A DNA stretch of 64,000 nucleotides from Candidatus Bathyarchaeota archaeon (GTDB taxonomy: Archaea; Thermoproteota; Bathyarchaeia; TCS64): the NCBI GenBank assembly GCA_963769425.1, contig CAVYLP010000002.1:64001-128000 (forward strand), in the 5' to 3' direction. The notes beneath the pieces were generated by a model, which saw nothing but the letters and a program-made list of their open reading frames with translations, did no database searches and was not told where the DNA came from. Shown here piece by piece: positions 1-64,000 of the stretch; position 1 is the first letter of the stretch; every line of letters starts with the position of its first letter. Made by a program: the position numbers and the translations under genes.

Positions 1-1
1 A

Positions 2-766
2 TTAGACTAGCCTTCTGTGCGCCCTCTCCCTCTCGTTGACGTATCCCTTCAACATGAAGGGGCTTAGATATAGGACGCTGGAGACAAACACGGATGGGAG
101 CGACTTCTTACTGATCCTGAAGGCCGTTACGCCCCGGAGGTATTGATCCTTCGCGTCTTTCCTGTGCCGCAGATGGACGACGTTAAGCCACACATTCCTC
201 GTGGCGTACTTCTTCTTGATGGAGTTCGAGAGGAATGTGTCCTGCGCCTTCGGTATCCTCTTCACTGCCTCCTCGTCCTCGGTCTCCATCCACGCCCTCT
301 TCGAGAAGAGGAAGACTCCGCTGAAGCCTCTCGCGGGGAAGACCAGAGTGACGAGCCTCTTGACGAAGTAGGTGAGATCGACCGGGTAGTACTTCAAGCC
401 GAAACTCACCAGTTTTATCTCACTTCCCTGAATGGTTGAGGCGTAGTCCTTTACCCGAGGGTCGAGGACGATGTCAGCCGCCATCGTCAGGATCGAGTCA
501 TTTTTTGAGAGTTCGAAACCCATCCTGAATAGTCGGGCGACTCGGTATCGCCAGTCGGGGAAATTCTCCTCCACGTCAACAAGCACTAGATCGCCTTTGT
601 AGTTCAACCTTCTCGACGATGCCTCTATTACATCTCTACTCCTGTCGTTGCACCTATCGAGTATGATTATGATCTGATCCGGTTCAATCGAGAACAGAGT
701 AGGTAGGCTGTAACGTAGGTTATCTTCTTCGTTATGTACGGGCATCACAACCGAGAAAGGCCCCAA
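2..766 (-). CDS. Glycosyltransferase family 2 protein
   Basis: N-terminal SVVMPVHNE...IIILDRCNDRS GT-A motif and a DxD-like AAD; lies next to glmS. Confidence 0.8.
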   Translation of the reverse strand: MGPFSVVMPVHNEEDNLRYSLPTLFSIEPDQIIIILDRCNDRSRDVIEASSRRLNYKGDLVLVDVEENFPDWRYRVARLFRMGFELSKNDSILTMAADIVLDPRVKDYASTIQGSEIKLVSFGLKYYPVDLTYFVKRLVTLVFPARGFSGVFLFSKRAWMETEDEEAVKRIPKAQDTFLSNSIKKKYATRNVWLNVVHLRHRKDAKDQYLRGVTAFRISKKSLPSVFVSSVLYLSPFMLKGYVNERERAHRRLV

Positions 767-913
767 ACTCTACATCGAGATCAGAGCGACCCACTTTTCT
801 GAAAAAGGTTTTGAGGAAACCCACTCGCCCATCAAATACAGGTGGAATTTTACCCTAGTTCATGTTGTTTATATCCGTATCACATAAAAGCACGCACATG
901 AATGGAATATGTG

Positions 914-2737
914 ATGTGCGGCATTTTCGGACTAGTCCAGCGCTCCGGTGACGTCGCTCCCACTATTCTAGAGGGTTTGAGTCGGTTGGAGTACAGGGGT
1001 TATGACTCGACTGGCGTCGCGACAATAGACGATGGCGTCCTCAGGATCAGGAAGGACGCCGGCAAGATCAAGGAGGTAGCAGATCGTCTACATATCGCCG
1101 AAATGAAGGGGAGCATAGGTATAGGTCACACGCGCTGGGCGACCCACGGCGCACCCAACATGATAAACGCCCACCCACATACCGACCAGCACGGTAAGAT
1201 AGCGGTCATCCATAACGGCGTCATAGAAAACTTCCTTGAGCTGAAGCAGGAGCTCCTCGACAAGGGACACAGCTTCGTCTCGAAGACTGATACAGAGGTT
1301 ATCCCTCACCTCATCGAGGAGGAGATGAAAGGGGACGTGGGGCTCGCGGAGGCTACCCTCAGGACCCTAAGGCGCCTGAAGGGTTCCTACGCGGTCTGCG
1401 TGCTATCGAGTCTAGAGCCAGACAAGATCGTCTGCGCTCGACTCGAGAGCCCACTTGTCCTAGGCGTCTCCGAGAATGCGACGTATTGCGCATCCGACGC
1501 GCCGGCAATCCGCCCCTACACGAACAAGGTAGTCTACCTGAGAAACGGAGAACTCGCCACGATAGACGTGAACGGGTACAAGATCGTCAAGGTCTCGGAC
1601 GGCTCGGTTGTTGAGCGTGCGCCCGAAGAGATCACATGGACCCTCGAGATGGCAGAGAAGCAGGATTTCCCCCATTACATGCTAAAGGAGATCTTCGAGC
1701 AACCACTCAGTCTGAGAAATAGCCTCAGACTGCAGGAGAAGTACATGGATCTTCTCACAACATTCCTTGACAGGGGGAAAGAGGTCTATCTTGTGAGTGC
1801 AGGTACCTCACAGCACTCTTGCATCGCGGGGTCCTACATATTCTCGAAAATCGCCCGCCTCACGACTTATCCTGTTGTATCATCCGAATTCGTCGAACGC
1901 TACGGGTCGACAGTGGGCATAGATTCCATTGTTTTAGCGGTGAGCCAATCTGGAGAGACATACGACACACTAAAGGCAGTCGACCACTCCCGGATGAGGG
2001 CGGCGACCGTCCTCGGTCTCACTAACACGGTCGGCTCGACACTCACAAGAGTATCGAGAGCTTATTTGATCCAACAGTCGGGGCCAGAAATAGGTGTCGC
2101 AGCAACGAAGACGTTCACAGCCCAGGTTCTAGTGCTTGCCCAGCTAGCCATGAGGTTGGCAAAATTACGTGGTAAACTTTCTCAGGATGAACTCGATGAG
2201 TATGGCGCGAGTCTACGTAAAATACCAGATATGGTTGAAACTGTTCTAGAAACTACTCATGAGCAAGTGAAGAAAATAGCAAAAGCTGAGAAGGATTCGC
2301 ATCTTTTCCTTTTCCTTGGGAGGGGGATCAGCTCGGCGACGGCGATGGAGGGGCGACTAAAGTTACTTGAGATCACTTATGTCCCCTCCTTAGCCTATCC
2401 CGCTGGCGAGAGCAAGCATGGCCCCATCAGCATCGTCGAGAAGGATACCTCATGCATCTTCGTCTGCCCGCGTGGCGAGACACACGCCGAGATAATCGGT
2501 AGCATCATGGAGATGAAGGCGAGGGGGGCGAGGATCATCTCCATCTGCGAAGAGGGGGACACGAACATAATCGGCATGTCGGATGAGATCATCGAGATGC
2601 CGAAGGGTATACCCGAGCTCCTCTCTCCCGTGCCCTATATTGTGCCTCTGCAGCTTCTCGCCTATGAGCTTGCAATACTCAAAAAGCTGGACCCGGACAA
2701 ACCGCGCAACCTGGCAAAGAGCGTTACAGTCCCGTAG
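914..2737 (+). CDS. glmS: Glutamine--fructose-6-phosphate aminotransferase
   Basis: MCGIFG start with catalytic Cys1 (ATG 914), LEYRGYDS, GHTRWATHG, SQSGET, PRNLAKSVTV. Confidence 0.97.
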   Translation: MCGIFGLVQRSGDVAPTILEGLSRLEYRGYDSTGVATIDDGVLRIRKDAGKIKEVADRLHIAEMKGSIGIGHTRWATHGAPNMINAHPHTDQHGKIAVIHNGVIENFLELKQELLDKGHSFVSKTDTEVIPHLIEEEMKGDVGLAEATLRTLRRLKGSYAVCVLSSLEPDKIVCARLESPLVLGVSENATYCASDAPAIRPYTNKVVYLRNGELATIDVNGYKIVKVSDGSVVERAPEEITWTLEMAEKQDFPHYMLKEIFEQPLSLRNSLRLQEKYMDLLTTFLDRGKEVYLVSAGTSQHSCIAGSYIFSKIARLTTYPVVSSEFVERYGSTVGIDSIVLAVSQSGETYDTLKAVDHSRMRAATVLGLTNTVGSTLTRVSRAYLIQQSGPEIGVAATKTFTAQVLVLAQLAMRLAKLRGKLSQDELDEYGASLRKIPDMVETVLETTHEQVKKIAKAEKDSHLFLFLGRGISSATAMEGRLKLLEITYVPSLAYPAGESKHGPISIVEKDTSCIFVCPRGETHAEIIGSIMEMKARGARIISICEEGDTNIIGMSDEIIEMPKGIPELLSPVPYIVPLQLLAYELAILKKLDPDKPRNLAKSVTVP

Positions 2738-2786
2738 GCTCTGAAAGTCTTTAAACCAACCCTCCTCCATAATCCCCAGACCCAAT

Positions 2787-3989
2787 TTGCTAAACGTCGA
2801 CGCGATCCGTCGGGATTTCCCGATTCTCAATAAGGGTTTGACCTACTTCGACAGCGCCGCAAGTAGTCTCACCCCTGAGCAGGTTGTGCTCAAGGAGATG
2901 GAGTTCTACCACGATTACCGCGCTAACGTCGAGCGGGGGGTCCACCGCTGGAGCCAGCGGGCGAGCGCGGAGTTCGAGATGGCCCATGAGGAGGTTGCGA
3001 GGTTCATTAACGCCCCGGGTCCAGAGAACGTTGCGATGCTCCGGAACACGACGGAGGGCATTAACTTGGTCGCCAACAGCCTCGACTGGAAGAAGGAAGA
3101 CAAAATAGTTACGACCGTAATCGAGCACCACTCCAACTTCATAACCTGGCTCAGGGTGGGTAACAAGTATGGGTGTAAGGTGAACGTCGTTAAGGCGACC
3201 TCCGAGGGTGCGTTCGACCTCGGCGACTTCGAGAAAACCATCGATGATAAGACCAAGATAGTGGCCGTGACGGGCGTCAGCAATGTCCTCGGCGTGATAG
3301 TCCCAGTGAAGGAGATCGCTGAGATCGCACACGAGCATGGTGCGAAGATGCTGGTCGACGGCGCCCAGAGTGTCCCCCATATGAAGACGGACGTCAAGAG
3401 GGACAAGATGGATTTCCTCGCGTTTTCGGGTCATAAAATGCTTGGGCCGACGGGTGTCGGTGGTCTCTACATAGCCGAGGAGGAGCTCTATACGACGGAG
3501 CCTCTCTGCATCGGCGGGGGAACTATAGCTGATGTGAACATTGATAGCTATACGCTGACTGAGCCTCCGCTCCGCTTCGAGGCAGGCACGCCAGCTATAG
3601 CCCAGGTGATCGGCCTCGGGGAGGCATGCAGGTACCTGAACAGGGAGGGTATGGAGAACGTTACACTTTGGGATCACGTTCTAGCGGAGAAGATGGTAGA
3701 GGGGTTATCCGGGATAGAGGGAGTCACTATCTACGGCCCGAAGGATCCGAAGAAGAGGGTGGGGCTGATTACCTTCAATATAAGGGATCTGAACCCAGTC
3801 GACGTCGCCTTGACGCTCGACAACGACTACGCCATCGCAGTCCGCTCGGGGCACCACTGCGCCCTCCCGCTGATGAAGGAACTGTTCAACCTCAACGAGG
3901 GCAACGTCCGGGCCTCATCATATCTGTATAACACGAAGGAGGAGGTAGAGAAGTTAGTAGCCGCGGTCGAGGAGATCGCAAAGCAGTAG
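2787..3989 (+). CDS. sufS: Cysteine desulfurase, SufS/class II
   Basis: YFDSAAS, SGHKMLGPTG (PLP lysine), RSGHHCA (catalytic Cys). Confidence 0.92.
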   Translation: MLNVDAIRRDFPILNKGLTYFDSAASSLTPEQVVLKEMEFYHDYRANVERGVHRWSQRASAEFEMAHEEVARFINAPGPENVAMLRNTTEGINLVANSLDWKKEDKIVTTVIEHHSNFITWLRVGNKYGCKVNVVKATSEGAFDLGDFEKTIDDKTKIVAVTGVSNVLGVIVPVKEIAEIAHEHGAKMLVDGAQSVPHMKTDVKRDKMDFLAFSGHKMLGPTGVGGLYIAEEELYTTEPLCIGGGTIADVNIDSYTLTEPPLRFEAGTPAIAQVIGLGEACRYLNREGMENVTLWDHVLAEKMVEGLSGIEGVTIYGPKDPKKRVGLITFNIRDLNPVDVALTLDNDYAIAVRSGHHCALPLMKELFNLNEGNVRASSYLYNTKEEVEKLVAAVEEIAKQ

Positions 3990-3998
3990 CTAACGATT

Positions 3999-4142
3999 TT
4001 ACTTCGCGAAGCGCTTCGGGTTCTTGTCGAAGGTTATCTTGCAGTTCTCGTTACAGAAGTAGTACTTCTTCCCGTTGAAGTCGCTTGTCCACTTCGCCGT
4101 CTTCTCATCTACCATCATTCCGCAGATCGGGTCTTTCGCCAT
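3999..4142 (-). CDS. YHS-domain small metal-binding protein (47 aa, absent from ORF track)
   Basis: Manual translation MAKDPICGMMVDEKTAKWTSDFNGKKYYFCNENCKITFDKNPKRFAK; DPxCGM...YYFC pattern. Confidence 0.9.
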   Translation of the reverse strand: MAKDPICGMMVDEKTAKWTSDFNGKKYYFCNENCKITFDKNPKRFAK

Positions 4143-4230
4143 ATTGGTCAATTTGACGATCGTTTTCCCTCTTATAGAATCTTACCCATCGGCGAATGGT
4201 CTTTTATTCGGTGGCGAGCCTTATTCTTGC

Positions 4231-5869
4231 ATGAGTTCAAGTGTTAAAGACCTGTTCGGGGCAGACCTTCTGCTCGTGAACGGGAAGATTCTGACCATAG
4301 ACGCGAATGATTCCATAGTGGAGGCCGTCGCCTTAAAGGGCGACAGGATCGTCGCCACCGGCTCTACGGTGGAGATGAAGAAGCTCGCTGCAAAGGGGGC
4401 GAAGGTCATAGACCTCAAGGGGAAGGTAGCTCTCCCCGGCATAATCGACTCCCACACACACCCCCACAACGCCGCGATGAACTTTCTCGAGATAGACTGC
4501 AGGGGCAAAGACATCAAGGGTGTAAAAGACATTCAGGAAGCCGTTCAGAAGAAGGCTAAGGCTCTAGGGCCAGGCAAGTGGGTCCGTGGCAGCGGCTACA
4601 ATGACTCGAAACTGAAAGAGAGGCGCCAGATCACTAGGTGGGAACTGGACGAGGCCGCGCCGAAAAACCCGGTTTACATAGTCTCCGACACAGGGCACCA
4701 GGGTATCGCGAACTCGGTCGCTCTTAACCTCGCTGGAATAACGAGGTCGACGCCGGACCCCGCCGGGGGGCAGATAGACCGCGACGCCAAGGGGGAGTGC
4801 ACCGGCCTCCTCTATGAGACCGCGACGAAGCTGATGTCCGATAAGATCCCCCAGTACACAGTTGAGCAGGTAAGGGAAGGGTTGAGGCAGCTATGGATGC
4901 AGTTCAATGAGTGGGGGATCACATCGACGCACGATGCGAGCGCGCAGATGCTAGGTATCAGGGGTTACCAGCAGCTCCTCGCGGAGGGCTTCAGGAGGAT
5001 GAGGGTCTCCCTTATGGTGAGCATCAAGCCCTGGAGAGCTGGGGACGAGGACATGCTCGATGCCATGGAGGGACTCGGGCTCGAGAGCGGCTTCGGGGAC
5101 GAGTGGCTCAAGGTAATGTCCCTCAAGATCATGGGGGACGGTTCCGGCGCTGGAGGCACATGCGGCGTCTATACCCCCCAGCACAGGGGGCCCAAGGGGC
5201 TAGGGCTAATGACGACGCCCTCTGAGGAGATGGATAAGATTGTGATGCGGGCCCACATGGCCGGGCTCCGTGTGAGCATCCACAGCATCGGTGATAGGGG
5301 CGTCGACATCGCCCTCGACGCGATAGAGAAGGCGCAGAAGGCGAAGCCCGTCGCGGACATGCGCCACCGCATCGAACACAACAGCTGCTGCACCCCGAAG
5401 CAGCTTAAGAGGATGAAGAAGCTCGGCGTTGTACCGTCAAGCAGCATTGGCTACATGTATGGTCTCGGTGACCAGTACGCGGAGAACTTCGGGCCGGAGA
5501 GGGTCCGGTGGCTCCACCCGCACAAGACCCTGAAGGAGATGGACATAATCGCGGGCGGTAATAGCGACTGCCCAGTGACCTTCTACAGCCCCTGGGTGCA
5601 GATATACGCCGCAGTGACGAGAAAATCGAGCAGCGGTCAGGTCGTGGGCCCCGAGGAGGCTATCGGCATCATGGATGCCCTCAGGGTTTACACGATCAAC
5701 GGCGCGTATCTATCGAAGGAAGAGGCCCTCAAGGGCAGCATCGAGGCGGGTAAGCTCGCTGACATGATCGTGCTCGACAGGGACGTGACAGACTATCCCC
5801 TCTGATGAGATCAAGGACGTCAAGGTGCTGACGACGATAGTCGGCGGGAAGATAGTCTACGAGAAGTAG
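4231..5869 (+). CDS. YtcJ-like metal-dependent amidohydrolase (frameshift near 5790)
   Basis: PGIIDSHTH, HSIGD, RIEH, GSIEAGKLAD; C-terminus TIPSDEIKDVKVLTTIVGGKIVYEK continues in another frame. Confidence 0.88.
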
Positions 5870-5874
5870 CCGGG

Positions 5875-7290
5875 TCAGTAGGGGAGTTTACCCTGCCAGA
5901 TCTTCTTCTGGTCGGGGTGCTCCTCGAAGAACTTGTCGATTATTGCGTCGCATGTTTTCTGCGCGGTGGTTAGCGCTTTCTTCATGTCGATTGTCTGCAT
6001 CTCACCGTCTTTCTTGAGCCACTTGCCGTCGCAGATGACGTTGTCGATGTCTCCTGGATTGGCGTAGAGGAGGACGCTGGTGAGTGGCTCGCGGGTCGGC
6101 GTGAGGTAGGGGTTGACCATGTTGATGGTGATGATGTCCGCCTTCTTGCCGGGCTCGATGCTCCCGACCTTGTCGGCGATGCCGAGTGCCTCTGCTCCGC
6201 CCCGCGTGGCGCGTTCGAGCAGATCGTAGAAGCTGGGGCGTGCGGTCCTGCGGCTGTCGTTGATCATGCCGTCGGCGCCCCCTACGAGCCTCGCGCGCGT
6301 CATCTGACCCTGGCGTATCTCGCGTAGCAGGTCGTTCATGTTGTGGAAGTAGTCGTCCGTGCCGAAGCCGACGGGAATGCCGCGGTCGATCCATGTGTTT
6401 AGTGGGTTCTCGACGGCGTGGCAATGGAGGATCGCCATGCCGGTCTTTTGGACAAGCTGCATGTCCTTCTCGGTGGCGTATGTGAGGTGGGCTCCGCTGA
6501 GCTTCTCGTCCATGACGCCGAGGTCGTATAGGTGTTGTGGAGGGGTCTTACCGTAGAGCTTCATGACCTGTCTGTACTCGCGCATGCTCTGGCTGAGGTG
6601 TGTAGTCATTCGTAGGTCGTGCTTGTCGGCAAAGTCCTTGCATTTGTGGTAGACCTCTGGCTCGGCCATGTCGGGGGCCTTTGGGCACATGATGGTGGTT
6701 ATCCTTCCCTCAGCCTTGCCGTGCCAGTTGGCGTAAAGGTCGGTGGCGCGCCTAATGGCCTTGTCCCGCTTGTCCGGGAGGTACTCAAAGATGCCGCCCC
6801 TGAGCTTCTCGAGGTCAACGTGCTCGATGTCCCCCGCGATTATGCAGCGGTTGCCCGCCTGGTTGACCGCCTTGGCCCAGCCGTCGGGGTAGGTGTAGAC
6901 GAGCATGCTCGTGGTGCATCCGCCGTAGATGAGCTCGGCGCAGCTGGCGGCTCCTAAGGTGTCCATCTGCTCCTCCCTGCGGTAGCCCTCCAGGGGGAGG
7001 TTTGTCTCGAAGAAGTCGCCCATGAGCTCGTAGACTCCTCGGAAGTACTGCTGGAGGTGTGTGTGGGCGTTGACGAAGCCGGGCATGACGACATGGTTGG
7101 AGGCGTCGAGGGTGTACTCGGGGCTCCGTGGGGGTTTCACCTTCTTCCCGACTTCGGCTATGTGGTCGTCCTCTATGAGGACCTCACCGTGTGGGTAGAC
7201 GTGCTTCGCTTTGTCCATGGTGGCAATGAAGGCGTTCTTGATGTGGATGCTGGTCACGGTTTTCACCTTTCGGGTGTATGTGTGTGACAC
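5875..7290 (-). CDS. Amidohydrolase, MTA/SAH-deaminase/AtzA-like
   Basis: PGFVNAHTH, THLSQ, GTDD, GSIEPGKKAD motifs. Confidence 0.85.
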   Translation of the reverse strand: MSHTYTRKVKTVTSIHIKNAFIATMDKAKHVYPHGEVLIEDDHIAEVGKKVKPPRSPEYTLDASNHVVMPGFVNAHTHLQQYFRGVYELMGDFFETNLPLEGYRREEQMDTLGAASCAELIYGGCTTSMLVYTYPDGWAKAVNQAGNRCIIAGDIEHVDLEKLRGGIFEYLPDKRDKAIRRATDLYANWHGKAEGRITTIMCPKAPDMAEPEVYHKCKDFADKHDLRMTTHLSQSMREYRQVMKLYGKTPPQHLYDLGVMDEKLSGAHLTYATEKDMQLVQKTGMAILHCHAVENPLNTWIDRGIPVGFGTDDYFHNMNDLLREIRQGQMTRARLVGGADGMINDSRRTARPSFYDLLERATRGGAEALGIADKVGSIEPGKKADIITINMVNPYLTPTREPLTSVLLYANPGDIDNVICDGKWLKKDGEMQTIDMKKALTTAQKTCDAIIDKFFEEHPDQKKIWQGKLPY

Positions 7291-7436
7291 CCTGTTTTTA
7301 GCGTCTCTGCCTCACCAGGGTGAATAATGTGCTACCAATAATAACAAGAAAAAAAATATTTGGTAGTGAATATGTGCTCCTTTTACCTAGATCCGATCGC
7401 GCTTGAAAACTGTATATCTGGGGTACCCACCTTCCC

Positions 7437-8351
7437 CTACCTTTTCTCCAGGAGCTGGCAGACTCGGCATGTGTCTCCGACGGATGGCTCGCCGCATATC
7501 CTGCATGTCTTCATGGCCTCGGTGGCAGTGGCGGCGGGGATGAGTTTGAGGGCGGTATTGAATGTTGTAAAGAGTGTGCCCGGGCGCCTAGCCTCCATCT
7601 CGCCTAGGAAGGCGCGCGCGTCTCCCCTCATCGCCTCCCCCGCGTAGGGGCAGGCGGTTGATTGGAGCTCGAAGCCCTGCAGGTAGGCGTAGAGGGTCGT
7701 CTCCCTCTCCGGGACCTCGCATAGTGGCTTGATCCGTCTGACGAAGCTGGGGCTCGTGTAGCCTCCTGGATCGAGGCTCACCATCTTTCCAATGTCGCCG
7801 CGCAAGAGGTTGAGTAGGGCAGACTGCGCCATGTCGTCGAGGGTATGGCCCGTGGCTAACCTGTCGGCGTTGACGCACTTCGCCGCCTCGTTCAGGGCCC
7901 GACGCCTGAGGACGCCGCAGAAACTGCACGCCCCGAGCGTCCTCTCCGAGGCCGCTATATCATCCATAGTGTACCCAAACAGGTCGATGAAGTTTACGCT
8001 CACCCATTCGACCCCCATCTCTCGGCAGCTCCGCTCTACTATCCCGAGAGCCTCATCTCTGTACCCCTTGATGCCCTCGTCCACGGTGACGGCGATGAGC
8101 TCTGAGCCGTGTGTCCCCTCCTCGATCACCTTTAGGATGTGGAGGAGAGTGAGGCTATCCTTGCCACCGCTGACACCTACGGCGACGCGGCTCCAGTGGT
8201 CGAGCATCTCGAACCGGTTGATTGCCCCCTGTACCCGCTCCCTGAGGCTCGCCTTGAAACATGTAGGGCAGAGCCTCTCCCCGCTGTAGGCCCGGAAGTA
8301 GACCGAGGGATGCTCGTGGCACTTCGTGCAGATTGACGACACGCGCGTCAT
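7437..8351 (-). CDS. ttuA: tRNA 2-thiolation enzyme, TtuA/NcsA family
   Basis: N- and C-terminal Zn fingers, PP-loop SGGKDS, CSFCG, GHTLDD, CPY. Confidence 0.88.
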   Translation of the reverse strand: MTRVSSICTKCHEHPSVYFRAYSGERLCPTCFKASLRERVQGAINRFEMLDHWSRVAVGVSGGKDSLTLLHILKVIEEGTHGSELIAVTVDEGIKGYRDEALGIVERSCREMGVEWVSVNFIDLFGYTMDDIAASERTLGACSFCGVLRRRALNEAAKCVNADRLATGHTLDDMAQSALLNLLRGDIGKMVSLDPGGYTSPSFVRRIKPLCEVPERETTLYAYLQGFELQSTACPYAGEAMRGDARAFLGEMEARRPGTLFTTFNTALKLIPAATATEAMKTCRICGEPSVGDTCRVCQLLEKR

Positions 8352-8620
8352 CAGCCCCCATGCGTGACTGGCACGAACACGACCTCCGAGCCCTCGGCTA
8401 GCGGAGTATTTTGTCCGGTTAGGTTCCCGACCTCGATCCCACCGAGCATAATCAGGTTGTTCGTGGATGAGTTTCGAAGCGATGAGGAGATTTCTGGGTA
8501 CAGTCTCGACAGTTCCTCGATTAATGATGTTATTTTGGAGTCGGCTGGGAGTTCCACCTCGATCCCCCCCTGTATCTTGGGGAGTCTCAGCGACCCGAGC
8601 AGCCTGACCCTAACCAACAT
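8351..8620 (-). CDS. MoaD/ThiS/SAMP ubiquitin-like sulfur carrier
   Basis: 89 aa ending PVTHGG; its stop overlaps the ttuA start. Confidence 0.9.
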   Translation of the reverse strand: MLVRVRLLGSLRLPKIQGGIEVELPADSKITSLIEELSRLYPEISSSLRNSSTNNLIMLGGIEVGNLTGQNTPLAEGSEVVFVPVTHGG

Positions 8621-8746
8621 CGTCTCTCTCTGCCCCGCGCGCCCTATTAAGCATCATCAAGTCTGAGAAGGGTTTAAACCGTAGCCCACTAAATAGTGGG
8701 ACGAATTGCGCCTGCCGAAGGCGTAAAGCTATGGGAGAGACCGGAA

Positions 8747-8968
8747 ATGTCACCGTATTGCCCAGACTGTGGTGGAAAGCTGAACTGGGACCGGAAACTC
8801 AAACACTATAGTTGTGAGAGCTGCGGCGTCACGTTCAACGAGGCTCAGCTCAGCGATGCGATGGACAAGAAGTTTGAGCGCCCGCTGAGCGAAGACGAAA
8901 AGACTCGCCAGAGGCACGACGACTATCTCGAATGGTGGTTGAGCGACAAGGACAAGAAAAAGAAGTAA
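8747..8968 (+). CDS. Small zinc-ribbon protein
   Basis: CPDCGG...CESCG pairs. Confidence 0.7.
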   Translation: MSPYCPDCGGKLNWDRKLKHYSCESCGVTFNEAQLSDAMDKKFERPLSEDEKTRQRHDDYLEWWLSDKDKKKK

Positions 8969-9113
8969 GCAGAGCGACGACCCACGTTTTTTATTTCGTC
9001 ATTATAGGGACGTCCACGTAATTACTGTAAGAGTTCACCCAAACTACCGAGCATCATCATTTTAAACAACGGCAGCCATTAACCACAGTGGACCGTTTCA
9101 GGATGCATTTCCC

Positions 9114-9767
9114 ATGGTATTCCCAGTAGAGAGCGAAGACAGGACACTCCGTAACCTGTTGATGCTCTGTCAGGACAACGCTCGCCTAGTGGTCGAAGCC
9201 TACCGCAAGTCCCTCATAGTCTTCGACCGGATAACCAAGGGGAAACCGATGGCAAGTGGTAACCCGCTGGCCGACATCCAGAAGATCATCGAGGACTCGA
9301 ACAGGGTCAAGGGCTCCACTGTTAAGGAGCTGGGGGAGATCGGCGGCATCCTTGTTAGCAGGGATGACTTCCTCCGACTCTCAAGCAGCTTCTCGGGCAT
9401 GATGGACTCGATCGAGGTCATCACGATGAGGCTAGTTGAGGTCGAGGCCCGTGGGTGGAAGCTTAGCAAGACACAGGCGGAGGACATGGGGGCCATGTCA
9501 GACCTCGGCTTCGACGCCTTAGTGAAGCTGAGGGACAGCATCATGAGCCTCGGATTTAACAGCGAGAAGGCCACTAACTTCGCCAAGGACATCGACGAGA
9601 TCGAGAAGAAGCTCGACCTTCTCTACATTAAGTTGGACCTCGACATCGTCACGGGCAAGAGCGAACTGCCCGCCATACTAATCAACAGGGACGTTGCGCG
9701 CGAACTTGAGCGCCTCGGCGACAAGGTCCACGATGCGAGCGACCTCGTCAGAATACTAGCGCTCTAG
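9114..9767 (+). CDS. DUF47/PhoU-like helical-bundle protein
   Basis: Two helical repeats with EKKLD...LERLGDKVHDASD pattern. Confidence 0.75.
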   Translation: MVFPVESEDRTLRNLLMLCQDNARLVVEAYRKSLIVFDRITKGKPMASGNPLADIQKIIEDSNRVKGSTVKELGEIGGILVSRDDFLRLSSSFSGMMDSIEVITMRLVEVEARGWKLSKTQAEDMGAMSDLGFDALVKLRDSIMSLGFNSEKATNFAKDIDEIEKKLDLLYIKLDLDIVTGKSELPAILINRDVARELERLGDKVHDASDLVRILAL

Positions 9768-9778
9768 GTGGGCTGGCG

Positions 9779-10324
9779 TTGGCAACGCCCGTCGAAGTCG
9801 AGCTACTCGTCGACGGGAGACTCGTAGTCTGGTCCACCGAGGACAGTAGAAACCTCTTCAACTCCGACTTCTACGGTAAGCCTCTGGGCAACCCGAAGCC
9901 GAAGGAGGACTTCGACGAGCCCCTCATCCTCGACCTCATCGAGGGCATCTACCTCCTTGAAAAGAAGGCAGTGACGGTCCGTTCCAACAAGCGGAAACTG
10001 ACCGTGGCTGGCCTGAGGAAGGTGGCGCGTGAGAAACTGGAGAGCTTCGACGCGAAGTACAGCGTCTATCATGACCTTAGGGATAAGGGATTCGTCGTTA
10101 CCCCCGGCTTGAAGTACGGTTGCGACTTCGCCGTCTACGAGCACGGCCCCGGGATCGACCACGCTCCATACATTATACAGGTAATGTCCAGGGATGACCA
10201 GATGTCAGCGTTAGACATAGTCAAGGCGGGGCGCCTGGCCTCGACGGTGAGGAAGACCTTTATAGCGGCTATTCCTGACCGCGACGGCGTCGAGTACCTT
10301 GAGTTTAAATGGTGGAAGGCCTAA
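9779..10324 (+). CDS. endA: tRNA-intron endonuclease, catalytic subunit
   Basis: GLKYGCDFAVY..GPGIDHAPY and RLASTVRK carry the Tyr/His/Lys triad. Confidence 0.95.
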   Translation: MATPVEVELLVDGRLVVWSTEDSRNLFNSDFYGKPLGNPKPKEDFDEPLILDLIEGIYLLEKKAVTVRSNKRKLTVAGLRKVAREKLESFDAKYSVYHDLRDKGFVVTPGLKYGCDFAVYEHGPGIDHAPYIIQVMSRDDQMSALDIVKAGRLASTVRKTFIAAIPDRDGVEYLEFKWWKA

Positions 10325-10378
10325 TCAGTTTCGTAACCTCGTTTTACCACTCCATTAATCCTTTATTAGCTCGGGTAG

Positions 10379-10765
10379 GTGGCGTCTTGGGCGTGCTGGA
10401 TGGCTCCGAATGCCACGTTGGCGGCTGAGCTCCGGGAACTAGATGAGATAATGGAGAGGCGGCACGAAAAACTCCGAAAGGTCCTCACCACACTCAAGGA
10501 CGGCATCTCGGGCCTCCCAGTAAGGGACCCGAGAAGCGTCAAGAAGATTGAGACACACCTACATCTAATCGACCTCTCGTTCGAGGAGGTCGACCGGGAG
10601 CAGATGAGATACAGGGAGTGGCTGGACCTCGCGTCCCAGAACCGGAGTGGTATATCCGACGAGACTCTCGGACGACTGAGTGAGTATCGGCGGAAGATGG
10701 GGGCGGAGACCGACGAGGAGATGATAGAGGAGCTCCTCAGAGTTGTAGAAGTGAGGTCTCGGTAG
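10379..10765 (+). CDS. Hypothetical helical protein
   Basis: ORF fills the gap between endA and truD; start uncertain. Confidence 0.5.
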   Translation: MASWACWMAPNATLAAELRELDEIMERRHEKLRKVLTTLKDGISGLPVRDPRSVKKIETHLHLIDLSFEEVDREQMRYREWLDLASQNRSGISDETLGRLSEYRRKMGAETDEEMIEELLRVVEVRSR

Positions 10766-10768
10766 AGC

Positions 10769-11872
10769 TTATAGCTCCGAGTCCTCCTCGTCGGGTTCTT
10801 CAACCTCAACCTCGGTGACCGAACCGTCGTTCTTCATGAATTCCCTCAAAACTACAGTAGCATATCCTCCTGCTGGGAGGGTAAATGAGAGCGTCACCCC
10901 CTCGGGGTGCTCGCTTACCTTGATCTCGGGCAGTAGCCTGCCGAGGCGCCTCGTGCCATCGGCCCCGACCCTGCGTAGGTCATCTAAAGTGACGCCAGCA
11001 TCGGAGAATATGGCGTCCTCGAGCTCCTTCGCCTCGTACTTCGTCTCCCTCATCTTGTACCCGTAGATGGGGGCAGTGAAGCTGATCTCCCCCTTCTCGA
11101 AGCGGGGCTGCTCCACCTGGGCGTCCTCGACGGTGAAGACTCCGCCGGTGTCATGCTTCTTCGCGAGGTCGCCGTTGAGAAGCCTGGTGAAGTTGCCGTC
11201 GTTCAGCCTCTTGGCGAGGTAGCGGTTGCAGAGGTGGCTCAGGTAACTGGAGACTAGGAACCGGCGGAGCCACCTGTTCCGCTCCTTGAAGTTGCCCTTT
11301 ATGAGGTCGTAGCCGTCGAGGACGTTGCCGCCGTTCTTCCCCGTCCTCTGGGAACCGAAGTAATTGGGTATCCCGAGGTGGGCAATTGTGGATTGTATCC
11401 CCTCCGCCCTCCTGAGGGCTACCTTCGGGGAGGTCTCTAGGTCCGTGACGGTGATGGTGAAAGTGTTGCCCTTGAGGTGACCCGACCTCAGCTTCTTCGG
11501 GTGCCTCCTCGCCCAGTTCACCGTGACGCCGAGGCTCGACTCGATTATCTTCGCCACCTCCTTCGGATCGTCCGCGGGCATGAGGAGGCTGAAGGTCTGG
11601 GTGGAGACGGCGTTCTTGTCCTTGAGCCCCGCGTGGCCCACGTCCTCACGCCTCAGCCCTAGGAGACTCGCGATGGCGATCTGCGTGTCCCTCGTCGTCC
11701 TCCCGCTCTTCGTCACGCTGAGGTAGATGTGGTCCCCGTACCCGAGGGGTTCATAAGCGGGCACCTCGACGACGGTAAACAGCTCCGGTCTCGCCCTGAT
11801 GACCCCGCCGATCCCTGGGAGTTCAGGAGTAACGTACGGGAGGCTGAGGTCAAGCTCGGGGGGTTGGGCCAT
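10769..11872 (-). CDS. truD: tRNA pseudouridine(13) synthase
   Basis: AGLKDKNAVSTQ, GNTFTI, PNYFGSQR, LPAGGYATVVLRE. Confidence 0.95.
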   Translation of the reverse strand: MAQPPELDLSLPYVTPELPGIGGVIRARPELFTVVEVPAYEPLGYGDHIYLSVTKSGRTTRDTQIAIASLLGLRREDVGHAGLKDKNAVSTQTFSLLMPADDPKEVAKIIESSLGVTVNWARRHPKKLRSGHLKGNTFTITVTDLETSPKVALRRAEGIQSTIAHLGIPNYFGSQRTGKNGGNVLDGYDLIKGNFKERNRWLRRFLVSSYLSHLCNRYLAKRLNDGNFTRLLNGDLAKKHDTGGVFTVEDAQVEQPRFEKGEISFTAPIYGYKMRETKYEAKELEDAIFSDAGVTLDDLRRVGADGTRRLGRLLPEIKVSEHPEGVTLSFTLPAGGYATVVLREFMKNDGSVTEVEVEEPDEEDSEL

Positions 11873-11907
11873 TTCGGTTGATAGAGAATAGGCTAGGGAA
11901 AAAGGGT

Positions 11908-12960
11908 TTAGGTGGACTGTGGGCTCCAGTCCGGGACGGTCCAGGGGAACGGCTTCCCCTTCGAGTAGGCCTTCAGAGGCTCCCTGTAGGGGAACAGCGC
12001 CACCGCCCCGCCGGTGTGTAGGAAGAGGACGTTGTCGCGCTTCCTGAACTTCTTCTTCCTGCAGAGGTCGATGAGGCAGGCCATTGCCGTGGCGGTGTAG
12101 ACGGGGTCTATGAGGATGCCCTCCGTCTCCGCCAGCACCTTTACCGCCTCCGCCTTCTCCTTGCTTATGACGCCGTAGCCGCCCCCGACGTACTCGTTGT
12201 AGACGATGATGTCAGACATGGGTATCTCGACGTCGAGGTCGAGGACATCATGGCTGTCCTTTATGATCTGGTTGACGCTCGCCTGCATCTCCTCCTTCGA
12301 GGTCCACCCGACGGCGGCGCCGACGATCTTCGTGCCCGTGTTCAGGGCCCTCGCGCCCATGACGAGCCCCGCCTGCGTCCCACCGGAACCGGTGCCGTGG
12401 ACTACGTAGTCGAAGTCTACTCCCATCTCGGAGGACTGGTTGAATGTCTCCAGCATAGCGTTGACGTAGCCGGCTGCGCCGAGGGGGACTGATCCGCCGA
12501 CGGGGATGAAGTAGGGGTTCTTGCCCTTCTTCCTCTGCGCCTCCATCTCGGCGTCTAGAGCCCCATTGAACTTCTCAGGCCGAACTACCTTGATCTCGGC
12601 ACCCATGAGCTCGTGGAGGAGGTGGTTGCCATCCCACTCCTTCGGCTCCCAGCCATCCTTCGGCCCATTCTTGACGAGGACACAGTCGAGGCCAAGCTTA
12701 CGTGCGGCGGCCACCGTCTGTGTGCACCAGTTTGAGTGGAACCCGGCGCCCGTCACTATGACGTCCGCCTTCTTCGCAAGGGCGTCCCCCATGAGGTACT
12801 CGAGCTTCCTCGCCTTGTTACCCCCGAAGGCGAGGCCTGTCAGGTCATCCCTCTTAACCCATATCCTCGGGCCGCCCAGCTTCTTAGTGAGGTTCGGCAT
12901 CTCTTGAATGGGTGTGGGGAGGTTCGCGAGCCTTGCCCTAGGCAACGATCCCAGCTTCAT
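11908..12960 (-). CDS. D-cysteine desulfhydrase/ACC deaminase family PLP enzyme
   Basis: KRDDLTGLAFGGNKARKLEY, GSGGTQAG, DPVYT, HTGG. Confidence 0.9.
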   Translation of the reverse strand: MKLGSLPRARLANLPTPIQEMPNLTKKLGGPRIWVKRDDLTGLAFGGNKARKLEYLMGDALAKKADVIVTGAGFHSNWCTQTVAAARKLGLDCVLVKNGPKDGWEPKEWDGNHLLHELMGAEIKVVRPEKFNGALDAEMEAQRKKGKNPYFIPVGGSVPLGAAGYVNAMLETFNQSSEMGVDFDYVVHGTGSGGTQAGLVMGARALNTGTKIVGAAVGWTSKEEMQASVNQIIKDSHDVLDLDVEIPMSDIIVYNEYVGGGYGVISKEKAEAVKVLAETEGILIDPVYTATAMACLIDLCRKKKFRKRDNVLFLHTGGAVALFPYREPLKAYSKGKPFPWTVPDWSPQST

Positions 12961-13033
12961 ACAGATCGGTGAAGAATCCGTCGCTGGGCAGTATAACATC
13001 TTTGACCCCCTGTGGCAGGATTTATCCGGCCAA

Positions 13034-14029
13034 GTGGGTGCCTATGATCCGTTGTCCGGGCAGTACAGGGTCAGGTGGTTCGAGGAGGGGGACCTCCCCG
13101 CCTACATTCGGGGGCTAAACGAGAACCTCTACGACGAGTACGACGAGGCGAGGTTCAGGTGGAAGATGGTGGACAGCCCTTTCAGCCTCGGCTTCGTGTC
13201 GATCGCCGTCGTGGAGTACGCGGGGGAGCCGGTGGCCTTCAACAGCTTCCTCCCCCTCAGGGTGCGGCGGGGTAAGGACATCTTCCCTATCGTGCAGGGC
13301 TGTGACGGCTTCGTCGAGCCCGAGCACAGGAGGATGGGCCTCTTCCAGGAGACTCTCAAGTTCGCTTTCGGGGAGCTCGCTGGGATGGGACCCGAGATGC
13401 TGATGGGCTTCAACTTCGCGGGCTCCGCGGGGGCTGCGCAGAAGGTGGGCTCCACCCTGACCTGCGATTTCCACGCCCTCTGCGCCAAGGCGACCGACCT
13501 CAAGAGCGTCGAAGGGTCGAACGGGGTCGAGATAGAGCCCTGCAGCCTCGACGAGCTCCACGCTCTCTACGAGAATTGGGGCAAGGCCACACCGAAGCTC
13601 CACTACCAGAGGACTCCCGAGTACCTTCGCTGGCGGTACAGCCATCCGATAAGGCGGAGCAGGTTCTATCGCATCCGAGAGGGAGGCGACACTGGCTACG
13701 CCGCCGTGAGCATGGAGAGAGACGGCGCATCGAATACCCTCTTCCTCGAGGACTACTCCCCGATATTAGAAGGGCCACGGGTCCTCTCGGCCCTAATTAA
13801 ACAATTGCTGGATGAGGACGAACCGGTCAACGAGGTCTACCTGACCGAAGCCACGGGCTCGCCGATGAGCGAGGCGACTCAGCAGCTCGGTTTCGCCCCT
13901 GACCACTACTACACGCTAATCATGAAGAACATCAGAGGGCTGGAGGAATCCGGGAAGAAGCTATACAAGGGCGGCGTCGAGCTGACTAACATCGGGAATT
14001 GGAGAATAGTGTCGTCGGATATCTTCTAG
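13034..14029 (+). CDS. GNAT family acetyltransferase
   Basis: VEPEHRRMGLF acetyl-CoA motif A; RTPEYLRWRY; start uncertain. Confidence 0.8.
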   Translation: MGAYDPLSGQYRVRWFEEGDLPAYIRGLNENLYDEYDEARFRWKMVDSPFSLGFVSIAVVEYAGEPVAFNSFLPLRVRRGKDIFPIVQGCDGFVEPEHRRMGLFQETLKFAFGELAGMGPEMLMGFNFAGSAGAAQKVGSTLTCDFHALCAKATDLKSVEGSNGVEIEPCSLDELHALYENWGKATPKLHYQRTPEYLRWRYSHPIRRSRFYRIREGGDTGYAAVSMERDGASNTLFLEDYSPILEGPRVLSALIKQLLDEDEPVNEVYLTEATGSPMSEATQQLGFAPDHYYTLIMKNIRGLEESGKKLYKGGVELTNIGNWRIVSSDIF

Positions 14030-15447
14030 CCCTTGAGCCAGTCGACCTCGTCCTCCTCGAGCCCCAGCCACGCTGTCGCGGCCTCCGCCATCGCCGCGTT
14101 CTTGTACATGAGGCGGATGAGGGGGATGACCTCGGAGATGGCTTCCTTGCTCGAGATGTGGCACTTGACGGCGACCTTCGCGGCGACGTCCTGCAGCTTA
14201 TGGCGGCTGTGGTAGGTGCGTATATATCTCCACTTGAGCTGGGGTGGGCGTAGGTAGGGGATGGACCAGCCGTTCCCGCCGCGGACCCAGGTCGCCCCGA
14301 GCCCCCTCAGAGCCTCGTTTACGCGCCTCCAGTCGTCCCCCATGTACTTGACGGGCTTCACTAGCATCCCCGCCGCAGTCTCCTGGGTGACGAAGGCGCT
14401 CTGAGGGTACCCTAGCTTAGTCGTCGCCGTCATTACTTGTCGGCGGAGGCCGAGTCCCTCGCTGTGCCCCCTGCTGAAGGCGACACCCCCCGTCATCGAG
14501 TTGAACATGTACTTCTGGAGCCTGTAGCTGCTGCTCCGTGCCCTCTTCTCGAAGATGTCGGCGCGGCTCAGTGCCTCGAGCCCCTCGGCGAGGTCCCTCT
14601 TGTCGTCGAGTATCAGGGGGAGGTTCTCGTATATCCAGTCAAATAGCTCCTCGTGGTCGATGTAGGCCTGCCCTATGGCCTTGCGAGCCTCGTAGAGGGT
14701 CTTTGCGGCGAAGATGTTGCGCACAAGGGCAGGGGTGTACTCCTGCCTGTCCCTATGGCCGAGGCCCTCAACGTCCTCGACGGTCACCACCCCCTTCCCG
14801 CGTGCGATGGTTTCAAGGTCGTTTATTGCTGAGCGTAGATCACCCTCACAGTGGATGGCGAGAGCCTCTAACGCCTCCGGAGGCGCATCGAGCTTCAGCT
14901 CCCTCGCTATCTTCTCCAGCTTGGTGACTACGTCCATCGTTGGAATGGGTTTGAACTCGATGGCGATCGCCTTGTCTCGTAGGGGGCGGAACTTTTCGTC
15001 GTTGTCCTCCGCGATGGCCGTTGCGATGAGGATGATGGGTGCGCGAGTCATCTTGATGATGTCGGAGATGGCGGCGATGCCCCCCTGGTCCTCGTGGCCG
15101 CTCACCCCCTCCATCTCGTCGAAGAGGATGAGGCGCCTCTTCCCGAAGATGGTGATGTTCTGCGTCGCGGCGCGCCCGATGAGCTCCTCCATCCGGGTGC
15201 GGGTTCGGTAGTCGCTGGCGTTGACCTCTAGGAGGTCGAAGCCGAGCTCCTCGGCGAGGACATGCACGCTGCTCGTCTTCCCAGTGCCGGGTGGGCCGTG
15301 GAGGAAGACGGCCCGCTCCTTGGGCACTCCCTTCTCCCAGCCGCGGAGCCAGAGCTTGAGCTCGTTTACTGCCTCCCTGTTGTCGGCTATGTCCGCGACG
15401 GTGCGTGGCCTGAACCTGACCGCCCAGGGTAGCCTGTCCGCGCTCAA
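14026..15447 (-). CDS. rfcL: Replication factor C large subunit
   Basis: W..RFRP, GPPGTGKT, EVNASD, DEMEG, GDLRSAINDL. Confidence 0.93.
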   Translation of the reverse strand: MSADRLPWAVRFRPRTVADIADNREAVNELKLWLRGWEKGVPKERAVFLHGPPGTGKTSSVHVLAEELGFDLLEVNASDYRTRTRMEELIGRAATQNITIFGKRRLILFDEMEGVSGHEDQGGIAAISDIIKMTRAPIILIATAIAEDNDEKFRPLRDKAIAIEFKPIPTMDVVTKLEKIARELKLDAPPEALEALAIHCEGDLRSAINDLETIARGKGVVTVEDVEGLGHRDRQEYTPALVRNIFAAKTLYEARKAIGQAYIDHEELFDWIYENLPLILDDKRDLAEGLEALSRADIFEKRARSSSYRLQKYMFNSMTGGVAFSRGHSEGLGLRRQVMTATTKLGYPQSAFVTQETAAGMLVKPVKYMGDDWRRVNEALRGLGATWVRGGNGWSIPYLRPPQLKWRYIRTYHSRHKLQDVAAKVAVKCHISSKEAISEVIPLIRLMYKNAAMAEAATAWLGLEEDEVDWLKG

Positions 15448-16406
15448 CTTTCTTCACTTGCTAGGGCTAGCTTCGCGATGAGTGTGCTGAGCTGTATCTC
15501 GGGGCGTGCCCCCTGTGTGAGGCGGAAGTCGATCTCCCCGACGGTGTCGCTTATCCTCACCTTCCACTTCTCGGGCATCTGCATGCGCATCAGCTCGGAG
15601 TAGACCATCCTGAGCACGTCCTCGGCGCCTAACCCCTCGTCGATGAGGAGGCTGCGTAGAATTTCCCGCGCCTCTAGGAACTCGCCCTTCATGCCGAGGT
15701 TTATCATCTCGCGGACGCGCTGTGGGCTGACCTTCCCGAGGACGCTGTAGATGGCGATGTCATCGACCTCCCCCTGCGTCGCGGCGGCCGCCTGCAGGAG
15801 ATTCGTCGCCTTGCGCATATCCCCGCCGCTCGCCTCGAAGACGGCGTCCAGCCCCTCAGGGATGAGCTTGACCCCCTCCTTCTTCGCTATCGTAGTGATG
15901 TAGCTCTTCACGTCCTTCTCGGCGAGGGGGCCGAACCTGAAAACGCTGCACCTGCTCTGGATTGGGTCGATTATATTCTCACTATAGTTTCCGATGAGGC
16001 AGAAGCGGCAGGTGCGTGTGTAGACCTCCATCGTTCGGCGGAGCGCGTGCTGCGCAGCCGTCGTGAGGCTGTCCGCCTCGTCGAGCACCAGTATCTTGAA
16101 GGAGACCTCGCTGGCGATGGCGGCTGTCCTGGCGAAGTTCTTCACCTTCTCCCTGATGACGTCGATGCCGCGCTCGTCGCTCGCGTTAAGCTCCAGGATG
16201 TAGTTCTGGAAGCCGGGGCCGTATAGGTCGCGTGATAGGCAGAGGATACTGGTTGTCTTCCCAACGCCCGCCGGCCCAACGAGCAGGAGGTGGGGGAGGT
16301 TCTTGTCCTTGACGAAGCTCTTGAACCTCGAGACGATTTCCTCCCTGTCGACCATCTCGTCGAGGGTCTTGGGTCTGTACTTCTCCGCCCATACACCGCT
16401 GCTCAT
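15444..16406 (-). CDS. rfcS: Replication factor C small subunit
   Basis: WAEKYRP, GPAGVGKT, ELNASDERG, DEAD, SRC; no intein. Confidence 0.96.
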   Translation of the reverse strand: MSSGVWAEKYRPKTLDEMVDREEIVSRFKSFVKDKNLPHLLLVGPAGVGKTTSILCLSRDLYGPGFQNYILELNASDERGIDVIREKVKNFARTAAIASEVSFKILVLDEADSLTTAAQHALRRTMEVYTRTCRFCLIGNYSENIIDPIQSRCSVFRFGPLAEKDVKSYITTIAKKEGVKLIPEGLDAVFEASGGDMRKATNLLQAAAATQGEVDDIAIYSVLGKVSPQRVREMINLGMKGEFLEAREILRSLLIDEGLGAEDVLRMVYSELMRMQMPEKWKVRISDTVGEIDFRLTQGARPEIQLSTLIAKLALASEES

Positions 16407-16575
16407 GACGATTCACCTGATAACCCCCGGGGGCGTTTTTTAAGGCTTCTAGGAGGTGGCGAGCCTAGGGGAGATGGGTGAAATTGGTCCAACTTTCAGC
16501 ATCGCCCAATTGAAGTAGCTTTAAATCTTCGAGTCGTCGCCTCTCCGTTTTAGGTGTTTACGCGGAGTGTAAACG

Positions 16576-18238
16576 ATGAGAAGGTACCTGCTTAAGGTAG
16601 TGGGGGGGTTCACCCTCCTGGCTGCCATGGCCTATCTTATCGGTACCTTCTCACCATACCCTGAGATGAAGAATTTACCTTTATTCACTCTAACTACCGT
16701 TTGGAGGATCTTTTTTACCCTCATGATTTCGGTGGCATGGGGTGTATCTTTTGGAATCCTGGCAGCTACGAACAAGACGTTCGGGAGGATACTCACCCCG
16801 ATAGTCGATATTCTCCAATCCATCCCGATACTAGGATATTTCCCACTTGCTATAGGCTTCCTCTACGCTTGGGGTGCTTGGGGCATCGAGACATCTGTCA
16901 TTTTACTGTTATTCACATCGATGGCATGGGCCATCTACTTTGGTGTGCTCGGGGCTATCAGTAGCATACCGGCGAATGTAGTCGAGTCGTCCAAGAGCTT
17001 TGGAATTCAAGGTTGGAAATATACTCGACACATCGTACTTCCCGCGATAGCCCCCGCGGTTGTTTCAGGCGCGAATCTAGCGTGGAGCGACGGCTGGTTC
17101 TTCATGATAGCTGCTGAGTACGTCCAATACCAGCAGAAAGTTGTATCACCCCCGTCGGGTGGAGTGGGCTACCTTCTAGCCCAAGCAGCATATTTTTATA
17201 AAGACATGAATCTTGCCATCATACTCCTAGTCTTCATCACAACACTAATCATCGTAATCAACAGCCTCACGTGGCACAAACTAATGGACAAAGCTAATAC
17301 AGGCACATTCAAACCCATCATTAGCATCGACCTTTCCGGTGTTGGAAAAATAATAGCGGCTGAAGAATCAAGTATCTTAGCTTTAGGTATACACATGCCG
17401 AAGGGCTTCTCGGCCGTAAGCCAGAGGTTGAGACAGTACTCCCGATTAGAGAGGATCATCCTTTGGTGTGTTCTAGGCGGCTTACTACTCTATTTTGTTG
17501 TAATCGAATACGATCATTTCCCTGCGCTCAGCATCGTTCAACAAGGATTGTCTTCGCCACCTGCTGACCAGCTCGGCAATCTATCTATGTTTATACTTCT
17601 CACGATGGGGAGACTCACGATCGCTTACTTAGTCTCGTTAGTTGTAGCCATTGGTCTAGGTGTACTCGCCGCTGAAAGCAAACGCGCGGCTTCGCTAATC
17701 TACCCGATCTACGACATAGGCCAAGGTGTCCCAATACTCGCCCTCTTTCCCGTCATATATCTTGGATTAAGCGGGGTAGTCGGATCTCAGAGACTCGCTC
17801 TTGAAATAACGTGCATCGTGATGCTTGTCCTAGATATGATATGGTATATGTTCATCAACATTACTAGCGCGATCAAGAATATACCCACAGAGATTAAGGA
17901 GGTTGGATCGCTCTTTGGCTTCAAGGGGCTTCATAGAATAACCCATCTCATCATTCCCTCGATTCTCCCTGCAATAGTGACCGGTAGCATACTGTCATGG
18001 GGGACGGGTTGGAACACGATAATCTTCTCCGAGTATCTCCAGTCATCCGAACCCGGAGTACCATCAGTATGGGTTCCAGGGATTGGCTCGCTTCTCGACC
18101 TGTCGAAACTTTTATGGAAATACCATTGTGCTAGTGTTCCTTCTCGTCATCATATGTGTAATAGTTTTGTCGATGGAAGGCCTGATCTGGAGGCGTCTCA
18201 TCAGGCGATTCGAGAAATACAAGGTGGAGGTCGGATAA
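16576..18238 (+). CDS. Nitrate/sulfonate-type ABC permease with two TM modules (frameshift near 18105)
   Basis: DILQSIPILG and DIGQGVPILA repeats, EAA-like loops; C-terminus LIWRRLIRRFEKYKVEVG is in a shifted frame. Confidence 0.85.
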
Positions 18239-18239
18239 G

Positions 18240-19016
18240 ATGTCAGTGCTTGATGTACAACACGTCAGAAAAGTCTTCAAAGAGGACAAGAATGAGACCC
18301 TCGCCCTCGACGACGTGAACTTCACCGTGAATAACGGTGAGTTCGTACTACTCGTCGGACCATCCGGATGCGGCAAGTCCACTATGCTCCGAATTATCGC
18401 CGGGCTTGAGCAGGCGACCGCCGGCGAGGTCATCTTCGAGGGAAAACCAATCATCGCAGTCCGAGCACCGAAGATTTCCATGGTTTTCCAGCTATTCGGG
18501 CTCCTCCCCTGGAAGACGGCCCAAGAGAACGTCGAAGTTCCCCTCGAGATACTCGGGGTCCCGAAGAAGGAGCGCACCGAGGCTGCGAAATCGTATCTAA
18601 AGATGGTCCATCTCGAGGGCTTCGAAAGCACTTACCCCCACGACCTCTCGGGCGGAATGAAGCAGCGGGTCGGAATTGCCCGCGCACTTGCCCTTAAGCC
18701 AGAAATCCTCCTCATGGACGAGCCCTTCAGCAGCCTCGACGAGTTGACGGCGAAAACACTGAGAGATCTCACCCTCAGCATTTGGCGGAAGAGAGATGAG
18801 CCTCCTGATAGTGTTCTTATGGTCAGCCACAACGTCGAGGAGGCAGTCTACCTCGCGGATAGGGTAATCGTAATGTCGGGTAGACCCGGACATGTCGTCG
18901 GAGACGTAAAGATCGATATCCCCCGCCCGCGTTCAGAACACATTCGCGACTCAGTCTATTTCCACTTCGTCGACGAGGTCATGGAAATGCTGAACGCCGG
19001 TAGCGAAAAGCGATAA
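18240..19016 (+). CDS. ABC transporter ATP-binding subunit (TauB/SsuB/NrtD-like)
   Basis: GPSGCGKS, LSGGMKQR, MDEPF, VSH. Confidence 0.93.
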   Translation: MSVLDVQHVRKVFKEDKNETLALDDVNFTVNNGEFVLLVGPSGCGKSTMLRIIAGLEQATAGEVIFEGKPIIAVRAPKISMVFQLFGLLPWKTAQENVEVPLEILGVPKKERTEAAKSYLKMVHLEGFESTYPHDLSGGMKQRVGIARALALKPEILLMDEPFSSLDELTAKTLRDLTLSIWRKRDEPPDSVLMVSHNVEEAVYLADRVIVMSGRPGHVVGDVKIDIPRPRSEHIRDSVYFHFVDEVMEMLNAGSEKR

Positions 19017-19116
19017 GCAGACCACCCGTGAACCATTTTACTGTAATTATTACAAAAACCTAGTCCGTTTAGGGGTTTAATCTGTTTTTTATACGCCTTG
19101 GGCACCAGTCATAGAC

Positions 19117-20058
19117 ATGGCTAAAGTCAAACCCTTCATAATCGGGACCCGGAACGCCGGCGAGTTCCTACATGCGGGCGCCAAGGTGCTGCGCGATGGT
19201 GGCTCAGCGATCGATGCCGTCGAGGCTTCGACGAAGCTCGTGGAGGCGAACCCTAAGGATGACAGCGTCGGCTACGGGGGCGTGCCCAACCTCCTCGGTG
19301 AGGTTGAGCTGGACGCCAGCATAATGGACGGTAAGACCCTGAGGACCGGCGCCGTGGGCGCCGTTAAGGGGTACATGCACGTCATAAGCATCGCCCGTAT
19401 GGTGATGGAGAAGACTCCACACGTGATGCTGGTGGGCAGCGGCGCGGAGCTGTTCGCGAAGTCGATGGGCTTCAAAAAGCAGAATCTTCTCACGAAGGAG
19501 GCGAAGGCCGCCTATCAGAGCTTCCTGACGAAGTACGCTGACCTGCCCAAGGAGGGTGAGAAGCCCTGGTACGTCAACTACGACGTCGACTTCGGTCTAC
19601 GCGGCTGGTACGACAAGCTTAGCGACAAGCAGCATGGCACCGTCAACATCATGGCGATCGACAAGAACGGCGACATCTGCAGCGGAGTCAGCACCAGCGG
19701 AACCGCCTTCAAGTTCCCCGGGCGCCTCGGGGACAGCCCGATAATCGGAGCGGGCAACTACTGCGACAACCGCTTCGGCGCGGCCGCCTGCACGGGGCGC
19801 GGGGAGCTCGCGATACGCCTCAGCCTCGCCAGGACCATCCTCAGCTATATGGAGAACGGCATGACCGTCCGCGAGGCGTGCGCACGCGGCATGAAGGACA
19901 TAAACGAGCTTGGCGAGAAGGGCGGAATGAACTGCCTAGCCATGGACAACAAGGGTAACACGATGAGCGCCTCCACCAGCCGGGAGAACTTCCACTGGTA
20001 CATGGACGTCGACTCCAAGGAGGCCGAGCAGCGCAAGGGCATCTACATCCCGGAGTAG
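19117..20058 (+). CDS. Isoaspartyl peptidase/L-asparaginase (Ntn hydrolase)
   Basis: ELDASIMDG, HGTV autoproteolysis site, STSG, GRLGDSPIIGAG. Confidence 0.9.
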   Translation: MAKVKPFIIGTRNAGEFLHAGAKVLRDGGSAIDAVEASTKLVEANPKDDSVGYGGVPNLLGEVELDASIMDGKTLRTGAVGAVKGYMHVISIARMVMEKTPHVMLVGSGAELFAKSMGFKKQNLLTKEAKAAYQSFLTKYADLPKEGEKPWYVNYDVDFGLRGWYDKLSDKQHGTVNIMAIDKNGDICSGVSTSGTAFKFPGRLGDSPIIGAGNYCDNRFGAAACTGRGELAIRLSLARTILSYMENGMTVREACARGMKDINELGEKGGMNCLAMDNKGNTMSASTSRENFHWYMDVDSKEAEQRKGIYIPE

Positions 20059-20063
20059 AGACG

Positions 20064-20493
20064 ATGTCCAACCCTCCCTACGACCCGAAGAAGATCACGC
20101 CCGACCTCTACGGCGACCGCAGCCCCGTCGAGGGCAGGGTAGTCGCCATCCTCCACGTCAGTTTCAAGGATCGCGGCCTAAAGCTCATCGACACTAAGAG
20201 CCGCGCTGTCCTCAAGCACGAGATACACGAGATCATGATAACGGACGAGAAGAAGGCGGCCCCGGGTGGGGGCGCGGACAGGGTCGCCGCAGTTGCCTTC
20301 TTCGAGATCACGAAGGGTGGCCTAATCGTGACGGGGGACAGGGTCACCGCCGCCGGAACCAAGATAGGCGAATCTAGTCGGCTACGACGAGAACCACATG
20401 CCGAACCACCTCGGAATAATCCTCTGGGCGCCAACACTCGACGAGCCCTCGCTCGCCGTGGGCGACAAGATAGTCTTCCACAGACCCGGTTAG
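20064..20493 (+). CDS. Conserved hypothetical protein (frameshift near 20373)
   Basis: HEIHE motif; continues LVGYDENHMPNHLGII in another frame. Confidence 0.65.
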
Positions 20494-21343
20494 CCCTTAT
20501 CCGGCGCCCCTATCCCAAATATCCCCGAAGTGTCCTCGACCTTCTTGCAGTGCGCCGTAGCACATCCTGAGGCTCGAGGGCATCAGCTGTGAAACGCTTA
20601 GCCTCCACTATCTTCACCGACGCCTTGTTTAGCTCGGGGATGCCTATCCAGAGCTTCCTGCCATCGACCTTCGACGATAGGGCGTTCAGGAGCGGCTCGG
20701 CGTACTCCGAGTGCTTCGGGTCGCATATCCACGGCCCCACTCTGACGTTTGAGGCACCGGGCTTCGCCATTATGAAGCCGTGTAGCACACCCCCCTTCGA
20801 GGCCTTGAAGCATAGCTCGGGGAAGTCGTGTTGGACCCTCCTCAGCTTCTGAGTCCTGTCGAGGCCGAAGAAGCGCTTGTCGAGTGCGGCGACCTTTTCG
20901 AGGTCATCCCTCACCATGGGCTCTATGCTGTGGTGTGGAGCTTTTGTGGCGGTGCCGCTGTACCTCAGCGACAAGTACTCGCCCTTAAAGCCGAGGCGCT
21001 CGTAGAGGGGTATCGCCTTCTGGACACCGTCTAGCCGAATACTGGCTGCACCTTCGGAGGTCAACCTGGTGATTGCGTGCTTCATCAACGCGGCACCAAC
21101 CCCCCCTCCCCTCGTCTCGGGAGATACTATCAGATTCCCGATGAATCCCACGTCCCCGTACAGGAAGCTGTTAACTATACCGACGTCGACCCCGTCGATG
21201 CTCGCCACAAAACACCCCGCTGGCTCGTAGTAGATGCTCCTATCCACGTCTGCGCGGGTGTTCCCCCAACCGACCAACTCCTGCAACCTCATCACGAAGT
21301 CGATATCGCCATGCGTCATGACCCTGATCTCGGGCGGACTCAT
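20490..21343 (-). CDS. Tandem GNAT acetyltransferase, YitH-like (frameshift near 20590)
   Basis: RGGGVGAALM, LYERLGF; C-terminus RMCYG...FGIGAPDKG is in a shifted frame. Confidence 0.82.
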
Positions 21344-21382
21344 GGCGTCAAACTTCGTCCGATGGTCTATAAAGGGGTTCGC

Positions 21383-21880
21383 TCAGGCGTCCCCGCGCTG
21401 TTCTAGGGCCTGTTCGACGAGGTCTCTGAAGAAGTCTTCCTTAAGCTCACCGCCGTGGCCGAAGCCGATGCAGCGCGCGTCGAACCTGATCTCGAAGCTC
21501 CTGCCGTCCCTCTCTATCCAGAATGGGTACGTCCTGCAGAGCAGGGCGCGATGTGGGTAGACCCTGCACCCCTCCTTAGTGAGGTAGATACATGCGCCCC
21601 CCGCCTTCCTCATCTCAGCGACGAACGGGGCTTCCCCCTTTACCTCCACCTTGAACCCTACCTCCCCAGCCTTCTCGAGCTTCTCGACGTCGGCTGGGAG
21701 GAGCAGCACTTTCCTCGGTCGGTGGGATGCGTCCCTGCAGCAGGCTCCGCATCGCTTGCACCCCCACCTGACCTTGGGATAGTAAAACTCGTACTCGCCG
21801 GAAGGTGTCGTGAGTCTTCCTCTAGCGTATGGGATGACTATTTCATTCCCCTCCGTCATTGCGCCCCTCTTCTTACCCAA
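21383..21880 (-). CDS. YkgJ family Cys-cluster protein
   Basis: CKRCGACC, CIYL, CRVYPHRALLCRTYPF. Confidence 0.88.
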   Translation of the reverse strand: MGKKRGAMTEGNEIVIPYARGRLTTPSGEYEFYYPKVRWGCKRCGACCRDASHRPRKVLLLPADVEKLEKAGEVGFKVEVKGEAPFVAEMRKAGGACIYLTKEGCRVYPHRALLCRTYPFWIERDGRSFEIRFDARCIGFGHGGELKEDFFRDLVEQALEQRGDA

Positions 21881-21883
21881 TTG

Positions 21884-22591
21884 TCATCCGTGCTCCTTCG
21901 GCAGCGCCTCAGCCACAGCGGCTTCGGCCAAGACCTGTAACGGGTCGAGGACTGGCACGGAGAGGTCGCCGTCCTTCAGGACGAGACTCACCTCGGTGCA
22001 TCCGCAGATGATCATCTCAGCCCCGCCGGCTACGAGTTCGTTCGCTACACCGCGGAGTAGAAAACCTCCGTCGATGAGGTTACCCGCCTTTATGCACTGG
22101 TAGATCGCCTTCATGACATCCGCCTGCTTATCAGGGGTCGGTTGAAGCATCTCAACCTCTGCTTCCGCGTAGGCCGCTGAGTAGAGGCCAGTCCTCACTG
22201 TCCCGTCGCTTGCGAGGAGTCCAGCCCTCCGTATCTTGGGGTAGAGGCTCTTTGCCCTCCCCGCTGAGAGCTTGATCATGTTGAGTATAGGTACACGCAG
22301 CTCCTTCTGGAGTGGCTCCAGGAAGTAGTGGGCAGTGTTGCAGGGAATGATTATGAAGTCGGCGCCAGCTTCCTCGAGCCTCTTCCCCGCCCGAATCAGC
22401 TCAGGCAATGGGCTCGGCCCAGTGCCGATTATAGCCGCCGTCCTGTCTGGAACCTTTGAGTTGCTGTAGATGATGACGCGTGGGTGGTCCTGATCCCTCT
22501 TCGCCGGGGTGGTCCTTATTATCCTCATGTAGAGGTCCGCGGTCGCCTCGGGGCCCATCCCCCCGAGTATCCCTATGATCTTCTCCGACAA
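21884..22591 (-). CDS. Aspartate/glutamate racemase family protein
   Basis: GILGGMGPEAT, PCNTAH, GCTE. Confidence 0.92.
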   Translation of the reverse strand: MSEKIIGILGGMGPEATADLYMRIIRTTPAKRDQDHPRVIIYSNSKVPDRTAAIIGTGPSPLPELIRAGKRLEEAGADFIIIPCNTAHYFLEPLQKELRVPILNMIKLSAGRAKSLYPKIRRAGLLASDGTVRTGLYSAAYAEAEVEMLQPTPDKQADVMKAIYQCIKAGNLIDGGFLLRGVANELVAGGAEMIICGCTEVSLVLKDGDLSVPVLDPLQVLAEAAVAEALPKEHG

Positions 22592-22625
22592 GTCGGCACT
22601 CCAGAGTGAGAGTGAGCGGCTAAAG

Positions 22626-24267
22626 TTAACGCTTATCCCTCTCACGTATGAGCTGGATGACGGAGACCAACCCAAGCACAACCGCTATAGCGTAGACGAC
22701 TACCGAGACCTGAAATGTCTCGGGGGTGAAGACACTCTGCGTGGCAAGAATCACAAGGCTCATCCCGATGACTATGGACGCCATCACGAGGCCTAATAGG
22801 ATCTTGTATGACGCTCTATCTACGGCATTTCCCGAGCCTATCTAGGTCGTCGTGCGCGATCTTGAATGTTATCGTGCCCGTTGAGAGCCTCTTGAAGAAG
22901 GCATTCAGGTTATCGGGCAGATCCTTCGCGCTCTGGAACGCCTCGATGAGGTCGAAGCCGGCCTTCGCGATGTTCGCCTGGTTCATCACCCTCTTCCTGA
23001 AGACGCCGGTGATGACGGGCTTCACCTCCTCCATGAAGTCGAAGTCGGGGTTCAGTTTGTAGCCGTCGTCCTCGACCATGATTATGACCTTGATCATGAG
23101 CATGGTGACCATCGGCACCCTGAGCTTGTACTTCCTCAGGGCAGCGACGACGCCCTCGAGGGCGTCCGAGCCGTCACCCGCAGCGTGGCCATCGCTCTGC
23201 ATGACGGCGAGGTAGAGGTCGTCCTTGAAGGCGTCCACCCACTGATCCCTTATCCTGATCCCTATGGCGTTAAACACCTCGAAGAGGTCGTCGACGTCCT
23301 TTTCGACTATCGCCACAAGCATCTTGAGAAGTAGGTCCCTCTTCTCAGGGCGGAGCACACCGATGAGGCCGAAGTCAAGGAAAATTAGCTCCCCCTGGGG
23401 GTTGACGAGAAGGTTACCCGGGTGAGGGTCCCCGTGGAAGAAGCCGTCCTCGAAGATCTGCTTCATGTAGGCCTTGAACCCGAGCTGGGCGATCTCCTTC
23501 GGATCGACGCCCAACTTCTTGATGAGGTCCACCTTGTCTATCCTCACGCCCTTCATGTACTCCATCACGAGGAGGCGGGTCCCAGAGTACTCCCAGAAAA
23601 TCTTCGGTACCCTCACCTTCGAGAAGGGCTTCATGTTCTTGGCTATTAGCTCAGCGTTCCTGCCATCCTTCGTGAAGTCGAGCTCTGAGAGTATCTGTCT
23701 TGCAAAGTCCACGACGAGGGCTGGGAAGTTGAATATCTGCAGGTCGCTCGAGGTCTGCTCAGCCCTATCGGCGATAGCTTTGAGGATTCGTAGGTCCGTC
23801 TCTATCTGCTCCTTTATCCCCGGGCGCTGGACCTTCAGGACCACGACCGTGCCGTCCTTCAGCTTGCCGTGATGCACTTGGCTGAGGCTGGCAGCGGCGA
23901 ATGGACGCTCGTTGAGGTAAACAAACGTCTCCTCGATATTTCCACAATACTCCTCGATTGTTGGCTTGACCCGTTCGAAGGCTACGGGTTCGACTTTATC
24001 GGTGAGGTACTTCAGCTCCTCGATGAGCTCGGGGGAGAGAAGCTCTCGTCTGGTGCTCATTATCTGCCCGAACTTGACGAATGTAGGCCCCATCTCCTGG
24101 ATAGCGAGGCGCACCCTCCGGTTCACGTTTAAGTTCGTTGTTTCCGGCTTCTGTCTGCGGAGGCGCCATTGGATCGTGTTAGGAAGAAGGTCGGCAACGG
24201 CTACCTCGAAACCATACTTGACGAGGATTGCGGCGATCTGCTCGTAGCGTCTGAGGGGGAGCGCCAT
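22626..24267 (-). CDS. ABC1/UbiB/AarF atypical kinase (frameshift near 22828)
   Basis: GPTFVKFGQ, AAASLSQVH, KVQRP, FHGDPHPGN, DFG; two C-terminal TM helices follow an extra A. Confidence 0.9.
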
Positions 24268-24388
24268 GTTTAATCAAGAAGTAAGGCGTAGATTAAAACA
24301 TAATAGAAAAGATGTGCTTTGTGTTGAAACACGTTTTTTTTCTGGGATTCGGATAGATGGGTAAGAAAGTTACTATGATTGAGGATGA

Positions 24389-26605
24389 GTGCTGGAGTTG
24401 AGGAAGTATCTAGTCTGCATGATCTTGGCCCTCATCACAGTACTGGCCATCGTCATGTCCCCGGGGAGCCAAGCCAAGTCCAGCAACCCCTGCGCTTCAT
24501 GCCACTCCGCTTCGCGTTACCAGTACCTGGACATACTGGAAGGGAACTCGGGAAACCAGATCCCCGCATCGATCGGGGTCGGCGAGACGAAAACCGTAAC
24601 CGTCGTCATCCAGAACCAGATCGCCGCCCAGGTGTACAATACGCTGGTGGAGGTGTCTGCGACTCTGTCGTCTCAGAACGGGCACTTCAGTGTCGGGACA
24701 CCCACCATCAGCCTAGGGACGATGAATCCGGGGACGAAGACGGCGACTTGGCAGATCACGGGGGTATCCGCGGGCTCGGATGCCCTGATAATCACGGCGC
24801 GGGGTACGAACCCCCACAACAGCCTGTTGCTGACCGATTCATACGCGCCATCCGCAACTATCAGCGTCACTGGGGCAGCGCCACCGCCGACCTATACGGT
24901 CACCGTGACGGCTACGGACTCGGCGACGTCGGCCAAGCTGCAGGGGGCGTCCGTGGCCCTGGGGGATTCTGTGAAGACGACGGACGCCAGCGGTGCGGCG
25001 ACCTTCGCCACCGTCGCTGGCACGTTCAGCCTATCCATCTCGAAGGCAGGGTACACGCCCCTAAGCGAATCCATCACCGTGACAGCCTCGACTAGCATTA
25101 GTCGAAGCCTCAAACCCGAGCTTGTCCCGCCTCCGACCTACACTGTTTTCGTGACTGTCATCGACTCGACGAACTCATCAAGATTGGTCGGCGCGAATGT
25201 GACCCTCGGCTCGCAGCAGCAGGCCACGAACCCGAACGGCGTCTCCACGTTCACGGTTCAGGCCGGCACGTATCCCCTCGAGATCAGTAAGGCGGGGTAC
25301 AACCAGACGAGCGAGACGCTCGTGGTCGGTGGGGACCTGAGCATCAGCCGGAGCCTGACCCCGACGCCCGTGGCGCCGAGGTATGTCGTGGCTATAAGGG
25401 TCTCGGACGCCGCGTCTAAGGTTCAAATATCGGGCGCGAACGTGACCTTTGGCGGGGTCACACAGGTAACAAGCGCCGACGGCGTCTCGTCATTCACGGT
25501 GCTCTCTGGGACGTATCAGCTTGAGATCGTTAAGGTGGGCTACGATTCATGGAGTGAGACCGTACCGGTGAATGCTAGCGTAACCCTCAGCCGGGTCGTC
25601 TCCGCCACGCCCCCACCGCCAGCGACGGACCTCAACCCCTTCATGGCCTTCATCTACCCTCCGCTCTCCGTAACCGCCTTCGTGCTCGTCTACGCCTTCG
25701 CCGCCTACATCCTGGCCAAGAAGGAGCGGACGCCGATCCTCAACCGCCTAGGCTTCATGGCTTGGATAGTCGCGCTCATCGCCATGATAGACGGGGTCGT
25801 CTGGGGAAGGACGTCGACCACATTCTTCGCGTGGGTGCCGGACCCGACGACGATGTTGTCACTCTTCGTACTCATCTCCGCCACGATGATACTCTTCGGC
25901 GAGGGGTGGACGATGTTGTCGAAGCTCCTCGCCGTGGTGTCCTGCGTACCCGCCGCGCTCATCCTCCCATACTACTTCGGCCTCGTCAGCCTCGTCCTAC
26001 TGATACTTGTTACAGCCTTCAGGTTCGACGCCGGCCCCGCTGGGGCGAAGTCGCCGCAGGTCGTTCACAGGCGCATGGTGGCCTCGAAGCTGAACCGCGT
26101 AGTCTCTTGGCTATTCCTCCTCTTCTCCGCGTTTTCGCTGTCCACAGGGTACATCATGACGCGTCTGAACCTGGACGTCGACGTCACATTCCAGATACAC
26201 GAGCTTCTTGGGTACACATTCGCGGTGATGTTGGTGGTCCACGTGCTTCTCACACTTCTGGCGGGTTACCCGTGGAAGATGATGGTGAGAAACTTCCTCG
26301 ACAGGAGAACCTCGTGGTCCGTCGCCATGTTCCTGCAGGTGGTGACCGCGCTGCTTCTGGTCGTCTTCTCGGGTGCCCAGGTGTTGACAGGGCTCGGGTG
26401 GGCCTTCCCAACCGTGGCCTCGATCGTTCCGATACTGCCACACATAAGAATAGATGAGCTGCTGTTCTCCACGCTAGTCGTACACGGTGCGATCGGCGTG
26501 AAGTTCGCGTTAACGAGGCGCAGGATCAAGGTGCCGAGGATCGACTACATCCTAGTCTTGGTCTCGGTCGTCGCCATCGCGCTTGTGTTCCTCTATGGAC
26601 TTTGA
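24389..26605 (+). CDS. Multidomain membrane protein: signal peptide, CxxCH, Ig-like repeats, CcsA/CcmF-like segment, cytochrome b-like 4-TM segment
   Basis: CASCH; three repeats YTVTV...GANVT...TxxxG...GTY.L.ISKAGY; YPP...GVVWG...WVPDP; several His residues in the C-terminal helices. Confidence 0.7.
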   Translation: MLELRKYLVCMILALITVLAIVMSPGSQAKSSNPCASCHSASRYQYLDILEGNSGNQIPASIGVGETKTVTVVIQNQIAAQVYNTLVEVSATLSSQNGHFSVGTPTISLGTMNPGTKTATWQITGVSAGSDALIITARGTNPHNSLLLTDSYAPSATISVTGAAPPPTYTVTVTATDSATSAKLQGASVALGDSVKTTDASGAATFATVAGTFSLSISKAGYTPLSESITVTASTSISRSLKPELVPPPTYTVFVTVIDSTNSSRLVGANVTLGSQQQATNPNGVSTFTVQAGTYPLEISKAGYNQTSETLVVGGDLSISRSLTPTPVAPRYVVAIRVSDAASKVQISGANVTFGGVTQVTSADGVSSFTVLSGTYQLEIVKVGYDSWSETVPVNASVTLSRVVSATPPPPATDLNPFMAFIYPPLSVTAFVLVYAFAAYILAKKERTPILNRLGFMAWIVALIAMIDGVVWGRTSTTFFAWVPDPTTMLSLFVLISATMILFGEGWTMLSKLLAVVSCVPAALILPYYFGLVSLVLLILVTAFRFDAGPAGAKSPQVVHRRMVASKLNRVVSWLFLLFSAFSLSTGYIMTRLNLDVDVTFQIHELLGYTFAVMLVVHVLLTLLAGYPWKMMVRNFLDRRTSWSVAMFLQVVTALLLVVFSGAQVLTGLGWAFPTVASIVPILPHIRIDELLFSTLVVHGAIGVKFALTRRRIKVPRIDYILVLVSVVAIALVFLYGL

Positions 26606-28532
26606 CGCCTTTTTCTTCCCCTCCGAGAGGGTCGAGGGCATGGAAATGATGATTCCGAGGCTCATCAGGGCACTCCCCCACCAGATGACGTTGACGAGTG
26701 GCTTAGTTGACACCTGAAGGGTCAGTGTGGATGGTGGATTGTTCATGCCGATAAGTGCGCTGAAGAGGGAGTTGTAGGCTGTCTGGTCGAGGTTGAGGTT
26801 GACGTAGATGTCAGTCACGCCGTCACCGAGCACCGTTGGGTGGGCGACAAGCCCGTAGTTGGGAAAGTACTGCCCGGTGAGGACCCCACTGTATATCCTC
26901 CCCGCGTATGAGACCTGAAATGGGACGCTCATCGATGACTGCTCGGGGGCGACTATGTCGATCTCAGAGACGTAGGCGCTCCCCGAGCCCAGGCCCATGG
27001 TCACGTTCCCGACCGATAGGTCCACCCCGAGCACACTGGCGGGGGCGGAGGAGACTCCCACGGTCACCGATTGAGGGTCGGGGCTCATCGACGAACTCAC
27101 GAAGACCCCGAATAGTACGACTATAACGCCAAGGTGCATGATTTGCCTTCCTGTGAGGGCGACTGACCTGTTCTTGGCGATTGCCATGAGCACTCCAATC
27201 GTCGCTGTTATGGCTGCTACGATTAGAAGTGGAAGGACGGCGTTGACCACGGGGAAAACCGACGGGAACCCGAATACGATGAAGACCAGTGACGCCGCGA
27301 CCGTGGCCACCAACGCGCCAAGCCGTATCTTGATTGACTTCTCACTCGCACCACAGAATAGAGAAGCCAACACGAAGGCGAGGACGAAGGGCATCGAGAC
27401 GTAGTTGTAGAACTCGATGCTCGTTGACGCTGCGGTCCCGGTCACGAGGTTCTGGATAGTCGGTATGATCACCCCCGCGAAGCAGACCCAGAAGACCCCC
27501 ATCAAAGACAGCTGGCTCGCGAACATCATCTTGCCCTGCAGAGGCGTCTGGCCGTTCGGCCAGTTGAGTAGGGGCTTCCCCACCTTTTTCTTGAGGTAGA
27601 AGAAGTATGCCGTCGCGGCTACTATGCAGACGAGGAGGGCGGGGCCGGCTGGGGAGAAGGCGTAGGCGTGCACCGAGTTCAGTAGCCCGCCCCTGGTGAG
27701 GGCGCTGAGGAAGAGTAGGGAGTCGAAGCTCAGGACCACCATGAACTCTCTGAATAGGTCCTTACGCGCGCCTGTGGATGAACTGTGGAAGTACGCAGTC
27801 AGGGCCAGCCACGGCAGCAGGCTCGCCGTCTCGACGGGGTCCCAGGACCAGTAGCCACCCCAGCCTAGAACCTGGTAGGCCCAGAGCCCCCCTAGGGCTA
27901 TACCTATCGTGAGTAGAAGCCACCCCGACTTAAGTGAGAGGTCGAGGAGCCTCCCCTGCTTCGCGCCGGTCTCCATCTCGGCGAGGGTCAGGGCGAAGGC
28001 GAGGACAACGAAGGCATACCCCGCGAAGACGACTTATTGGGTGGTAGAACATCCAGATCGACTGCAGCTGGGGATTGAGCCCCATCCCGTCAGGTGGAGT
28101 TACTGTGAACCGCTGGAACGGCCCCTTAAACAGGGTCAGAACCATGAAGTAGAGGAACAGCAGCCCTAGGAGCTTCGCCGCGGAGGCGTCCTTGGATTGG
28201 GTCCTCTGCATGTAGAGCCGGTACCCGATGTAAGCAATCCCGATGAAGAACGCGATCATTAGCAAGCTCCCCGATGAGCCACCCCAGGAAGCGAAGAGCT
28301 TCAGCGTCCACGACAGGCTTGAGCTGCTGTAGTCGTAGACCTGCTGGATGGAGAAGTCTGAGACGAGGAAGGACCTGATGAACAGGATGTAGTAGGCGAC
28401 AAACATCGCGAATCCGAGGGCTGATAACCCGACGCCCAGCCCGCGCCTCGCCCCACCCCGACGAGTGAACAGGATGATGTCGACGGTGACGAGGATGAGG
28501 GTGATTATCAGTATGATGTCTTCGGGTTCCAT
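26552..28532 (-). CDS. ccmF: Cytochrome c heme lyase CcmF (frameshift near 28035)
   Basis: WGGSSGS, GLNPQLQ..HP, WAYQVLGWGGYWSWDPVE, LTRGG..SVHAY. Confidence 0.9.
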
Positions 28533-28646
28533 AGCTAAATTACACCATTACTCCCGATGGGCATTCGTCGGAGTGTTCACGGATAAATGTTCATAGCTAG
28601 GGTTCAAAAATTTGAGTATTAGAGTCACTTCATCAGGAATTGATGG

Positions 28647-28671
28647 TGGTGGGCCTGCAGAGATTTGAATC
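28647..28671 (-). other. tRNA 3'-end fragment; putative att site at left island boundary
   Basis: Minus strand GATTCAAATCTCTGCAGGCCCACCA = T-loop, 3' T-stem, 3' acceptor strand and CCA; the 5' part of the tRNA is absent; composition shifts here. Confidence 0.8.
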
Positions 28672-29273
28672 CACTATAAATCATAAAGAAATTTTCCGAA
28701 TAGATCCTTTTTCAAATGTTTTTTTCGAGTTTCCCCTCTCTTCAACCCGCCCGCCACAACGTTTCCCCATAAGTGGTAACCACTAATAAGGTGATTCCAC
28801 GGGACGCCTTCACACCGATGAATGAACACATCCAAACAGTGTTACGCCTCAGATTGAATGGCGTCCACCCAACCACGCCTACATTCACATCGTTCAATGA
28901 ACCGCGATCCACTCCCTTCAATGATTGTTGAAGGCATCCGGAATGCAACGGTTTTCAATGGATATTCAATGGTTTTGGACACGTTTCAGATGGTTCCGGC
29001 GACGCGTCCCCGACGACTTCGCTATATATAGTTGAAAGTGTGGGGAGTATGAGCGGGAATTGGTGAGTGAGTCCCAGATTGAGAAGAAGGGAGCATCAGA
29101 TAAGGATGAAGATTTTTGAATTGTTTGTTGATTTCTATGAGCTGCCTAATTCTGAAATCGACATATCCGGACCTGGGAAACGAGTTTTTGCTCACCGTAG
29201 ACTCTACGTTGAATCCCATCAATGTGCCCAAGGACTACGAGCCAGAGGAAATCTAACCATCTGAAGACATTAT

Positions 29274-30770
29274 TTAGAACATTTTCGCAATTGGTCTCGA
29301 TGCGATCTTGGTTGACTCAACGGCATAGACTGCGAGGGCTAGTGCCCAGAACCTATCGTCATGTGTTCCCTCTGGGTGGTTGAATAGCAGTTTCCCCGTT
29401 TTAGCTAACTCGTGTCTCTCGACGTTGAGCTCGTGGAATAATTCCGAGTCATAGGGTATGTGAAGGAGTGGTCGTAGGTTCGAGTTGCATGATGGGCACG
29501 TCGTCCTCCATTCTCCCTCCCTCGTGTCGATGTAGCCCTCCCAATCACAGCTTACGCATTCCGCCTTCCTCATCTTCTCCTTGAGGGCAGTCGCCATTGT
29601 CTCTTTGCTCTGATCTGTGAAGTTGATCCCCTCCACATACTTGATTCCGCCTCTATGCATATCCTCGACGATGTAGTCGCCGACGTTGCTATTGTCTGCA
29701 TATATTGACCTTATGGTTCTCCAGTTGTCCTGTAGGCGTTTAACGTAGCCTATGACGGCTCCATAGGCGGTCTCGAGGGGGAAGACGTGGAGGTGGCGAA
29801 GGTACAGGTGGTTTTTGGCGCGTTCGAGGACGGCTACAGCGGTGTAGTCGTTGTGTTTGCCGAAATCAATGCCTAGGAAGAATTCGCCTGTTACTTGATC
29901 TGTTGCTTTGGTATACTCTAGCTGGCTGTCCTGAGCGAGTGTGATGAGGCTTGTTGATAACCAGGCGTTCATGTCCTCGGTCCACTCGCAGAGCATTTCC
30001 CTTCTCCACCGTGAAGGGTCTCCTGCTAGTTGTACCTCGACCATTCGCACAATCTCTGGGCTCAGTGGCCCGTTTGGTGGGAGAGCCTCAGTGTATGGTA
30101 CTTTGTGTTTGCTGAACGAGTCGTATGCCTTATCGTGAAACATCTTGTGGAATATGGAGTCGGTGTTCCAAGGCGTCGACTCCGCTATCAAGTAGCCGTT
30201 CGTTGTGTTAAGAGTGAAGAGGACAGCGGTGTAGAGGTCCGCATCGTCTCTGATGAAGTTCGCCTCCATCAAGTAGACGACCCGAGCGGTGTGGCCTCTT
30301 ATCGTCTCCGGTACCGGTGACTCAGCTAGGATTGTGGAGCCGTTCTTCAACCGTATCACTGTATGTAACAGCTTATCCTTGCCGCATACGAGTTTGAATA
30401 GCTCTAGGTTGTTTGCCTCCATTCTGTGCAGGTGGTCTGTGAGGGCTTTGAAGGCGATGTTTTTGACTTGATCGAATTTTGGGGCCGTGATAAGGACTAA
30501 GCTGTCCCTGTTGAGGAGGGCTAGGTGGAGGAGCTTAGCCATGCCGTTGAAGGTCTTGCCCGTCTGCCTAGCTTGGAGATTTGCTATGAAGTGGGACTCA
30601 TCCCTGAGGAATGGATACATGTAGGGGTAGGGGTCGTAGTAGAGCCAGCGCCTGCAGAACTCAATCGTGTCCTTTGGGATCATCACTTGGCTCGGGTACG
30701 AACTCGACTCGACGCTCTCCCCGACTCGCCTTAATCTTTCGTATCTCCTCCTCAAACTTTCGAAGGTCAC
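29274..30770 (-). CDS. Terminase large subunit
   Basis: Walker A ARQTGKT, IRGHTA..YLMEA (Walker B variant), STP, RNase H GIDFG, HDDRFWALALA; inserted CxxC...CxxC. Confidence 0.9.
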   Translation of the reverse strand: MTFESLRRRYERLRRVGESVESSSYPSQVMIPKDTIEFCRRWLYYDPYPYMYPFLRDESHFIANLQARQTGKTFNGMAKLLHLALLNRDSLVLITAPKFDQVKNIAFKALTDHLHRMEANNLELFKLVCGKDKLLHTVIRLKNGSTILAESPVPETIRGHTARVVYLMEANFIRDDADLYTAVLFTLNTTNGYLIAESTPWNTDSIFHKMFHDKAYDSFSKHKVPYTEALPPNGPLSPEIVRMVEVQLAGDPSRWRREMLCEWTEDMNAWLSTSLITLAQDSQLEYTKATDQVTGEFFLGIDFGKHNDYTAVAVLERAKNHLYLRHLHVFPLETAYGAVIGYVKRLQDNWRTIRSIYADNSNVGDYIVEDMHRGGIKYVEGINFTDQSKETMATALKEKMRKAECVSCDWEGYIDTREGEWRTTCPSCNSNLRPLLHIPYDSELFHELNVERHELAKTGKLLFNHPEGTHDDRFWALALAVYAVESTKIASRPIAKMF

Positions 30771-31015
30771 TCTCCAACTCCTCCACGTTCACGTCTTTTA
30801 TGATGGTGTATGCCGCGTGTAGGTTTTTGGTCATTGAGTTTATTGCCATGATCTGGAGTGGTTCAAAGTTCTCTGGATCCTCAACGATCATATCCAGTTT
30901 CTTGATTATCGACTCCAGTTTGTGTAGGTACTGAACCCGCTTCTTCCTCGTATTTATGCTGGCTCGTCGAATGGCTCTGGGACCTTGTTTGTCAGCCTTG
31001 CTCTTCCCATCATCC
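30661..31015 (-). CDS. Coiled-coil protein upstream of terminase (possible small terminase; likely frameshifted start)
   Basis: Basic N-terminus, helical C-terminus overlapping the terminase start; GGAGG precedes ATG near 31013 in an adjacent frame. Confidence 0.5.
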
Positions 31016-31193
31016 TCCCCTTCACCCTGAGCCTCTCCGTTGTTTCTGTAAGGAGATTCACGTCCTCCCTGATATCCATCAAGTTTGTCCGTATCCTCAG
31101 GAAGATGTTTGTCGTCTCCTGGTCCTCCGCTCCAGTGTCCAGCCATTGTCTTAGCCTCCGCCGCTCTTGATCCGTGAAGATGTAGCTCCGCAT
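30954..31193 (-). CDS. Small hypothetical protein
   Basis: MRSYIFTDQERRRLRQWL ORF preceded by GGAGTGA; first gene of the terminase module. Confidence 0.6.
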   Translation of the reverse strand: MRSYIFTDQERRRLRQWLDTGAEDQETTNIFLRIRTNLMDIREDVNLLTETTERLRVKGRMMGRARLTNKVPEPFDEPA

Positions 31194-31950
31194 CCTGGCT
31201 CACTCCGTGACATCGTTAACATGCGGAAATCAACCCATGTTTCGCTCTAATCCATGGAAAATTAGTTAATTCCCGGAAGATCGAATCCCGTACGAGATAT
31301 CTGGATACCTTGGATTCTCTATCGGTCCTCAGTGAGTTGCCAATTACCACGAGGATTCGGAGGGTGTTATAGTTTCTCTTGGGTCGTTGGTCCTCCGAGA
31401 ACAAGTGTATATGCTTAGCGCAAATTGTCGTTAACGCTCTTTTCACCTCATTTGGAGGATTAGACGAGCTTGATTTAGCTGTAGAACGGCTCCTTGAAGC
31501 ATTTTCTTCTCCCAGTCATTGTCTTCAATGGCTCTACTCTAGGTAGGAGAATGAGATCGCTTAGTTGGATTTTTATCAGATTAAACTTTCCGTTTAATCC
31601 TCCTGAATTGGCTTTTCTTTCATGAATTTAAAAAGGTTTATGGATTACAAAAACAATTTCTGGTGAATGTTAAGTGGTATCCTGCGTTGGTTTAATTAGT
31701 GCATTGTGGACCAAGTAAATGTAATTATAGAGTCGTGTTAATTTTGATCATCTAATATAGAGTTGAACGGTGGAGGGAAGGATTGATTACTGTAATGTTG
31801 GTGGGCCGGGCCGTGTTCATCCCAAAATTGGGGTGAATACCTCCAAATGCGCGCGATAAAAAGTGGAAATAAAACTAGGGAATCGAACTTACAAATGTAA
31901 TCCAGTGAGTCGCAATCAGTATTTTTTAATTCAGTAATATTAATCACTTA

Positions 31951-31973
31951 GCGGACCCGGTGGGATTTGAACC
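31951..31973 (-). other. Second tRNA 3'-end fragment (possibly Arg-type), att remnant
   Basis: Minus strand GGTTCAAATCCCACCGGGTCCGC: T-loop, stem, acceptor strand, G discriminator; no 5' half. Confidence 0.72.
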
Positions 31974-32238
31974 TATATGGGTTCAGGTTCTGATTAATAG
32001 GTTAACAAACAAATGTTAAAAAATACTCAATATCCGAAAGCGTAATTTATTGTGTGCGAGGGGTGAGGCACCAACCAGTATTTACTAATAAAATGGATCG
32101 GTTCCTTAGTCCTTTTAATCCCTTGAATACTGGATGCTTAAGAACGTTATTTACCTCTATGATAAAAGGGAAAGATGATAATGGTTGCAAATTATTATAA
32201 AACTAGATAAGGTTTCATTCGGTTATACAAGGCAGAAA

Positions 32239-32634
32239 ATGAAGTTGACGTACACTAACGAGCCTCTTAGCACCAAAATGCGAACCGCGATAGCCTTACA
32301 GGAGATTTTCCTCGTAGCAATAATCCTCGCCTTCATAATCACATTAACAACTGGAACGGCTGAGATGCGGCTTATCAGCTTGGCTTTAATCACACCCATC
32401 ATAATTCTCAGCTTAGCATTCATCTACTACTGTAGAAAGAGGAAAGTTTTGGGCTATGCTGGGGCTTCAATCTTGGGTGCTGTAGGCGTTGTTTTGCGGG
32501 TGATTGTTAGCACTCAACCAGGCCTTGAGGTTGGTGGTGGGCTTCCAATTGTTGTAACTGTCCTCTACATCGTGTTGGGCGCTCTTGTTGCGGAGAAGAG
32601 CTACGAATCCCTGTTGGAATTACGTAACATGTAA
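32239..32634 (+). CDS. Four-TM membrane protein
   Basis: Four hydrophobic segments. Confidence 0.7.
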   Translation: MKLTYTNEPLSTKMRTAIALQEIFLVAIILAFIITLTTGTAEMRLISLALITPIIILSLAFIYYCRKRKVLGYAGASILGAVGVVLRVIVSTQPGLEVGGGLPIVVTVLYIVLGALVAEKSYESLLELRNM

Positions 32635-32754
32635 AATACGTAAAAGAAAACGGTGCTATTTCAAGCCTTAAATTAAATGATTGGATGTGCTTTTGCTGAA
32701 ACAAGGTTGCTATCCGCGCGCACAGATAGATACCCACAAACCTTTTTACGACGC

Positions 32755-33216
32755 TTATTTTAATTCGTAAGATTTGTAGGGCTCTGAAACCGCTTTTAGG
32801 TCTTCATAACTCAGCAACTTTGCAGAGTCGGGAAATATATTTATGATGGCTCTGTTCTCAGCTTTTTCCCCAGCAGGGAACCAAAAATAGTCGCTCATAT
32901 CGGGATGAAGATACAAGTACCAGAAATACCACTTCTCCTCTACTTCGTTCTTATCCCCAAACTTTGCGTGACCCTCTAATTCAAAATATTTTCCGCTATC
33001 TTTAAAGTGGGGAAAGAAAACACGAACCCGCGGATTATTCTCTATGTCACGTACTTTCCTTGTGTTTCTATAGGTAGGAAACCACATCATTGAACTCGGA
33101 TTAGTATTCACATTCGTCATTGGACGACTATGCCTTTCATCATCAGGGCCAAATGTAACCAGAAAAACTATCTTTGAAGCTTTAAAGCTCTCCTCTAGTC
33201 CCTCTATTCCTTCCAT
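32755..33216 (-). CDS. Pyridoxamine 5'-phosphate oxidase-like FMN-binding protein
   Basis: FLVT...HSRPM...RKVRDIENNPRV. Confidence 0.85.
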   Translation of the reverse strand: MEGIEGLEESFKASKIVFLVTFGPDDERHSRPMTNVNTNPSSMMWFPTYRNTRKVRDIENNPRVRVFFPHFKDSGKYFELEGHAKFGDKNEVEEKWYFWYLYLHPDMSDYFWFPAGEKAENRAIINIFPDSAKLLSYEDLKAVSEPYKSYELK

Positions 33217-33510
33217 ATTGACAATCCTTTATTATGGAGCTTTTGCAATCTTATATAACCTCATGTTTTTGTTAAAATAAGTTTGTAGAGCATGATCTTG
33301 GAAAAGTCCTTAATAATGCACGCGTGATCAAGGCACCTGCATCGACGTTCAAGTCTCGTCCCTTGATGTTGTGCACGCGCGTATACATAATTATCAATAA
33401 TCCATCATTATTGTCTTATGAGTGAATGTAAAAAAAAATAAAAGAGAATAATGGAAGAATAATTATACATTCGCGCGCATTTTGAATAATTAAAATAAGA
33501 AGGTTTATTA

Positions 33511-33939
33511 TTACTTTACAACAAGCACATTACAATTAGACTCGTTAAGTACTTTAGAAGTAACGGAGCCTAATAACCTCTGTTTCAACTTACCTTCACT
33601 CGCAGCGCCGATAACAATTAGATCACATTTTCTTTTTGTCGCCTGTTCAACAATGGAAAATGCCACGTCAGAACTTCGTTCTGAGATTATTGTGAGTTTG
33701 ATCTTGTTTCCAAACTTACTGGTTATACTAGGGGACAGGGATTTCATCAGAAGATCTTCGTCTCTTGGATCCTTATGGCCTATCACTAGATTGACATCTG
33801 CTGATTCGCCCCAATAAACGTGGAGCACTATCAATTCAGAAGAATATTTTATTGCAACAGACGCAGCTTCGTTTAATGCCTTTTGGGACTGGTCAGAGCC
33901 ATCGAAAGCCACTAATATTTTTGAATAATCCATCCTCAA
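33511..33939 (-). CDS. Universal stress protein
   Basis: ILVAFDGS, DLIVIG, LLGSVT. Confidence 0.92.
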   Translation of the reverse strand: MRMDYSKILVAFDGSDQSQKALNEAASVAIKYSSELIVLHVYWGESADVNLVIGHKDPRDEDLLMKSLSPSITSKFGNKIKLTIISERSSDVAFSIVEQATKRKCDLIVIGAASEGKLKQRLLGSVTSKVLNESNCNVLVVK

Positions 33940-34315
33940 CCATCTTCTCCACTCATTTTCTTTTCAAGGTGATTATTTGGTCTTTTTATTATTAAATAAG
34001 ATCGATACTCGTGAGGTAGTTTCTCCTAGTTTTCTATTTTGGTTCCGATGATACTCGGCGGTTTGGGAACCATATTTCAAGGTAGGAATCTTGTTTTAAA
34101 TAAGTTATAGGCTTACTGTGTTCAACCCCGTTTTCATCGAATATGCATAAATACTATTTTGCATCTTCTAAATATTTCTTCCAACCCATCATTTTTGTGC
34201 ATTTTGTCCCTAGTTACCAAGTTGAAAAACGAATTTAAAATACGCCCGTTTGAACTAGATTTTAAATTTCAAATTTAATATATTTAAAAAAAGAGGGCAA
34301 AAGGGAATCCGTTTC

Positions 34316-35155
34316 TTAAGCACCTGGATTACTGTTCAAACCAAGTGTTCCTTGCGCAGCTTTAATTGCCGGTTCATCCCCCCCCTTTCCCCTCAATATA
34401 TATGCGAAAAACACAGCTAACAACCCCCCAACTAAAGGACCAATTAGATATACCCAATAATGACTGAAATCTAATAGTATTAAGTCCGGTCCAAAGGACC
34501 TTGCAGGATTCATCGAAGCACCACTTATGGGAGAAGCCCATAAGCCTGCCAGAGCAATATAGCTACCAACGGCTATTGCGGAGAGAGGTCCGACGTTTTG
34601 TGCCTTTGAGGCTGTGCCAAGAATCGTGCTTACTAAACCAAGTGTAAGAACAAGTTCGATAACCATAGCTTGAATATCATTGATTCCGATACCCGGTGAA
34701 GTAATGCCTAATGTGCCAACGTTTCCAAATAGCTCTCTTAAAAATATGCAGGCACTAATTGAGCCTATTAATTGGGCAATAATATAACCGGGAACCCTGC
34801 GCCAAGGAAAATCACCGCGGGCTGCAAAAGAAATACTAACAGCCGGATTTAAATGGGCTCCTGAAACATTTCCCATAAAGAGGATGATTACCATCACCAT
34901 TAACCCGGGTGCAACAACTAACGCGAGTGAACTTATAGCTCCTTGAGTTACGTCATTGACAACGTTTGCTCCAACCCCTACTAAAACTAGAAAAAAGGTC
35001 CCAAATAACTCGGAGAAGAGTCTCCTCCATTCAAGGGTAGGATCGTCAAAGTTTTTTTTCCATGGTGCCTCAAATTCCGCGATCACCTCTAACCATTCCT
35101 TCCTTAGGTCTTTCCTACGTTTGCGTTCGGGTTCTGACTCCTCTGTATTCGTCAT
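34316..35155 (-). CDS. Aquaporin (MIP family)
   Basis: SGAHLNPA and GASMNPARS. Confidence 0.95.
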   Translation of the reverse strand: MTNTEESEPERKRRKDLRKEWLEVIAEFEAPWKKNFDDPTLEWRRLFSELFGTFFLVLVGVGANVVNDVTQGAISSLALVVAPGLMVMVIILFMGNVSGAHLNPAVSISFAARGDFPWRRVPGYIIAQLIGSISACIFLRELFGNVGTLGITSPGIGINDIQAMVIELVLTLGLVSTILGTASKAQNVGPLSAIAVGSYIALAGLWASPISGASMNPARSFGPDLILLDFSHYWVYLIGPLVGGLLAVFFAYILRGKGGDEPAIKAAQGTLGLNSNPGA

Positions 35156-35201
35156 ATCTTCTTACTTCCCAAACTGCTTTCATAAATATCCTAAAAGATA
35201 A

Positions 35202-35651
35202 TTAATTTAGTATAGTGACGTCGAATAATTGGTTGATTTCCATTTTTTCCAAGCTTGATGTAAGTGTAGCTATTTCAATGGTGTTACCTTTTCCAAGTAT
35301 TGATTTGATTGTTTCAAACACGTCTGCTTTTAATTTAATTTCCAATTGGGTAGTATCTTTAGTAAAAATTCCTGTAGCTCCCACTCCGGGTTCAACATCT
35401 ATATTATGTTTTCCCATGGTACATCCAGTTGATATTTGAATCCCATCTATAATACATGAGTCTGGAGGAGCCCATCTCAGATTCAATTTAGTACTAATAT
35501 CGAACCAACCCTTTGCGTGAAGCGTTTCCACGGCAAATATTCCCATTCTGATTCCAACAGCTAAGAATGGGCCGCCATGCCCATGGAAATCGACTCCCTG
35601 CCGATACAAATCTGCATAAGTATTGATTTTCGTCTCTTGAAGCTGCAGCAA
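35202..35651 (-). CDS. FmdE-family metal-binding protein
   Basis: FHGH.GP...G.RMG, SCIIDGIQISTGCTMG. Confidence 0.88.
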   Translation of the reverse strand: MLQLQETKINTYADLYRQGVDFHGHGGPFLAVGIRMGIFAVETLHAKGWFDISTKLNLRWAPPDSCIIDGIQISTGCTMGKHNIDVEPGVGATGIFTKDTTQLEIKLKADVFETIKSILGKGNTIEIATLTSSLEKMEINQLFDVTILN

Positions 35652-35653
35652 GT

Positions 35654-36871
35654 TTACACTTCCTCACCCAATTCCTCCAAGTCTAGACCCTCCTTTTCAG
35701 CCTCTGAACTCACTCGGATTGGCAGGAAAATATTAATGACCTTTAAAAGTAAAAAGGTACCAACAAATGCATATGCAGAAACAATTAATACACCAAAAAT
35801 TTGAGAAATAAATAAAGAGGTCTGACCATAAACTAATCCATTGGCGCCATCAGCATTCACAGCAAGGGTGGCAAATATTCCAGTTGCCAGGGCACCCCAC
35901 ATTCCACCCACTCCATGACATGCAAAGACATCTAAGGAATCATCGATTTTTGTTCTACTCGCACGCCAACTTGATACTAGGTTTGATAAAACACCAGCAA
36001 CTAGGCCGATCACTATAGACGCCCAAGGCATCACATACCCTGAACCAGGAGTTATGGCGACCAAACCACACACTCCACCAACAGCCATCCCAACAGCGGA
36101 AGGCTTACCCTTACTTATCCAATCAACTACCATCCAGCTCACTGCAGCAGCAGCAGCGGCAAGATTTGTGTTGACCATAGCGTATACAGCTAAACCATTC
36201 GCTGCCAGTGAGCTGCCAGCATTGAAACCAAACCAACCGAACCATAGAATTGCTGAGCCGAGAATCACATATGGAATATTACTTGGCTTGAAATCCTTCT
36301 TCTCCTCAAGATCTTGCCTTCGCCCAATAACAATCGCAGCTGCAAGTGCAGATACACCAGCAGCGACGTGGACCACAAGCCCACCAGCAAAATCTAAGGC
36401 GCCAAGAGCCTTGAGCCAACCCGCATCATTCCAAACCCAATGTGCGATTGGCGAGTAAATCAAAGTCGACCATAAGACGATAAATACTATGAGGGATCGG
36501 AATCTGATTCTTTCGACAAATGCCCCAATAATAAGGGCGGGGGTTATGGCTGCAAATTTTAACTGGAATGCAAAGTGTAAAAGTTCAGGTATAGTAGGTC
36601 CATAAAGAGGACTAGGATCAACTCCAATGTTGTTCAGTAAAGCGTTTGATAAATTGCCTATAAATCCGCTAATGCTTGGCCCAAAGACTAAACTATACCC
36701 CCATAGAGCCCAAGTTAAACTGACAAATGCAAAAATGATCATGCATTGAATTACTGTGGATATTATGTTCTTCTTCCTCACCAACCCGCCATAAAAGAAA
36801 CCGAGGCCGGGCGTCATGAACATAACAAGTGCCGTCGCCGTCAAGACCCATGCTACATCTGCCTCATTCAT
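35654..36871 (-). CDS. amt: Ammonium transporter
   Basis: PGLGFFYGG, DFAGG.VVH, WFGWFGFNAGS, DDSLDVFACHG. Confidence 0.96.
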   Translation of the reverse strand: MNEADVAWVLTATALVMFMTPGLGFFYGGLVRKKNIISTVIQCMIIFAFVSLTWALWGYSLVFGPSISGFIGNLSNALLNNIGVDPSPLYGPTIPELLHFAFQLKFAAITPALIIGAFVERIRFRSLIVFIVLWSTLIYSPIAHWVWNDAGWLKALGALDFAGGLVVHVAAGVSALAAAIVIGRRQDLEEKKDFKPSNIPYVILGSAILWFGWFGFNAGSSLAANGLAVYAMVNTNLAAAAAAVSWMVVDWISKGKPSAVGMAVGGVCGLVAITPGSGYVMPWASIVIGLVAGVLSNLVSSWRASRTKIDDSLDVFACHGVGGMWGALATGIFATLAVNADGANGLVYGQTSLFISQIFGVLIVSAYAFVGTFLLLKVINIFLPIRVSSEAEKEGLDLEELGEEV

Positions 36872-36953
36872 TTCATCAAACCACCGTTGCACTTCTTGCC
36901 GCTAATTCCGCGTGCACACATCTATTTGACCTCATTTTTCCCCAAAATATAAA

Positions 36954-37886
36954 TTAGTACTTTCTTACACCACTAAACTTGGCGCCAATTAATATCATTC
37001 TAGTATCATCAACTATGTTATTGATCGTTTTTCTGAGGTCCTCCGAATAATTCCCAAGTAATCTAACTAATACACCATCTCCTTTAGGAAGTAGTGTAGC
37101 TCCTCCAACAACATTTGATTTTTCCTTCAATCTCATATTCAATTTATCGAGAACCTCTTTTGCTTTAATCTTAGAAGTAATAATATAGACACTGGCAAAA
37201 ACACTATTATCATCTAATAATCCAAGATGATTTAATTCATTCTTCTTAGGTTCCAATAAATAGACATCATTAAACCTCAAGTTCCCGTTTTGGTCTCTTG
37301 CCTGTGTTTTCAAATAGCAAATATCGTATTCGAAGCTCTCACCGCTAGCGACCCTACCAGGAACAATGATCTCGGAGTAAACAAGATTACCCCCTTCTCG
37401 TACAGTTATATCAGATAGTTGATAAAAACGAGAGTTTCTATAAGGGATAATTTGATCGGGAATATACTCAAGATAGCAACCATTATCGACATTTATCTTA
37501 ACAATCTGAGTCGCATAGTTCTTATCCATTTTATAAATTCGGGTGGCTCCCTGTGTGGTAATGTGAACCTTTGCTTCCTTACTTAAATTGAGTTCAATTT
37601 TGTATCTATCGCCTTGAAGCATACCCCCCGAAGGGCTCATTATGTATACATATGCCATCTCAGGCAATGTCTCTTCGAGGTATAACGCCTTCATGGAGAA
37701 CAATGGCACCTTGCTGAACTGTTCTCTGATCACGGTTCTGCTAGTCAATTGTTCTTTCTCAAAATTCAGAGTTAAAGCGCCAAGTTTTCCTGATCTACCT
37801 GGCTTGAGCTGAACTAACTCAGCCTCATAGGATAATATCTCAGGCGGAATTTCTGAAGGTGTATAATCTTCAAGGCTCAAGCTCAT
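36954..37886 (-). CDS. ureD: Urease accessory protein UreD
   Basis: SGGMLQGD, TTQGATRIY, PGRVASGE; position in ure operon. Confidence 0.92.
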   Translation of the reverse strand: MSLSLEDYTPSEIPPEILSYEAELVQLKPGRSGKLGALTLNFEKEQLTSRTVIREQFSKVPLFSMKALYLEETLPEMAYVYIMSPSGGMLQGDRYKIELNLSKEAKVHITTQGATRIYKMDKNYATQIVKINVDNGCYLEYIPDQIIPYRNSRFYQLSDITVREGGNLVYSEIIVPGRVASGESFEYDICYLKTQARDQNGNLRFNDVYLLEPKKNELNHLGLLDDNSVFASVYIITSKIKAKEVLDKLNMRLKEKSNVVGGATLLPKGDGVLVRLLGNYSEDLRKTINNIVDDTRMILIGAKFSGVRKY

Positions 37887-38555
37887 TCAACCTCTAACAA
37901 GTGGCACCTTTGGTGGGACGTCAAACAGAACATCGTGCTGCAGATGATCTGCAACTTCTTGTATCCCTTGTCCAGTCTTACAGTTCACAAAGAGGAAGGG
38001 CTTAGTGCCTCTAATGATCTTGGCATCTCGCTCCATGACGGAGAGATCAGCGCCAACGTATGGTGCCAAATCAATTTTATTTATGAGCAGCAAATCACAG
38101 TTCTCAATTCCCATCCCCCTCTTCCGTGGATACTTGTCACCGCCAGCTACATCTATGATGTAGATGAAGTAATCTGCCAAAGCTGGACTAAAAGTAGTGG
38201 TGATGTTGTCTCCGCCACTCTCAATTAATATCAAATCCAGTTCCGGGTGATGCTCCTCCATCTCCTCAACTAGGGAGAGATTCATTGAAGGGTCCTCACG
38301 GATAGCTGTATGAGGACAACCGCCAACAGCCAGACCGATTATGAGGTCATCGGGTATAATGTTTCGCTCCTTGAAGAGATTCTTTCGGATCCTCTCAGCA
38401 TCTTCCTTCGAGACCACATCGTTGGAGATTATTCCCAACTGGTAGCCTTTTCTCGTCAGGAATGGGACCACCTGTTCGATCAGAGCCGTTTTACCGGAGC
38501 CGACAGGGCCTCCTATTCCGACCCTGGGTACATGTTTCAATTCAGACATTTTCAA
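37887..38555 (-). CDS. ureG: Urease accessory GTPase UreG
   Basis: GGPVGSGKT, GCPHTAIRED, ESGGDN, NKIDLA. Confidence 0.96.
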   Translation of the reverse strand: MKMSELKHVPRVGIGGPVGSGKTALIEQVVPFLTRKGYQLGIISNDVVSKEDAERIRKNLFKERNIIPDDLIIGLAVGGCPHTAIREDPSMNLSLVEEMEEHHPELDLILIESGGDNITTTFSPALADYFIYIIDVAGGDKYPRKRGMGIENCDLLLINKIDLAPYVGADLSVMERDAKIIRGTKPFLFVNCKTGQGIQEVADHLQHDVLFDVPPKVPLVRG

Positions 38556-38564
38556 ATTCCTTTC

Positions 38565-39266
38565 CTAAGTGATGAACATCCTATTGTTTGATGTCTCATG
38601 CCATATTTGGTTGAGATCAATCTCTGGGGCGAATTGCCTCATCCAGGTTGCAGGCCGGTCAATGTTGTCAGCTATAACCTTCAACATGACTGGCTTGAGT
38701 TCGTCAATAATTTTCTGACCAGCTACGTGGTCAATCATACCCAGCCTAAGAGCCGCCCCTACGACGCTAACAATAAACGAGTAAACGAGAATTAGTGCCG
38801 CTTTTTCTCGGGATACATCAAACGCCACCAAGATAACAGCTAATGAAACTGGGTATATCCCTGTGGCTGATCCAGTTTTTATTGCCTTTAAATAATCGTT
38901 AATTAGAGAATTATCTCTAAATCCATGAATACATTTTAACATCTGACCCCCTGACCGAATAGAAGCGTCTCTGACCTCCGCAACTAGTTTCATAGTAGAT
39001 AACTGATCATCGATCAATAGTAACGAGTTGAGGTCACCCTCCTTTGCAGCGTGATAAGCATTACCAAGCGCGACGCAGTCAGCGGGTCCGATTTGATTAA
39101 TTAGGTAGACCTCGAGTAGAGCCTTCAGCTCCTTCCCTGTTTTTACTTTACCTGCGTAGAAAAAGTTCTCGAGGCCACTTGAAGTAGAATACATGCCGGT
39201 GGGGAAGAAGGAATCCCCTAACTGTAGAAACGTAATATCGCTTTCATCCAATTTAGGTATGGACAT
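38565..39266 (-). CDS. ureF: Urease accessory protein UreF
   Basis: DSFFPTG..S.GLE, C-terminal HE....RMF. Confidence 0.93.
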   Translation of the reverse strand: MSIPKLDESDITFLQLGDSFFPTGMYSTSSGLENFFYAGKVKTGKELKALLEVYLINQIGPADCVALGNAYHAAKEGDLNSLLLIDDQLSTMKLVAEVRDASIRSGGQMLKCIHGFRDNSLINDYLKAIKTGSATGIYPVSLAVILVAFDVSREKAALILVYSFIVSVVGAALRLGMIDHVAGQKIIDELKPVMLKVIADNIDRPATWMRQFAPEIDLNQIWHETSNNRMFIT

Positions 39267-39771
39267 GATTTGCTACTCCTTCATCGGGCTCAAAGACCAT
39301 CTTAGTTTTGGAAATTGTCAGGTGATGGCTTACCTTACCAAGTAATTTTTCGAGAAGTTCTAGCTCAGTATCTGCTTGGATTGGTACATAGATATTATCA
39401 CCCTCAACTTTGATGGGCCTGTGAAGGTTACCTAAGGCATGACCTAATCTAACCGATGTCTCGAAAAAGTGATGACCTTTCGCCTCGTCCTCGACTTTAA
39501 TAACCGCCACAGATTCGGGCTCGATTTCGATCTCAAATAGCTTGCCATCTTCCGCCTCAAGAACGTCTCCCCGCTTCAAGGGCTTCTCAAATTCTAACTT
39601 GATGGCAACCTCTTTTCCTTGTTCGGTGGTTTTCATCATTCGGGATCTCTGAGCCTCAAATCTACTCATAACCACAGTATCTAAAATGCCGGCATCTTTT
39701 AACTCAGAGCATTTAGTTTTTAGGTTTTGATCTGTGTATTTGTTTCCAACATATTTATTTATATTTATCAT
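39253..39771 (-). CDS. ureE: Urease nickel chaperone UreE
   Basis: L..GDVL, GHALGNLH; position in operon. Confidence 0.88.
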   Translation of the reverse strand: MININKYVGNKYTDQNLKTKCSELKDAGILDTVVMSRFEAQRSRMMKTTEQGKEVAIKLEFEKPLKRGDVLEAEDGKLFEIEIEPESVAVIKVEDEAKGHHFFETSVRLGHALGNLHRPIKVEGDNIYVPIQADTELELLEKLLGKVSHHLTISKTKMVFEPDEGVANHVHT

Positions 39772-40097
39772 CAGTGATCATCACTCTCTTTTTCTTTATG
39801 CATGTTATCAATAGCTGATTTCATATCTTCCAGCCTCTGCATGTAATCTACTTTTCCCAAGTGACTATAAGATGATTGTTTTACTTTAGCCATTACAAGC
39901 CCTTGAGGATCCTGGAGAATCCTTCCCCCGCTCTCCAACTTTTCAGAGATAACACAAAGAGTCACACGATGATCGGGGAAATCGAGGTTCAAGTGAGTTT
40001 TAGGATCTATGAAACCGGAGATGGTATCTATGAAACCAGCAGTGATAGTCACATGTTTGATTTTTGTCGCGTCAATGACCTGTCGACGTTGATCCAA
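39771..40097 (-). CDS. Hypothetical protein within urease operon
   Basis: 108-aa ORF translationally coupled to ureE. Confidence 0.7.
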   Translation of the reverse strand: MDQRRQVIDATKIKHVTITAGFIDTISGFIDPKTHLNLDFPDHRVTLCVISEKLESGGRILQDPQGLVMAKVKQSSYSHLGKVDYMQRLEDMKSAIDNMHKEKESDDH

Positions 40098-40135
40098 GTT
40101 CTCTTCTTCGACACAGTGTCGTATTAACAGGTTTT

Positions 40136-41692
40136 CTACCTCCTTGTTTCGGACAATGACTGAATGTTGAGTTCTTCTGCTGCTAGATTACGATCTATTC
40201 TAAGGACTGCTTTAGTGATCTCACCCGCAGCTTCAAGTGCGGTGGTCTTGACAAGTAGTGGATCGATTATTCCTCGTTGCCACATATCAACTGGGACACC
40301 GGTTTCTATGTCGATCCCGTATCCCTCCGGAGATGATTTTGCCTCCATGACCTTCTCCAGCCCGTTAAATCCGGCGTTGGTGAGAATTTGACGCATTATA
40401 CTCTCTAATGCAGCCACGACAACGTCCAAACCTACGCTTTCGATCCCTCTTAGTTGAATATTCTTAACCTTAGAAATGAGGTGTAGTTCAGCTGCACCGC
40501 CACCGGCGACAACGCCCTTATTCAATGCCGCCTCGGCTGCATTCACGCCATCCCTGGCGGCTCTCCAGCGCTCCAGTGAGGTTTCCTTCGTTGTCCCGGA
40601 AACGATCATTGTAACAATGTTACTTCCTGAACCACTTTCTATGAAAATCAGCCCTTTTTCCTCGTCCTCGTAAATGTGTTCTGCCTTACCCAAAATATTA
40701 GGTAGGGCCAGATCATCCAACATCCTTACAGGCTTTGCCTCGGTGTATCTTGAAAGAGGCTCTACTTCATCCGTCGAAATATGCATCGCCATGATATTTT
40801 TTGATATGAGAAGATTTTCAATGTACTGATCTACCTCAGGAGAATCGATGAGCACGACATTGGCACCTGTAGCTGATATGCTATCAACAATATTTTTACA
40901 TTTAATAGCACGATCATTTTCCATGCTCATAATATCTCCATATTGTTTACTCTCCTTAATCCAAGCCTCTTTTATCGGTTTTAAGTCGAGTTTTGAAATT
41001 AATATTTTTGCACCTTTTACTTCTAGTGGCATCTCTGGATCCATTCTTTTTCGCTCTAGAACAACACCGTTGAATAATGAGTCATTCATGTTGGTCTTTC
41101 TAATCACCATTATTGACTTGTTGAAATCGTACTCATTATTGATCTTAGCCCTATCTCCAACCAACCTTATTGTCTCAATAACAATTGGAGCCAGTTTTCC
41201 ACCGTCAAGTTTTGAAGCGAGTGATGTTCTTACGATGGATTCAAGTTCAGGTGAATCCATGGAGATCTTTTTTGCCTCGGCCTCTAAAAGTTGACAGACA
41301 CTCTTTACCCCACTTTCCACGCCATCCACAACTTTTGATGGGTGTACACCAAGCTCCTTGATGAGATTTTTCCCGACCTTCACCATCTCTGCAGCCATAA
41401 CCACAGCCGTTGTGGTTCCGTCTCCAACCAATTCCTCCTGGCGTTCAGCTATCTCGACAATCATTCTAGCGACAGGGTGAATGGTCTTTAATGACAGAAG
41501 AATGGTGACGCCGTCGTTAGTGACGTGCCGATTCATCGACTGATCAATTAGCAGTTTATCGAGGCCCTTAGGACCAAGAGTCGTCCTGACTGTTTCAGCA
41601 ACCGCTATAACGGCGTTACAATTTGATTCTAAAGCGTTAACCTCAATGTTCTGAGCTACAGGTCTCCATACACCTTGACTTGACATATCCAT
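40136..41692 (-). CDS. Divergent group II chaperonin (thermosome-like) subunit
   Basis: TTLGPKGLDK, TNDGVTIL, GDGTTT, GGGAAE, GIIDP. Confidence 0.92.
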   Translation of the reverse strand: MDMSSQGVWRPVAQNIEVNALESNCNAVIAVAETVRTTLGPKGLDKLLIDQSMNRHVTNDGVTILLSLKTIHPVARMIVEIAERQEELVGDGTTTAVVMAAEMVKVGKNLIKELGVHPSKVVDGVESGVKSVCQLLEAEAKKISMDSPELESIVRTSLASKLDGGKLAPIVIETIRLVGDRAKINNEYDFNKSIMVIRKTNMNDSLFNGVVLERKRMDPEMPLEVKGAKILISKLDLKPIKEAWIKESKQYGDIMSMENDRAIKCKNIVDSISATGANVVLIDSPEVDQYIENLLISKNIMAMHISTDEVEPLSRYTEAKPVRMLDDLALPNILGKAEHIYEDEEKGLIFIESGSGSNIVTMIVSGTTKETSLERWRAARDGVNAAEAALNKGVVAGGGAAELHLISKVKNIQLRGIESVGLDVVVAALESIMRQILTNAGFNGLEKVMEAKSSPEGYGIDIETGVPVDMWQRGIIDPLLVKTTALEAAGEITKAVLRIDRNLAAEELNIQSLSETRR

Positions 41693-41742
41693 CTCTCCAA
41701 GTGTTGTCTGTTCTTGTATTTTAAAAAATAAAATTGGGGAAA

Positions 41743-43469
41743 TTACGCCATGAAGTATCGCTGGGCCAATGCTAACTCGGTAGCCGGCTCGACGGTGGCT
41801 ATCTCTCCATCCAGCCTAACTTCATAGGTCTCGGGGTCAATGGTTATCTTAGGCGTCTTGTCGTTCCACATCATGTCCTTCTTGCTGATGTTTCTGCAGT
41901 TCTTTACGGGTAGCATAGTCTTCTCTAGTCCGAGCTTTTCCGGTACACCGAGATCGATTGCCGCCTTCGATGTGAATGTGAAGCTTGTCTTCTTCACCGC
42001 GCGGCCCATTGCACCGAACATCGGTCGATAGTACACCGGCTCCGGAGTGGGTATCGACGCATTGGGGTCACCCATAATGCCCCAGGAGATGAAGCCTCCC
42101 TTGAAAACCATCTTTGGCTTCACGGCGAAGAAGGCGTCCTGGTACATTACAATGTCCGCGTACTTGCCGGGTTCCAGTGAACCAAGGTAGTCCGCGACTC
42201 CGTTGGTAATTGCGGGGTTGATTGTGGTCTTTGCGATGTACCTCATGGCCCTGAAGTTGTCGTTGTCGCCAGTTTCCTCTGGGAGCGGTCCGGTCATCTT
42301 CTTCATCTTATCGGCCGTCTGCCAGCATCTGATCACGACCTCACCGATCCTGCCCATGGCTTGGCTGTCGGAGGAGTACATGCTCAAGACGCCCTTGTCA
42401 TGCAGGACATCCTCTGCTGCGATTGTCTCAGCCCTTATTCTAGACTCGGCGAAGGCAACGTCCTCAGGAACAGCTGGGTTGAGGTGGTGACAGAACATCA
42501 GCATGTCCAGGTGCTCGTCGATTGTATTCACTGTATATGGTCTTGTCGGGTTGGTTGAAGAGGGCAGAGCATTCATTTCTCCAGCGATCTTCATAATGTC
42601 TGGTGCGTGTCCGCCTCCAGCTCCTTCAGTGTGGTATGTGTGGATCGTTCTTCCATCTATCGCTGCGATTGAGTCATCAACGTAGCCACACTCATTGATC
42701 GAGTCTGTGTGGATCGACACCTGGGTATCGGTCAGATCAGCTGCCCTTAGAGAGGCGTCGATGATTGCTGGAGTCGTACCCCAGTCCTCGTGGTCCTTCA
42801 GGCCACAGGCACCTGCTTCGATCTGCTCCATCTGAGTCGCCAACGAAGGGTGCGAGTCGTTTCCCTTACCTAGGAAACCCCAGTTCAGCGGTATGTCCTC
42901 GCGGCCTCCATCATCCTAGCGATGTTAAATGGGCCAGGGGTACATGTTGTAGCGTTAGTACCATCCGCGGGACCAGTGCCACCTCCAATCATGTTACAGA
43001 TGCCGTTGCTGATTGCATCAACGTACTGCTGAGGACTGATCATGTGTACGTGGGTGTCAAAGTGACCAGGTGTGCATATGGTGTGCTCACCCGCGGTGAC
43101 CTCTGTGCAAGCCGAGACAACCATGTCAGGATCTACACCATCCATCGTATTCGGGTTGCCAGCCTTACCGATCCCCGCGATCTTACCATCCTTGATCCCA
43201 ATGTCGGCCTTGACAATCCCCAGTACGGGGTCAATTATCACCGCGTTAGTGATGAGGAAATCTAGAGCACCATTCGCACTCGTGATTCCGGGGGTTTGTC
43301 CCAAACCATCTCTAACCGTCTTGCCTCCACCGAAGACCTCTTCGTCTCCAGGTGTGAGATAGTCACGCTCGACCTGTACGAATAAATCCGTGTCGGCGAG
43401 GCGTATCTTATCGCCCTTTGTCGGTCCGTAGAGGTCGGTGTATTGCTTCCGGGATAATTTAAGTACCAT
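41743..43469 (-). CDS. ureC: Urease alpha subunit (1-nt frameshift near 42900)
   Basis: [41 protein letters not shown]; adding one G restores [17 protein letters not shown]. Confidence 0.95.
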
Positions 43470-43476
43470 TTTTCAT

Positions 43477-43887
43477 CTACGCTCCTTTAAACCCGAGTTT
43501 CTTCGCCTTCTCAATTGCGGCATCTTTGACCACTTTGGACTTGATGCTTCCCATCGTGAGGCTGTTGAACCCGAAAACCACCTTCTTTCCACCGAGTTCA
43601 CAGAGTTCGACTTCCTTTGTGTCTCCCGGCTCGAACCTCATGGACGTGCCTGCGGGAATGTTCAGATGGTAACCGAAAGCCTTCTCCCGTGGAAACTCCA
43701 TCGCACGGTTGACCTCAAAGAAGTGTGTGTGTGAACCTATCTGGATGGGTCTGTCACCAGTATTCTTGACAGTCATCTTCACTGTCCCTCTGTTCACGTT
43801 ACAGAGAACCGGCTCGTCTTTCAGCATATATTCACCTGGGACGAAGACTGCCTTCTTCACTTCTGTACTTTGCTTCGTTTGTGCCAT
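43477..43887 (-). CDS. ureB: Urease beta subunit
   Basis: NTGDRPIQIGSHTHFFEVN, RFEPG. Confidence 0.96.
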   Translation of the reverse strand: MAQTKQSTEVKKAVFVPGEYMLKDEPVLCNVNRGTVKMTVKNTGDRPIQIGSHTHFFEVNRAMEFPREKAFGYHLNIPAGTSMRFEPGDTKEVELCELGGKKVVFGFNSLTMGSIKSKVVKDAAIEKAKKLGFKGA

Positions 43888-43899
43888 TTTTCATTTCAC

Positions 43900-44202
43900 C
43901 TATTGTATCGGATCATGGACGGTGACCAGCTTCGTTCCATCGGGGAATGTCGCTTCACACTGTACTGTGTGTATAAGTTCAGGTACTCCGGGCATTACCT
44001 CGTCGCGTTTAAGTATGGTTCGGGCTGACTTCATCAGCTCAGCGACGCTCTTTCCTTCCCGGGCCCCCTCAACTATGTAGTGTGCAATGTATGCATTGGA
44101 TTCCGGGTAGTTGAGTTTCAGGCCCTTCGCCTTTCTCTGTATAGCGATCTGGGCAGCGGTCCAGATCATCATCTTATCAATTTCTCTTGGTGCGAGCATC
44201 AT
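43900..44202 (-). CDS. ureA: Urease gamma subunit
   Basis: [25 protein letters not shown]. Confidence 0.97.
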
Positions 44203-44281
44203 TTTCTTTTTTCTTCTCCTTCTTCTCTCATTACTTCTCCTTTTCTTTCACTTTTTGTTTAAACGAATTAGTAATTGGGTG

Positions 44282-45433
44282 TCATGGTCTTCCCCAGCCA
44301 ATTCCAAATGGTATGTACATTACGTAGGGAGCTGCGAGTAGGAAGAACCAAGTAGTGAAGACAAATGGTCCAGTCAGTGCAGGTAATCCCCACCTGCCAA
44401 AGAAGTTTTGTAGCGCGGGCATCGTGAATAGGCTACATACGACGGTTGCAATTACAGCGTAAAGGAATGACTGCAAAGTTAGGGGTAGGAAGCTGGTTAT
44501 GGCGATCATGACTAGAACTTGATTGAACCCGTGAATACCAGCCCTGATTTCTGTCACCGGGAGTTTTGCGAGGATGGCAAGGCTTACGCCGATGGCCGAT
44601 CCGATAAACGCCATAGCGCCCCCCAAGTAGAGCATTGAATAGGGGTCCCAGCCGGTTGTGAAAGCGTTAGTAAGGAGGCGATTTCCTACGAGTTCGAAAG
44701 AGAAGGTTAAACCTAGAACCCACATGAGACCGGTTTTCCAGTTCTCTACAAAGGTGACTTGTGAAATCCCCTTTAAAGTGGCCTTAACGAACTCCCAAGC
44801 GGTCCACTTGAATCCGGGGACTATTACTTGTTTCGGGTTTTCGCTGTTTTGGAGTAGATCATCTTGGTTCCGTACACCACTGGCTAAGTTGAAAATGTTA
44901 AGCTGTGATATAGTATGGGGAGAGACATCTGTCGATGTTGAGGGCCAGATATCATGCCCATATCTCTTTGAAGCGTACATCATGACCCAGGTTGTGAAAA
45001 TGAAGGAGGCGGTGAAACCAGGTATTGCCCAACCATTTCCGCCCAATACGAAGAAGTCACCCATAATGTGAGCAAAGGCCATCCAGATGAACGCCGTGAC
45101 CGCGGCGCCAATTAACGACATAATAAGTGTTGCTTTGTTAGATTTTGTGAACGGACCTGAATAGAAGGCCATCCCGGTTAGTATCGAGTTATAGCCGAAG
45201 AGCCCAAAGGTTACTAAATCATATGATGCGCCCATCATCAGTGCTACTGCTGCTCCGATGAGGCCGGAGACCGCCATCATAATGCCAGACTTTCGGGATG
45301 CAATGAAGACACCGGCAAGTATCAAGAGGCCATTGAGAGGCGAACTCAGCAGCGGGACTTCGGATATCCCGTTTAATAGAATATAGAAGAAATCTAAGAT
45401 AGGGTTGCCTGTGCTAAAACTAGGGGCAGCCAT
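44282..45433 (-). CDS. Urea transporter (UT family)
   Basis: Internal repeat GISEV/GISQV, GLFGYN/GIHGFN, LPALTGPF; directly upstream of ureA. Confidence 0.88.
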   Translation of the reverse strand: MAAPSFSTGNPILDFFYILLNGISEVPLLSSPLNGLLILAGVFIASRKSGIMMAVSGLIGAAVALMMGASYDLVTFGLFGYNSILTGMAFYSGPFTKSNKATLIMSLIGAAVTAFIWMAFAHIMGDFFVLGGNGWAIPGFTASFIFTTWVMMYASKRYGHDIWPSTSTDVSPHTISQLNIFNLASGVRNQDDLLQNSENPKQVIVPGFKWTAWEFVKATLKGISQVTFVENWKTGLMWVLGLTFSFELVGNRLLTNAFTTGWDPYSMLYLGGAMAFIGSAIGVSLAILAKLPVTEIRAGIHGFNQVLVMIAITSFLPLTLQSFLYAVIATVVCSLFTMPALQNFFGRWGLPALTGPFVFTTWFFLLAAPYVMYIPFGIGWGRP

Positions 45434-45666
45434 TAACCCATTTCCCCCATATGAATCAATGTTTAAACCGCGTTCCAGTGGGAAATGGCGCTATTTATAT
45501 TCGGAGTTTTTTTTAATTATTAAAGATTATTTTATATTAAGTTTATTACAATTTATTGTTAATAAACTCAGAAAAAAAGGGGGTTAATTATTACTTTTTA
45601 AGCGTAATTCCCGACAATAGTTTATTTTATAATACATTTTCTGAGAAACGATAATTGAGACAAATC

Positions 45667-46218
45667 TTAGTTGATAATTTGGGAGTTATTAATTGCTATT
45701 GTTATATAATCTTCTCCAATTTCGGAAATAATATCGCCGTCAATAATTTCTTTCAACATACATTGAAAATATCCGTGTAGAAAAATACCAAATCTACTGT
45801 CGAAATTATGCTCTAAAATAAAAATTTTTTTGTCATCAATAGTTGAATATTTACTCGTGAACCAACCCCAATACTTCCCTAAAATATTTGTTACAAATTC
45901 TACAATATTTTCAAAATTTAATTTTTTATTCATTCCAGCAATGATAAGCTTTGGCCGAGTTGAACCAGCAAATGCTCCAAGAGAATCCAACTCCTCATCA
46001 TTTAATAAATTGATTATATGATTAAAAGTAGAATCAGTTAACGTGATTTTTTCTCTATCTCCGAAGAATCTATCATCAAAAATAAATCTACAAAGAATAA
46101 TGTTATGCAAAGCACTTACGGTTATTCCCCTTTTTTTCGCCTCCTCATCCAATATTTTTTCACAATCGGCGTCGATTCGAAATGTTTTTGTGATAAATTT
46201 CTTTTTGGTTTGAGACAA
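45667..46218 (-). CDS. Ribbon-helix-helix transcriptional regulator
   Basis: TKTFRID...LDEEAKKRGITVSAL N-terminal RHH pattern. Confidence 0.72.
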   Translation of the reverse strand: MSQTKKKFITKTFRIDADCEKILDEEAKKRGITVSALHNIILCRFIFDDRFFGDREKITLTDSTFNHIINLLNDEELDSLGAFAGSTRPKLIIAGMNKKLNFENIVEFVTNILGKYWGWFTSKYSTIDDKKIFILEHNFDSRFGIFLHGYFQCMLKEIIDGDIISEIGEDYITIAINNSQIIN

Positions 46219-46274
46219 AGGGTAAGTAAATTTGATGAATAAATATCTATAAACCTTATTGTTAATTCTGCTTA

Positions 46275-46470
46275 GTGTGAACTGACAAATGGCAGCATGA
46301 CTACTATAATGCTATTACATCGACAACACACGTCACTTGGACCACCAAAACTGTTTGGAGATCCTTGTCGTGAAAGGTTCGGCAGAAATAGATGAATTGG
46401 CTCGAAAGGTCTATTCTATGCGTGGTATAAAGAACAAATCGAGCTCTCGATTCTAGTCATAGTTGAATAG
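46275..46470 (+). pseudogene. nikR: NikR C-terminal nickel-binding domain remnant
   Basis: Across frameshifts reads QHDYY..ITSTTHV-H-LDHQNCLEILVVKG; no N-terminal RHH. Confidence 0.8.
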
Positions 46471-46796
46471 AAATGAGAAAGTTCGAAGTATCAAACCATT
46501 TTCATGTATGGGTTTGTGAATACGCGCTTTTGCTGACGTCATGAATCAAGTTACCATGAAGTAGAAGGTCACGGTCAAGCCAGAATTTCCTCAGTTAAAC
46601 CATCATCATTATTCTATGCTGCTCAGTCGAGAATGCAGCAATCGGAAATCTCGGCAGCGAGCTCTCAATGAGTGGGTTGCCATCACTAGCTAAGTGTAAT
46701 CCGCGCGCTAATCCGCGCGCATCGGCGACGGTAATAGGAATGGCAAAAGAGAATACAATTCTGCTATATACTTGATTAGCGTTGATGTAATTCTTT

Positions 46797-47036
46797 ATGA
46801 CTGAGATTAAGGTCGCTAAGATCGTCGATGCTAGTAATCTGTACTGTCCGGTACCAATCGTGAAGCTCTCTTCCGCGATGAAAGAGATTGCTGTAAACGA
46901 TATCCTGGAGATTAATGCGACTGATCCGGGGGTTTTTAACGGATATATCTCACTGGGCTTCATCAACTGGTAATGAAATAGTTAAACAATCAACATGGGG
47001 AGATACTTCAAATTCTTTATTAAAAGAAAGGCTTAG
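46797..47036 (+). CDS. tusA: TusA/SirA-family sulfurtransferase (frameshifted)
   Basis: MTEIKVAKIVDASNLYCPVP...ATDPG; indel in the G/T homopolymers near 46930. Confidence 0.8.
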
Positions 47037-47063
47037 GTACGCGCAGCGCGCTACGCAAATCCG

Positions 47064-49809
47064 TTATGGCGCTATAGATATATAATAGAGCTCGGTTAAT
47101 CCCTGACCCCCTGAAGCGAAGACTCCAACGTTGATAATGCTGGGGGTTGACCAAATAAACACAGTTCCATCAACTGCGAGGTCCTTATACTTCTGAAGGA
47201 AAGCCGAGACAACATTAAGAGAGTTATCTAACCCATTAGAACTAAGAGACGAAGAGCCAACATTGATGAAAACGTTAGGATTAACAGAAGTTGCATTAAC
47301 GATACGCAACCCAGAAGCCACAATCGCCTTGTAGACCCCCTGAATGAGGGCGGTCGTGGTATTGCTCGTTGGCGGAGCAAGGCTGAACAAATCGTCGTAC
47401 GCCGCCACAGCGTCGACGCCAGCACCAACGCTTCCAGACGTTGGATCTATCGCAGTCATAAAGGCTAGCTGGGTCACAACCCCCTGAGTCCCCGGATTAG
47501 TGTAAACTGCGACGAAGTACTCCAGAGTACCGCCGACCGAGTAGAGGAGATACGAGCCGAAACGATAGTTGGGGAGAAGTGTGAGCTCCGTCCTCACATG
47601 GCTATTAGTCGTGAGGGCATTCTCCGCCGCTGAAGGCCCGATGAAGGTGGCGTTAGACGAAGGCGTCTGATATAGATCGATCTGGCCAAGTCTATCCCCG
47701 TTATAAGCTATATAGACCCCTGCCAGGTTCTTACTCGCTGCACTTTGGAAGTGCGCCAGCTGCATCCCAACGAAGTAAGTTGAATTACCAACAGCCCAGG
47801 GGATGTACTGTACCGTATTATTATTTGGCCGCTCATAGAACTCTGATCCTGAACGCCACACAAATGGTTGATCAACGTGGTAAAGGAAGTCATAGTCCAA
47901 CTGGCCAGGGGAGTTTGGTGAACCAAGTAACTGTTCGGGATATCTTAGCTGGGGAATTAGCCAGTCAGGCGCTTTCCCCCAGCTGCTATAGTAACGAGAA
48001 TAGTAATCAGTTAGGAAGTCGTTTCCACCCATGCTGATAAGGTCGTACGTGGTGTACCCATGCATAGAGCCGTCGCTGATGTCCACGAGCACGACTCCGA
48101 AGAACCGAAGATATGGACTTGCCGAGAAGCCGGACTGTATCGGGTAGCTAGTGTAAAGCTGGACAACATAGTAAAGCCTGCTACCGTCCGTCGCCAAGTA
48201 AGCCGCCGGATCCATGGTGAGCCCGGGTATGAGCACGTCGCCCACCCTCTTGTAAACATCCCTATGCCACAGCATGTCGATGTTGTAGTTTGAGAAGGCG
48301 AACCCCAACTGGCCCTCGCCGAAGGTAAACCACATACTCTTCTGCCAACCACTTAGGGTGTAGTCGGGTTGACCTGAGAAGCTAGCGTTCTGGACCTCCT
48401 GGTAACCGGGCACGTGGACGTAGACATTCGTGTCGAAGCCGCCGCTAGGTGACGACTGTCCATAGTAAATTAGTGGCTCATTGCTTACGCCGAATGCCTG
48501 CTGGGGCTGAAGCTCGACTCCGGTGTGGGTGTTGATTACGAGGGTCCTTGAGGCGTGTGTGTAGATGAGGTGCTCGCTTATCCAGTCAGTTGCTGGGTAA
48601 CTCGGGACAGTGGGTGAAACCCAGTACTCCCCGTTGTTCAGGAATACGATCTCGGAGCTCGCTAGCTGCATCCAGTTGTAGGCACCGATCTCCTTAGTCA
48701 TTGTGACCGACGCTGACTGCCCATCCCACTGTCTTACGAGCCCAAGTATGGTTCCAGCGTTGCTTGTGGGTAGGTTCTGGAGCGTGCGGACACTTATTCC
48801 GTTTAATCCAGCTGCCCAATCAGTCACGGCTATGCTCTTCTGTGTCTGGGGGTACCACTCGTAGTTCAGGTAGTTGTTGTTCCAGTTCAGCTGAAGATAG
48901 CCTATGACTCCAGACATTGAGAGGAGGACTAAGCCCAGGAGGATGGGTGCAAGGATGAATCTGCTTCTAATCTTCAGGGGGGTCACCTTTCCCCCGTTTC
49001 GGACCAGCTGCGAGACTGAGAGGGCGAGAAGGAGCATCGTCCAGGCTCCGATGTACCAGTAGGGAGTAGCGGCGTTCATCGACCAATATGCTGCGTTTAG
49101 GATCAGAAGCGCGAGAAGTGAAGTTACTATGAGGAAGAAGTGCTCCACCCAGGTGTCTCTCCAGCTGAGTCCACTTGTTAGTCTTAGGCCTATGCCGAGG
49201 AAGGTTCTGATCAACATTCTGATGGCGAAGACAGATAGAATGAGCCAGGCGATGATGTAGATGATGCGGTACTGGGTCTCGAGTGTCGGCATGAGGTTGA
49301 CGAGTTCGGTTCCTGAGGCAGGGAGTAGCGGTAACATTATCACGCGGGGAAGGTTTGCCCAGCTGCCGTAGCCCATGGCGTTCAGCATCACCGGGTTCAT
49401 TATGTCCCCAAGTATGGGAATGGATCCGCTAGGGGACTATCATTGCGAACACTGCTATCCACTTTGTTAGCTGCCAGAACAGCCACGTTCTCATGCTTAG
49501 AGGAGTCTCCGATCTCTGTGTTGTAGGGGCTGATGATGCGAAGAATCCCCTGATGATCCTCAGGAGGTCACTGTGACCGATTTTGGGGTTTATCACCAAG
49601 AGGGCTATGAGTCCGGCTACCCAGAAGGTGTAGCCGTGGTAGAATCGTAGGTATACCCAATCCAAGCCGGCTTTGACTTGGTATACGTATTGGAATATGC
49701 TGAATTGGAGATATAGCCAGGCTATGTAAAATGAGGTGACTATTATCAGTATGGTGATAGATACTATCAGGATTCTTCTGAAAAATCTGAGCTCCTCCGG
49801 AGTCGTCAT
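47064..49809 (-). CDS. UPF0182-family membrane protein (frameshift near 49433)
   Basis: VRQWD, WISEHLIYTH, PLIYYG, RYPEQL; N-terminal part is ORF 49429-49809. Confidence 0.75.
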
Positions 49810-49984
49810 ATAAGTCTAAAGATTATACCCTTTTAAAAATCAAGCTAAACTGGTTCATAAAATCTGGGTTTACTATTTGTTTTTCGGGTTTTTTACGAAT
49901 TATGCGAAGTGCAAACTTATCGAATATCTCATTTGTGCGGTTTTCTCTGAAGTTAAGGAATCAGTATAACCGGCGCGCTTGTCG

Positions 49985-50500
49985 CAGCAGTCAAGACCTC
50001 TTCTGGCGGACACATTATAATAGAGCTCACAAAAAAGGCTAGGCCACATGATCTCTCGCTACCCAAGATAACGAGCTACACTACGAGAACCGGTACCTTC
50101 TTTCCCGCCGTGACCTTCTCAGCTATAGAGCCGCCTCCCCTTGATGCCTGCGCCAACGACTATCAGGTCGTAGCCCTCGTCTTCGGCTATATGCAGGATT
50201 GCCTTGGCCTCATCGTTTGCCTCATCAGTTCGGAGGTCATATTCGATGTCATGAACATTTAATTTATCTGCGAGATACTTGAATATCAGAGCCCCATTAT
50301 CCTCCTCAGCATTCTTCAGTTGTTCCATTATCTTTTCTGCCTTGCAAGTGCCGAATCGTGGTAGGCATAGAGTATTGGTAATGCGTCGCTTTAGACGACT
50401 TTGCAATTTTAATTGCCTTCTCAAGTGCTTTGTTTGAGGATATTGAGTCGTTCCAACCGACGAGAATCTTGCCACCTGGCTTAACCTTCGAAGCATTTTT
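49985..50500 (-). pseudogene. Universal stress protein remnant
   Basis: AKAILHIAEDEGYDLIVVGA.G with broken flanks. Confidence 0.65.
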
Positions 50501-51400
50501 CTCCAGTTACTCTCACGATCGAGGGTTTAGGGTATGCCTATGAATATATATTCATTTTAACCAAAAGTAATCGTAGTCTTGGCCGAGCGCGCATCGAGTG
50601 AGAAAAAGGGAGTATCCAATGGATTTGAAAAGGAAAGGATAAAATAGAAAGCTTCCAAAAAACCTTTGCGTAAGGATTGAAGTGTTGTTTTGGTATCAGA
50701 GAAAGTTATTCGGTTTCAGGGGAAAAATAAGGATCTGAGTCAGCTATCACAGCAGATCGTAAAGCAGCTCGGAGTGAAGGATACAAGACACAGGCACAAG
50801 TGCCCCTCTGGGGCAGATCATTCAAGCGAAAAAAGCCGGTGTTCTACGCGATATAATCACCGCCGATAGGGCGTTCAGTATTCTTATAACCGGGCAGCCA
50901 AACGATTTTTCGATTCACATTGGTATTGGAAAGTGGATCCAGAACCTCGCGGTCGCAGCTGTCGAGACGCTGCTTCTAACTTGGTTGTTCCTCGCCGTCG
51001 ATGTGCCTGAGATGCTCTGGACCCGGCATGTCGAGAAGGAGATCGTCAAGGAGATAACTCAGATCGTGGAAAACATGCCAACAACTGAGAACTGCTACGA
51101 AGAAGCCTGAGTATAATCCTCCACCGATCCCGGGTGATAAATCACCGGATGATGTCGCGAGTGATCGCGATCACCCAAATCCGAATCCAAAGTAAAAAAC
51201 TTCAGTAGTCTTTTCCTGGTTCAGTGATATGGTCTTGGCCTTTAGGAGTATGGACGTAGGGAATCAAGCGTCGGCTTGAATGTTCAACCTTTAATCAAAG
51301 GAGTTTGCTTCAAATCTTATAATCAGACTTATTTATAATATAAGGGAAAAAAATGGACCTAGGAAACCACGCTATATTGGACTTGATTTAGCTACGGAGA

Positions 51401-51895
51401 TTACTTCGTGTGCGATCCGAAGGCTTCATTCAGTTTCGCCTCCTGCTCAGAGGATAGAGAACTGCGAATAACCTTTGGATGAAGCGGGTTGAGTGCCTGA
51501 ACAGCCTTATCAACGGTGACATTTGATGCAATGATCGCCAGAGCAGAGGTCCCAGGCGTCACGGATTCCTCGACCTGCTTCAGAAAATCTTTGCTAACAC
51601 CGTAATGCGCGAAGTGGCCCGCGATGGCTCCTGACACCGCCCCGATAGCAACTGCGCCTATCAATGGCACGAAGAATAATAGGCCGAATAGTAGTCCCCA
51701 GAACGCTCCGCCCATTGCACCGATTCCGGTAAGGTTGCGGATGTTCTTTATCTTAATCTTGCCATCGGCTTTTCGAACAACCTCAACCGCATCATTGAGA
51801 TTGAGAACATATTCATCGTTTAATTCTACCAGTTTTTTCCTTCCCTGATCTGCTCCATCTTCACTGGTAAATGCAAGTACAATCATATCTATCAA
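51401..51895 (-). CDS. DUF1269-family membrane protein
   Basis: DAVEV.R..DGK, GGAFWGLLFGLLFF.P..G, TPGTSAL, SLS.EQE..L. Confidence 0.85.
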   Translation of the reverse strand: MIDMIVLAFTSEDGADQGRKKLVELNDEYVLNLNDAVEVVRKADGKIKIKNIRNLTGIGAMGGAFWGLLFGLLFFVPLIGAVAIGAVSGAIAGHFAHYGVSKDFLKQVEESVTPGTSALAIIASNVTVDKAVQALNPLHPKVIRSSLSSEQEAKLNEAFGSHTK

Positions 51896-52510
51896 AATGT
51901 TTTACCTTCAGCTAATATTTTGGAAGCGTTTTATATATGGATTGAGTGTACGATACAATTTTTAATTAACTCTTTAAATGTGGATTTCTCTACTGAATCT
52001 GAGTCGTTATGGAAGTTGCCACTGTTGAGAGTAAGAAGGTGAGGAAGCCTAAGAGGTATATCGAGAAGATTCTTAGGAGAGTTTTCCCGAAGAACCCTAG
52101 ACGGAAATAGGGAGACCTGAGCTTCTGTATAAGAATGCGCTGTACTAAGCTCATACAACATTCATGCTCGTGACCCAATCTAGAGAAGATTTTTTCATGC
52201 GAAATAATTAGCTACGCGCGCGATACTTTCAAATTCTATATCAAAAAGAAGGTTTAGAACATTTTTTCGCCTAGTTTCTTATTAACGATCTTCATACACG
52301 CCGCATGCGCATTTATCCAATCTTTACCTTCTAACTACGCTCGATTTCAGAGGAATTTGAGACCAGATCAAGGATTTTACGAGCGCGTGTTGTTTAAGAT
52401 AAGAATAACCAACTATCACTTTAATTTAGTAATAAGTTCTTTTTATAATTAGTAGAATCATAAATGATAAAGTTGTAATGACAACTTTTTTAAAAATTTA
52501 TTTTTATACT

Positions 52511-53185
52511 CTATTTTTCCTTGGGTGGCACCATCTCCCCCCCTCCATAGGCTGAAGCGGTATCTAGAAGGTGACCCCAACTTGGCAGGTGTTCTCTAAA
52601 CACCATCGCGTATTTCCACCCGACAGCCTCATCTCGACGCCAGTCAGCCTCTAACTCGGCCCCAATGGACCACCAATTTCTCACTTTAACACCTGATTGC
52701 GATAATGTTGCTATTGTGGCCTCACGTTCAAGAACGCTTACCGCACCAGATGCATCTATGACTGCGTGGACATCGAAACCCTCTTTTTTAGCATCGATTG
52801 ATGGAAACTGCAGACAGGTGGAATCACTTATACCAGCGATGATCAGTTTCTTTCTGTGGGTAGCCTCAACAGCCACCCGAAATGCCGGCCAGCGCCAAGC
52901 GTTGATTACTCCCGTTCGTCTTATAATTTGAACGTCAGGGAATAGAGTCTTCAACTCCGGAAGAATAGGGCCGTTTGGTCCGTAGTCCCTGCTTGTTGTG
53001 AGAACCGTAGGTAATCCAAAGTTTTTTGCGGTCTTAGCTAGACCAACTATATTGTTCTTAAACTCTTCGGGGGACATGTCTCGGACGATCTGCATCAGTC
53101 CGACTTGGTGGTCGATTAGTAAAAGAGCCGCATTCTGCGACGTGAGTGATTCGACAGGACCAACATTTTCTTCATATTTTGTCAT
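52511..53185 (-). CDS. Isochorismatase-family hydrolase, YcaC-like
   Basis: LLIDHQVGL, GPNGP, INAW, TCLQFP, DASG. Confidence 0.9.
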   Translation of the reverse strand: MTKYEENVGPVESLTSQNAALLLIDHQVGLMQIVRDMSPEEFKNNIVGLAKTAKNFGLPTVLTTSRDYGPNGPILPELKTLFPDVQIIRRTGVINAWRWPAFRVAVEATHRKKLIIAGISDSTCLQFPSIDAKKEGFDVHAVIDASGAVSVLEREATIATLSQSGVKVRNWWSIGAELEADWRRDEAVGWKYAMVFREHLPSWGHLLDTASAYGGGEMVPPKEK

Positions 53186-53328
53186 TTTATCATTTCCTCT
53201 GGTATCCTGACTGTAAGAAAAATATTTTAACATGATGATATGTTTAGCCTCAATTACTAATTTGAAGGATCCCTCACACGAGGCGGGGGACAGTGTGAAG
53301 ATTAAAAGCATCTATTTCTATAATATTT

Positions 53329-54162
53329 TTGGTTAAAATGGAAGCTGAGACAAGCCTACAGAAAGATTCATCCATTGGATATATGATGCCAGTTCTATTT
53401 ATTGGACATGGCAATCCGATGAATGGTGTTGAAGATAATGAATTTTCTCGAGGCTGGAAAACAATCGCAGATACGTTACCCAAGCCAAAAGCCGTTTTGT
53501 GTATTTCAGCTCATTGGGAAACTAACGGAACATATGTAACAGCGACGGAGAAACCTCGAACAATCCATGACTTCTCTGGTTTCCCTCCAGAATTAAATAA
53601 TATACAATACCCAGCGATTGGTAGCAATTGGCTTGCACAAGAGACTAGGAATGCCATTAGTAACGCGACTATTGGTTTAGATAGTAGTTGGGGATTGGAC
53701 CATGGATGCTGGATTGTGCTAAGGAGAATGTATCCAAAAGCTGATATCCCAGTTGTTCAGCTAAGCTTGGATTATACTCAGCAAACCCAATACCACTACA
53801 AATTAGCTAAAGAACTAATGCCTTTGCGAAGAAAAGGGGTACTCATCATTGGCAGCGGCAACATGGTACATAATCTTGGTATGGCAAGAATGAAGGGTGG
53901 AGATTTTAATACTCCTTATGGATTTACGTGGGCCTTAGAAGCAAATACTCTTTTCAAGAAACTTATAAATGAAAATAGGTTCGAAGAACTTGTTGACTAT
54001 AAGAGCCTAGGAGGTGCGGTCCGGTTGGCCGTGCCTACAAATGAACACTATTTACCCATGCTTTACGCGCTTGCTTTAAAACAAGAAAACGAAGTCATAG
54101 CCTATTTTAACGATAAACCTGTCGCAGGTTCAATTACTATGACCTCATTTAAAATTAGCTGA
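53329..54162 (+). CDS. ygiD: 4,5-DOPA extradiol dioxygenase (LigB/YgiD family)
   Basis: FIGHGNPMN, SAHW, GLDHG, GSGNMVHNL, EHYLP. Confidence 0.9.
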   Translation: MVKMEAETSLQKDSSIGYMMPVLFIGHGNPMNGVEDNEFSRGWKTIADTLPKPKAVLCISAHWETNGTYVTATEKPRTIHDFSGFPPELNNIQYPAIGSNWLAQETRNAISNATIGLDSSWGLDHGCWIVLRRMYPKADIPVVQLSLDYTQQTQYHYKLAKELMPLRRKGVLIIGSGNMVHNLGMARMKGGDFNTPYGFTWALEANTLFKKLINENRFEELVDYKSLGGAVRLAVPTNEHYLPMLYALALKQENEVIAYFNDKPVAGSITMTSFKIS

Positions 54163-54333
54163 CAATTTTACTATCGCACATTTGATTTCGGAATTAGAAG
54201 GATAACACACTGTGAACGTGTATGAAGATCCTTTTTTTAACCCAAACTTGTAGGAGACACGGATATTAGGCAAACTAACAGGATAATGTTTAACTAAAAA
54301 GATTTCTTTGGCATATATGAGGATGAGGTCAGC

Positions 54334-54615
54334 TTGGTTCACGTAGTTGTCTATGAGAAAGTTAGGGACCACACCAACTGGTTGAAAACTTTCAATGGTG
54401 ACGCACCTAACAGGAAAGGGTCCAGAGGTGGAGTGATACTACAGTTTGAAAACGATCCCAACAGCCATTACATTGTCTTTGAGTGGAGCGACGAGGAGGC
54501 TCACGACTTTGCTAATTTCGCAAAGACGGCGGAGATGCAGAGAGTATTCAAGGAGGCAGGTGTACTTGAGCAGACGATCCAGATCTGCTTCCCATCGATG
54601 ATAATCAACAAATAA
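54334..54615 (+). CDS. Small dimeric alpha-beta barrel (ABM-like) protein
   Basis: KV.D...W...F, DPN, FEW, AGV pattern; GAGGT upstream. Confidence 0.65.
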   Translation: MVHVVVYEKVRDHTNWLKTFNGDAPNRKGSRGGVILQFENDPNSHYIVFEWSDEEAHDFANFAKTAEMQRVFKEAGVLEQTIQICFPSMIINK

Positions 54616-54666
54616 AAATACGGCAGCAAAAAAAAGTTAGAACATTTTAATAAGTTGTCTTATTGG

Positions 54667-55335
54667 CTATTTTTTCTGAATATAAACGTAACCCATTTTG
54701 TACCCTATTCTCCACCATCCATCGAACAAATACGCGTAAATCGTGTAGCCCCCAGTTTCCTTTGGCGTGAACTCGGCAGTGTAACGGGCTTCTTCTCCAA
54801 GAGGGAGATCCTTAAGGTCTATAGATGCCTGCTCCTCAGACTTTCCTGAGGGAGTTTCAACCCAGAACTCCAGTTTCAGACCCATACCTTTCTGCACACC
54901 CTTAATGGTTGCCTCAACACTGATGGTCTTCCCAATCGTCGAATATGGGTGTGAAAGCACTAGCAAGCGTTCAATACCTGCTTTAGCTTCACTTAACTTG
55001 ATATAAGTCCAACCGGATTCCCACCAGAAGTAGCCTCCATTCTTACGCCCTTTGATTGTGGCGAATACATCGGCAGAACCCACTGCGTTGACCCTGAAAA
55101 TCAGCTCTTTCTCTTTAGTCGGTTCCAGATCATATAGGTATTGTCCAGCCCCAAATCCCAATGATCCATAAACAGTTAGATTGTAGGTATCTAAGGAGTG
55201 TAATTGTACGTCAAGATCGTTAATGGTTTCTGCTCCAATGTTTTTTAGTTTCAATCTTAGCCAGCTAGTTCCTTTATCTACTACTGCGGGAGTTACTTCG
55301 TACTCGAGCGGATACTTCCATCTCATCCGTGTCAT
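54667..55335 (-). CDS. Hypothetical protein with two Ig-like domains
   Basis: LKNIG and FTPKETGGYTIYAY beta-sandwich patterns; AGGTGA SD. Confidence 0.7.
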   Translation of the reverse strand: MTRMRWKYPLEYEVTPAVVDKGTSWLRLKLKNIGAETINDLDVQLHSLDTYNLTVYGSLGFGAGQYLYDLEPTKEKELIFRVNAVGSADVFATIKGRKNGGYFWWESGWTYIKLSEAKAGIERLLVLSHPYSTIGKTISVEATIKGVQKGMGLKLEFWVETPSGKSEEQASIDLKDLPLGEEARYTAEFTPKETGGYTIYAYLFDGWWRIGYKMGYVYIQKK

Positions 55336-55561
55336 TTTCCATTCACCTTAGATAACATACCCTAAAAATGATTTATGTATCTGATTAGATTTTGCTGCTC
55401 ATACTATAGGTAAATTTTTAAGAAATACATAAGAATAATTTTCTTTACTATCATCACCGAGACAGCTTCGGAGACCTCGATAATCTGTCAAAAAATTAAA
55501 TGACTCATGCGAATTATATTTATAATAACCAATTCATATAGTTCTAGTGGGTAAATAGAAA

Positions 55562-55849
55562 ATGATGGACAACAATCTATACAATCTCATGGAGCAGCTG
55601 ATAATAGAGAGTAGAAGTCTCTGGAAGATAAAGAACGATTACAAGGAGAACGCTGAGGAGTGTAGAAGCTGCCTATGGAGCATTGCACACCCGCCCGAAA
55701 CTCCGGATTGCCCAGCTTGTTTAGCCTTTTGGAAGGAGTTAGAGAAGCAGAAAGAGGAAAACATCAGAAAGCTTGAATCATTGGTACGAGATCACATGAA
55801 TGGATCTAGAATGTCGAAACCAGACGATATTTTAACAGATCCTAAATGA
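55562..55849 (+). CDS. Small ferritin-like helical protein
   Basis: DN.LYNL..QL..E.RSLW.I...Y, CxxC pairs. Confidence 0.65.
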   Translation: MMDNNLYNLMEQLIIESRSLWKIKNDYKENAEECRSCLWSIAHPPETPDCPACLAFWKELEKQKEENIRKLESLVRDHMNGSRMSKPDDILTDPK

Positions 55850-55944
55850 TAGTATTGTGTAAAATTTTCCAATAAATAATTAGTTCTGATCATATTCGCA
55901 TAGTTCTTTTAATATTATCTTTAACGTTTCATATTTGCGCGCGC

Positions 55945-56283
55945 TACCCTGTTCCTAAATAGAGTACCCAAACAAATCCACCAAACAAACCACACCACGA
56001 CATCCACACCTAAACCAAAAACCAACACAAACAAACCTTCCCAGGAAACAAAACAACCAAGCTCAGCCCCACAAACTAGATCAGAAGCAAACCATCACCT
56101 ACGAGCCCCACCCCCACCGTGAACACACGAGCCTCAAACGTTGAAGAACGTAGGAGATACTGCCTTCTCAGGCCGACCCAAACACTCAGCAGCCTCCCGA
56201 ACCAGCACGAAGCAGAGAAGACTCAGCAGAGCATACACAGAGACGATGTCCAGCCTCCTCACGTTGTTCACCCTCAACCCGCG
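55945..56283 (-). mobile_element. Remnant 3' end of a DDE-type IS (transposase C-terminus plus non-coding end)
   Basis: Minus strand RGLRVNNVRRLDIVSVYALLSLLCFVLVREAAECLGRPEKAVSPTFFNV* then a G/T-rich tail ending TATTTAGGAACAGGG; family not assigned. Confidence 0.55.
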
Positions 56284-56285
56284 CG

Positions 56286-56648
56286 CACGGCGTTACCCCT
56301 GCAAAGATGCCTGGAAAGACTCCCTACACCATGCGGACAGCTCAAGGGGTCTTTGAGAAGCCGACGAGTCCCTACGTCGATGAGGAAAAATGCACTAAAT
56401 GTGGGGCATGCGTTAATGTCTGCCCGGTCGGCGCAGTATCAATCGATCACGTTGTGGCAGGTCTGTCTCCCAGACTTTCATTGAGTACCAGAATGGTGAA
56501 TGTTGATCCATATTCCTGCATCTGGTGTACAGCGTGTATCAGGACCTGCCCAGTCAATGCATTCATCAGAAGACCTATGATGGTTATGGCAAATGGGAAT
56601 CTGAACAAGAATTTCCCCGATAGAAAGAAAAATGAAACATACCTGTAG
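56286..56648 (+). CDS. 2x[4Fe-4S] ferredoxin domain, probably 5'-truncated
   Basis: CTKCGACVNVCP and CIWCTACIRTCP; frame is open back to the CG run at 56280. Confidence 0.8.
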   Translation, partial: HGVTPAKMPGKTPYTMRTAQGVFEKPTSPYVDEEKCTKCGACVNVCPVGAVSIDHVVAGLSPRLSLSTRMVNVDPYSCIWCTACIRTCPVNAFIRRPMMVMANGNLNKNFPDRKKNETYL

Positions 56649-56660
56649 AACCCGATGTAT

Positions 56661-56927
56661 TCACTCAACGAACTTGACAGCTTCCTCCCTGGGGACAGCC
56701 ACAAGAGTCTCTAACGAGAGAAAGTCGCCGAATCGAAGAACAGCCTTCATCAAAACCTTCTCATCCCTTGCCTCGGCGACAGAAAGCACATCGTACCTGC
56801 CAACCGTCCAGTACTGAACCACCCACTTAATTCCCTCCTTAGCCATCTGCTCGAAGATCATCGATACCTGAGCCAACATCTCCTTCGTCGGCTTCTTTCT
56901 GAATTTACCATACACGATGAAGAACAT
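56661..56927 (-). CDS. GYD-domain protein
   Basis: YWTVGRYD, ETLVA; AGGTGA SD. Confidence 0.85.
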   Translation of the reverse strand: MFFIVYGKFRKKPTKEMLAQVSMIFEQMAKEGIKWVVQYWTVGRYDVLSVAEARDEKVLMKAVLRFGDFLSLETLVAVPREEAVKFVE

Positions 56928-57166
56928 TCAATTCACCTGATTAAATTTTAATTTTCCACGCACTTAAACCTATAATTAATAAAAAACGTGAAAGTTTCCT
57001 ATATCTGCAAGAAACCTGATATTCTCCGTGTTTATCGTACGCATAGATGTCACGGGGATTCATTACCTCACCTTCGCTCCGCTCCACATTTTATGCGCCG
57101 TACGCGCATTTTTTTATGCAGTAAGTGAGCGTAGTTATTCTATTGAATGTCTAGAGGGGTGTTTGA

Positions 57167-57655
57167 ATGAGAATCGGGCAGGTTATCGCATCCATGATTA
57201 CATACTTGAGGGGAGACGTGAATGGAGTAAATCATTTCCTAAAAGTATACGCTTACGCCAAAGCCATCGGGGAGCAGGAAAAACTCGACGAAGTGACTCA
57301 GGAGACACTGGAGGTGGCGGCGATAGTTCATGACATAGGCATACCTGTCAGCATGGCAAAGTATGGTAGCCATGAAGGGAGATACCAGGAGATAGAGGGA
57401 CCGCCAGTAGCGAAAATGATGCTCAGCGACCTTGGATTTGCTGGATCCTTAATCGAGCGAGTCGCTTTCTTGGTGGGGCATCATCATACTTACTCTTGTG
57501 TGGATGGTTTGGATTACCAGATTTTGCTTGAGGCAGATTTTCTGGTGAATGCGGATGAAGGTAATCTAAGCCGTAATGAAATCGAGGTGGGGATGAACAA
57601 GTTCTTCAAAACCCGAAGTGGGATCGAGTTTCTTAAAATAAATTATCTTAGTTAG
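57167..57655 (+). CDS. HD-domain phosphohydrolase
   Basis: NHFLKV, HDIG, HHHT, EAD. Confidence 0.9.
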   Translation: MRIGQVIASMITYLRGDVNGVNHFLKVYAYAKAIGEQEKLDEVTQETLEVAAIVHDIGIPVSMAKYGSHEGRYQEIEGPPVAKMMLSDLGFAGSLIERVAFLVGHHHTYSCVDGLDYQILLEADFLVNADEGNLSRNEIEVGMNKFFKTRSGIEFLKINYLS

Positions 57656-58049
57656 ATGCGCGTATGCGTAATGCGGGCTCACCTAGTCGCCTCCACTTGT
57701 TATGTGCGCGTGCGGTCCTCCAAGTTTTATAATGCCTTTATCACATCTCCCTCAAACCGCAACATAGAATCTTTCCAAACTTACCTAGATGCTTCATCAA
57801 GGTCCTTATTCATAATTAATCATCTCGAATGTCGTGTGGCCTCACAGCCTCACCCGTGCTCCGTCCACGTTTTTATGCGCCAATATCACCGCCCCATCAG
57901 ATGAGACTCAGGGTGAGCCAAAACACCAAGCCATAATACATCAGTACCTCTGAAGAAGAGGCAGTTGGGTGAAATTAGCCCTAAAGTCTTATCCCCCAAA
58001 CCAAACCAAAAGTTAAGCACAAAGAGTGAAGGAGAATAGTATTAAGAAG

Positions 58050-58343
58050 AAGGTGGTGATGGAGTCAGGCTACTGCTGGCAACACATATACGACCACCTC
58101 GAAGAGGCCGGATACGATGTCAGGCTCGCCCACCTACTCAAAGTGAAGGCAATAGCCGAGGCAAAGATCATGACAGACGAGATAGACTCGGAGACACTCG
58201 CCCACCTGCTGAGGGCCGACCTGCTACCGGAGTCCTACGTGCCGCCTAAGGAGATCCGGGATCTTCGGGAGCTGGTCAAGAGGAGGGCATTCCTCGTGGG
58301 GATGCGAACCAGGTTGAAGAACAAGGTACACGCCGAACTCGCC
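58050..58343 (+). pseudogene. IS110-family transposase N-terminal (DEDD) fragment
   Basis: VVMES..W, AKI.TD.IDS..LA.LLR, LRELVKRR..LV..RT..KN; cut at CG run. Confidence 0.88.
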
Positions 58344-58350
58344 GCGCGCG

Positions 58351-59045
58351 CATGTTGCACCCGCGTCCAAAAACCTCTCAATCTTCGAAATACAATCGTC
58401 AACCCCACCTGTGATAGTAATCTCCTCTACAAGATCACGTGGAGTCAGAGCACGGAACTCGTTGATCCTCTTTATCAAGTTGTATCAGTAACATCCATCC
58501 TCTGAATCGAGAGTTCTTGGGGATCTTTGAGCCCCGCCCTCTTTTCCAGTAACATTCGCTTAGCTATGAGTCATCCACGCGCATCGCCTTCCACACTCTT
58601 GTATGCTCTCTCCAGATCATTATCCACATCAGTGAAGCAGGTGACCACGACATCAAAAACATCCATTCTTCTACCAGACCTCCCAGCACCACACTCTATG
58701 TCTCTGATCTTTTCTCCTAGCTCGTTTGGGAGTTGGTCACCATCCCAATCCAGCCATCAGCAAGCTCTCCAGCGAGTTCCTTCGTCTTTTTCCCAATTGT
58801 GCCGACGTATACTGGAGGATGAGGCTTCTGAACGCATCCAATCTCATGTAGGCGTTTTTCAGAGTAAAGATCTCGCCAGAATAACTGGCAAGGTTAGAGG
58901 GTGACGCTTCCCAGAGCCTCTTTATAACCTCGATAGCCTCCCGGAGTCGGGTGAGAGGTCTCTTCAACTCGATTCCGTATGGAAGAGTGTTCATTATCTC
59001 CCCTGCAACTAGCCTGAGGGCGGCTCTACTATGTGTGAGCTGATC
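58351..59045 (-). pseudogene. LLM-class (F420/flavin) oxidoreductase remnant
   Basis: AGE.MNTLPYG...LREAIEVIKRLW...SGEIF; G.VDDCISKIERFLDAGAT; several indels and stops. Confidence 0.8.
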
Positions 59046-59168
59046 GACCCTGGGATATCCGGTGATTCAGACTCTGGCAAACCCTTCATTGAGGTGCACC
59101 CCGACTCGGTGGCGGCGAAGGCGTTTGGAGAAATAGTGAAAAAGATAATCGAGGTGGTTGAAAAATGA
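59044..59168 (+). pseudogene. Mrp/NBP35 ATPase C-terminal fragment
   Basis: IDP.I..DSDSGKPFI..HPDS.AAKAF; stop overlaps the next ATG. Confidence 0.65.
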
Positions 59169-59353
59169 GGATAGCAGTGTCTAGTACGGGGAACAGCCTG
59201 GATAGCCAGGTTGACCCGCGGTTTGGAAGATGTCAGATTGTCTTGGTGGTAGACACCGAGACCCTAAAGGTGGAGGCTCTCAGCAACACCAGCATAGGGC
59301 AAATATATGAGTTAGAGACTCCATCAAATCATCTTCTGGCCAAAGATGTATAA
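59165..59353 (+). pseudogene. NifB/NifX-family protein, N-terminal half
   Basis: MRIAVSS.G..LDSQVDPRFGRC then loses family similarity. Confidence 0.8.
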
Positions 59354-59527
59354 AGATGTCTAGATTAGTGAAAAATGGAGGCTAAAGACATTAATCTATA
59401 AGTCTCACCCTAAACATTTTGAAACTATCTTGTGCAGAGCTAATATACGCGCGCGTCGCCGAGAGCCTGGGGCTTGATCTTGAGCAAGTTACAAAAGCCG
59501 CGGAGAAGTAAGGCATAGTGATAGGAA

Positions 59528-59926
59528 ATGAAAGGATATCACACTAACGTTGAGAAAGAGACCCTGAAAAACACCGACTATAGACGAGTCCTCTACACGG
59601 GAAAGCACAGTCAACTCGTTTTAATGAACCTTAAACCCGGGGAGGAAATTGGCGAAGAAGTACACAGCCACCTAGACCAGTTCTTCAGGTTCGAAGAAGG
59701 TGAGGGAAAGGTCACTATCGATGCAAACCAATACCCCGTCAAGGACGGTGACGCGGTAATAGTACCCGCGGGATCCAAGCATAACGTGATTAATACCTCA
59801 AAGACTAAACACCTGAAGCTCTACACCATCTACTCACCACCAGAACACCAGGACAAAGTCATACGCCACACCAAAGCAGACGCCGAGGCGAAACCCGAAG
59901 AATTCGATGGGAAGACAACAGAGTAA
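59528..59926 (+). CDS. Cupin-domain protein
   Basis: GEEIGEEVH..LDQFF, VPAGSKHNVIN, LYTIYSPPEH. Confidence 0.92.
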   Translation: MKGYHTNVEKETLKNTDYRRVLYTGKHSQLVLMNLKPGEEIGEEVHSHLDQFFRFEEGEGKVTIDANQYPVKDGDAVIVPAGSKHNVINTSKTKHLKLYTIYSPPEHQDKVIRHTKADAEAKPEEFDGKTTE

Positions 59927-59979
59927 AAAAATGTTTACCCGCAGAACCACGCGCACCCGATGAAGATCAAGTAATCACA

Positions 59980-60492
59980 TCAGATTCCATGGATAATGTG
60001 TACTATTATGACCATCACCAGGGTGAAGGCAGCGGCCGGGTGCAGCCACTTATAGTACCGCACCCATCCCGGCCTCACGGCGAAGTATGCCAGGAATCCA
60101 GTCACCACAAGGATCAGCATAGCCGAGTACAGCACAATTCCCGTCCCAAGGACGGGATAGCTCGAAGCCGGTCTAGTCACCTGGCTGATGAAGTGGATCG
60201 AGATGAGTACGAATCCCAGAAGGTTCCCGAACGCGTGGAACTTAAGCAGGGATCCCGAGGCTCTGTGTCGCGCCCTCTTCATCAGCGAGTAAGCCACGGT
60301 GGTTACGAGGATGAGGATTGAGCCGATCCAGCCGAGCCAGTGAACAGGCGAGTTCGCCACCCCCAGTACGTTGATTAAGATGAATGGGAGCCTCACTATC
60401 CCAAGGTAAATAATTGATACAGCGATTACCGCAGCGGCGATTATTGCTAGCGCAGCCCAGAACGATGGCCGCCGGTAGGACACGTTTAACAC
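59980..60492 (-). CDS. Membrane protein with His-bearing helices (ferric reductase-like)
   Basis: Five TM segments; H...G......H and WLH........H patterns. Confidence 0.65.
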   Translation of the reverse strand: MLNVSYRRPSFWAALAIIAAAVIAVSIIYLGIVRLPFILINVLGVANSPVHWLGWIGSILILVTTVAYSLMKRARHRASGSLLKFHAFGNLLGFVLISIHFISQVTRPASSYPVLGTGIVLYSAMLILVVTGFLAYFAVRPGWVRYYKWLHPAAAFTLVMVIIVHIIHGI

Positions 60493-60999
60493 CGTTAAAT
60501 AGTCTCATTTATAGTTACTTTTCATATCGAATAAATTATTCATGACGGTGGGCTAAGACGGGTGCGATGAACTCAAGAGCCTCTGGGAAAGCCCTGGGGA
60601 CCACGGTGAAGTGATCAGCATCCCCGTATTTCTTATGCATCGCCCTGAGGGAGCCATCCCTAACCCTGAGGCCTCAACCAGCTCACCGACGGCCTCAACA
60701 TTCTCAGCCCCAACCCCATCCACAGCGCGCGCACCTAAATACCGACGGGATGGCCCCCAAGATGTTCTCTTCAGGCGGCCAGTTAGAACTAGTATTGACT
60801 TCGGCTCAATGAGTAGTGGATCGGCGTCTACCAAATTCTGAAGGTTGATACAAACGGCTGGAGTGTCTTCTGCATGCCACAATAGTATCAGGTAGCGCTC
60901 AGGAAAAGGCAATGGAGCGACACACGACTCTAAAGCCTATGTGTGGTTTTTATTATCCGCCTCCCGCTTCCTACCCAACTACCTAGAATCGGTGAGTAA

Positions 61000-61440
61000 A
61001 TGAGTGGCCTCGAATACAAATTAGGAAAAGACATCCAAGTTCTCCTCATCGACGACGAGAAGAACCAGATTGAACTCGCGAAGCTCAACCTAGAGAAAAC
61101 AGATACCTCCCTCAAGGTAACCGGAGCACAAACCGTAACCGAGGCGATGAGTATCCTCAAGACAATCAAACCAGACTGCGTCGTCTCCGATTACCTGATG
61201 CCTGAGATGAATGGAATCGAGCTCTACCTAGCAATCAAGGAGTTCGGCGTCCCCTACATCCTATACACGGGGCGGGGTAGTGATGAGGTGGCCGGCGCCG
61301 CCTTCTCGGTCGGTGTCGATGACTACGTTAGAAAGGAGCCGAATCTAGCACACTACGAGGTCTTAGCTAGGAAGATTAGGCACGCTGTGGATAAGAAGAG
61401 AAGTGAGGTCTGGTACCGAGAATATTTGAAGAAGGGATGA
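61000..61440 (+). CDS. Response regulator receiver protein
   Basis: LLIDD, SDYLMPEMNG, LYTGRG, DYVRK. Confidence 0.92.
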   Translation: MSGLEYKLGKDIQVLLIDDEKNQIELAKLNLEKTDTSLKVTGAQTVTEAMSILKTIKPDCVVSDYLMPEMNGIELYLAIKEFGVPYILYTGRGSDEVAGAAFSVGVDDYVRKEPNLAHYEVLARKIRHAVDKKRSEVWYREYLKKG

Positions 61441-61769
61441 ACTAAGCGTTTAGGCGCAAGTTCTATTACGAGAATCACATGGGAGATATTCTCCGAATTG
61501 TAACTAGGGTGCATTAACTTCTCAGAAGCCTAACTCAATGGCGGTTGAGGAGGGCAAGTGTAATTAGCCAAGGATACGCCTCCCAACAATAGCTGGCTCT
61601 GCGCGCGTAACAAAATGGTGCCATTTCTTGATATTAAAATGAACTGGCTCTTGTTCAGGTGACATCCTTTCTTCTCTTCATTGCCACTTCCAAAATTTGC
61701 CCTGCCATTGCTGCTATTACGCGGACAGGGTTGCTAACCTTTTTAATCAAACAAGTTCACGAACCCCTC

Positions 61770-62048
61770 ATGTCGAAGGTCGAGATGCCTCAGGGAAAGA
61801 TGCTACAAGTAGGGCCCACCGGGAACGTGGTGATGGTAACATGCTGTGATCGGGATGGTCGAGCCAACATCATAACAGTCGGCATGTGTATGCCGATCAG
61901 CATCGACCCGCCTCAGGTATGCATTGGGATAGCTCCTGAGAGGTACAGCCACGACCTGATTCTTGAACAGGGCGAGTTTGTGGTTAATTCACCCAGTATA
62001 GCTCTCAAGGATAAGATGCATCTCTACGGGATCAAGTCGGGGAGGGAC
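61770..62048 (+). pseudogene. Flavin reductase family protein, 3'-truncated
   Basis: NIITVG...SIDPP..I.I...RYSHDLI...GEFVVN...G.KSGRD then CG run. Confidence 0.85.
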
Positions 62049-62295
62049 GCGCGCGCGATGACAATTTTCTCGTGATGCGGTAGAGCGACCTTACACAGTT
62101 TGATCTTGATCTAATTGGTTTACCCGTCTTCAGATCCTTCAAATCAATTTACAGAGTTTCTCCCTTCTCATCCATAAGACCTTTTCACATTATCTGAAAT
62201 AGACACATTGTATTAAAAACCCATTAACAGAAGCCATCGGACTCCAAAGTAATCTTTAAGGCAAATCATTCTCAACTACTTCTAAGGCGAAAGAG

Positions 62296-62775
62296 ATGGA
62301 TCCCATAGTCATAAACTGGTTAGGACCATACTCCCTTAACCAGACCACCCCTAAGGAGCTCAGGGGCAAGAAGGGACTATACGCGACTGCACACGGCTCG
62401 AATATTATTCTCATAGGCAAGGCGATGCATGGTAAGGGAATATTTCGAGAGGCTAAAGAGGGGAGGCTCTCCACGTATTGGGAGGGTCTGAGGAAGCTCA
62501 AAGTGGTGCCAGAGGAGAAGCCCTCCGGGTACAAACTCTTAGAGTATGTTTATGAGAACTGCTCCCTCTATGCCGGTGTGGCCAGAAGAGAGGACTTAAA
62601 TAACATCGAAGTCACAGAGCAGCTACTAGTCTATAGAGTTAAGCCTATCCGAAATGAGGAGTTCGTTAAATCCTACGAGGGCCCGCTTGGGCTTAGTGTG
62701 ATTAATAATGGGAATCCGCCGCCTGGCATCGAGCATATTATTCTCGCCCCTAGTTCTACTAAATCTGCAAAGTAG
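62296..62775 (+). CDS. Hypothetical protein, possible GIY-YIG-like fold
   Basis: GLYA...ILIGKA...EQLLV...P..N. Confidence 0.6.
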   Translation: MDPIVINWLGPYSLNQTTPKELRGKKGLYATAHGSNIILIGKAMHGKGIFREAKEGRLSTYWEGLRKLKVVPEEKPSGYKLLEYVYENCSLYAGVARREDLNNIEVTEQLLVYRVKPIRNEEFVKSYEGPLGLSVINNGNPPPGIEHIILAPSSTKSAK

Positions 62776-62853
62776 CAGACTTTTCTTACCTAAGTAACTA
62801 AGTCAAAAAATAGTTAAAAAACGAGGGTATTTTAAAGATAGGTTATTAAATAC

Positions 62854-62988
62854 TTAATGCTTCTTTACCTTCTCTTCTAGATTCTTTAATCTAGCTTCGA
62901 TATCATCAATTCTCTTCTTCTCTGATCCCTTAATCTTTTCCTCTAGTTCTTCTATCTTCTTCTTCATTTTCTCTATTTCCGCAGACAT
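62854..62988 (-). CDS. 44-aa coiled-coil microprotein (absent from ORF track)
   Basis: MSAEIEKMKKKIEELEEKIKGSEKKRIDDIEARLKNLEEKVKKH; GAGG and TTTATAAA upstream. Confidence 0.65.
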   Translation of the reverse strand: MSAEIEKMKKKIEELEEKIKGSEKKRIDDIEARLKNLEEKVKKH

Positions 62989-63189
62989 TGACTTTTCCTC
63001 ACAAATTAATATTTTTGATAATTTATAAACGTTCTCTAAAATATTAGGAGCCGGTGAATTGCTGGTTTTTAGCGCGCGCTTCTTGGAATAAGTTAGCTAA
63101 AAATATTTGAGTTCTTTAATCGTTCATTGATATTACTAGTAGTTAATAAAATTCGTTCAATAGAAATTATTTGTAGAGTGATTGTTAAG

Positions 63190-63537
63190 GGATAAGTCAC
63201 TTGGAATTGAAGAGCTAGAAAGATTCTCAGCAGACGTACTCGGATCCGAGGAACACGTTAGCCATGAATGCAGTAACCCAGAATGGTATTGCCGCAGTTG
63301 CTCTCTGCCGAAGCGAGGTAGATAGAAAAAACTTCACCTTTAGCGACCTCATTGACTTCCCCGATGCAACCAATCAGGAGAGGTCAGGTAGATGCTGGCT
63401 CTTCTCAGGGCTGAGCCTCCTCGCACAAAAGGCCATGAAAAAACTGAAGCTTACACCTTCGAGCTTCGAAATATATCATATGTTCTGGGACAATCTAGAG
63501 AAAGCCAACTACTTCCTGGAGAATGTAATCGAGACTG
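63190..63537 (+). pseudogene. pepC: Aminopeptidase C (C1B, bleomycin hydrolase) N-terminal fragment
   Basis: TNQERSGRCWLF, FWD.LEKANYFLE; cut at CG run. Confidence 0.85.
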
Positions 63538-63557
63538 CGCGCACATGCATCTTTATT

Positions 63558-63878
63558 ATGTCCCGACCAGAAAGTCATTTGATGGAATCTCTAACTCACA
63601 TATTCGCCCTTAAGACGCTATTGATCTTGTTGAGGGAGGCTCGTACAATGAACGTTGAGGAGGTCGCTGATGAAATGAGAGAGTCTCACGGGGGTATTGT
63701 TCACGCCATTGATGAGTTAGAAGTGGCTAACCTTATTGAGAGTCGTAATGAGCGGATGGTACCTTATAACAGGGACATCACCCTTACTCCCTCGGGTCAG
63801 CGTGTTGCAGAGAAACTCAAAGAGATCGAGGGCATTATTGGATGGAGAGGTAGTGGAGGCGTAGCTAACCTATATTAA
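63558..63878 (+). CDS. Winged-helix transcriptional regulator
   Basis: IDELEVANLIES...LTPSGQRVAEKL. Confidence 0.72.
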   Translation: MSRPESHLMESLTHIFALKTLLILLREARTMNVEEVADEMRESHGGIVHAIDELEVANLIESRNERMVPYNRDITLTPSGQRVAEKLKEIEGIIGWRGSGGVANLY

Positions 63879-64000
63879 TGCTATATGAGTTTACTTTTTT
63901 CTAACTTAAGCATTTAATCTATATTTCGCAATTTTTATGACAAGTCAACCACTATAAGTGCTCATATCTTAGGATTCCGTAAAATACCTCATGTCTGAAA

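Follow-up and report, generated by a model that had tools for sequence, protein, structure and literature searches.

Short alternating CG runs at junctions of unrelated DNA in a bathyarchaeon and its genus, with a possible origin in transposase cuts and end joining

The window analyzed here is a 64,000-nt stretch of the genome of a Candidatus Bathyarchaeota archaeon (G000), which is a soil archaeon. Its right half holds an intact amtB gene (35654-36892), a urease gene block, pieces of transposase, flavin-reductase and peptidase genes, and many short alternating C/G runs (Table 1). The original prediction listed 19 such runs and one more in ureC, and all of them were recovered at the positions predicted, with lengths of 6-10 nt; runs of at least 6 nt number 20 in 31801-64000 and 11 in 1-31800. 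Five additional sites described as weaker are also present, although as 4- or 5-mers only (CGCG at 36909, CGCGC at 46523 and 5-mers at 57103, 57658 and 59950). The runs had been placed in spacers or exactly where genes break. Gene breaks were found at five of the 20 runs (55937, 56280, 58343, 62048 and 63537) and the remainder lie in spacers, except for the run at 41998, which is in coding sequence of ureC; this gene had been taken as the sole intact one with a run inside, but it is represented by two ORFs in this assembly.

Table 1. Positions of alternating C/G runs and of the gene blocks and fragments associated with them in the window
Feature	Position	Strand	Remarks
Four spacer runs, low-GC boundary	31849 (7 nt), 32715 (7), 33376 (6), 33472 (7); span 31849-33478		AT-rich flanks; between small ORFs (PNPOx-like protein, Usp protein)
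Urease block: ureD/G/F/E, thermosome-like gene, ureC/B/A, urea transporter	36917-46267	-	Pfam; only run is the coding 6-mer at 41998
Tandem 12-nt duplication, TAATC+CGCGCGC twice	46697-46720 (runs 46702, 46714)		Sequence
Run 13 nt downstream of the stop of a 778-aa UPF0182-like gene (47064-49400, minus)	47046-47051		
Two 6-nt runs bracketing a 125-aa gene (50119-50496)	49973, 50587 (49973-50592)		Homology to relatives covers 50077-50566
8-nt run, spacer beside DUF1269 gene	52215-52222		
8-nt run adjoining outer end of IS5-family inverted repeat	55937-55944		Paralogue C3:327482 begins CGCGCGC at the same point
IS5-family end fragment, about 340 bp: inverted repeat and last 52 codons of transposase	55945-56280	-	77-81% identical to C3:327482-327823 and C3:52233-52413; transposase match 56137-56292, minus strand
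7-nt run truncating the IS5 fragment, 20 nt upstream of ferredoxin gene (56307-56648)	56280-56286		Both intact paralogues read through without a CG run
IS110-family transposase fragment, profile positions 50-150 of 155	58049-58343	+	Pfam; 89% identical to relative L004, intact beyond the break
9-nt run at IS110 fragment break	58343-58351		
8-nt run, 73 nt upstream of cupin gene (59528-59926)	59448-59455		
8-nt run inside a 119-aa ORF without family match; putative junction	60725-60732		
7-nt run, about 130 nt upstream of flavin-reductase fragment	61601-61607		In relative L005, run 20 nt upstream of the intact copy
Flavin-reductase fragment, profile positions 7-83 of 153	61731-62048	+	Pfam; 86% identical to L005, 77% to C3:348308
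10-nt run at flavin-reductase fragment break	62048-62057		
8-nt run, AT-rich spacer	63072-63079		
Peptidase_C1_2 N-terminal fragment, profile positions 25-118 of 438	63264-63546	+	Pfam match stops at run 63537-63542

The chance expectation had been estimated for about 40% GC, a value that proved too low, as the computed GC content of 31801-64000 is 0.447. The claimed excess stands: first-, second- and third-order Markov simulations of this region gave 4.1, 5.8 and 9.1 runs of at least 6 nt against the 20 observed (the highest counts in 200 simulations were 9, 14 and 18), and 0.18, 0.30 and 0.73 runs of at least 8 nt against the 7 observed. No run excess was found in the left half of the window, with 56.5% GC (11 observed, 14.8-16.6 simulated). 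In the low-GC spacers (179 kb), observed and expected numbers were 43 and 12.1 for 6 nt, 30 and 1.5 for 7 nt, 16 and 0.4 for 8 nt, 12 and 0.0 for 9 nt, and 4 and 0.0 for 10 nt, and no run exceeded 10 nt. The other five dinucleotide repeats occurred near expectation in these spacers, where CGCGCGC made up 114 of the 546 7-mers composed only of G and C. Of the runs of at least 7 nt, 30 of the 36 at local GC below 45% and 36 of the 55 at 45-52% GC fell outside ORFs (minimum 100 aa), non-ORF DNA being only 35 and 28% of the bases, respectively.

The runs had been regarded as belonging to one island. As a unit, the island was not sustained: the same excess of non-coding runs of at least 7 nt extends over the whole genome (70 observed, 6.3 expected) and to two congeners (24 against 2.0 and 19 against 1.1), with none in two outgroup genomes, and the tracts are scattered over the genome rather than gathered in one array. 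Tract density was highest in the congener G015 (2.5 Mb, 20 contigs, 92% complete), whose 24 tracts come from 400 kb.

Several runs lie exactly where homology ends, as predicted for junctions of unrelated segments. This is the case for the IS5 (56280), IS110 (58343) and flavin-reductase (62048) fragments and for the peptidase fragment (63537), whose boundary comes from Pfam coordinates only, with a precision of about 5 nt. The urease block is collinear with the relative locus L011 at 81% nucleotide identity up to 36917, where the amtB gene of L011 is truncated by CGCGCGC, whereas that of the window is intact. The flavin-reductase genes of L005 and C3:348308 continue intact past the break and have no CG run there; as intact homologues lack the run at the break, it is not derived from the broken gene. 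In the relative locus L002 and the JGI contigs L043 and L044, a 7-nt run is located 23 nt from the end of the UPF0182-like gene, with unrelated DNA beyond. In the variable regions of this archaeon and its genus, pieces of unrelated DNA do meet at short alternating CG runs.

It had also been stated that no IS end surrounds the runs. On the contrary, ends of an IS5-family element and of its MITE adjoin GCGCGC-type runs in most copies, in G000 and in at least nine related genomes; in the window, run 55937 is at such an end, and the low-GC stretch likewise terminates on its far side, at C2:133826, in an IS end. Full copies (C3:52076-53337 and C3:327489-328750) encode DUF772 and DDE_Tnp_1, the inverted repeats measure about 20 nt, and a non-autonomous derivative of about 620 bp, the MITE, is present in about 14 copies. 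A fuzzy search for the inverted repeat in G000 yielded 66 matches, 24 of them judged to be real ends; 17 of these adjoin an alternating run (4-8 nt) and 3 a decayed one, and 4 have no run beside them. In loci from nine relatives (ten genomes with G000), a GCGC-type run, mostly (GC)3, (GC)4 or (GC)5, stands directly outside the repeat in 23 of 27 matches; when both sets were pooled, the boundary between tract and inverted repeat was tight and fixed in 40 of 51 ends.

Four of the seven complete copies in G000 can be read as flanked by a 4-bp CGCG direct repeat; a direct repeat beyond the tracts was searched for and not found. A 100%-identical duplicated segment ends in AAT, GCGCGC and the IS in C3, and in AAT, GCGCGCGCGC and unrelated DNA in C6, the form that would be expected if both CGCG duplications were retained. 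Two MITE copies with a tract at either end stand in place of target DNA, 370 bp in one case and about 5 kb in the other. No known intact allele has CGCG at any of the breaks, including both sides of these two MITE-plus-deletion events; therefore, simple insertion with duplication does not suffice and a further step must be assumed. The IS5-like transposase occurs in 13 of 18 family genomes and in none of 12 outside the family. A higher IS load does not go with a higher tract density in the three genomes compared, and solo tracts are far more numerous than IS copies. In G015, searches for the IS5-like transposase, DDE_Tnp_1, TnpB, IS110 and DDE_Tnp_4 were all negative, and a single decayed IS end was seen in the 400 kb sampled.

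End joining that adds CG was one of the candidates proposed originally. The family does carry an operon for Ku, LigD primase-polymerase and ligase-phosphoesterase, rare among archaea and not found in the 12 outgroup genomes, which would lend substance to this candidate. Across the 31 genomes searched, Ku was present in G000 and in 15 of 18 family genomes, and in none of the 12 genomes of other families, a distribution shared by the IS5-like transposase. The operon of G015 is intact, in the order LigD Prim-Pol, Ku, ligase+PE and DUF72. G000 has the same end-joining genes, but Prim-Pol, Ku and ligase are each split or shortened, which could be due to assembly frameshifts or to decay.

We infer that transposase cuts at CGCG supplied the breaks and that end-joining repair made the tracts, such that the (CG)3-5 tracts may be the resulting joints; this is a plausible reading that we adopt tentatively. 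Members of the IS5 family use 4-bp palindromic targets, and LigD fills in overhangs. The IS5-family DDE transposon and its MITE would insert into CGCG or GCGCGC with duplication of 4 bp, CGCG, and each copy would consequently be flanked by (GC)3-5. Breaks left by excision or abortive cleavage would be repaired by the bacterial-type operon (Ku, LigD primase-polymerase and a ligase with 3'-phosphoesterase), and fill-in and religation of the self-complementary CG ends would restore or extend the tract. As the tract is palindromic, any two such ends could be joined in either orientation. One-sided resection would link a tract to arbitrary DNA, for instance a truncated gene, and as the tract would remain a landing pad, repeated visits could erode both flanks. 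Segments bounded by tracts would in this way be shuffled, lost or captured, giving rise to a low-GC mosaic.

It is conceivable, though doubtful, that Ku/LigD or a partner polymerase itself adds short, self-complementary (CG)n at joined ends, the tracts being filler of recent illegitimate joints, and that the IS5 element has evolved to use these plentiful intergenic tracts as a safe landing site. Such IS-independent addition would suit G015, which has many runs and an intact operon, and in which none of the transposases tested was detected. Tracts also appear at joints where neither flank's intact allele has CG: G016 has a 10-mer where G000 has a response-regulator gene without boundary tracts, and a 7-mer in place of the G000 SDR gene. 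In one in-frame exchange, 22 nt are replaced by 10 nt that include GCGCGC, and the MITEs that replace target DNA fit a deletion joint made first and a MITE arriving second. The confinement of Ku to the family points the same way, but this co-occurrence is confounded by phylogeny. An enzyme that places alternating CG at joints is not known to us, and no description of one was found in the literature searched. Moreover, 89 length differences between G000 and either G015 or G016 in collinear regions were unlinked to tracts, though old tracts would have decayed: a run was present in the short allele in 4 of 89, about background, and within 45 nt of a boundary in the long allele in 0 of 89. The fixed boundary at the IS ends would also be left to target choice alone.

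A CG-specific restriction or homing nuclease, cutting GCGC, CGCG or GCGCGC with a 5' overhang, could break the DNA, with fill-in adding 2-4 nt per cycle and fragments, including foreign DNA, being mis-joined. This predicts the same lengths (6, 8 and 10) and orientation-free joining as the transposase reading, fits G015 in that no IS is needed, and is in line with the end-joining genes and with the concentration of tracts in low-GC DNA that looks acquired. We nonetheless consider it unlikely: ORFs show no avoidance of GCGC and CGCG (observed/expected 0.83-0.95, against 0.47-0.70 for GGCC), GCGCGC is above the order-4 expectation there (538 against 395), a C5 cytosine methyltransferase was found neither in the 18 family genomes nor in G000, and 81 ORFs scanned around tract-rich regions included no nuclease or integrase candidate. 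More unlikely still is the growth of CG microsatellites by slippage from chance CGCG seeds, with breakage piling up at sequences prone to Z-DNA or hairpins. The smooth fall-off in length from 6 to 10 nt would suit it, as would CGCG 4-mers at chance level (347 against 323 expected), which are possible seeds. Z-DNA-forming CG repeats do cause breaks and deletions; depletion rather than enrichment is, however, expected of fragile sequences. Not even a CGCG seed is present in intact alleles where the breaks lie, the excess restricted to the genus (two outgroup genomes having none) would go unexplained, and eight tracts common to L002 and L043/L044 showed no length change in a comparison made by eye.

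Very improbable is that the tracts are selected functional spacers, protein-binding or supercoil-absorbing boundaries between transcription units, instead of scars. They are mostly intergenic, and a given gene cassette can have them on its flanks in more than one species despite unrelated DNA outside, but they also cut through genes, have decayed copies nearby, lie anywhere from 2 to 1141 nt from gene starts or stops without a fixed distance and are spread over the four spacer configurations (20, 14, 14 and 13 of 61); perfect runs of 8-10 nt are, besides, unattainable by point mutation in DNA of 39% GC. Assembly or library chimeras are hardly credible despite the 4.9% estimated contamination and probable frameshift errors of this MAG, because the same tracts are found in the same contexts in independent assemblies (MAG locus L002 and JGI metagenome contigs L043 and L044), the excess appears in three separate genomes of the genus, and tracts are conserved beside IS ends in ten genomes.

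The transposase and end-joining reading can be set against known systems. IS5-family elements have a DDE_Tnp_1 transposase and a short palindromic target with a small duplication, IS5 itself using YTAR (4 bp). The element described here resembles them and their MITEs in its DUF772 and DDE_Tnp_1 domains, its inverted repeats, its non-autonomous derivative and flanks that fit a 4-bp palindromic duplication. It differs in having 6-10 nt of alternating CG as its target or flank, in the large surplus of solo tracts over IS copies and their presence in a genome without detectable transposase, and in the deletions of target DNA that accompany both insertions with a comparable "empty" allele; the parts of the literature searched contained no description of a CGCG-targeting IS. 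Prokaryotic Ku/LigD end joining fills in 5' overhangs and leaves untemplated additions at joints; it is reportedly known from mycobacterial work, with Methanocella as an archaeal example. Here too, Ku, a LigD-type primase-polymerase, an ATP-dependent ligase and a 3'-phosphoesterase are encoded together and a few extra bases stand at joints of unrelated DNA, but these bases are always alternating CG, which to our knowledge is not a property of LigD, and the genes are split in G000.

Cut-and-paste transposons such as Tc1/mariner and hAT leave excision footprints through end joining, and we know of few descriptions of these in prokaryotes. As with these, the former site would keep a short palindromic remnant, and the 6-10 nt of the tracts would match the duplication in one copy or two, as would GCGCGCGCGC beside a segment whose twin bears the IS; here, footprints would mark simple sites and deletion or replacement joints alike. 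Integron cassette arrays share with this locus small, mostly single-gene units in either orientation, contexts that vary among relatives and a recurring short separator; unlike them, it has neither an attC-like imperfect palindrome nor a consensus beyond the tract, the 81 ORFs scanned include no integrase, each unit retains an upstream region of its own, and the tracts are dispersed genome-wide. REP/BIME-type intergenic repeats serve as IS landing sites in bacteria and are likewise abundant intergenic sequences targeted by a resident IS family, but the tracts measure 6-10 nt, have no stem-loop or flanking consensus and lie at breakpoints. Finally, Z-DNA-forming (CG)n are fragile sites, and Z-DNA across genomes is reportedly the subject of a 2025 survey. 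As in such sites, alternating CG is tied here to deletions and rearrangements; the tracts do not, however, reach the usual length of Z-DNA-forming repeats, and they show enrichment, not depletion.

All 19 alternating CG runs of 6-10 nt named in the original prediction, together with the run within ureC, were found in place, and the five weaker runs that it added are 4-5-mers. The window (C2:64001-128000), which belongs to a MAG of 2.55 Mb in 6 contigs (estimated completeness 91%, contamination 4.9%), is divided into a half with a GC content of 56.5% (1-31800), ending in a phage-type terminase, and a half with 44.7% (31801-64000). In the low-GC half, 20 runs of at least 6 nt were observed against 4.1, 5.8 and 9.1 in order-1, order-2 and order-3 Markov simulations, respectively, and 7 runs of at least 8 nt against 0.18-0.73; from these counts the enrichment claimed beforehand is real and far above chance. 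The high-GC half contains 11 runs against 14.8-16.6 simulated.

The genes of the window include a urease cluster with a thermosome-type chaperonin inside it, AmtB, a urea transporter and FmdE (see the table of features); the place of the chaperonin within the cluster is kept in eight related contigs. Together with TFIIE-alpha and aTrm56 from the DNA that follows, these genes are a sign of an archaeon, and the nearest public contigs bear the labels Bathyarchaeia, Nitrososphaera or Nitrosocaldus. The urease block (36917-46267) is collinear with L011, a locus of a relative, yet the adjoining DNA, tract-rich as it is, is unrelated between both genomes. The high-GC DNA to the left of the low-GC stretch, where the terminase ORF is located, may be a provirus. 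Where the low-GC region begins, 121 bp (31962-32082) are 88.5% identical to C6:46524-46645 on another contig of the genome; this segment is not a tRNA gene, and no tRNA genes were found in the window. The tract-rich stretch also holds a 44-bp inverted repeat pair with 86% identity (59296-59339 and 63567-63610), 4.2 kb apart. A plasmid collection searched with window positions 31000-55900 gave no match. At the far end of the proposed island, where the original prediction advised looking for an integrase or nuclease, the next 20 kb encode transporters, TFIIE (TFIIE-alpha), aTrm56 and a histidine kinase, and no integrase family was found among the 45 ORFs at 29-64 kb of the window or the 10 ORFs of those 20 kb. 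The low-GC stretch ends at C2:133826, on the contig of the window, where a tract accompanies an IS inverted repeat.

Features of the window and of one related locus (window positions unless stated otherwise)
Feature	Location	Strand	Remarks
MITE-family internal fragment, about 340 bp, without ends	28725-29067		High-GC part, just left of the terminase gene
Terminase_6N ORF, 498 aa	29274-30770	minus	Terminase_6N 4.6e-08 and weak Terminase_6C match
Group II chaperonin, 518 aa	40136-41692	minus	Cpn60_TCP1 1.1e-100
ureC, 2 ORFs	41743-42843 and 42885-43469	minus	Split gene
IS5-type fragment	55945-56280		Tract on either side
IS110 transposase fragment	end at 58343		Homology stops at tract
Flavin-reductase fragment	end at 62048		Homology stops at tract
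Peptidase C1 fragment	end at about 63546		Homology stops at tract
amtB	relative L011		Homology stops at tract

The runs had been proposed as a feature of the island, but the whole genome contains 771 runs of at least 6 nt that fall into two populations, and the excess in low-GC spacers extends across the genome. Where local GC is at least 52%, 9.7% of the 154 runs of at least 7 nt lie outside ORFs, against 7.3% of the bases. Outside ORFs of at least 100 aa lie 30 of the 36 runs of at least 7 nt where local GC is below 45% (non-ORF bases, 35%) and 36 of 55 where it is 45-52% (non-ORF bases, 28%). For the low-GC spacers (179 kb, 39% GC), observed and expected numbers are 43 and 12.1 at 6 nt, 30 and 1.5 at 7 nt, 16 and 0.4 at 8 nt, 12 and 0.0 at 9 nt, and 4 and 0.0 at 10 nt, with nothing longer than 10 nt, and CGCGCGC accounts for 114 of the 546 7-mers made of G and C only. 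The flanks of 245 runs revealed no positional consensus, those of 90 runs no direct repeats or palindromes outside the run, and 360 run flanks no shared 9-mers apart from those of a MITE, a ~620-bp non-autonomous derivative of a resident IS5-family element. A hairpin telomere or other palindromic site was discarded because the run flanks are without symmetry. The phase of the runs, G-start to C-start at about 2:1, fails to separate the models.

The tract excess characterizes the genus. For non-ORF runs at least 7 nt long, the counts observed over order-1 expected were 70/6.3 in the genome under study (G000), 24/2.0 and 19/1.1 in its congeners G015 and G016 (400 kb sampled from each), 1/0.2 in a sample of just 80 kb from another genus of the family (G018), and 0/0.6 and 0/0.1 in the outgroup genomes G030 (200 kb) and G028 (120 kb). 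In a JGI sample of 29 metagenome contigs with a UPF0182-like gene (182.6 kb in total), all nine such runs fall in three contigs, L043, L044 and L053; the first two are the nearest to the query among the JGI contigs (82-84% aa identity), and their tracts equal those of the MAG locus L002 in length and context.

We then consider the tracts as joints. As predicted, runs are found where genes break: when flanks were compared with intact homologues, the homology with paralogues or relatives ended at a tract in five cases, four fragments in the window and amtB of L011. The intact copies, where available, read through the break without a CG run, so the broken gene was not the source of the tract. The UPF0182 cassette has one tract right after its stop codon and a second upstream, in G000 and in the L002 lineage, and the DNA beyond these tracts is unrelated between the two. 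BLAST searches from 180 low-GC runs of G000 gave 372 non-self hits, of which 78, largely from one repeat family, stop at the run and 12 pass across it. In addition, two contigs of G000 share a recent segmental duplication (about 5 kb, C3:47-52 kb and C6:1003.7-1009 kb, with 95-100% identity) that stops in both copies exactly at a CG tract. A duplicated segment with 100% identity runs out as AAT-GCGCGC-IS in C3 and as AAT-GCGCGCGCGC-unrelated DNA in C6, and the latter form would be the remnant expected of an excision that retained both duplications.

The absence of IS ends around the runs, stated in the original prediction, was not borne out. An IS5-family element in the genome, about 1.27 kb long, encodes DUF772 and DDE_Tnp_1 (the 343-aa ORF of locus L019 matches them at 2.5e-09 and 1.6e-18, respectively, and the L020 copy is alike). 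Its 1.27-kb copies are bounded on either side by TGCCTTGTCCCTAAATTGA-type inverted repeats, as is the MITE, which has about 14 copies in G000 and is nearly confined to it. We read 24 of the 66 fuzzy repeat matches in G000 as real ends; an alternating run of 4-8 nt directly adjoins 17 of them, a decayed run three, and none the remaining four. Related inverted repeats are present in nine other genomes, and in the loci of relatives (G001, G002, G005, G006, G007, G009, G011, G012 and G016) a GCGC-type run lies immediately outside the repeat in 23 of 27 matches, the exceptions being one at a locus edge, one doubtful match and two with decayed runs. The flank runs mostly measure 6, 8 or 10 nt from a fixed inner boundary, and four of the seven complete G000 copies are compatible with a 4-bp CGCG direct repeat. 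This pattern fits a 4-bp CGCG duplication upon insertion into a tract; however, since the tract is palindromic, the repeat may equally belong to the element itself. Five MITE neighbourhoods (three searched in relatives), the 10-mer site of C6 and the flanks of 16 IS/MITE loci yielded no unoccupied site with matching flanks.

Some further features of mobile elements were seen in G000 and its relatives. As read from its sequence, a MITE copy of G016 (L075 1560-1930, contig C8 of that genome) seems to include a small open frame, which suggests that a passenger gene is present in some 'MITEs' of this family. An 817-bp insert in L024 (G000 C6:480.3 kb) and a 78-bp insert in L034 (G008) lie between direct repeats of ~12 bp (TTAGATTTTGCC-like), at a site that is unbroken in L035 of G002; the repeat looks like the target duplication of another mobile element.

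The informative comparisons between a filled site and another allele were all insertion plus deletion. In the two MITE copies for which the other allele is readable, the MITE and two tracts stand in place of target DNA: in one, of 370 bp from a small gene of which G008 has an intact copy, and in the other, of about 5 kb of G000 sequence together with the end of an amidohydrolase gene that it contains; the intact alleles have a CG run at neither boundary. In G016, two solo tracts occupy the places of whole G000 genes that lack boundary tracts, and an in-frame replacement of 22 nt by 10 nt contains GCGCGC. Together, these sites indicate that some tracts arose where neither partner supplied CG. 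A rule by which every joint gets a tract is countered by 89 length differences between species in collinear regions, with a run in the short allele in four and at the long-allele boundaries in none; a 540-bp cassette difference inspected by eye also lacks a tract at both boundaries. This lack of association has to be set against the decay that old tracts would have undergone; decayed copies can be seen close to perfect tracts.

Two agents specific to the lineage occur alongside the tracts, the IS5-family transposon and a bacterial-type end-joining operon. An IS5-like transposase was detected in 13 of the 18 family genomes and in none of 12 outside the family, and Ku in 15 of the 18 plus G000 and in none of 12 genomes that represent seven other families. 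The G015 operon has complete genes for the LigD primase-polymerase, Ku, ligase plus 3'-phosphoesterase and DUF72. All of LigD Prim-Pol, Ku and ligase are present in G000 (L194, C6:589001-602000), each split or shortened in comparison with G015; these and the split ureC suggest assembly frameshift errors or gene decay.

Our best single account, which we hold tentatively, is that cuts by the transposase at CGCG and the end joining of the resulting CG ends produce the tracts. Cutting at CGCG would leave self-complementary CG ends, which would be filled in and religated such that the tract is regenerated or lengthened; occasional mis-joining would then give orientation-free shuffling, deletions and truncated genes, and repeated visits to a tract would erode both flanks. 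The chief evidence against this account, and in favour of CG addition independent of the IS, is the set of joints without CG on either side beforehand and the genome G015, which has the densest tracts, placed between ordinary accessory genes, one decayed IS end alone in the 400 kb sampled, and no match to the IS5-like transposase, DDE_Tnp_1, TnpB, IS110 or DDE_Tnp_4. Under IS-independent addition, which we judge a possible but clearly less probable explanation, the Ku/LigD operon or another partner would add short alternating CG tracts while joining ends; the tracts would be universal self-complementary sticky ends for any pair in either orientation, a sequence-marked process of end joining and DNA capture would build the accessory genome, and the resident IS5-family element would exploit the tracts as landing sites. 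What is said here of IS5 targets, LigD fill-in and transposon footprints is background, as is the fragility of Z-DNA.

Another CG-specific nuclease seems improbable to us. The target of a restriction-modification system was rejected, as GCGC and CGCG are without avoidance in the ORFs of three congeners (observed/expected 0.83-0.95) and no C5 methyltransferase (PF00145) was found in the 18 family genomes or in G000. The most avoided 4-nt palindrome in the ORFs of G000, G015, G016 and G030 is GGCC (observed/expected 0.47-0.70), which may reflect a GGCC-specific restriction system. Slippage plus fragility is slightly more doubtful still: the eight tracts common to L002 and L043/L044, matched by order and context with no formal alignment, are equal in length, and AT, AC, GT, AG and CT repeats are about as expected in the low-GC spacers, by which a dinucleotide microsatellite was rejected. 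A selected spacer element appears very unlikely, and a promoter or terminator was dismissed because the 61 low-GC spacer runs occupy all configurations (20 convergent, 14 divergent and 27 tandem spacers) at no fixed distance from genes (2-1141 nt). An artefact is hardly credible, since the equal tracts of L002, L043 and L044 are not the product of one assembly.

If the tracts are scars of the transposon and end joining, they would be a base-by-base record of recent rearrangements in an uncultured soil archaeal genus, in which a bacterial-type Ku/LigD, rare in archaea, and a transposon with an unusual CG-tract target shape the accessory genome. If they are added independently of the transposon, they would represent a new kind of end joining bearing a sequence signature. 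Under either reading, the tracts are a practical marker by which recent joints and the boundaries of cassettes can be located in these genomes. The part of the literature available to us held no description of CG-tract joints or of a CGCG-targeting IS. With flanks that carry neither a consensus, nor palindromes, nor shared 9-mers other than those of the MITE, the tracts differ from the joints of integron arrays, in which attC sites lie between the cassettes.
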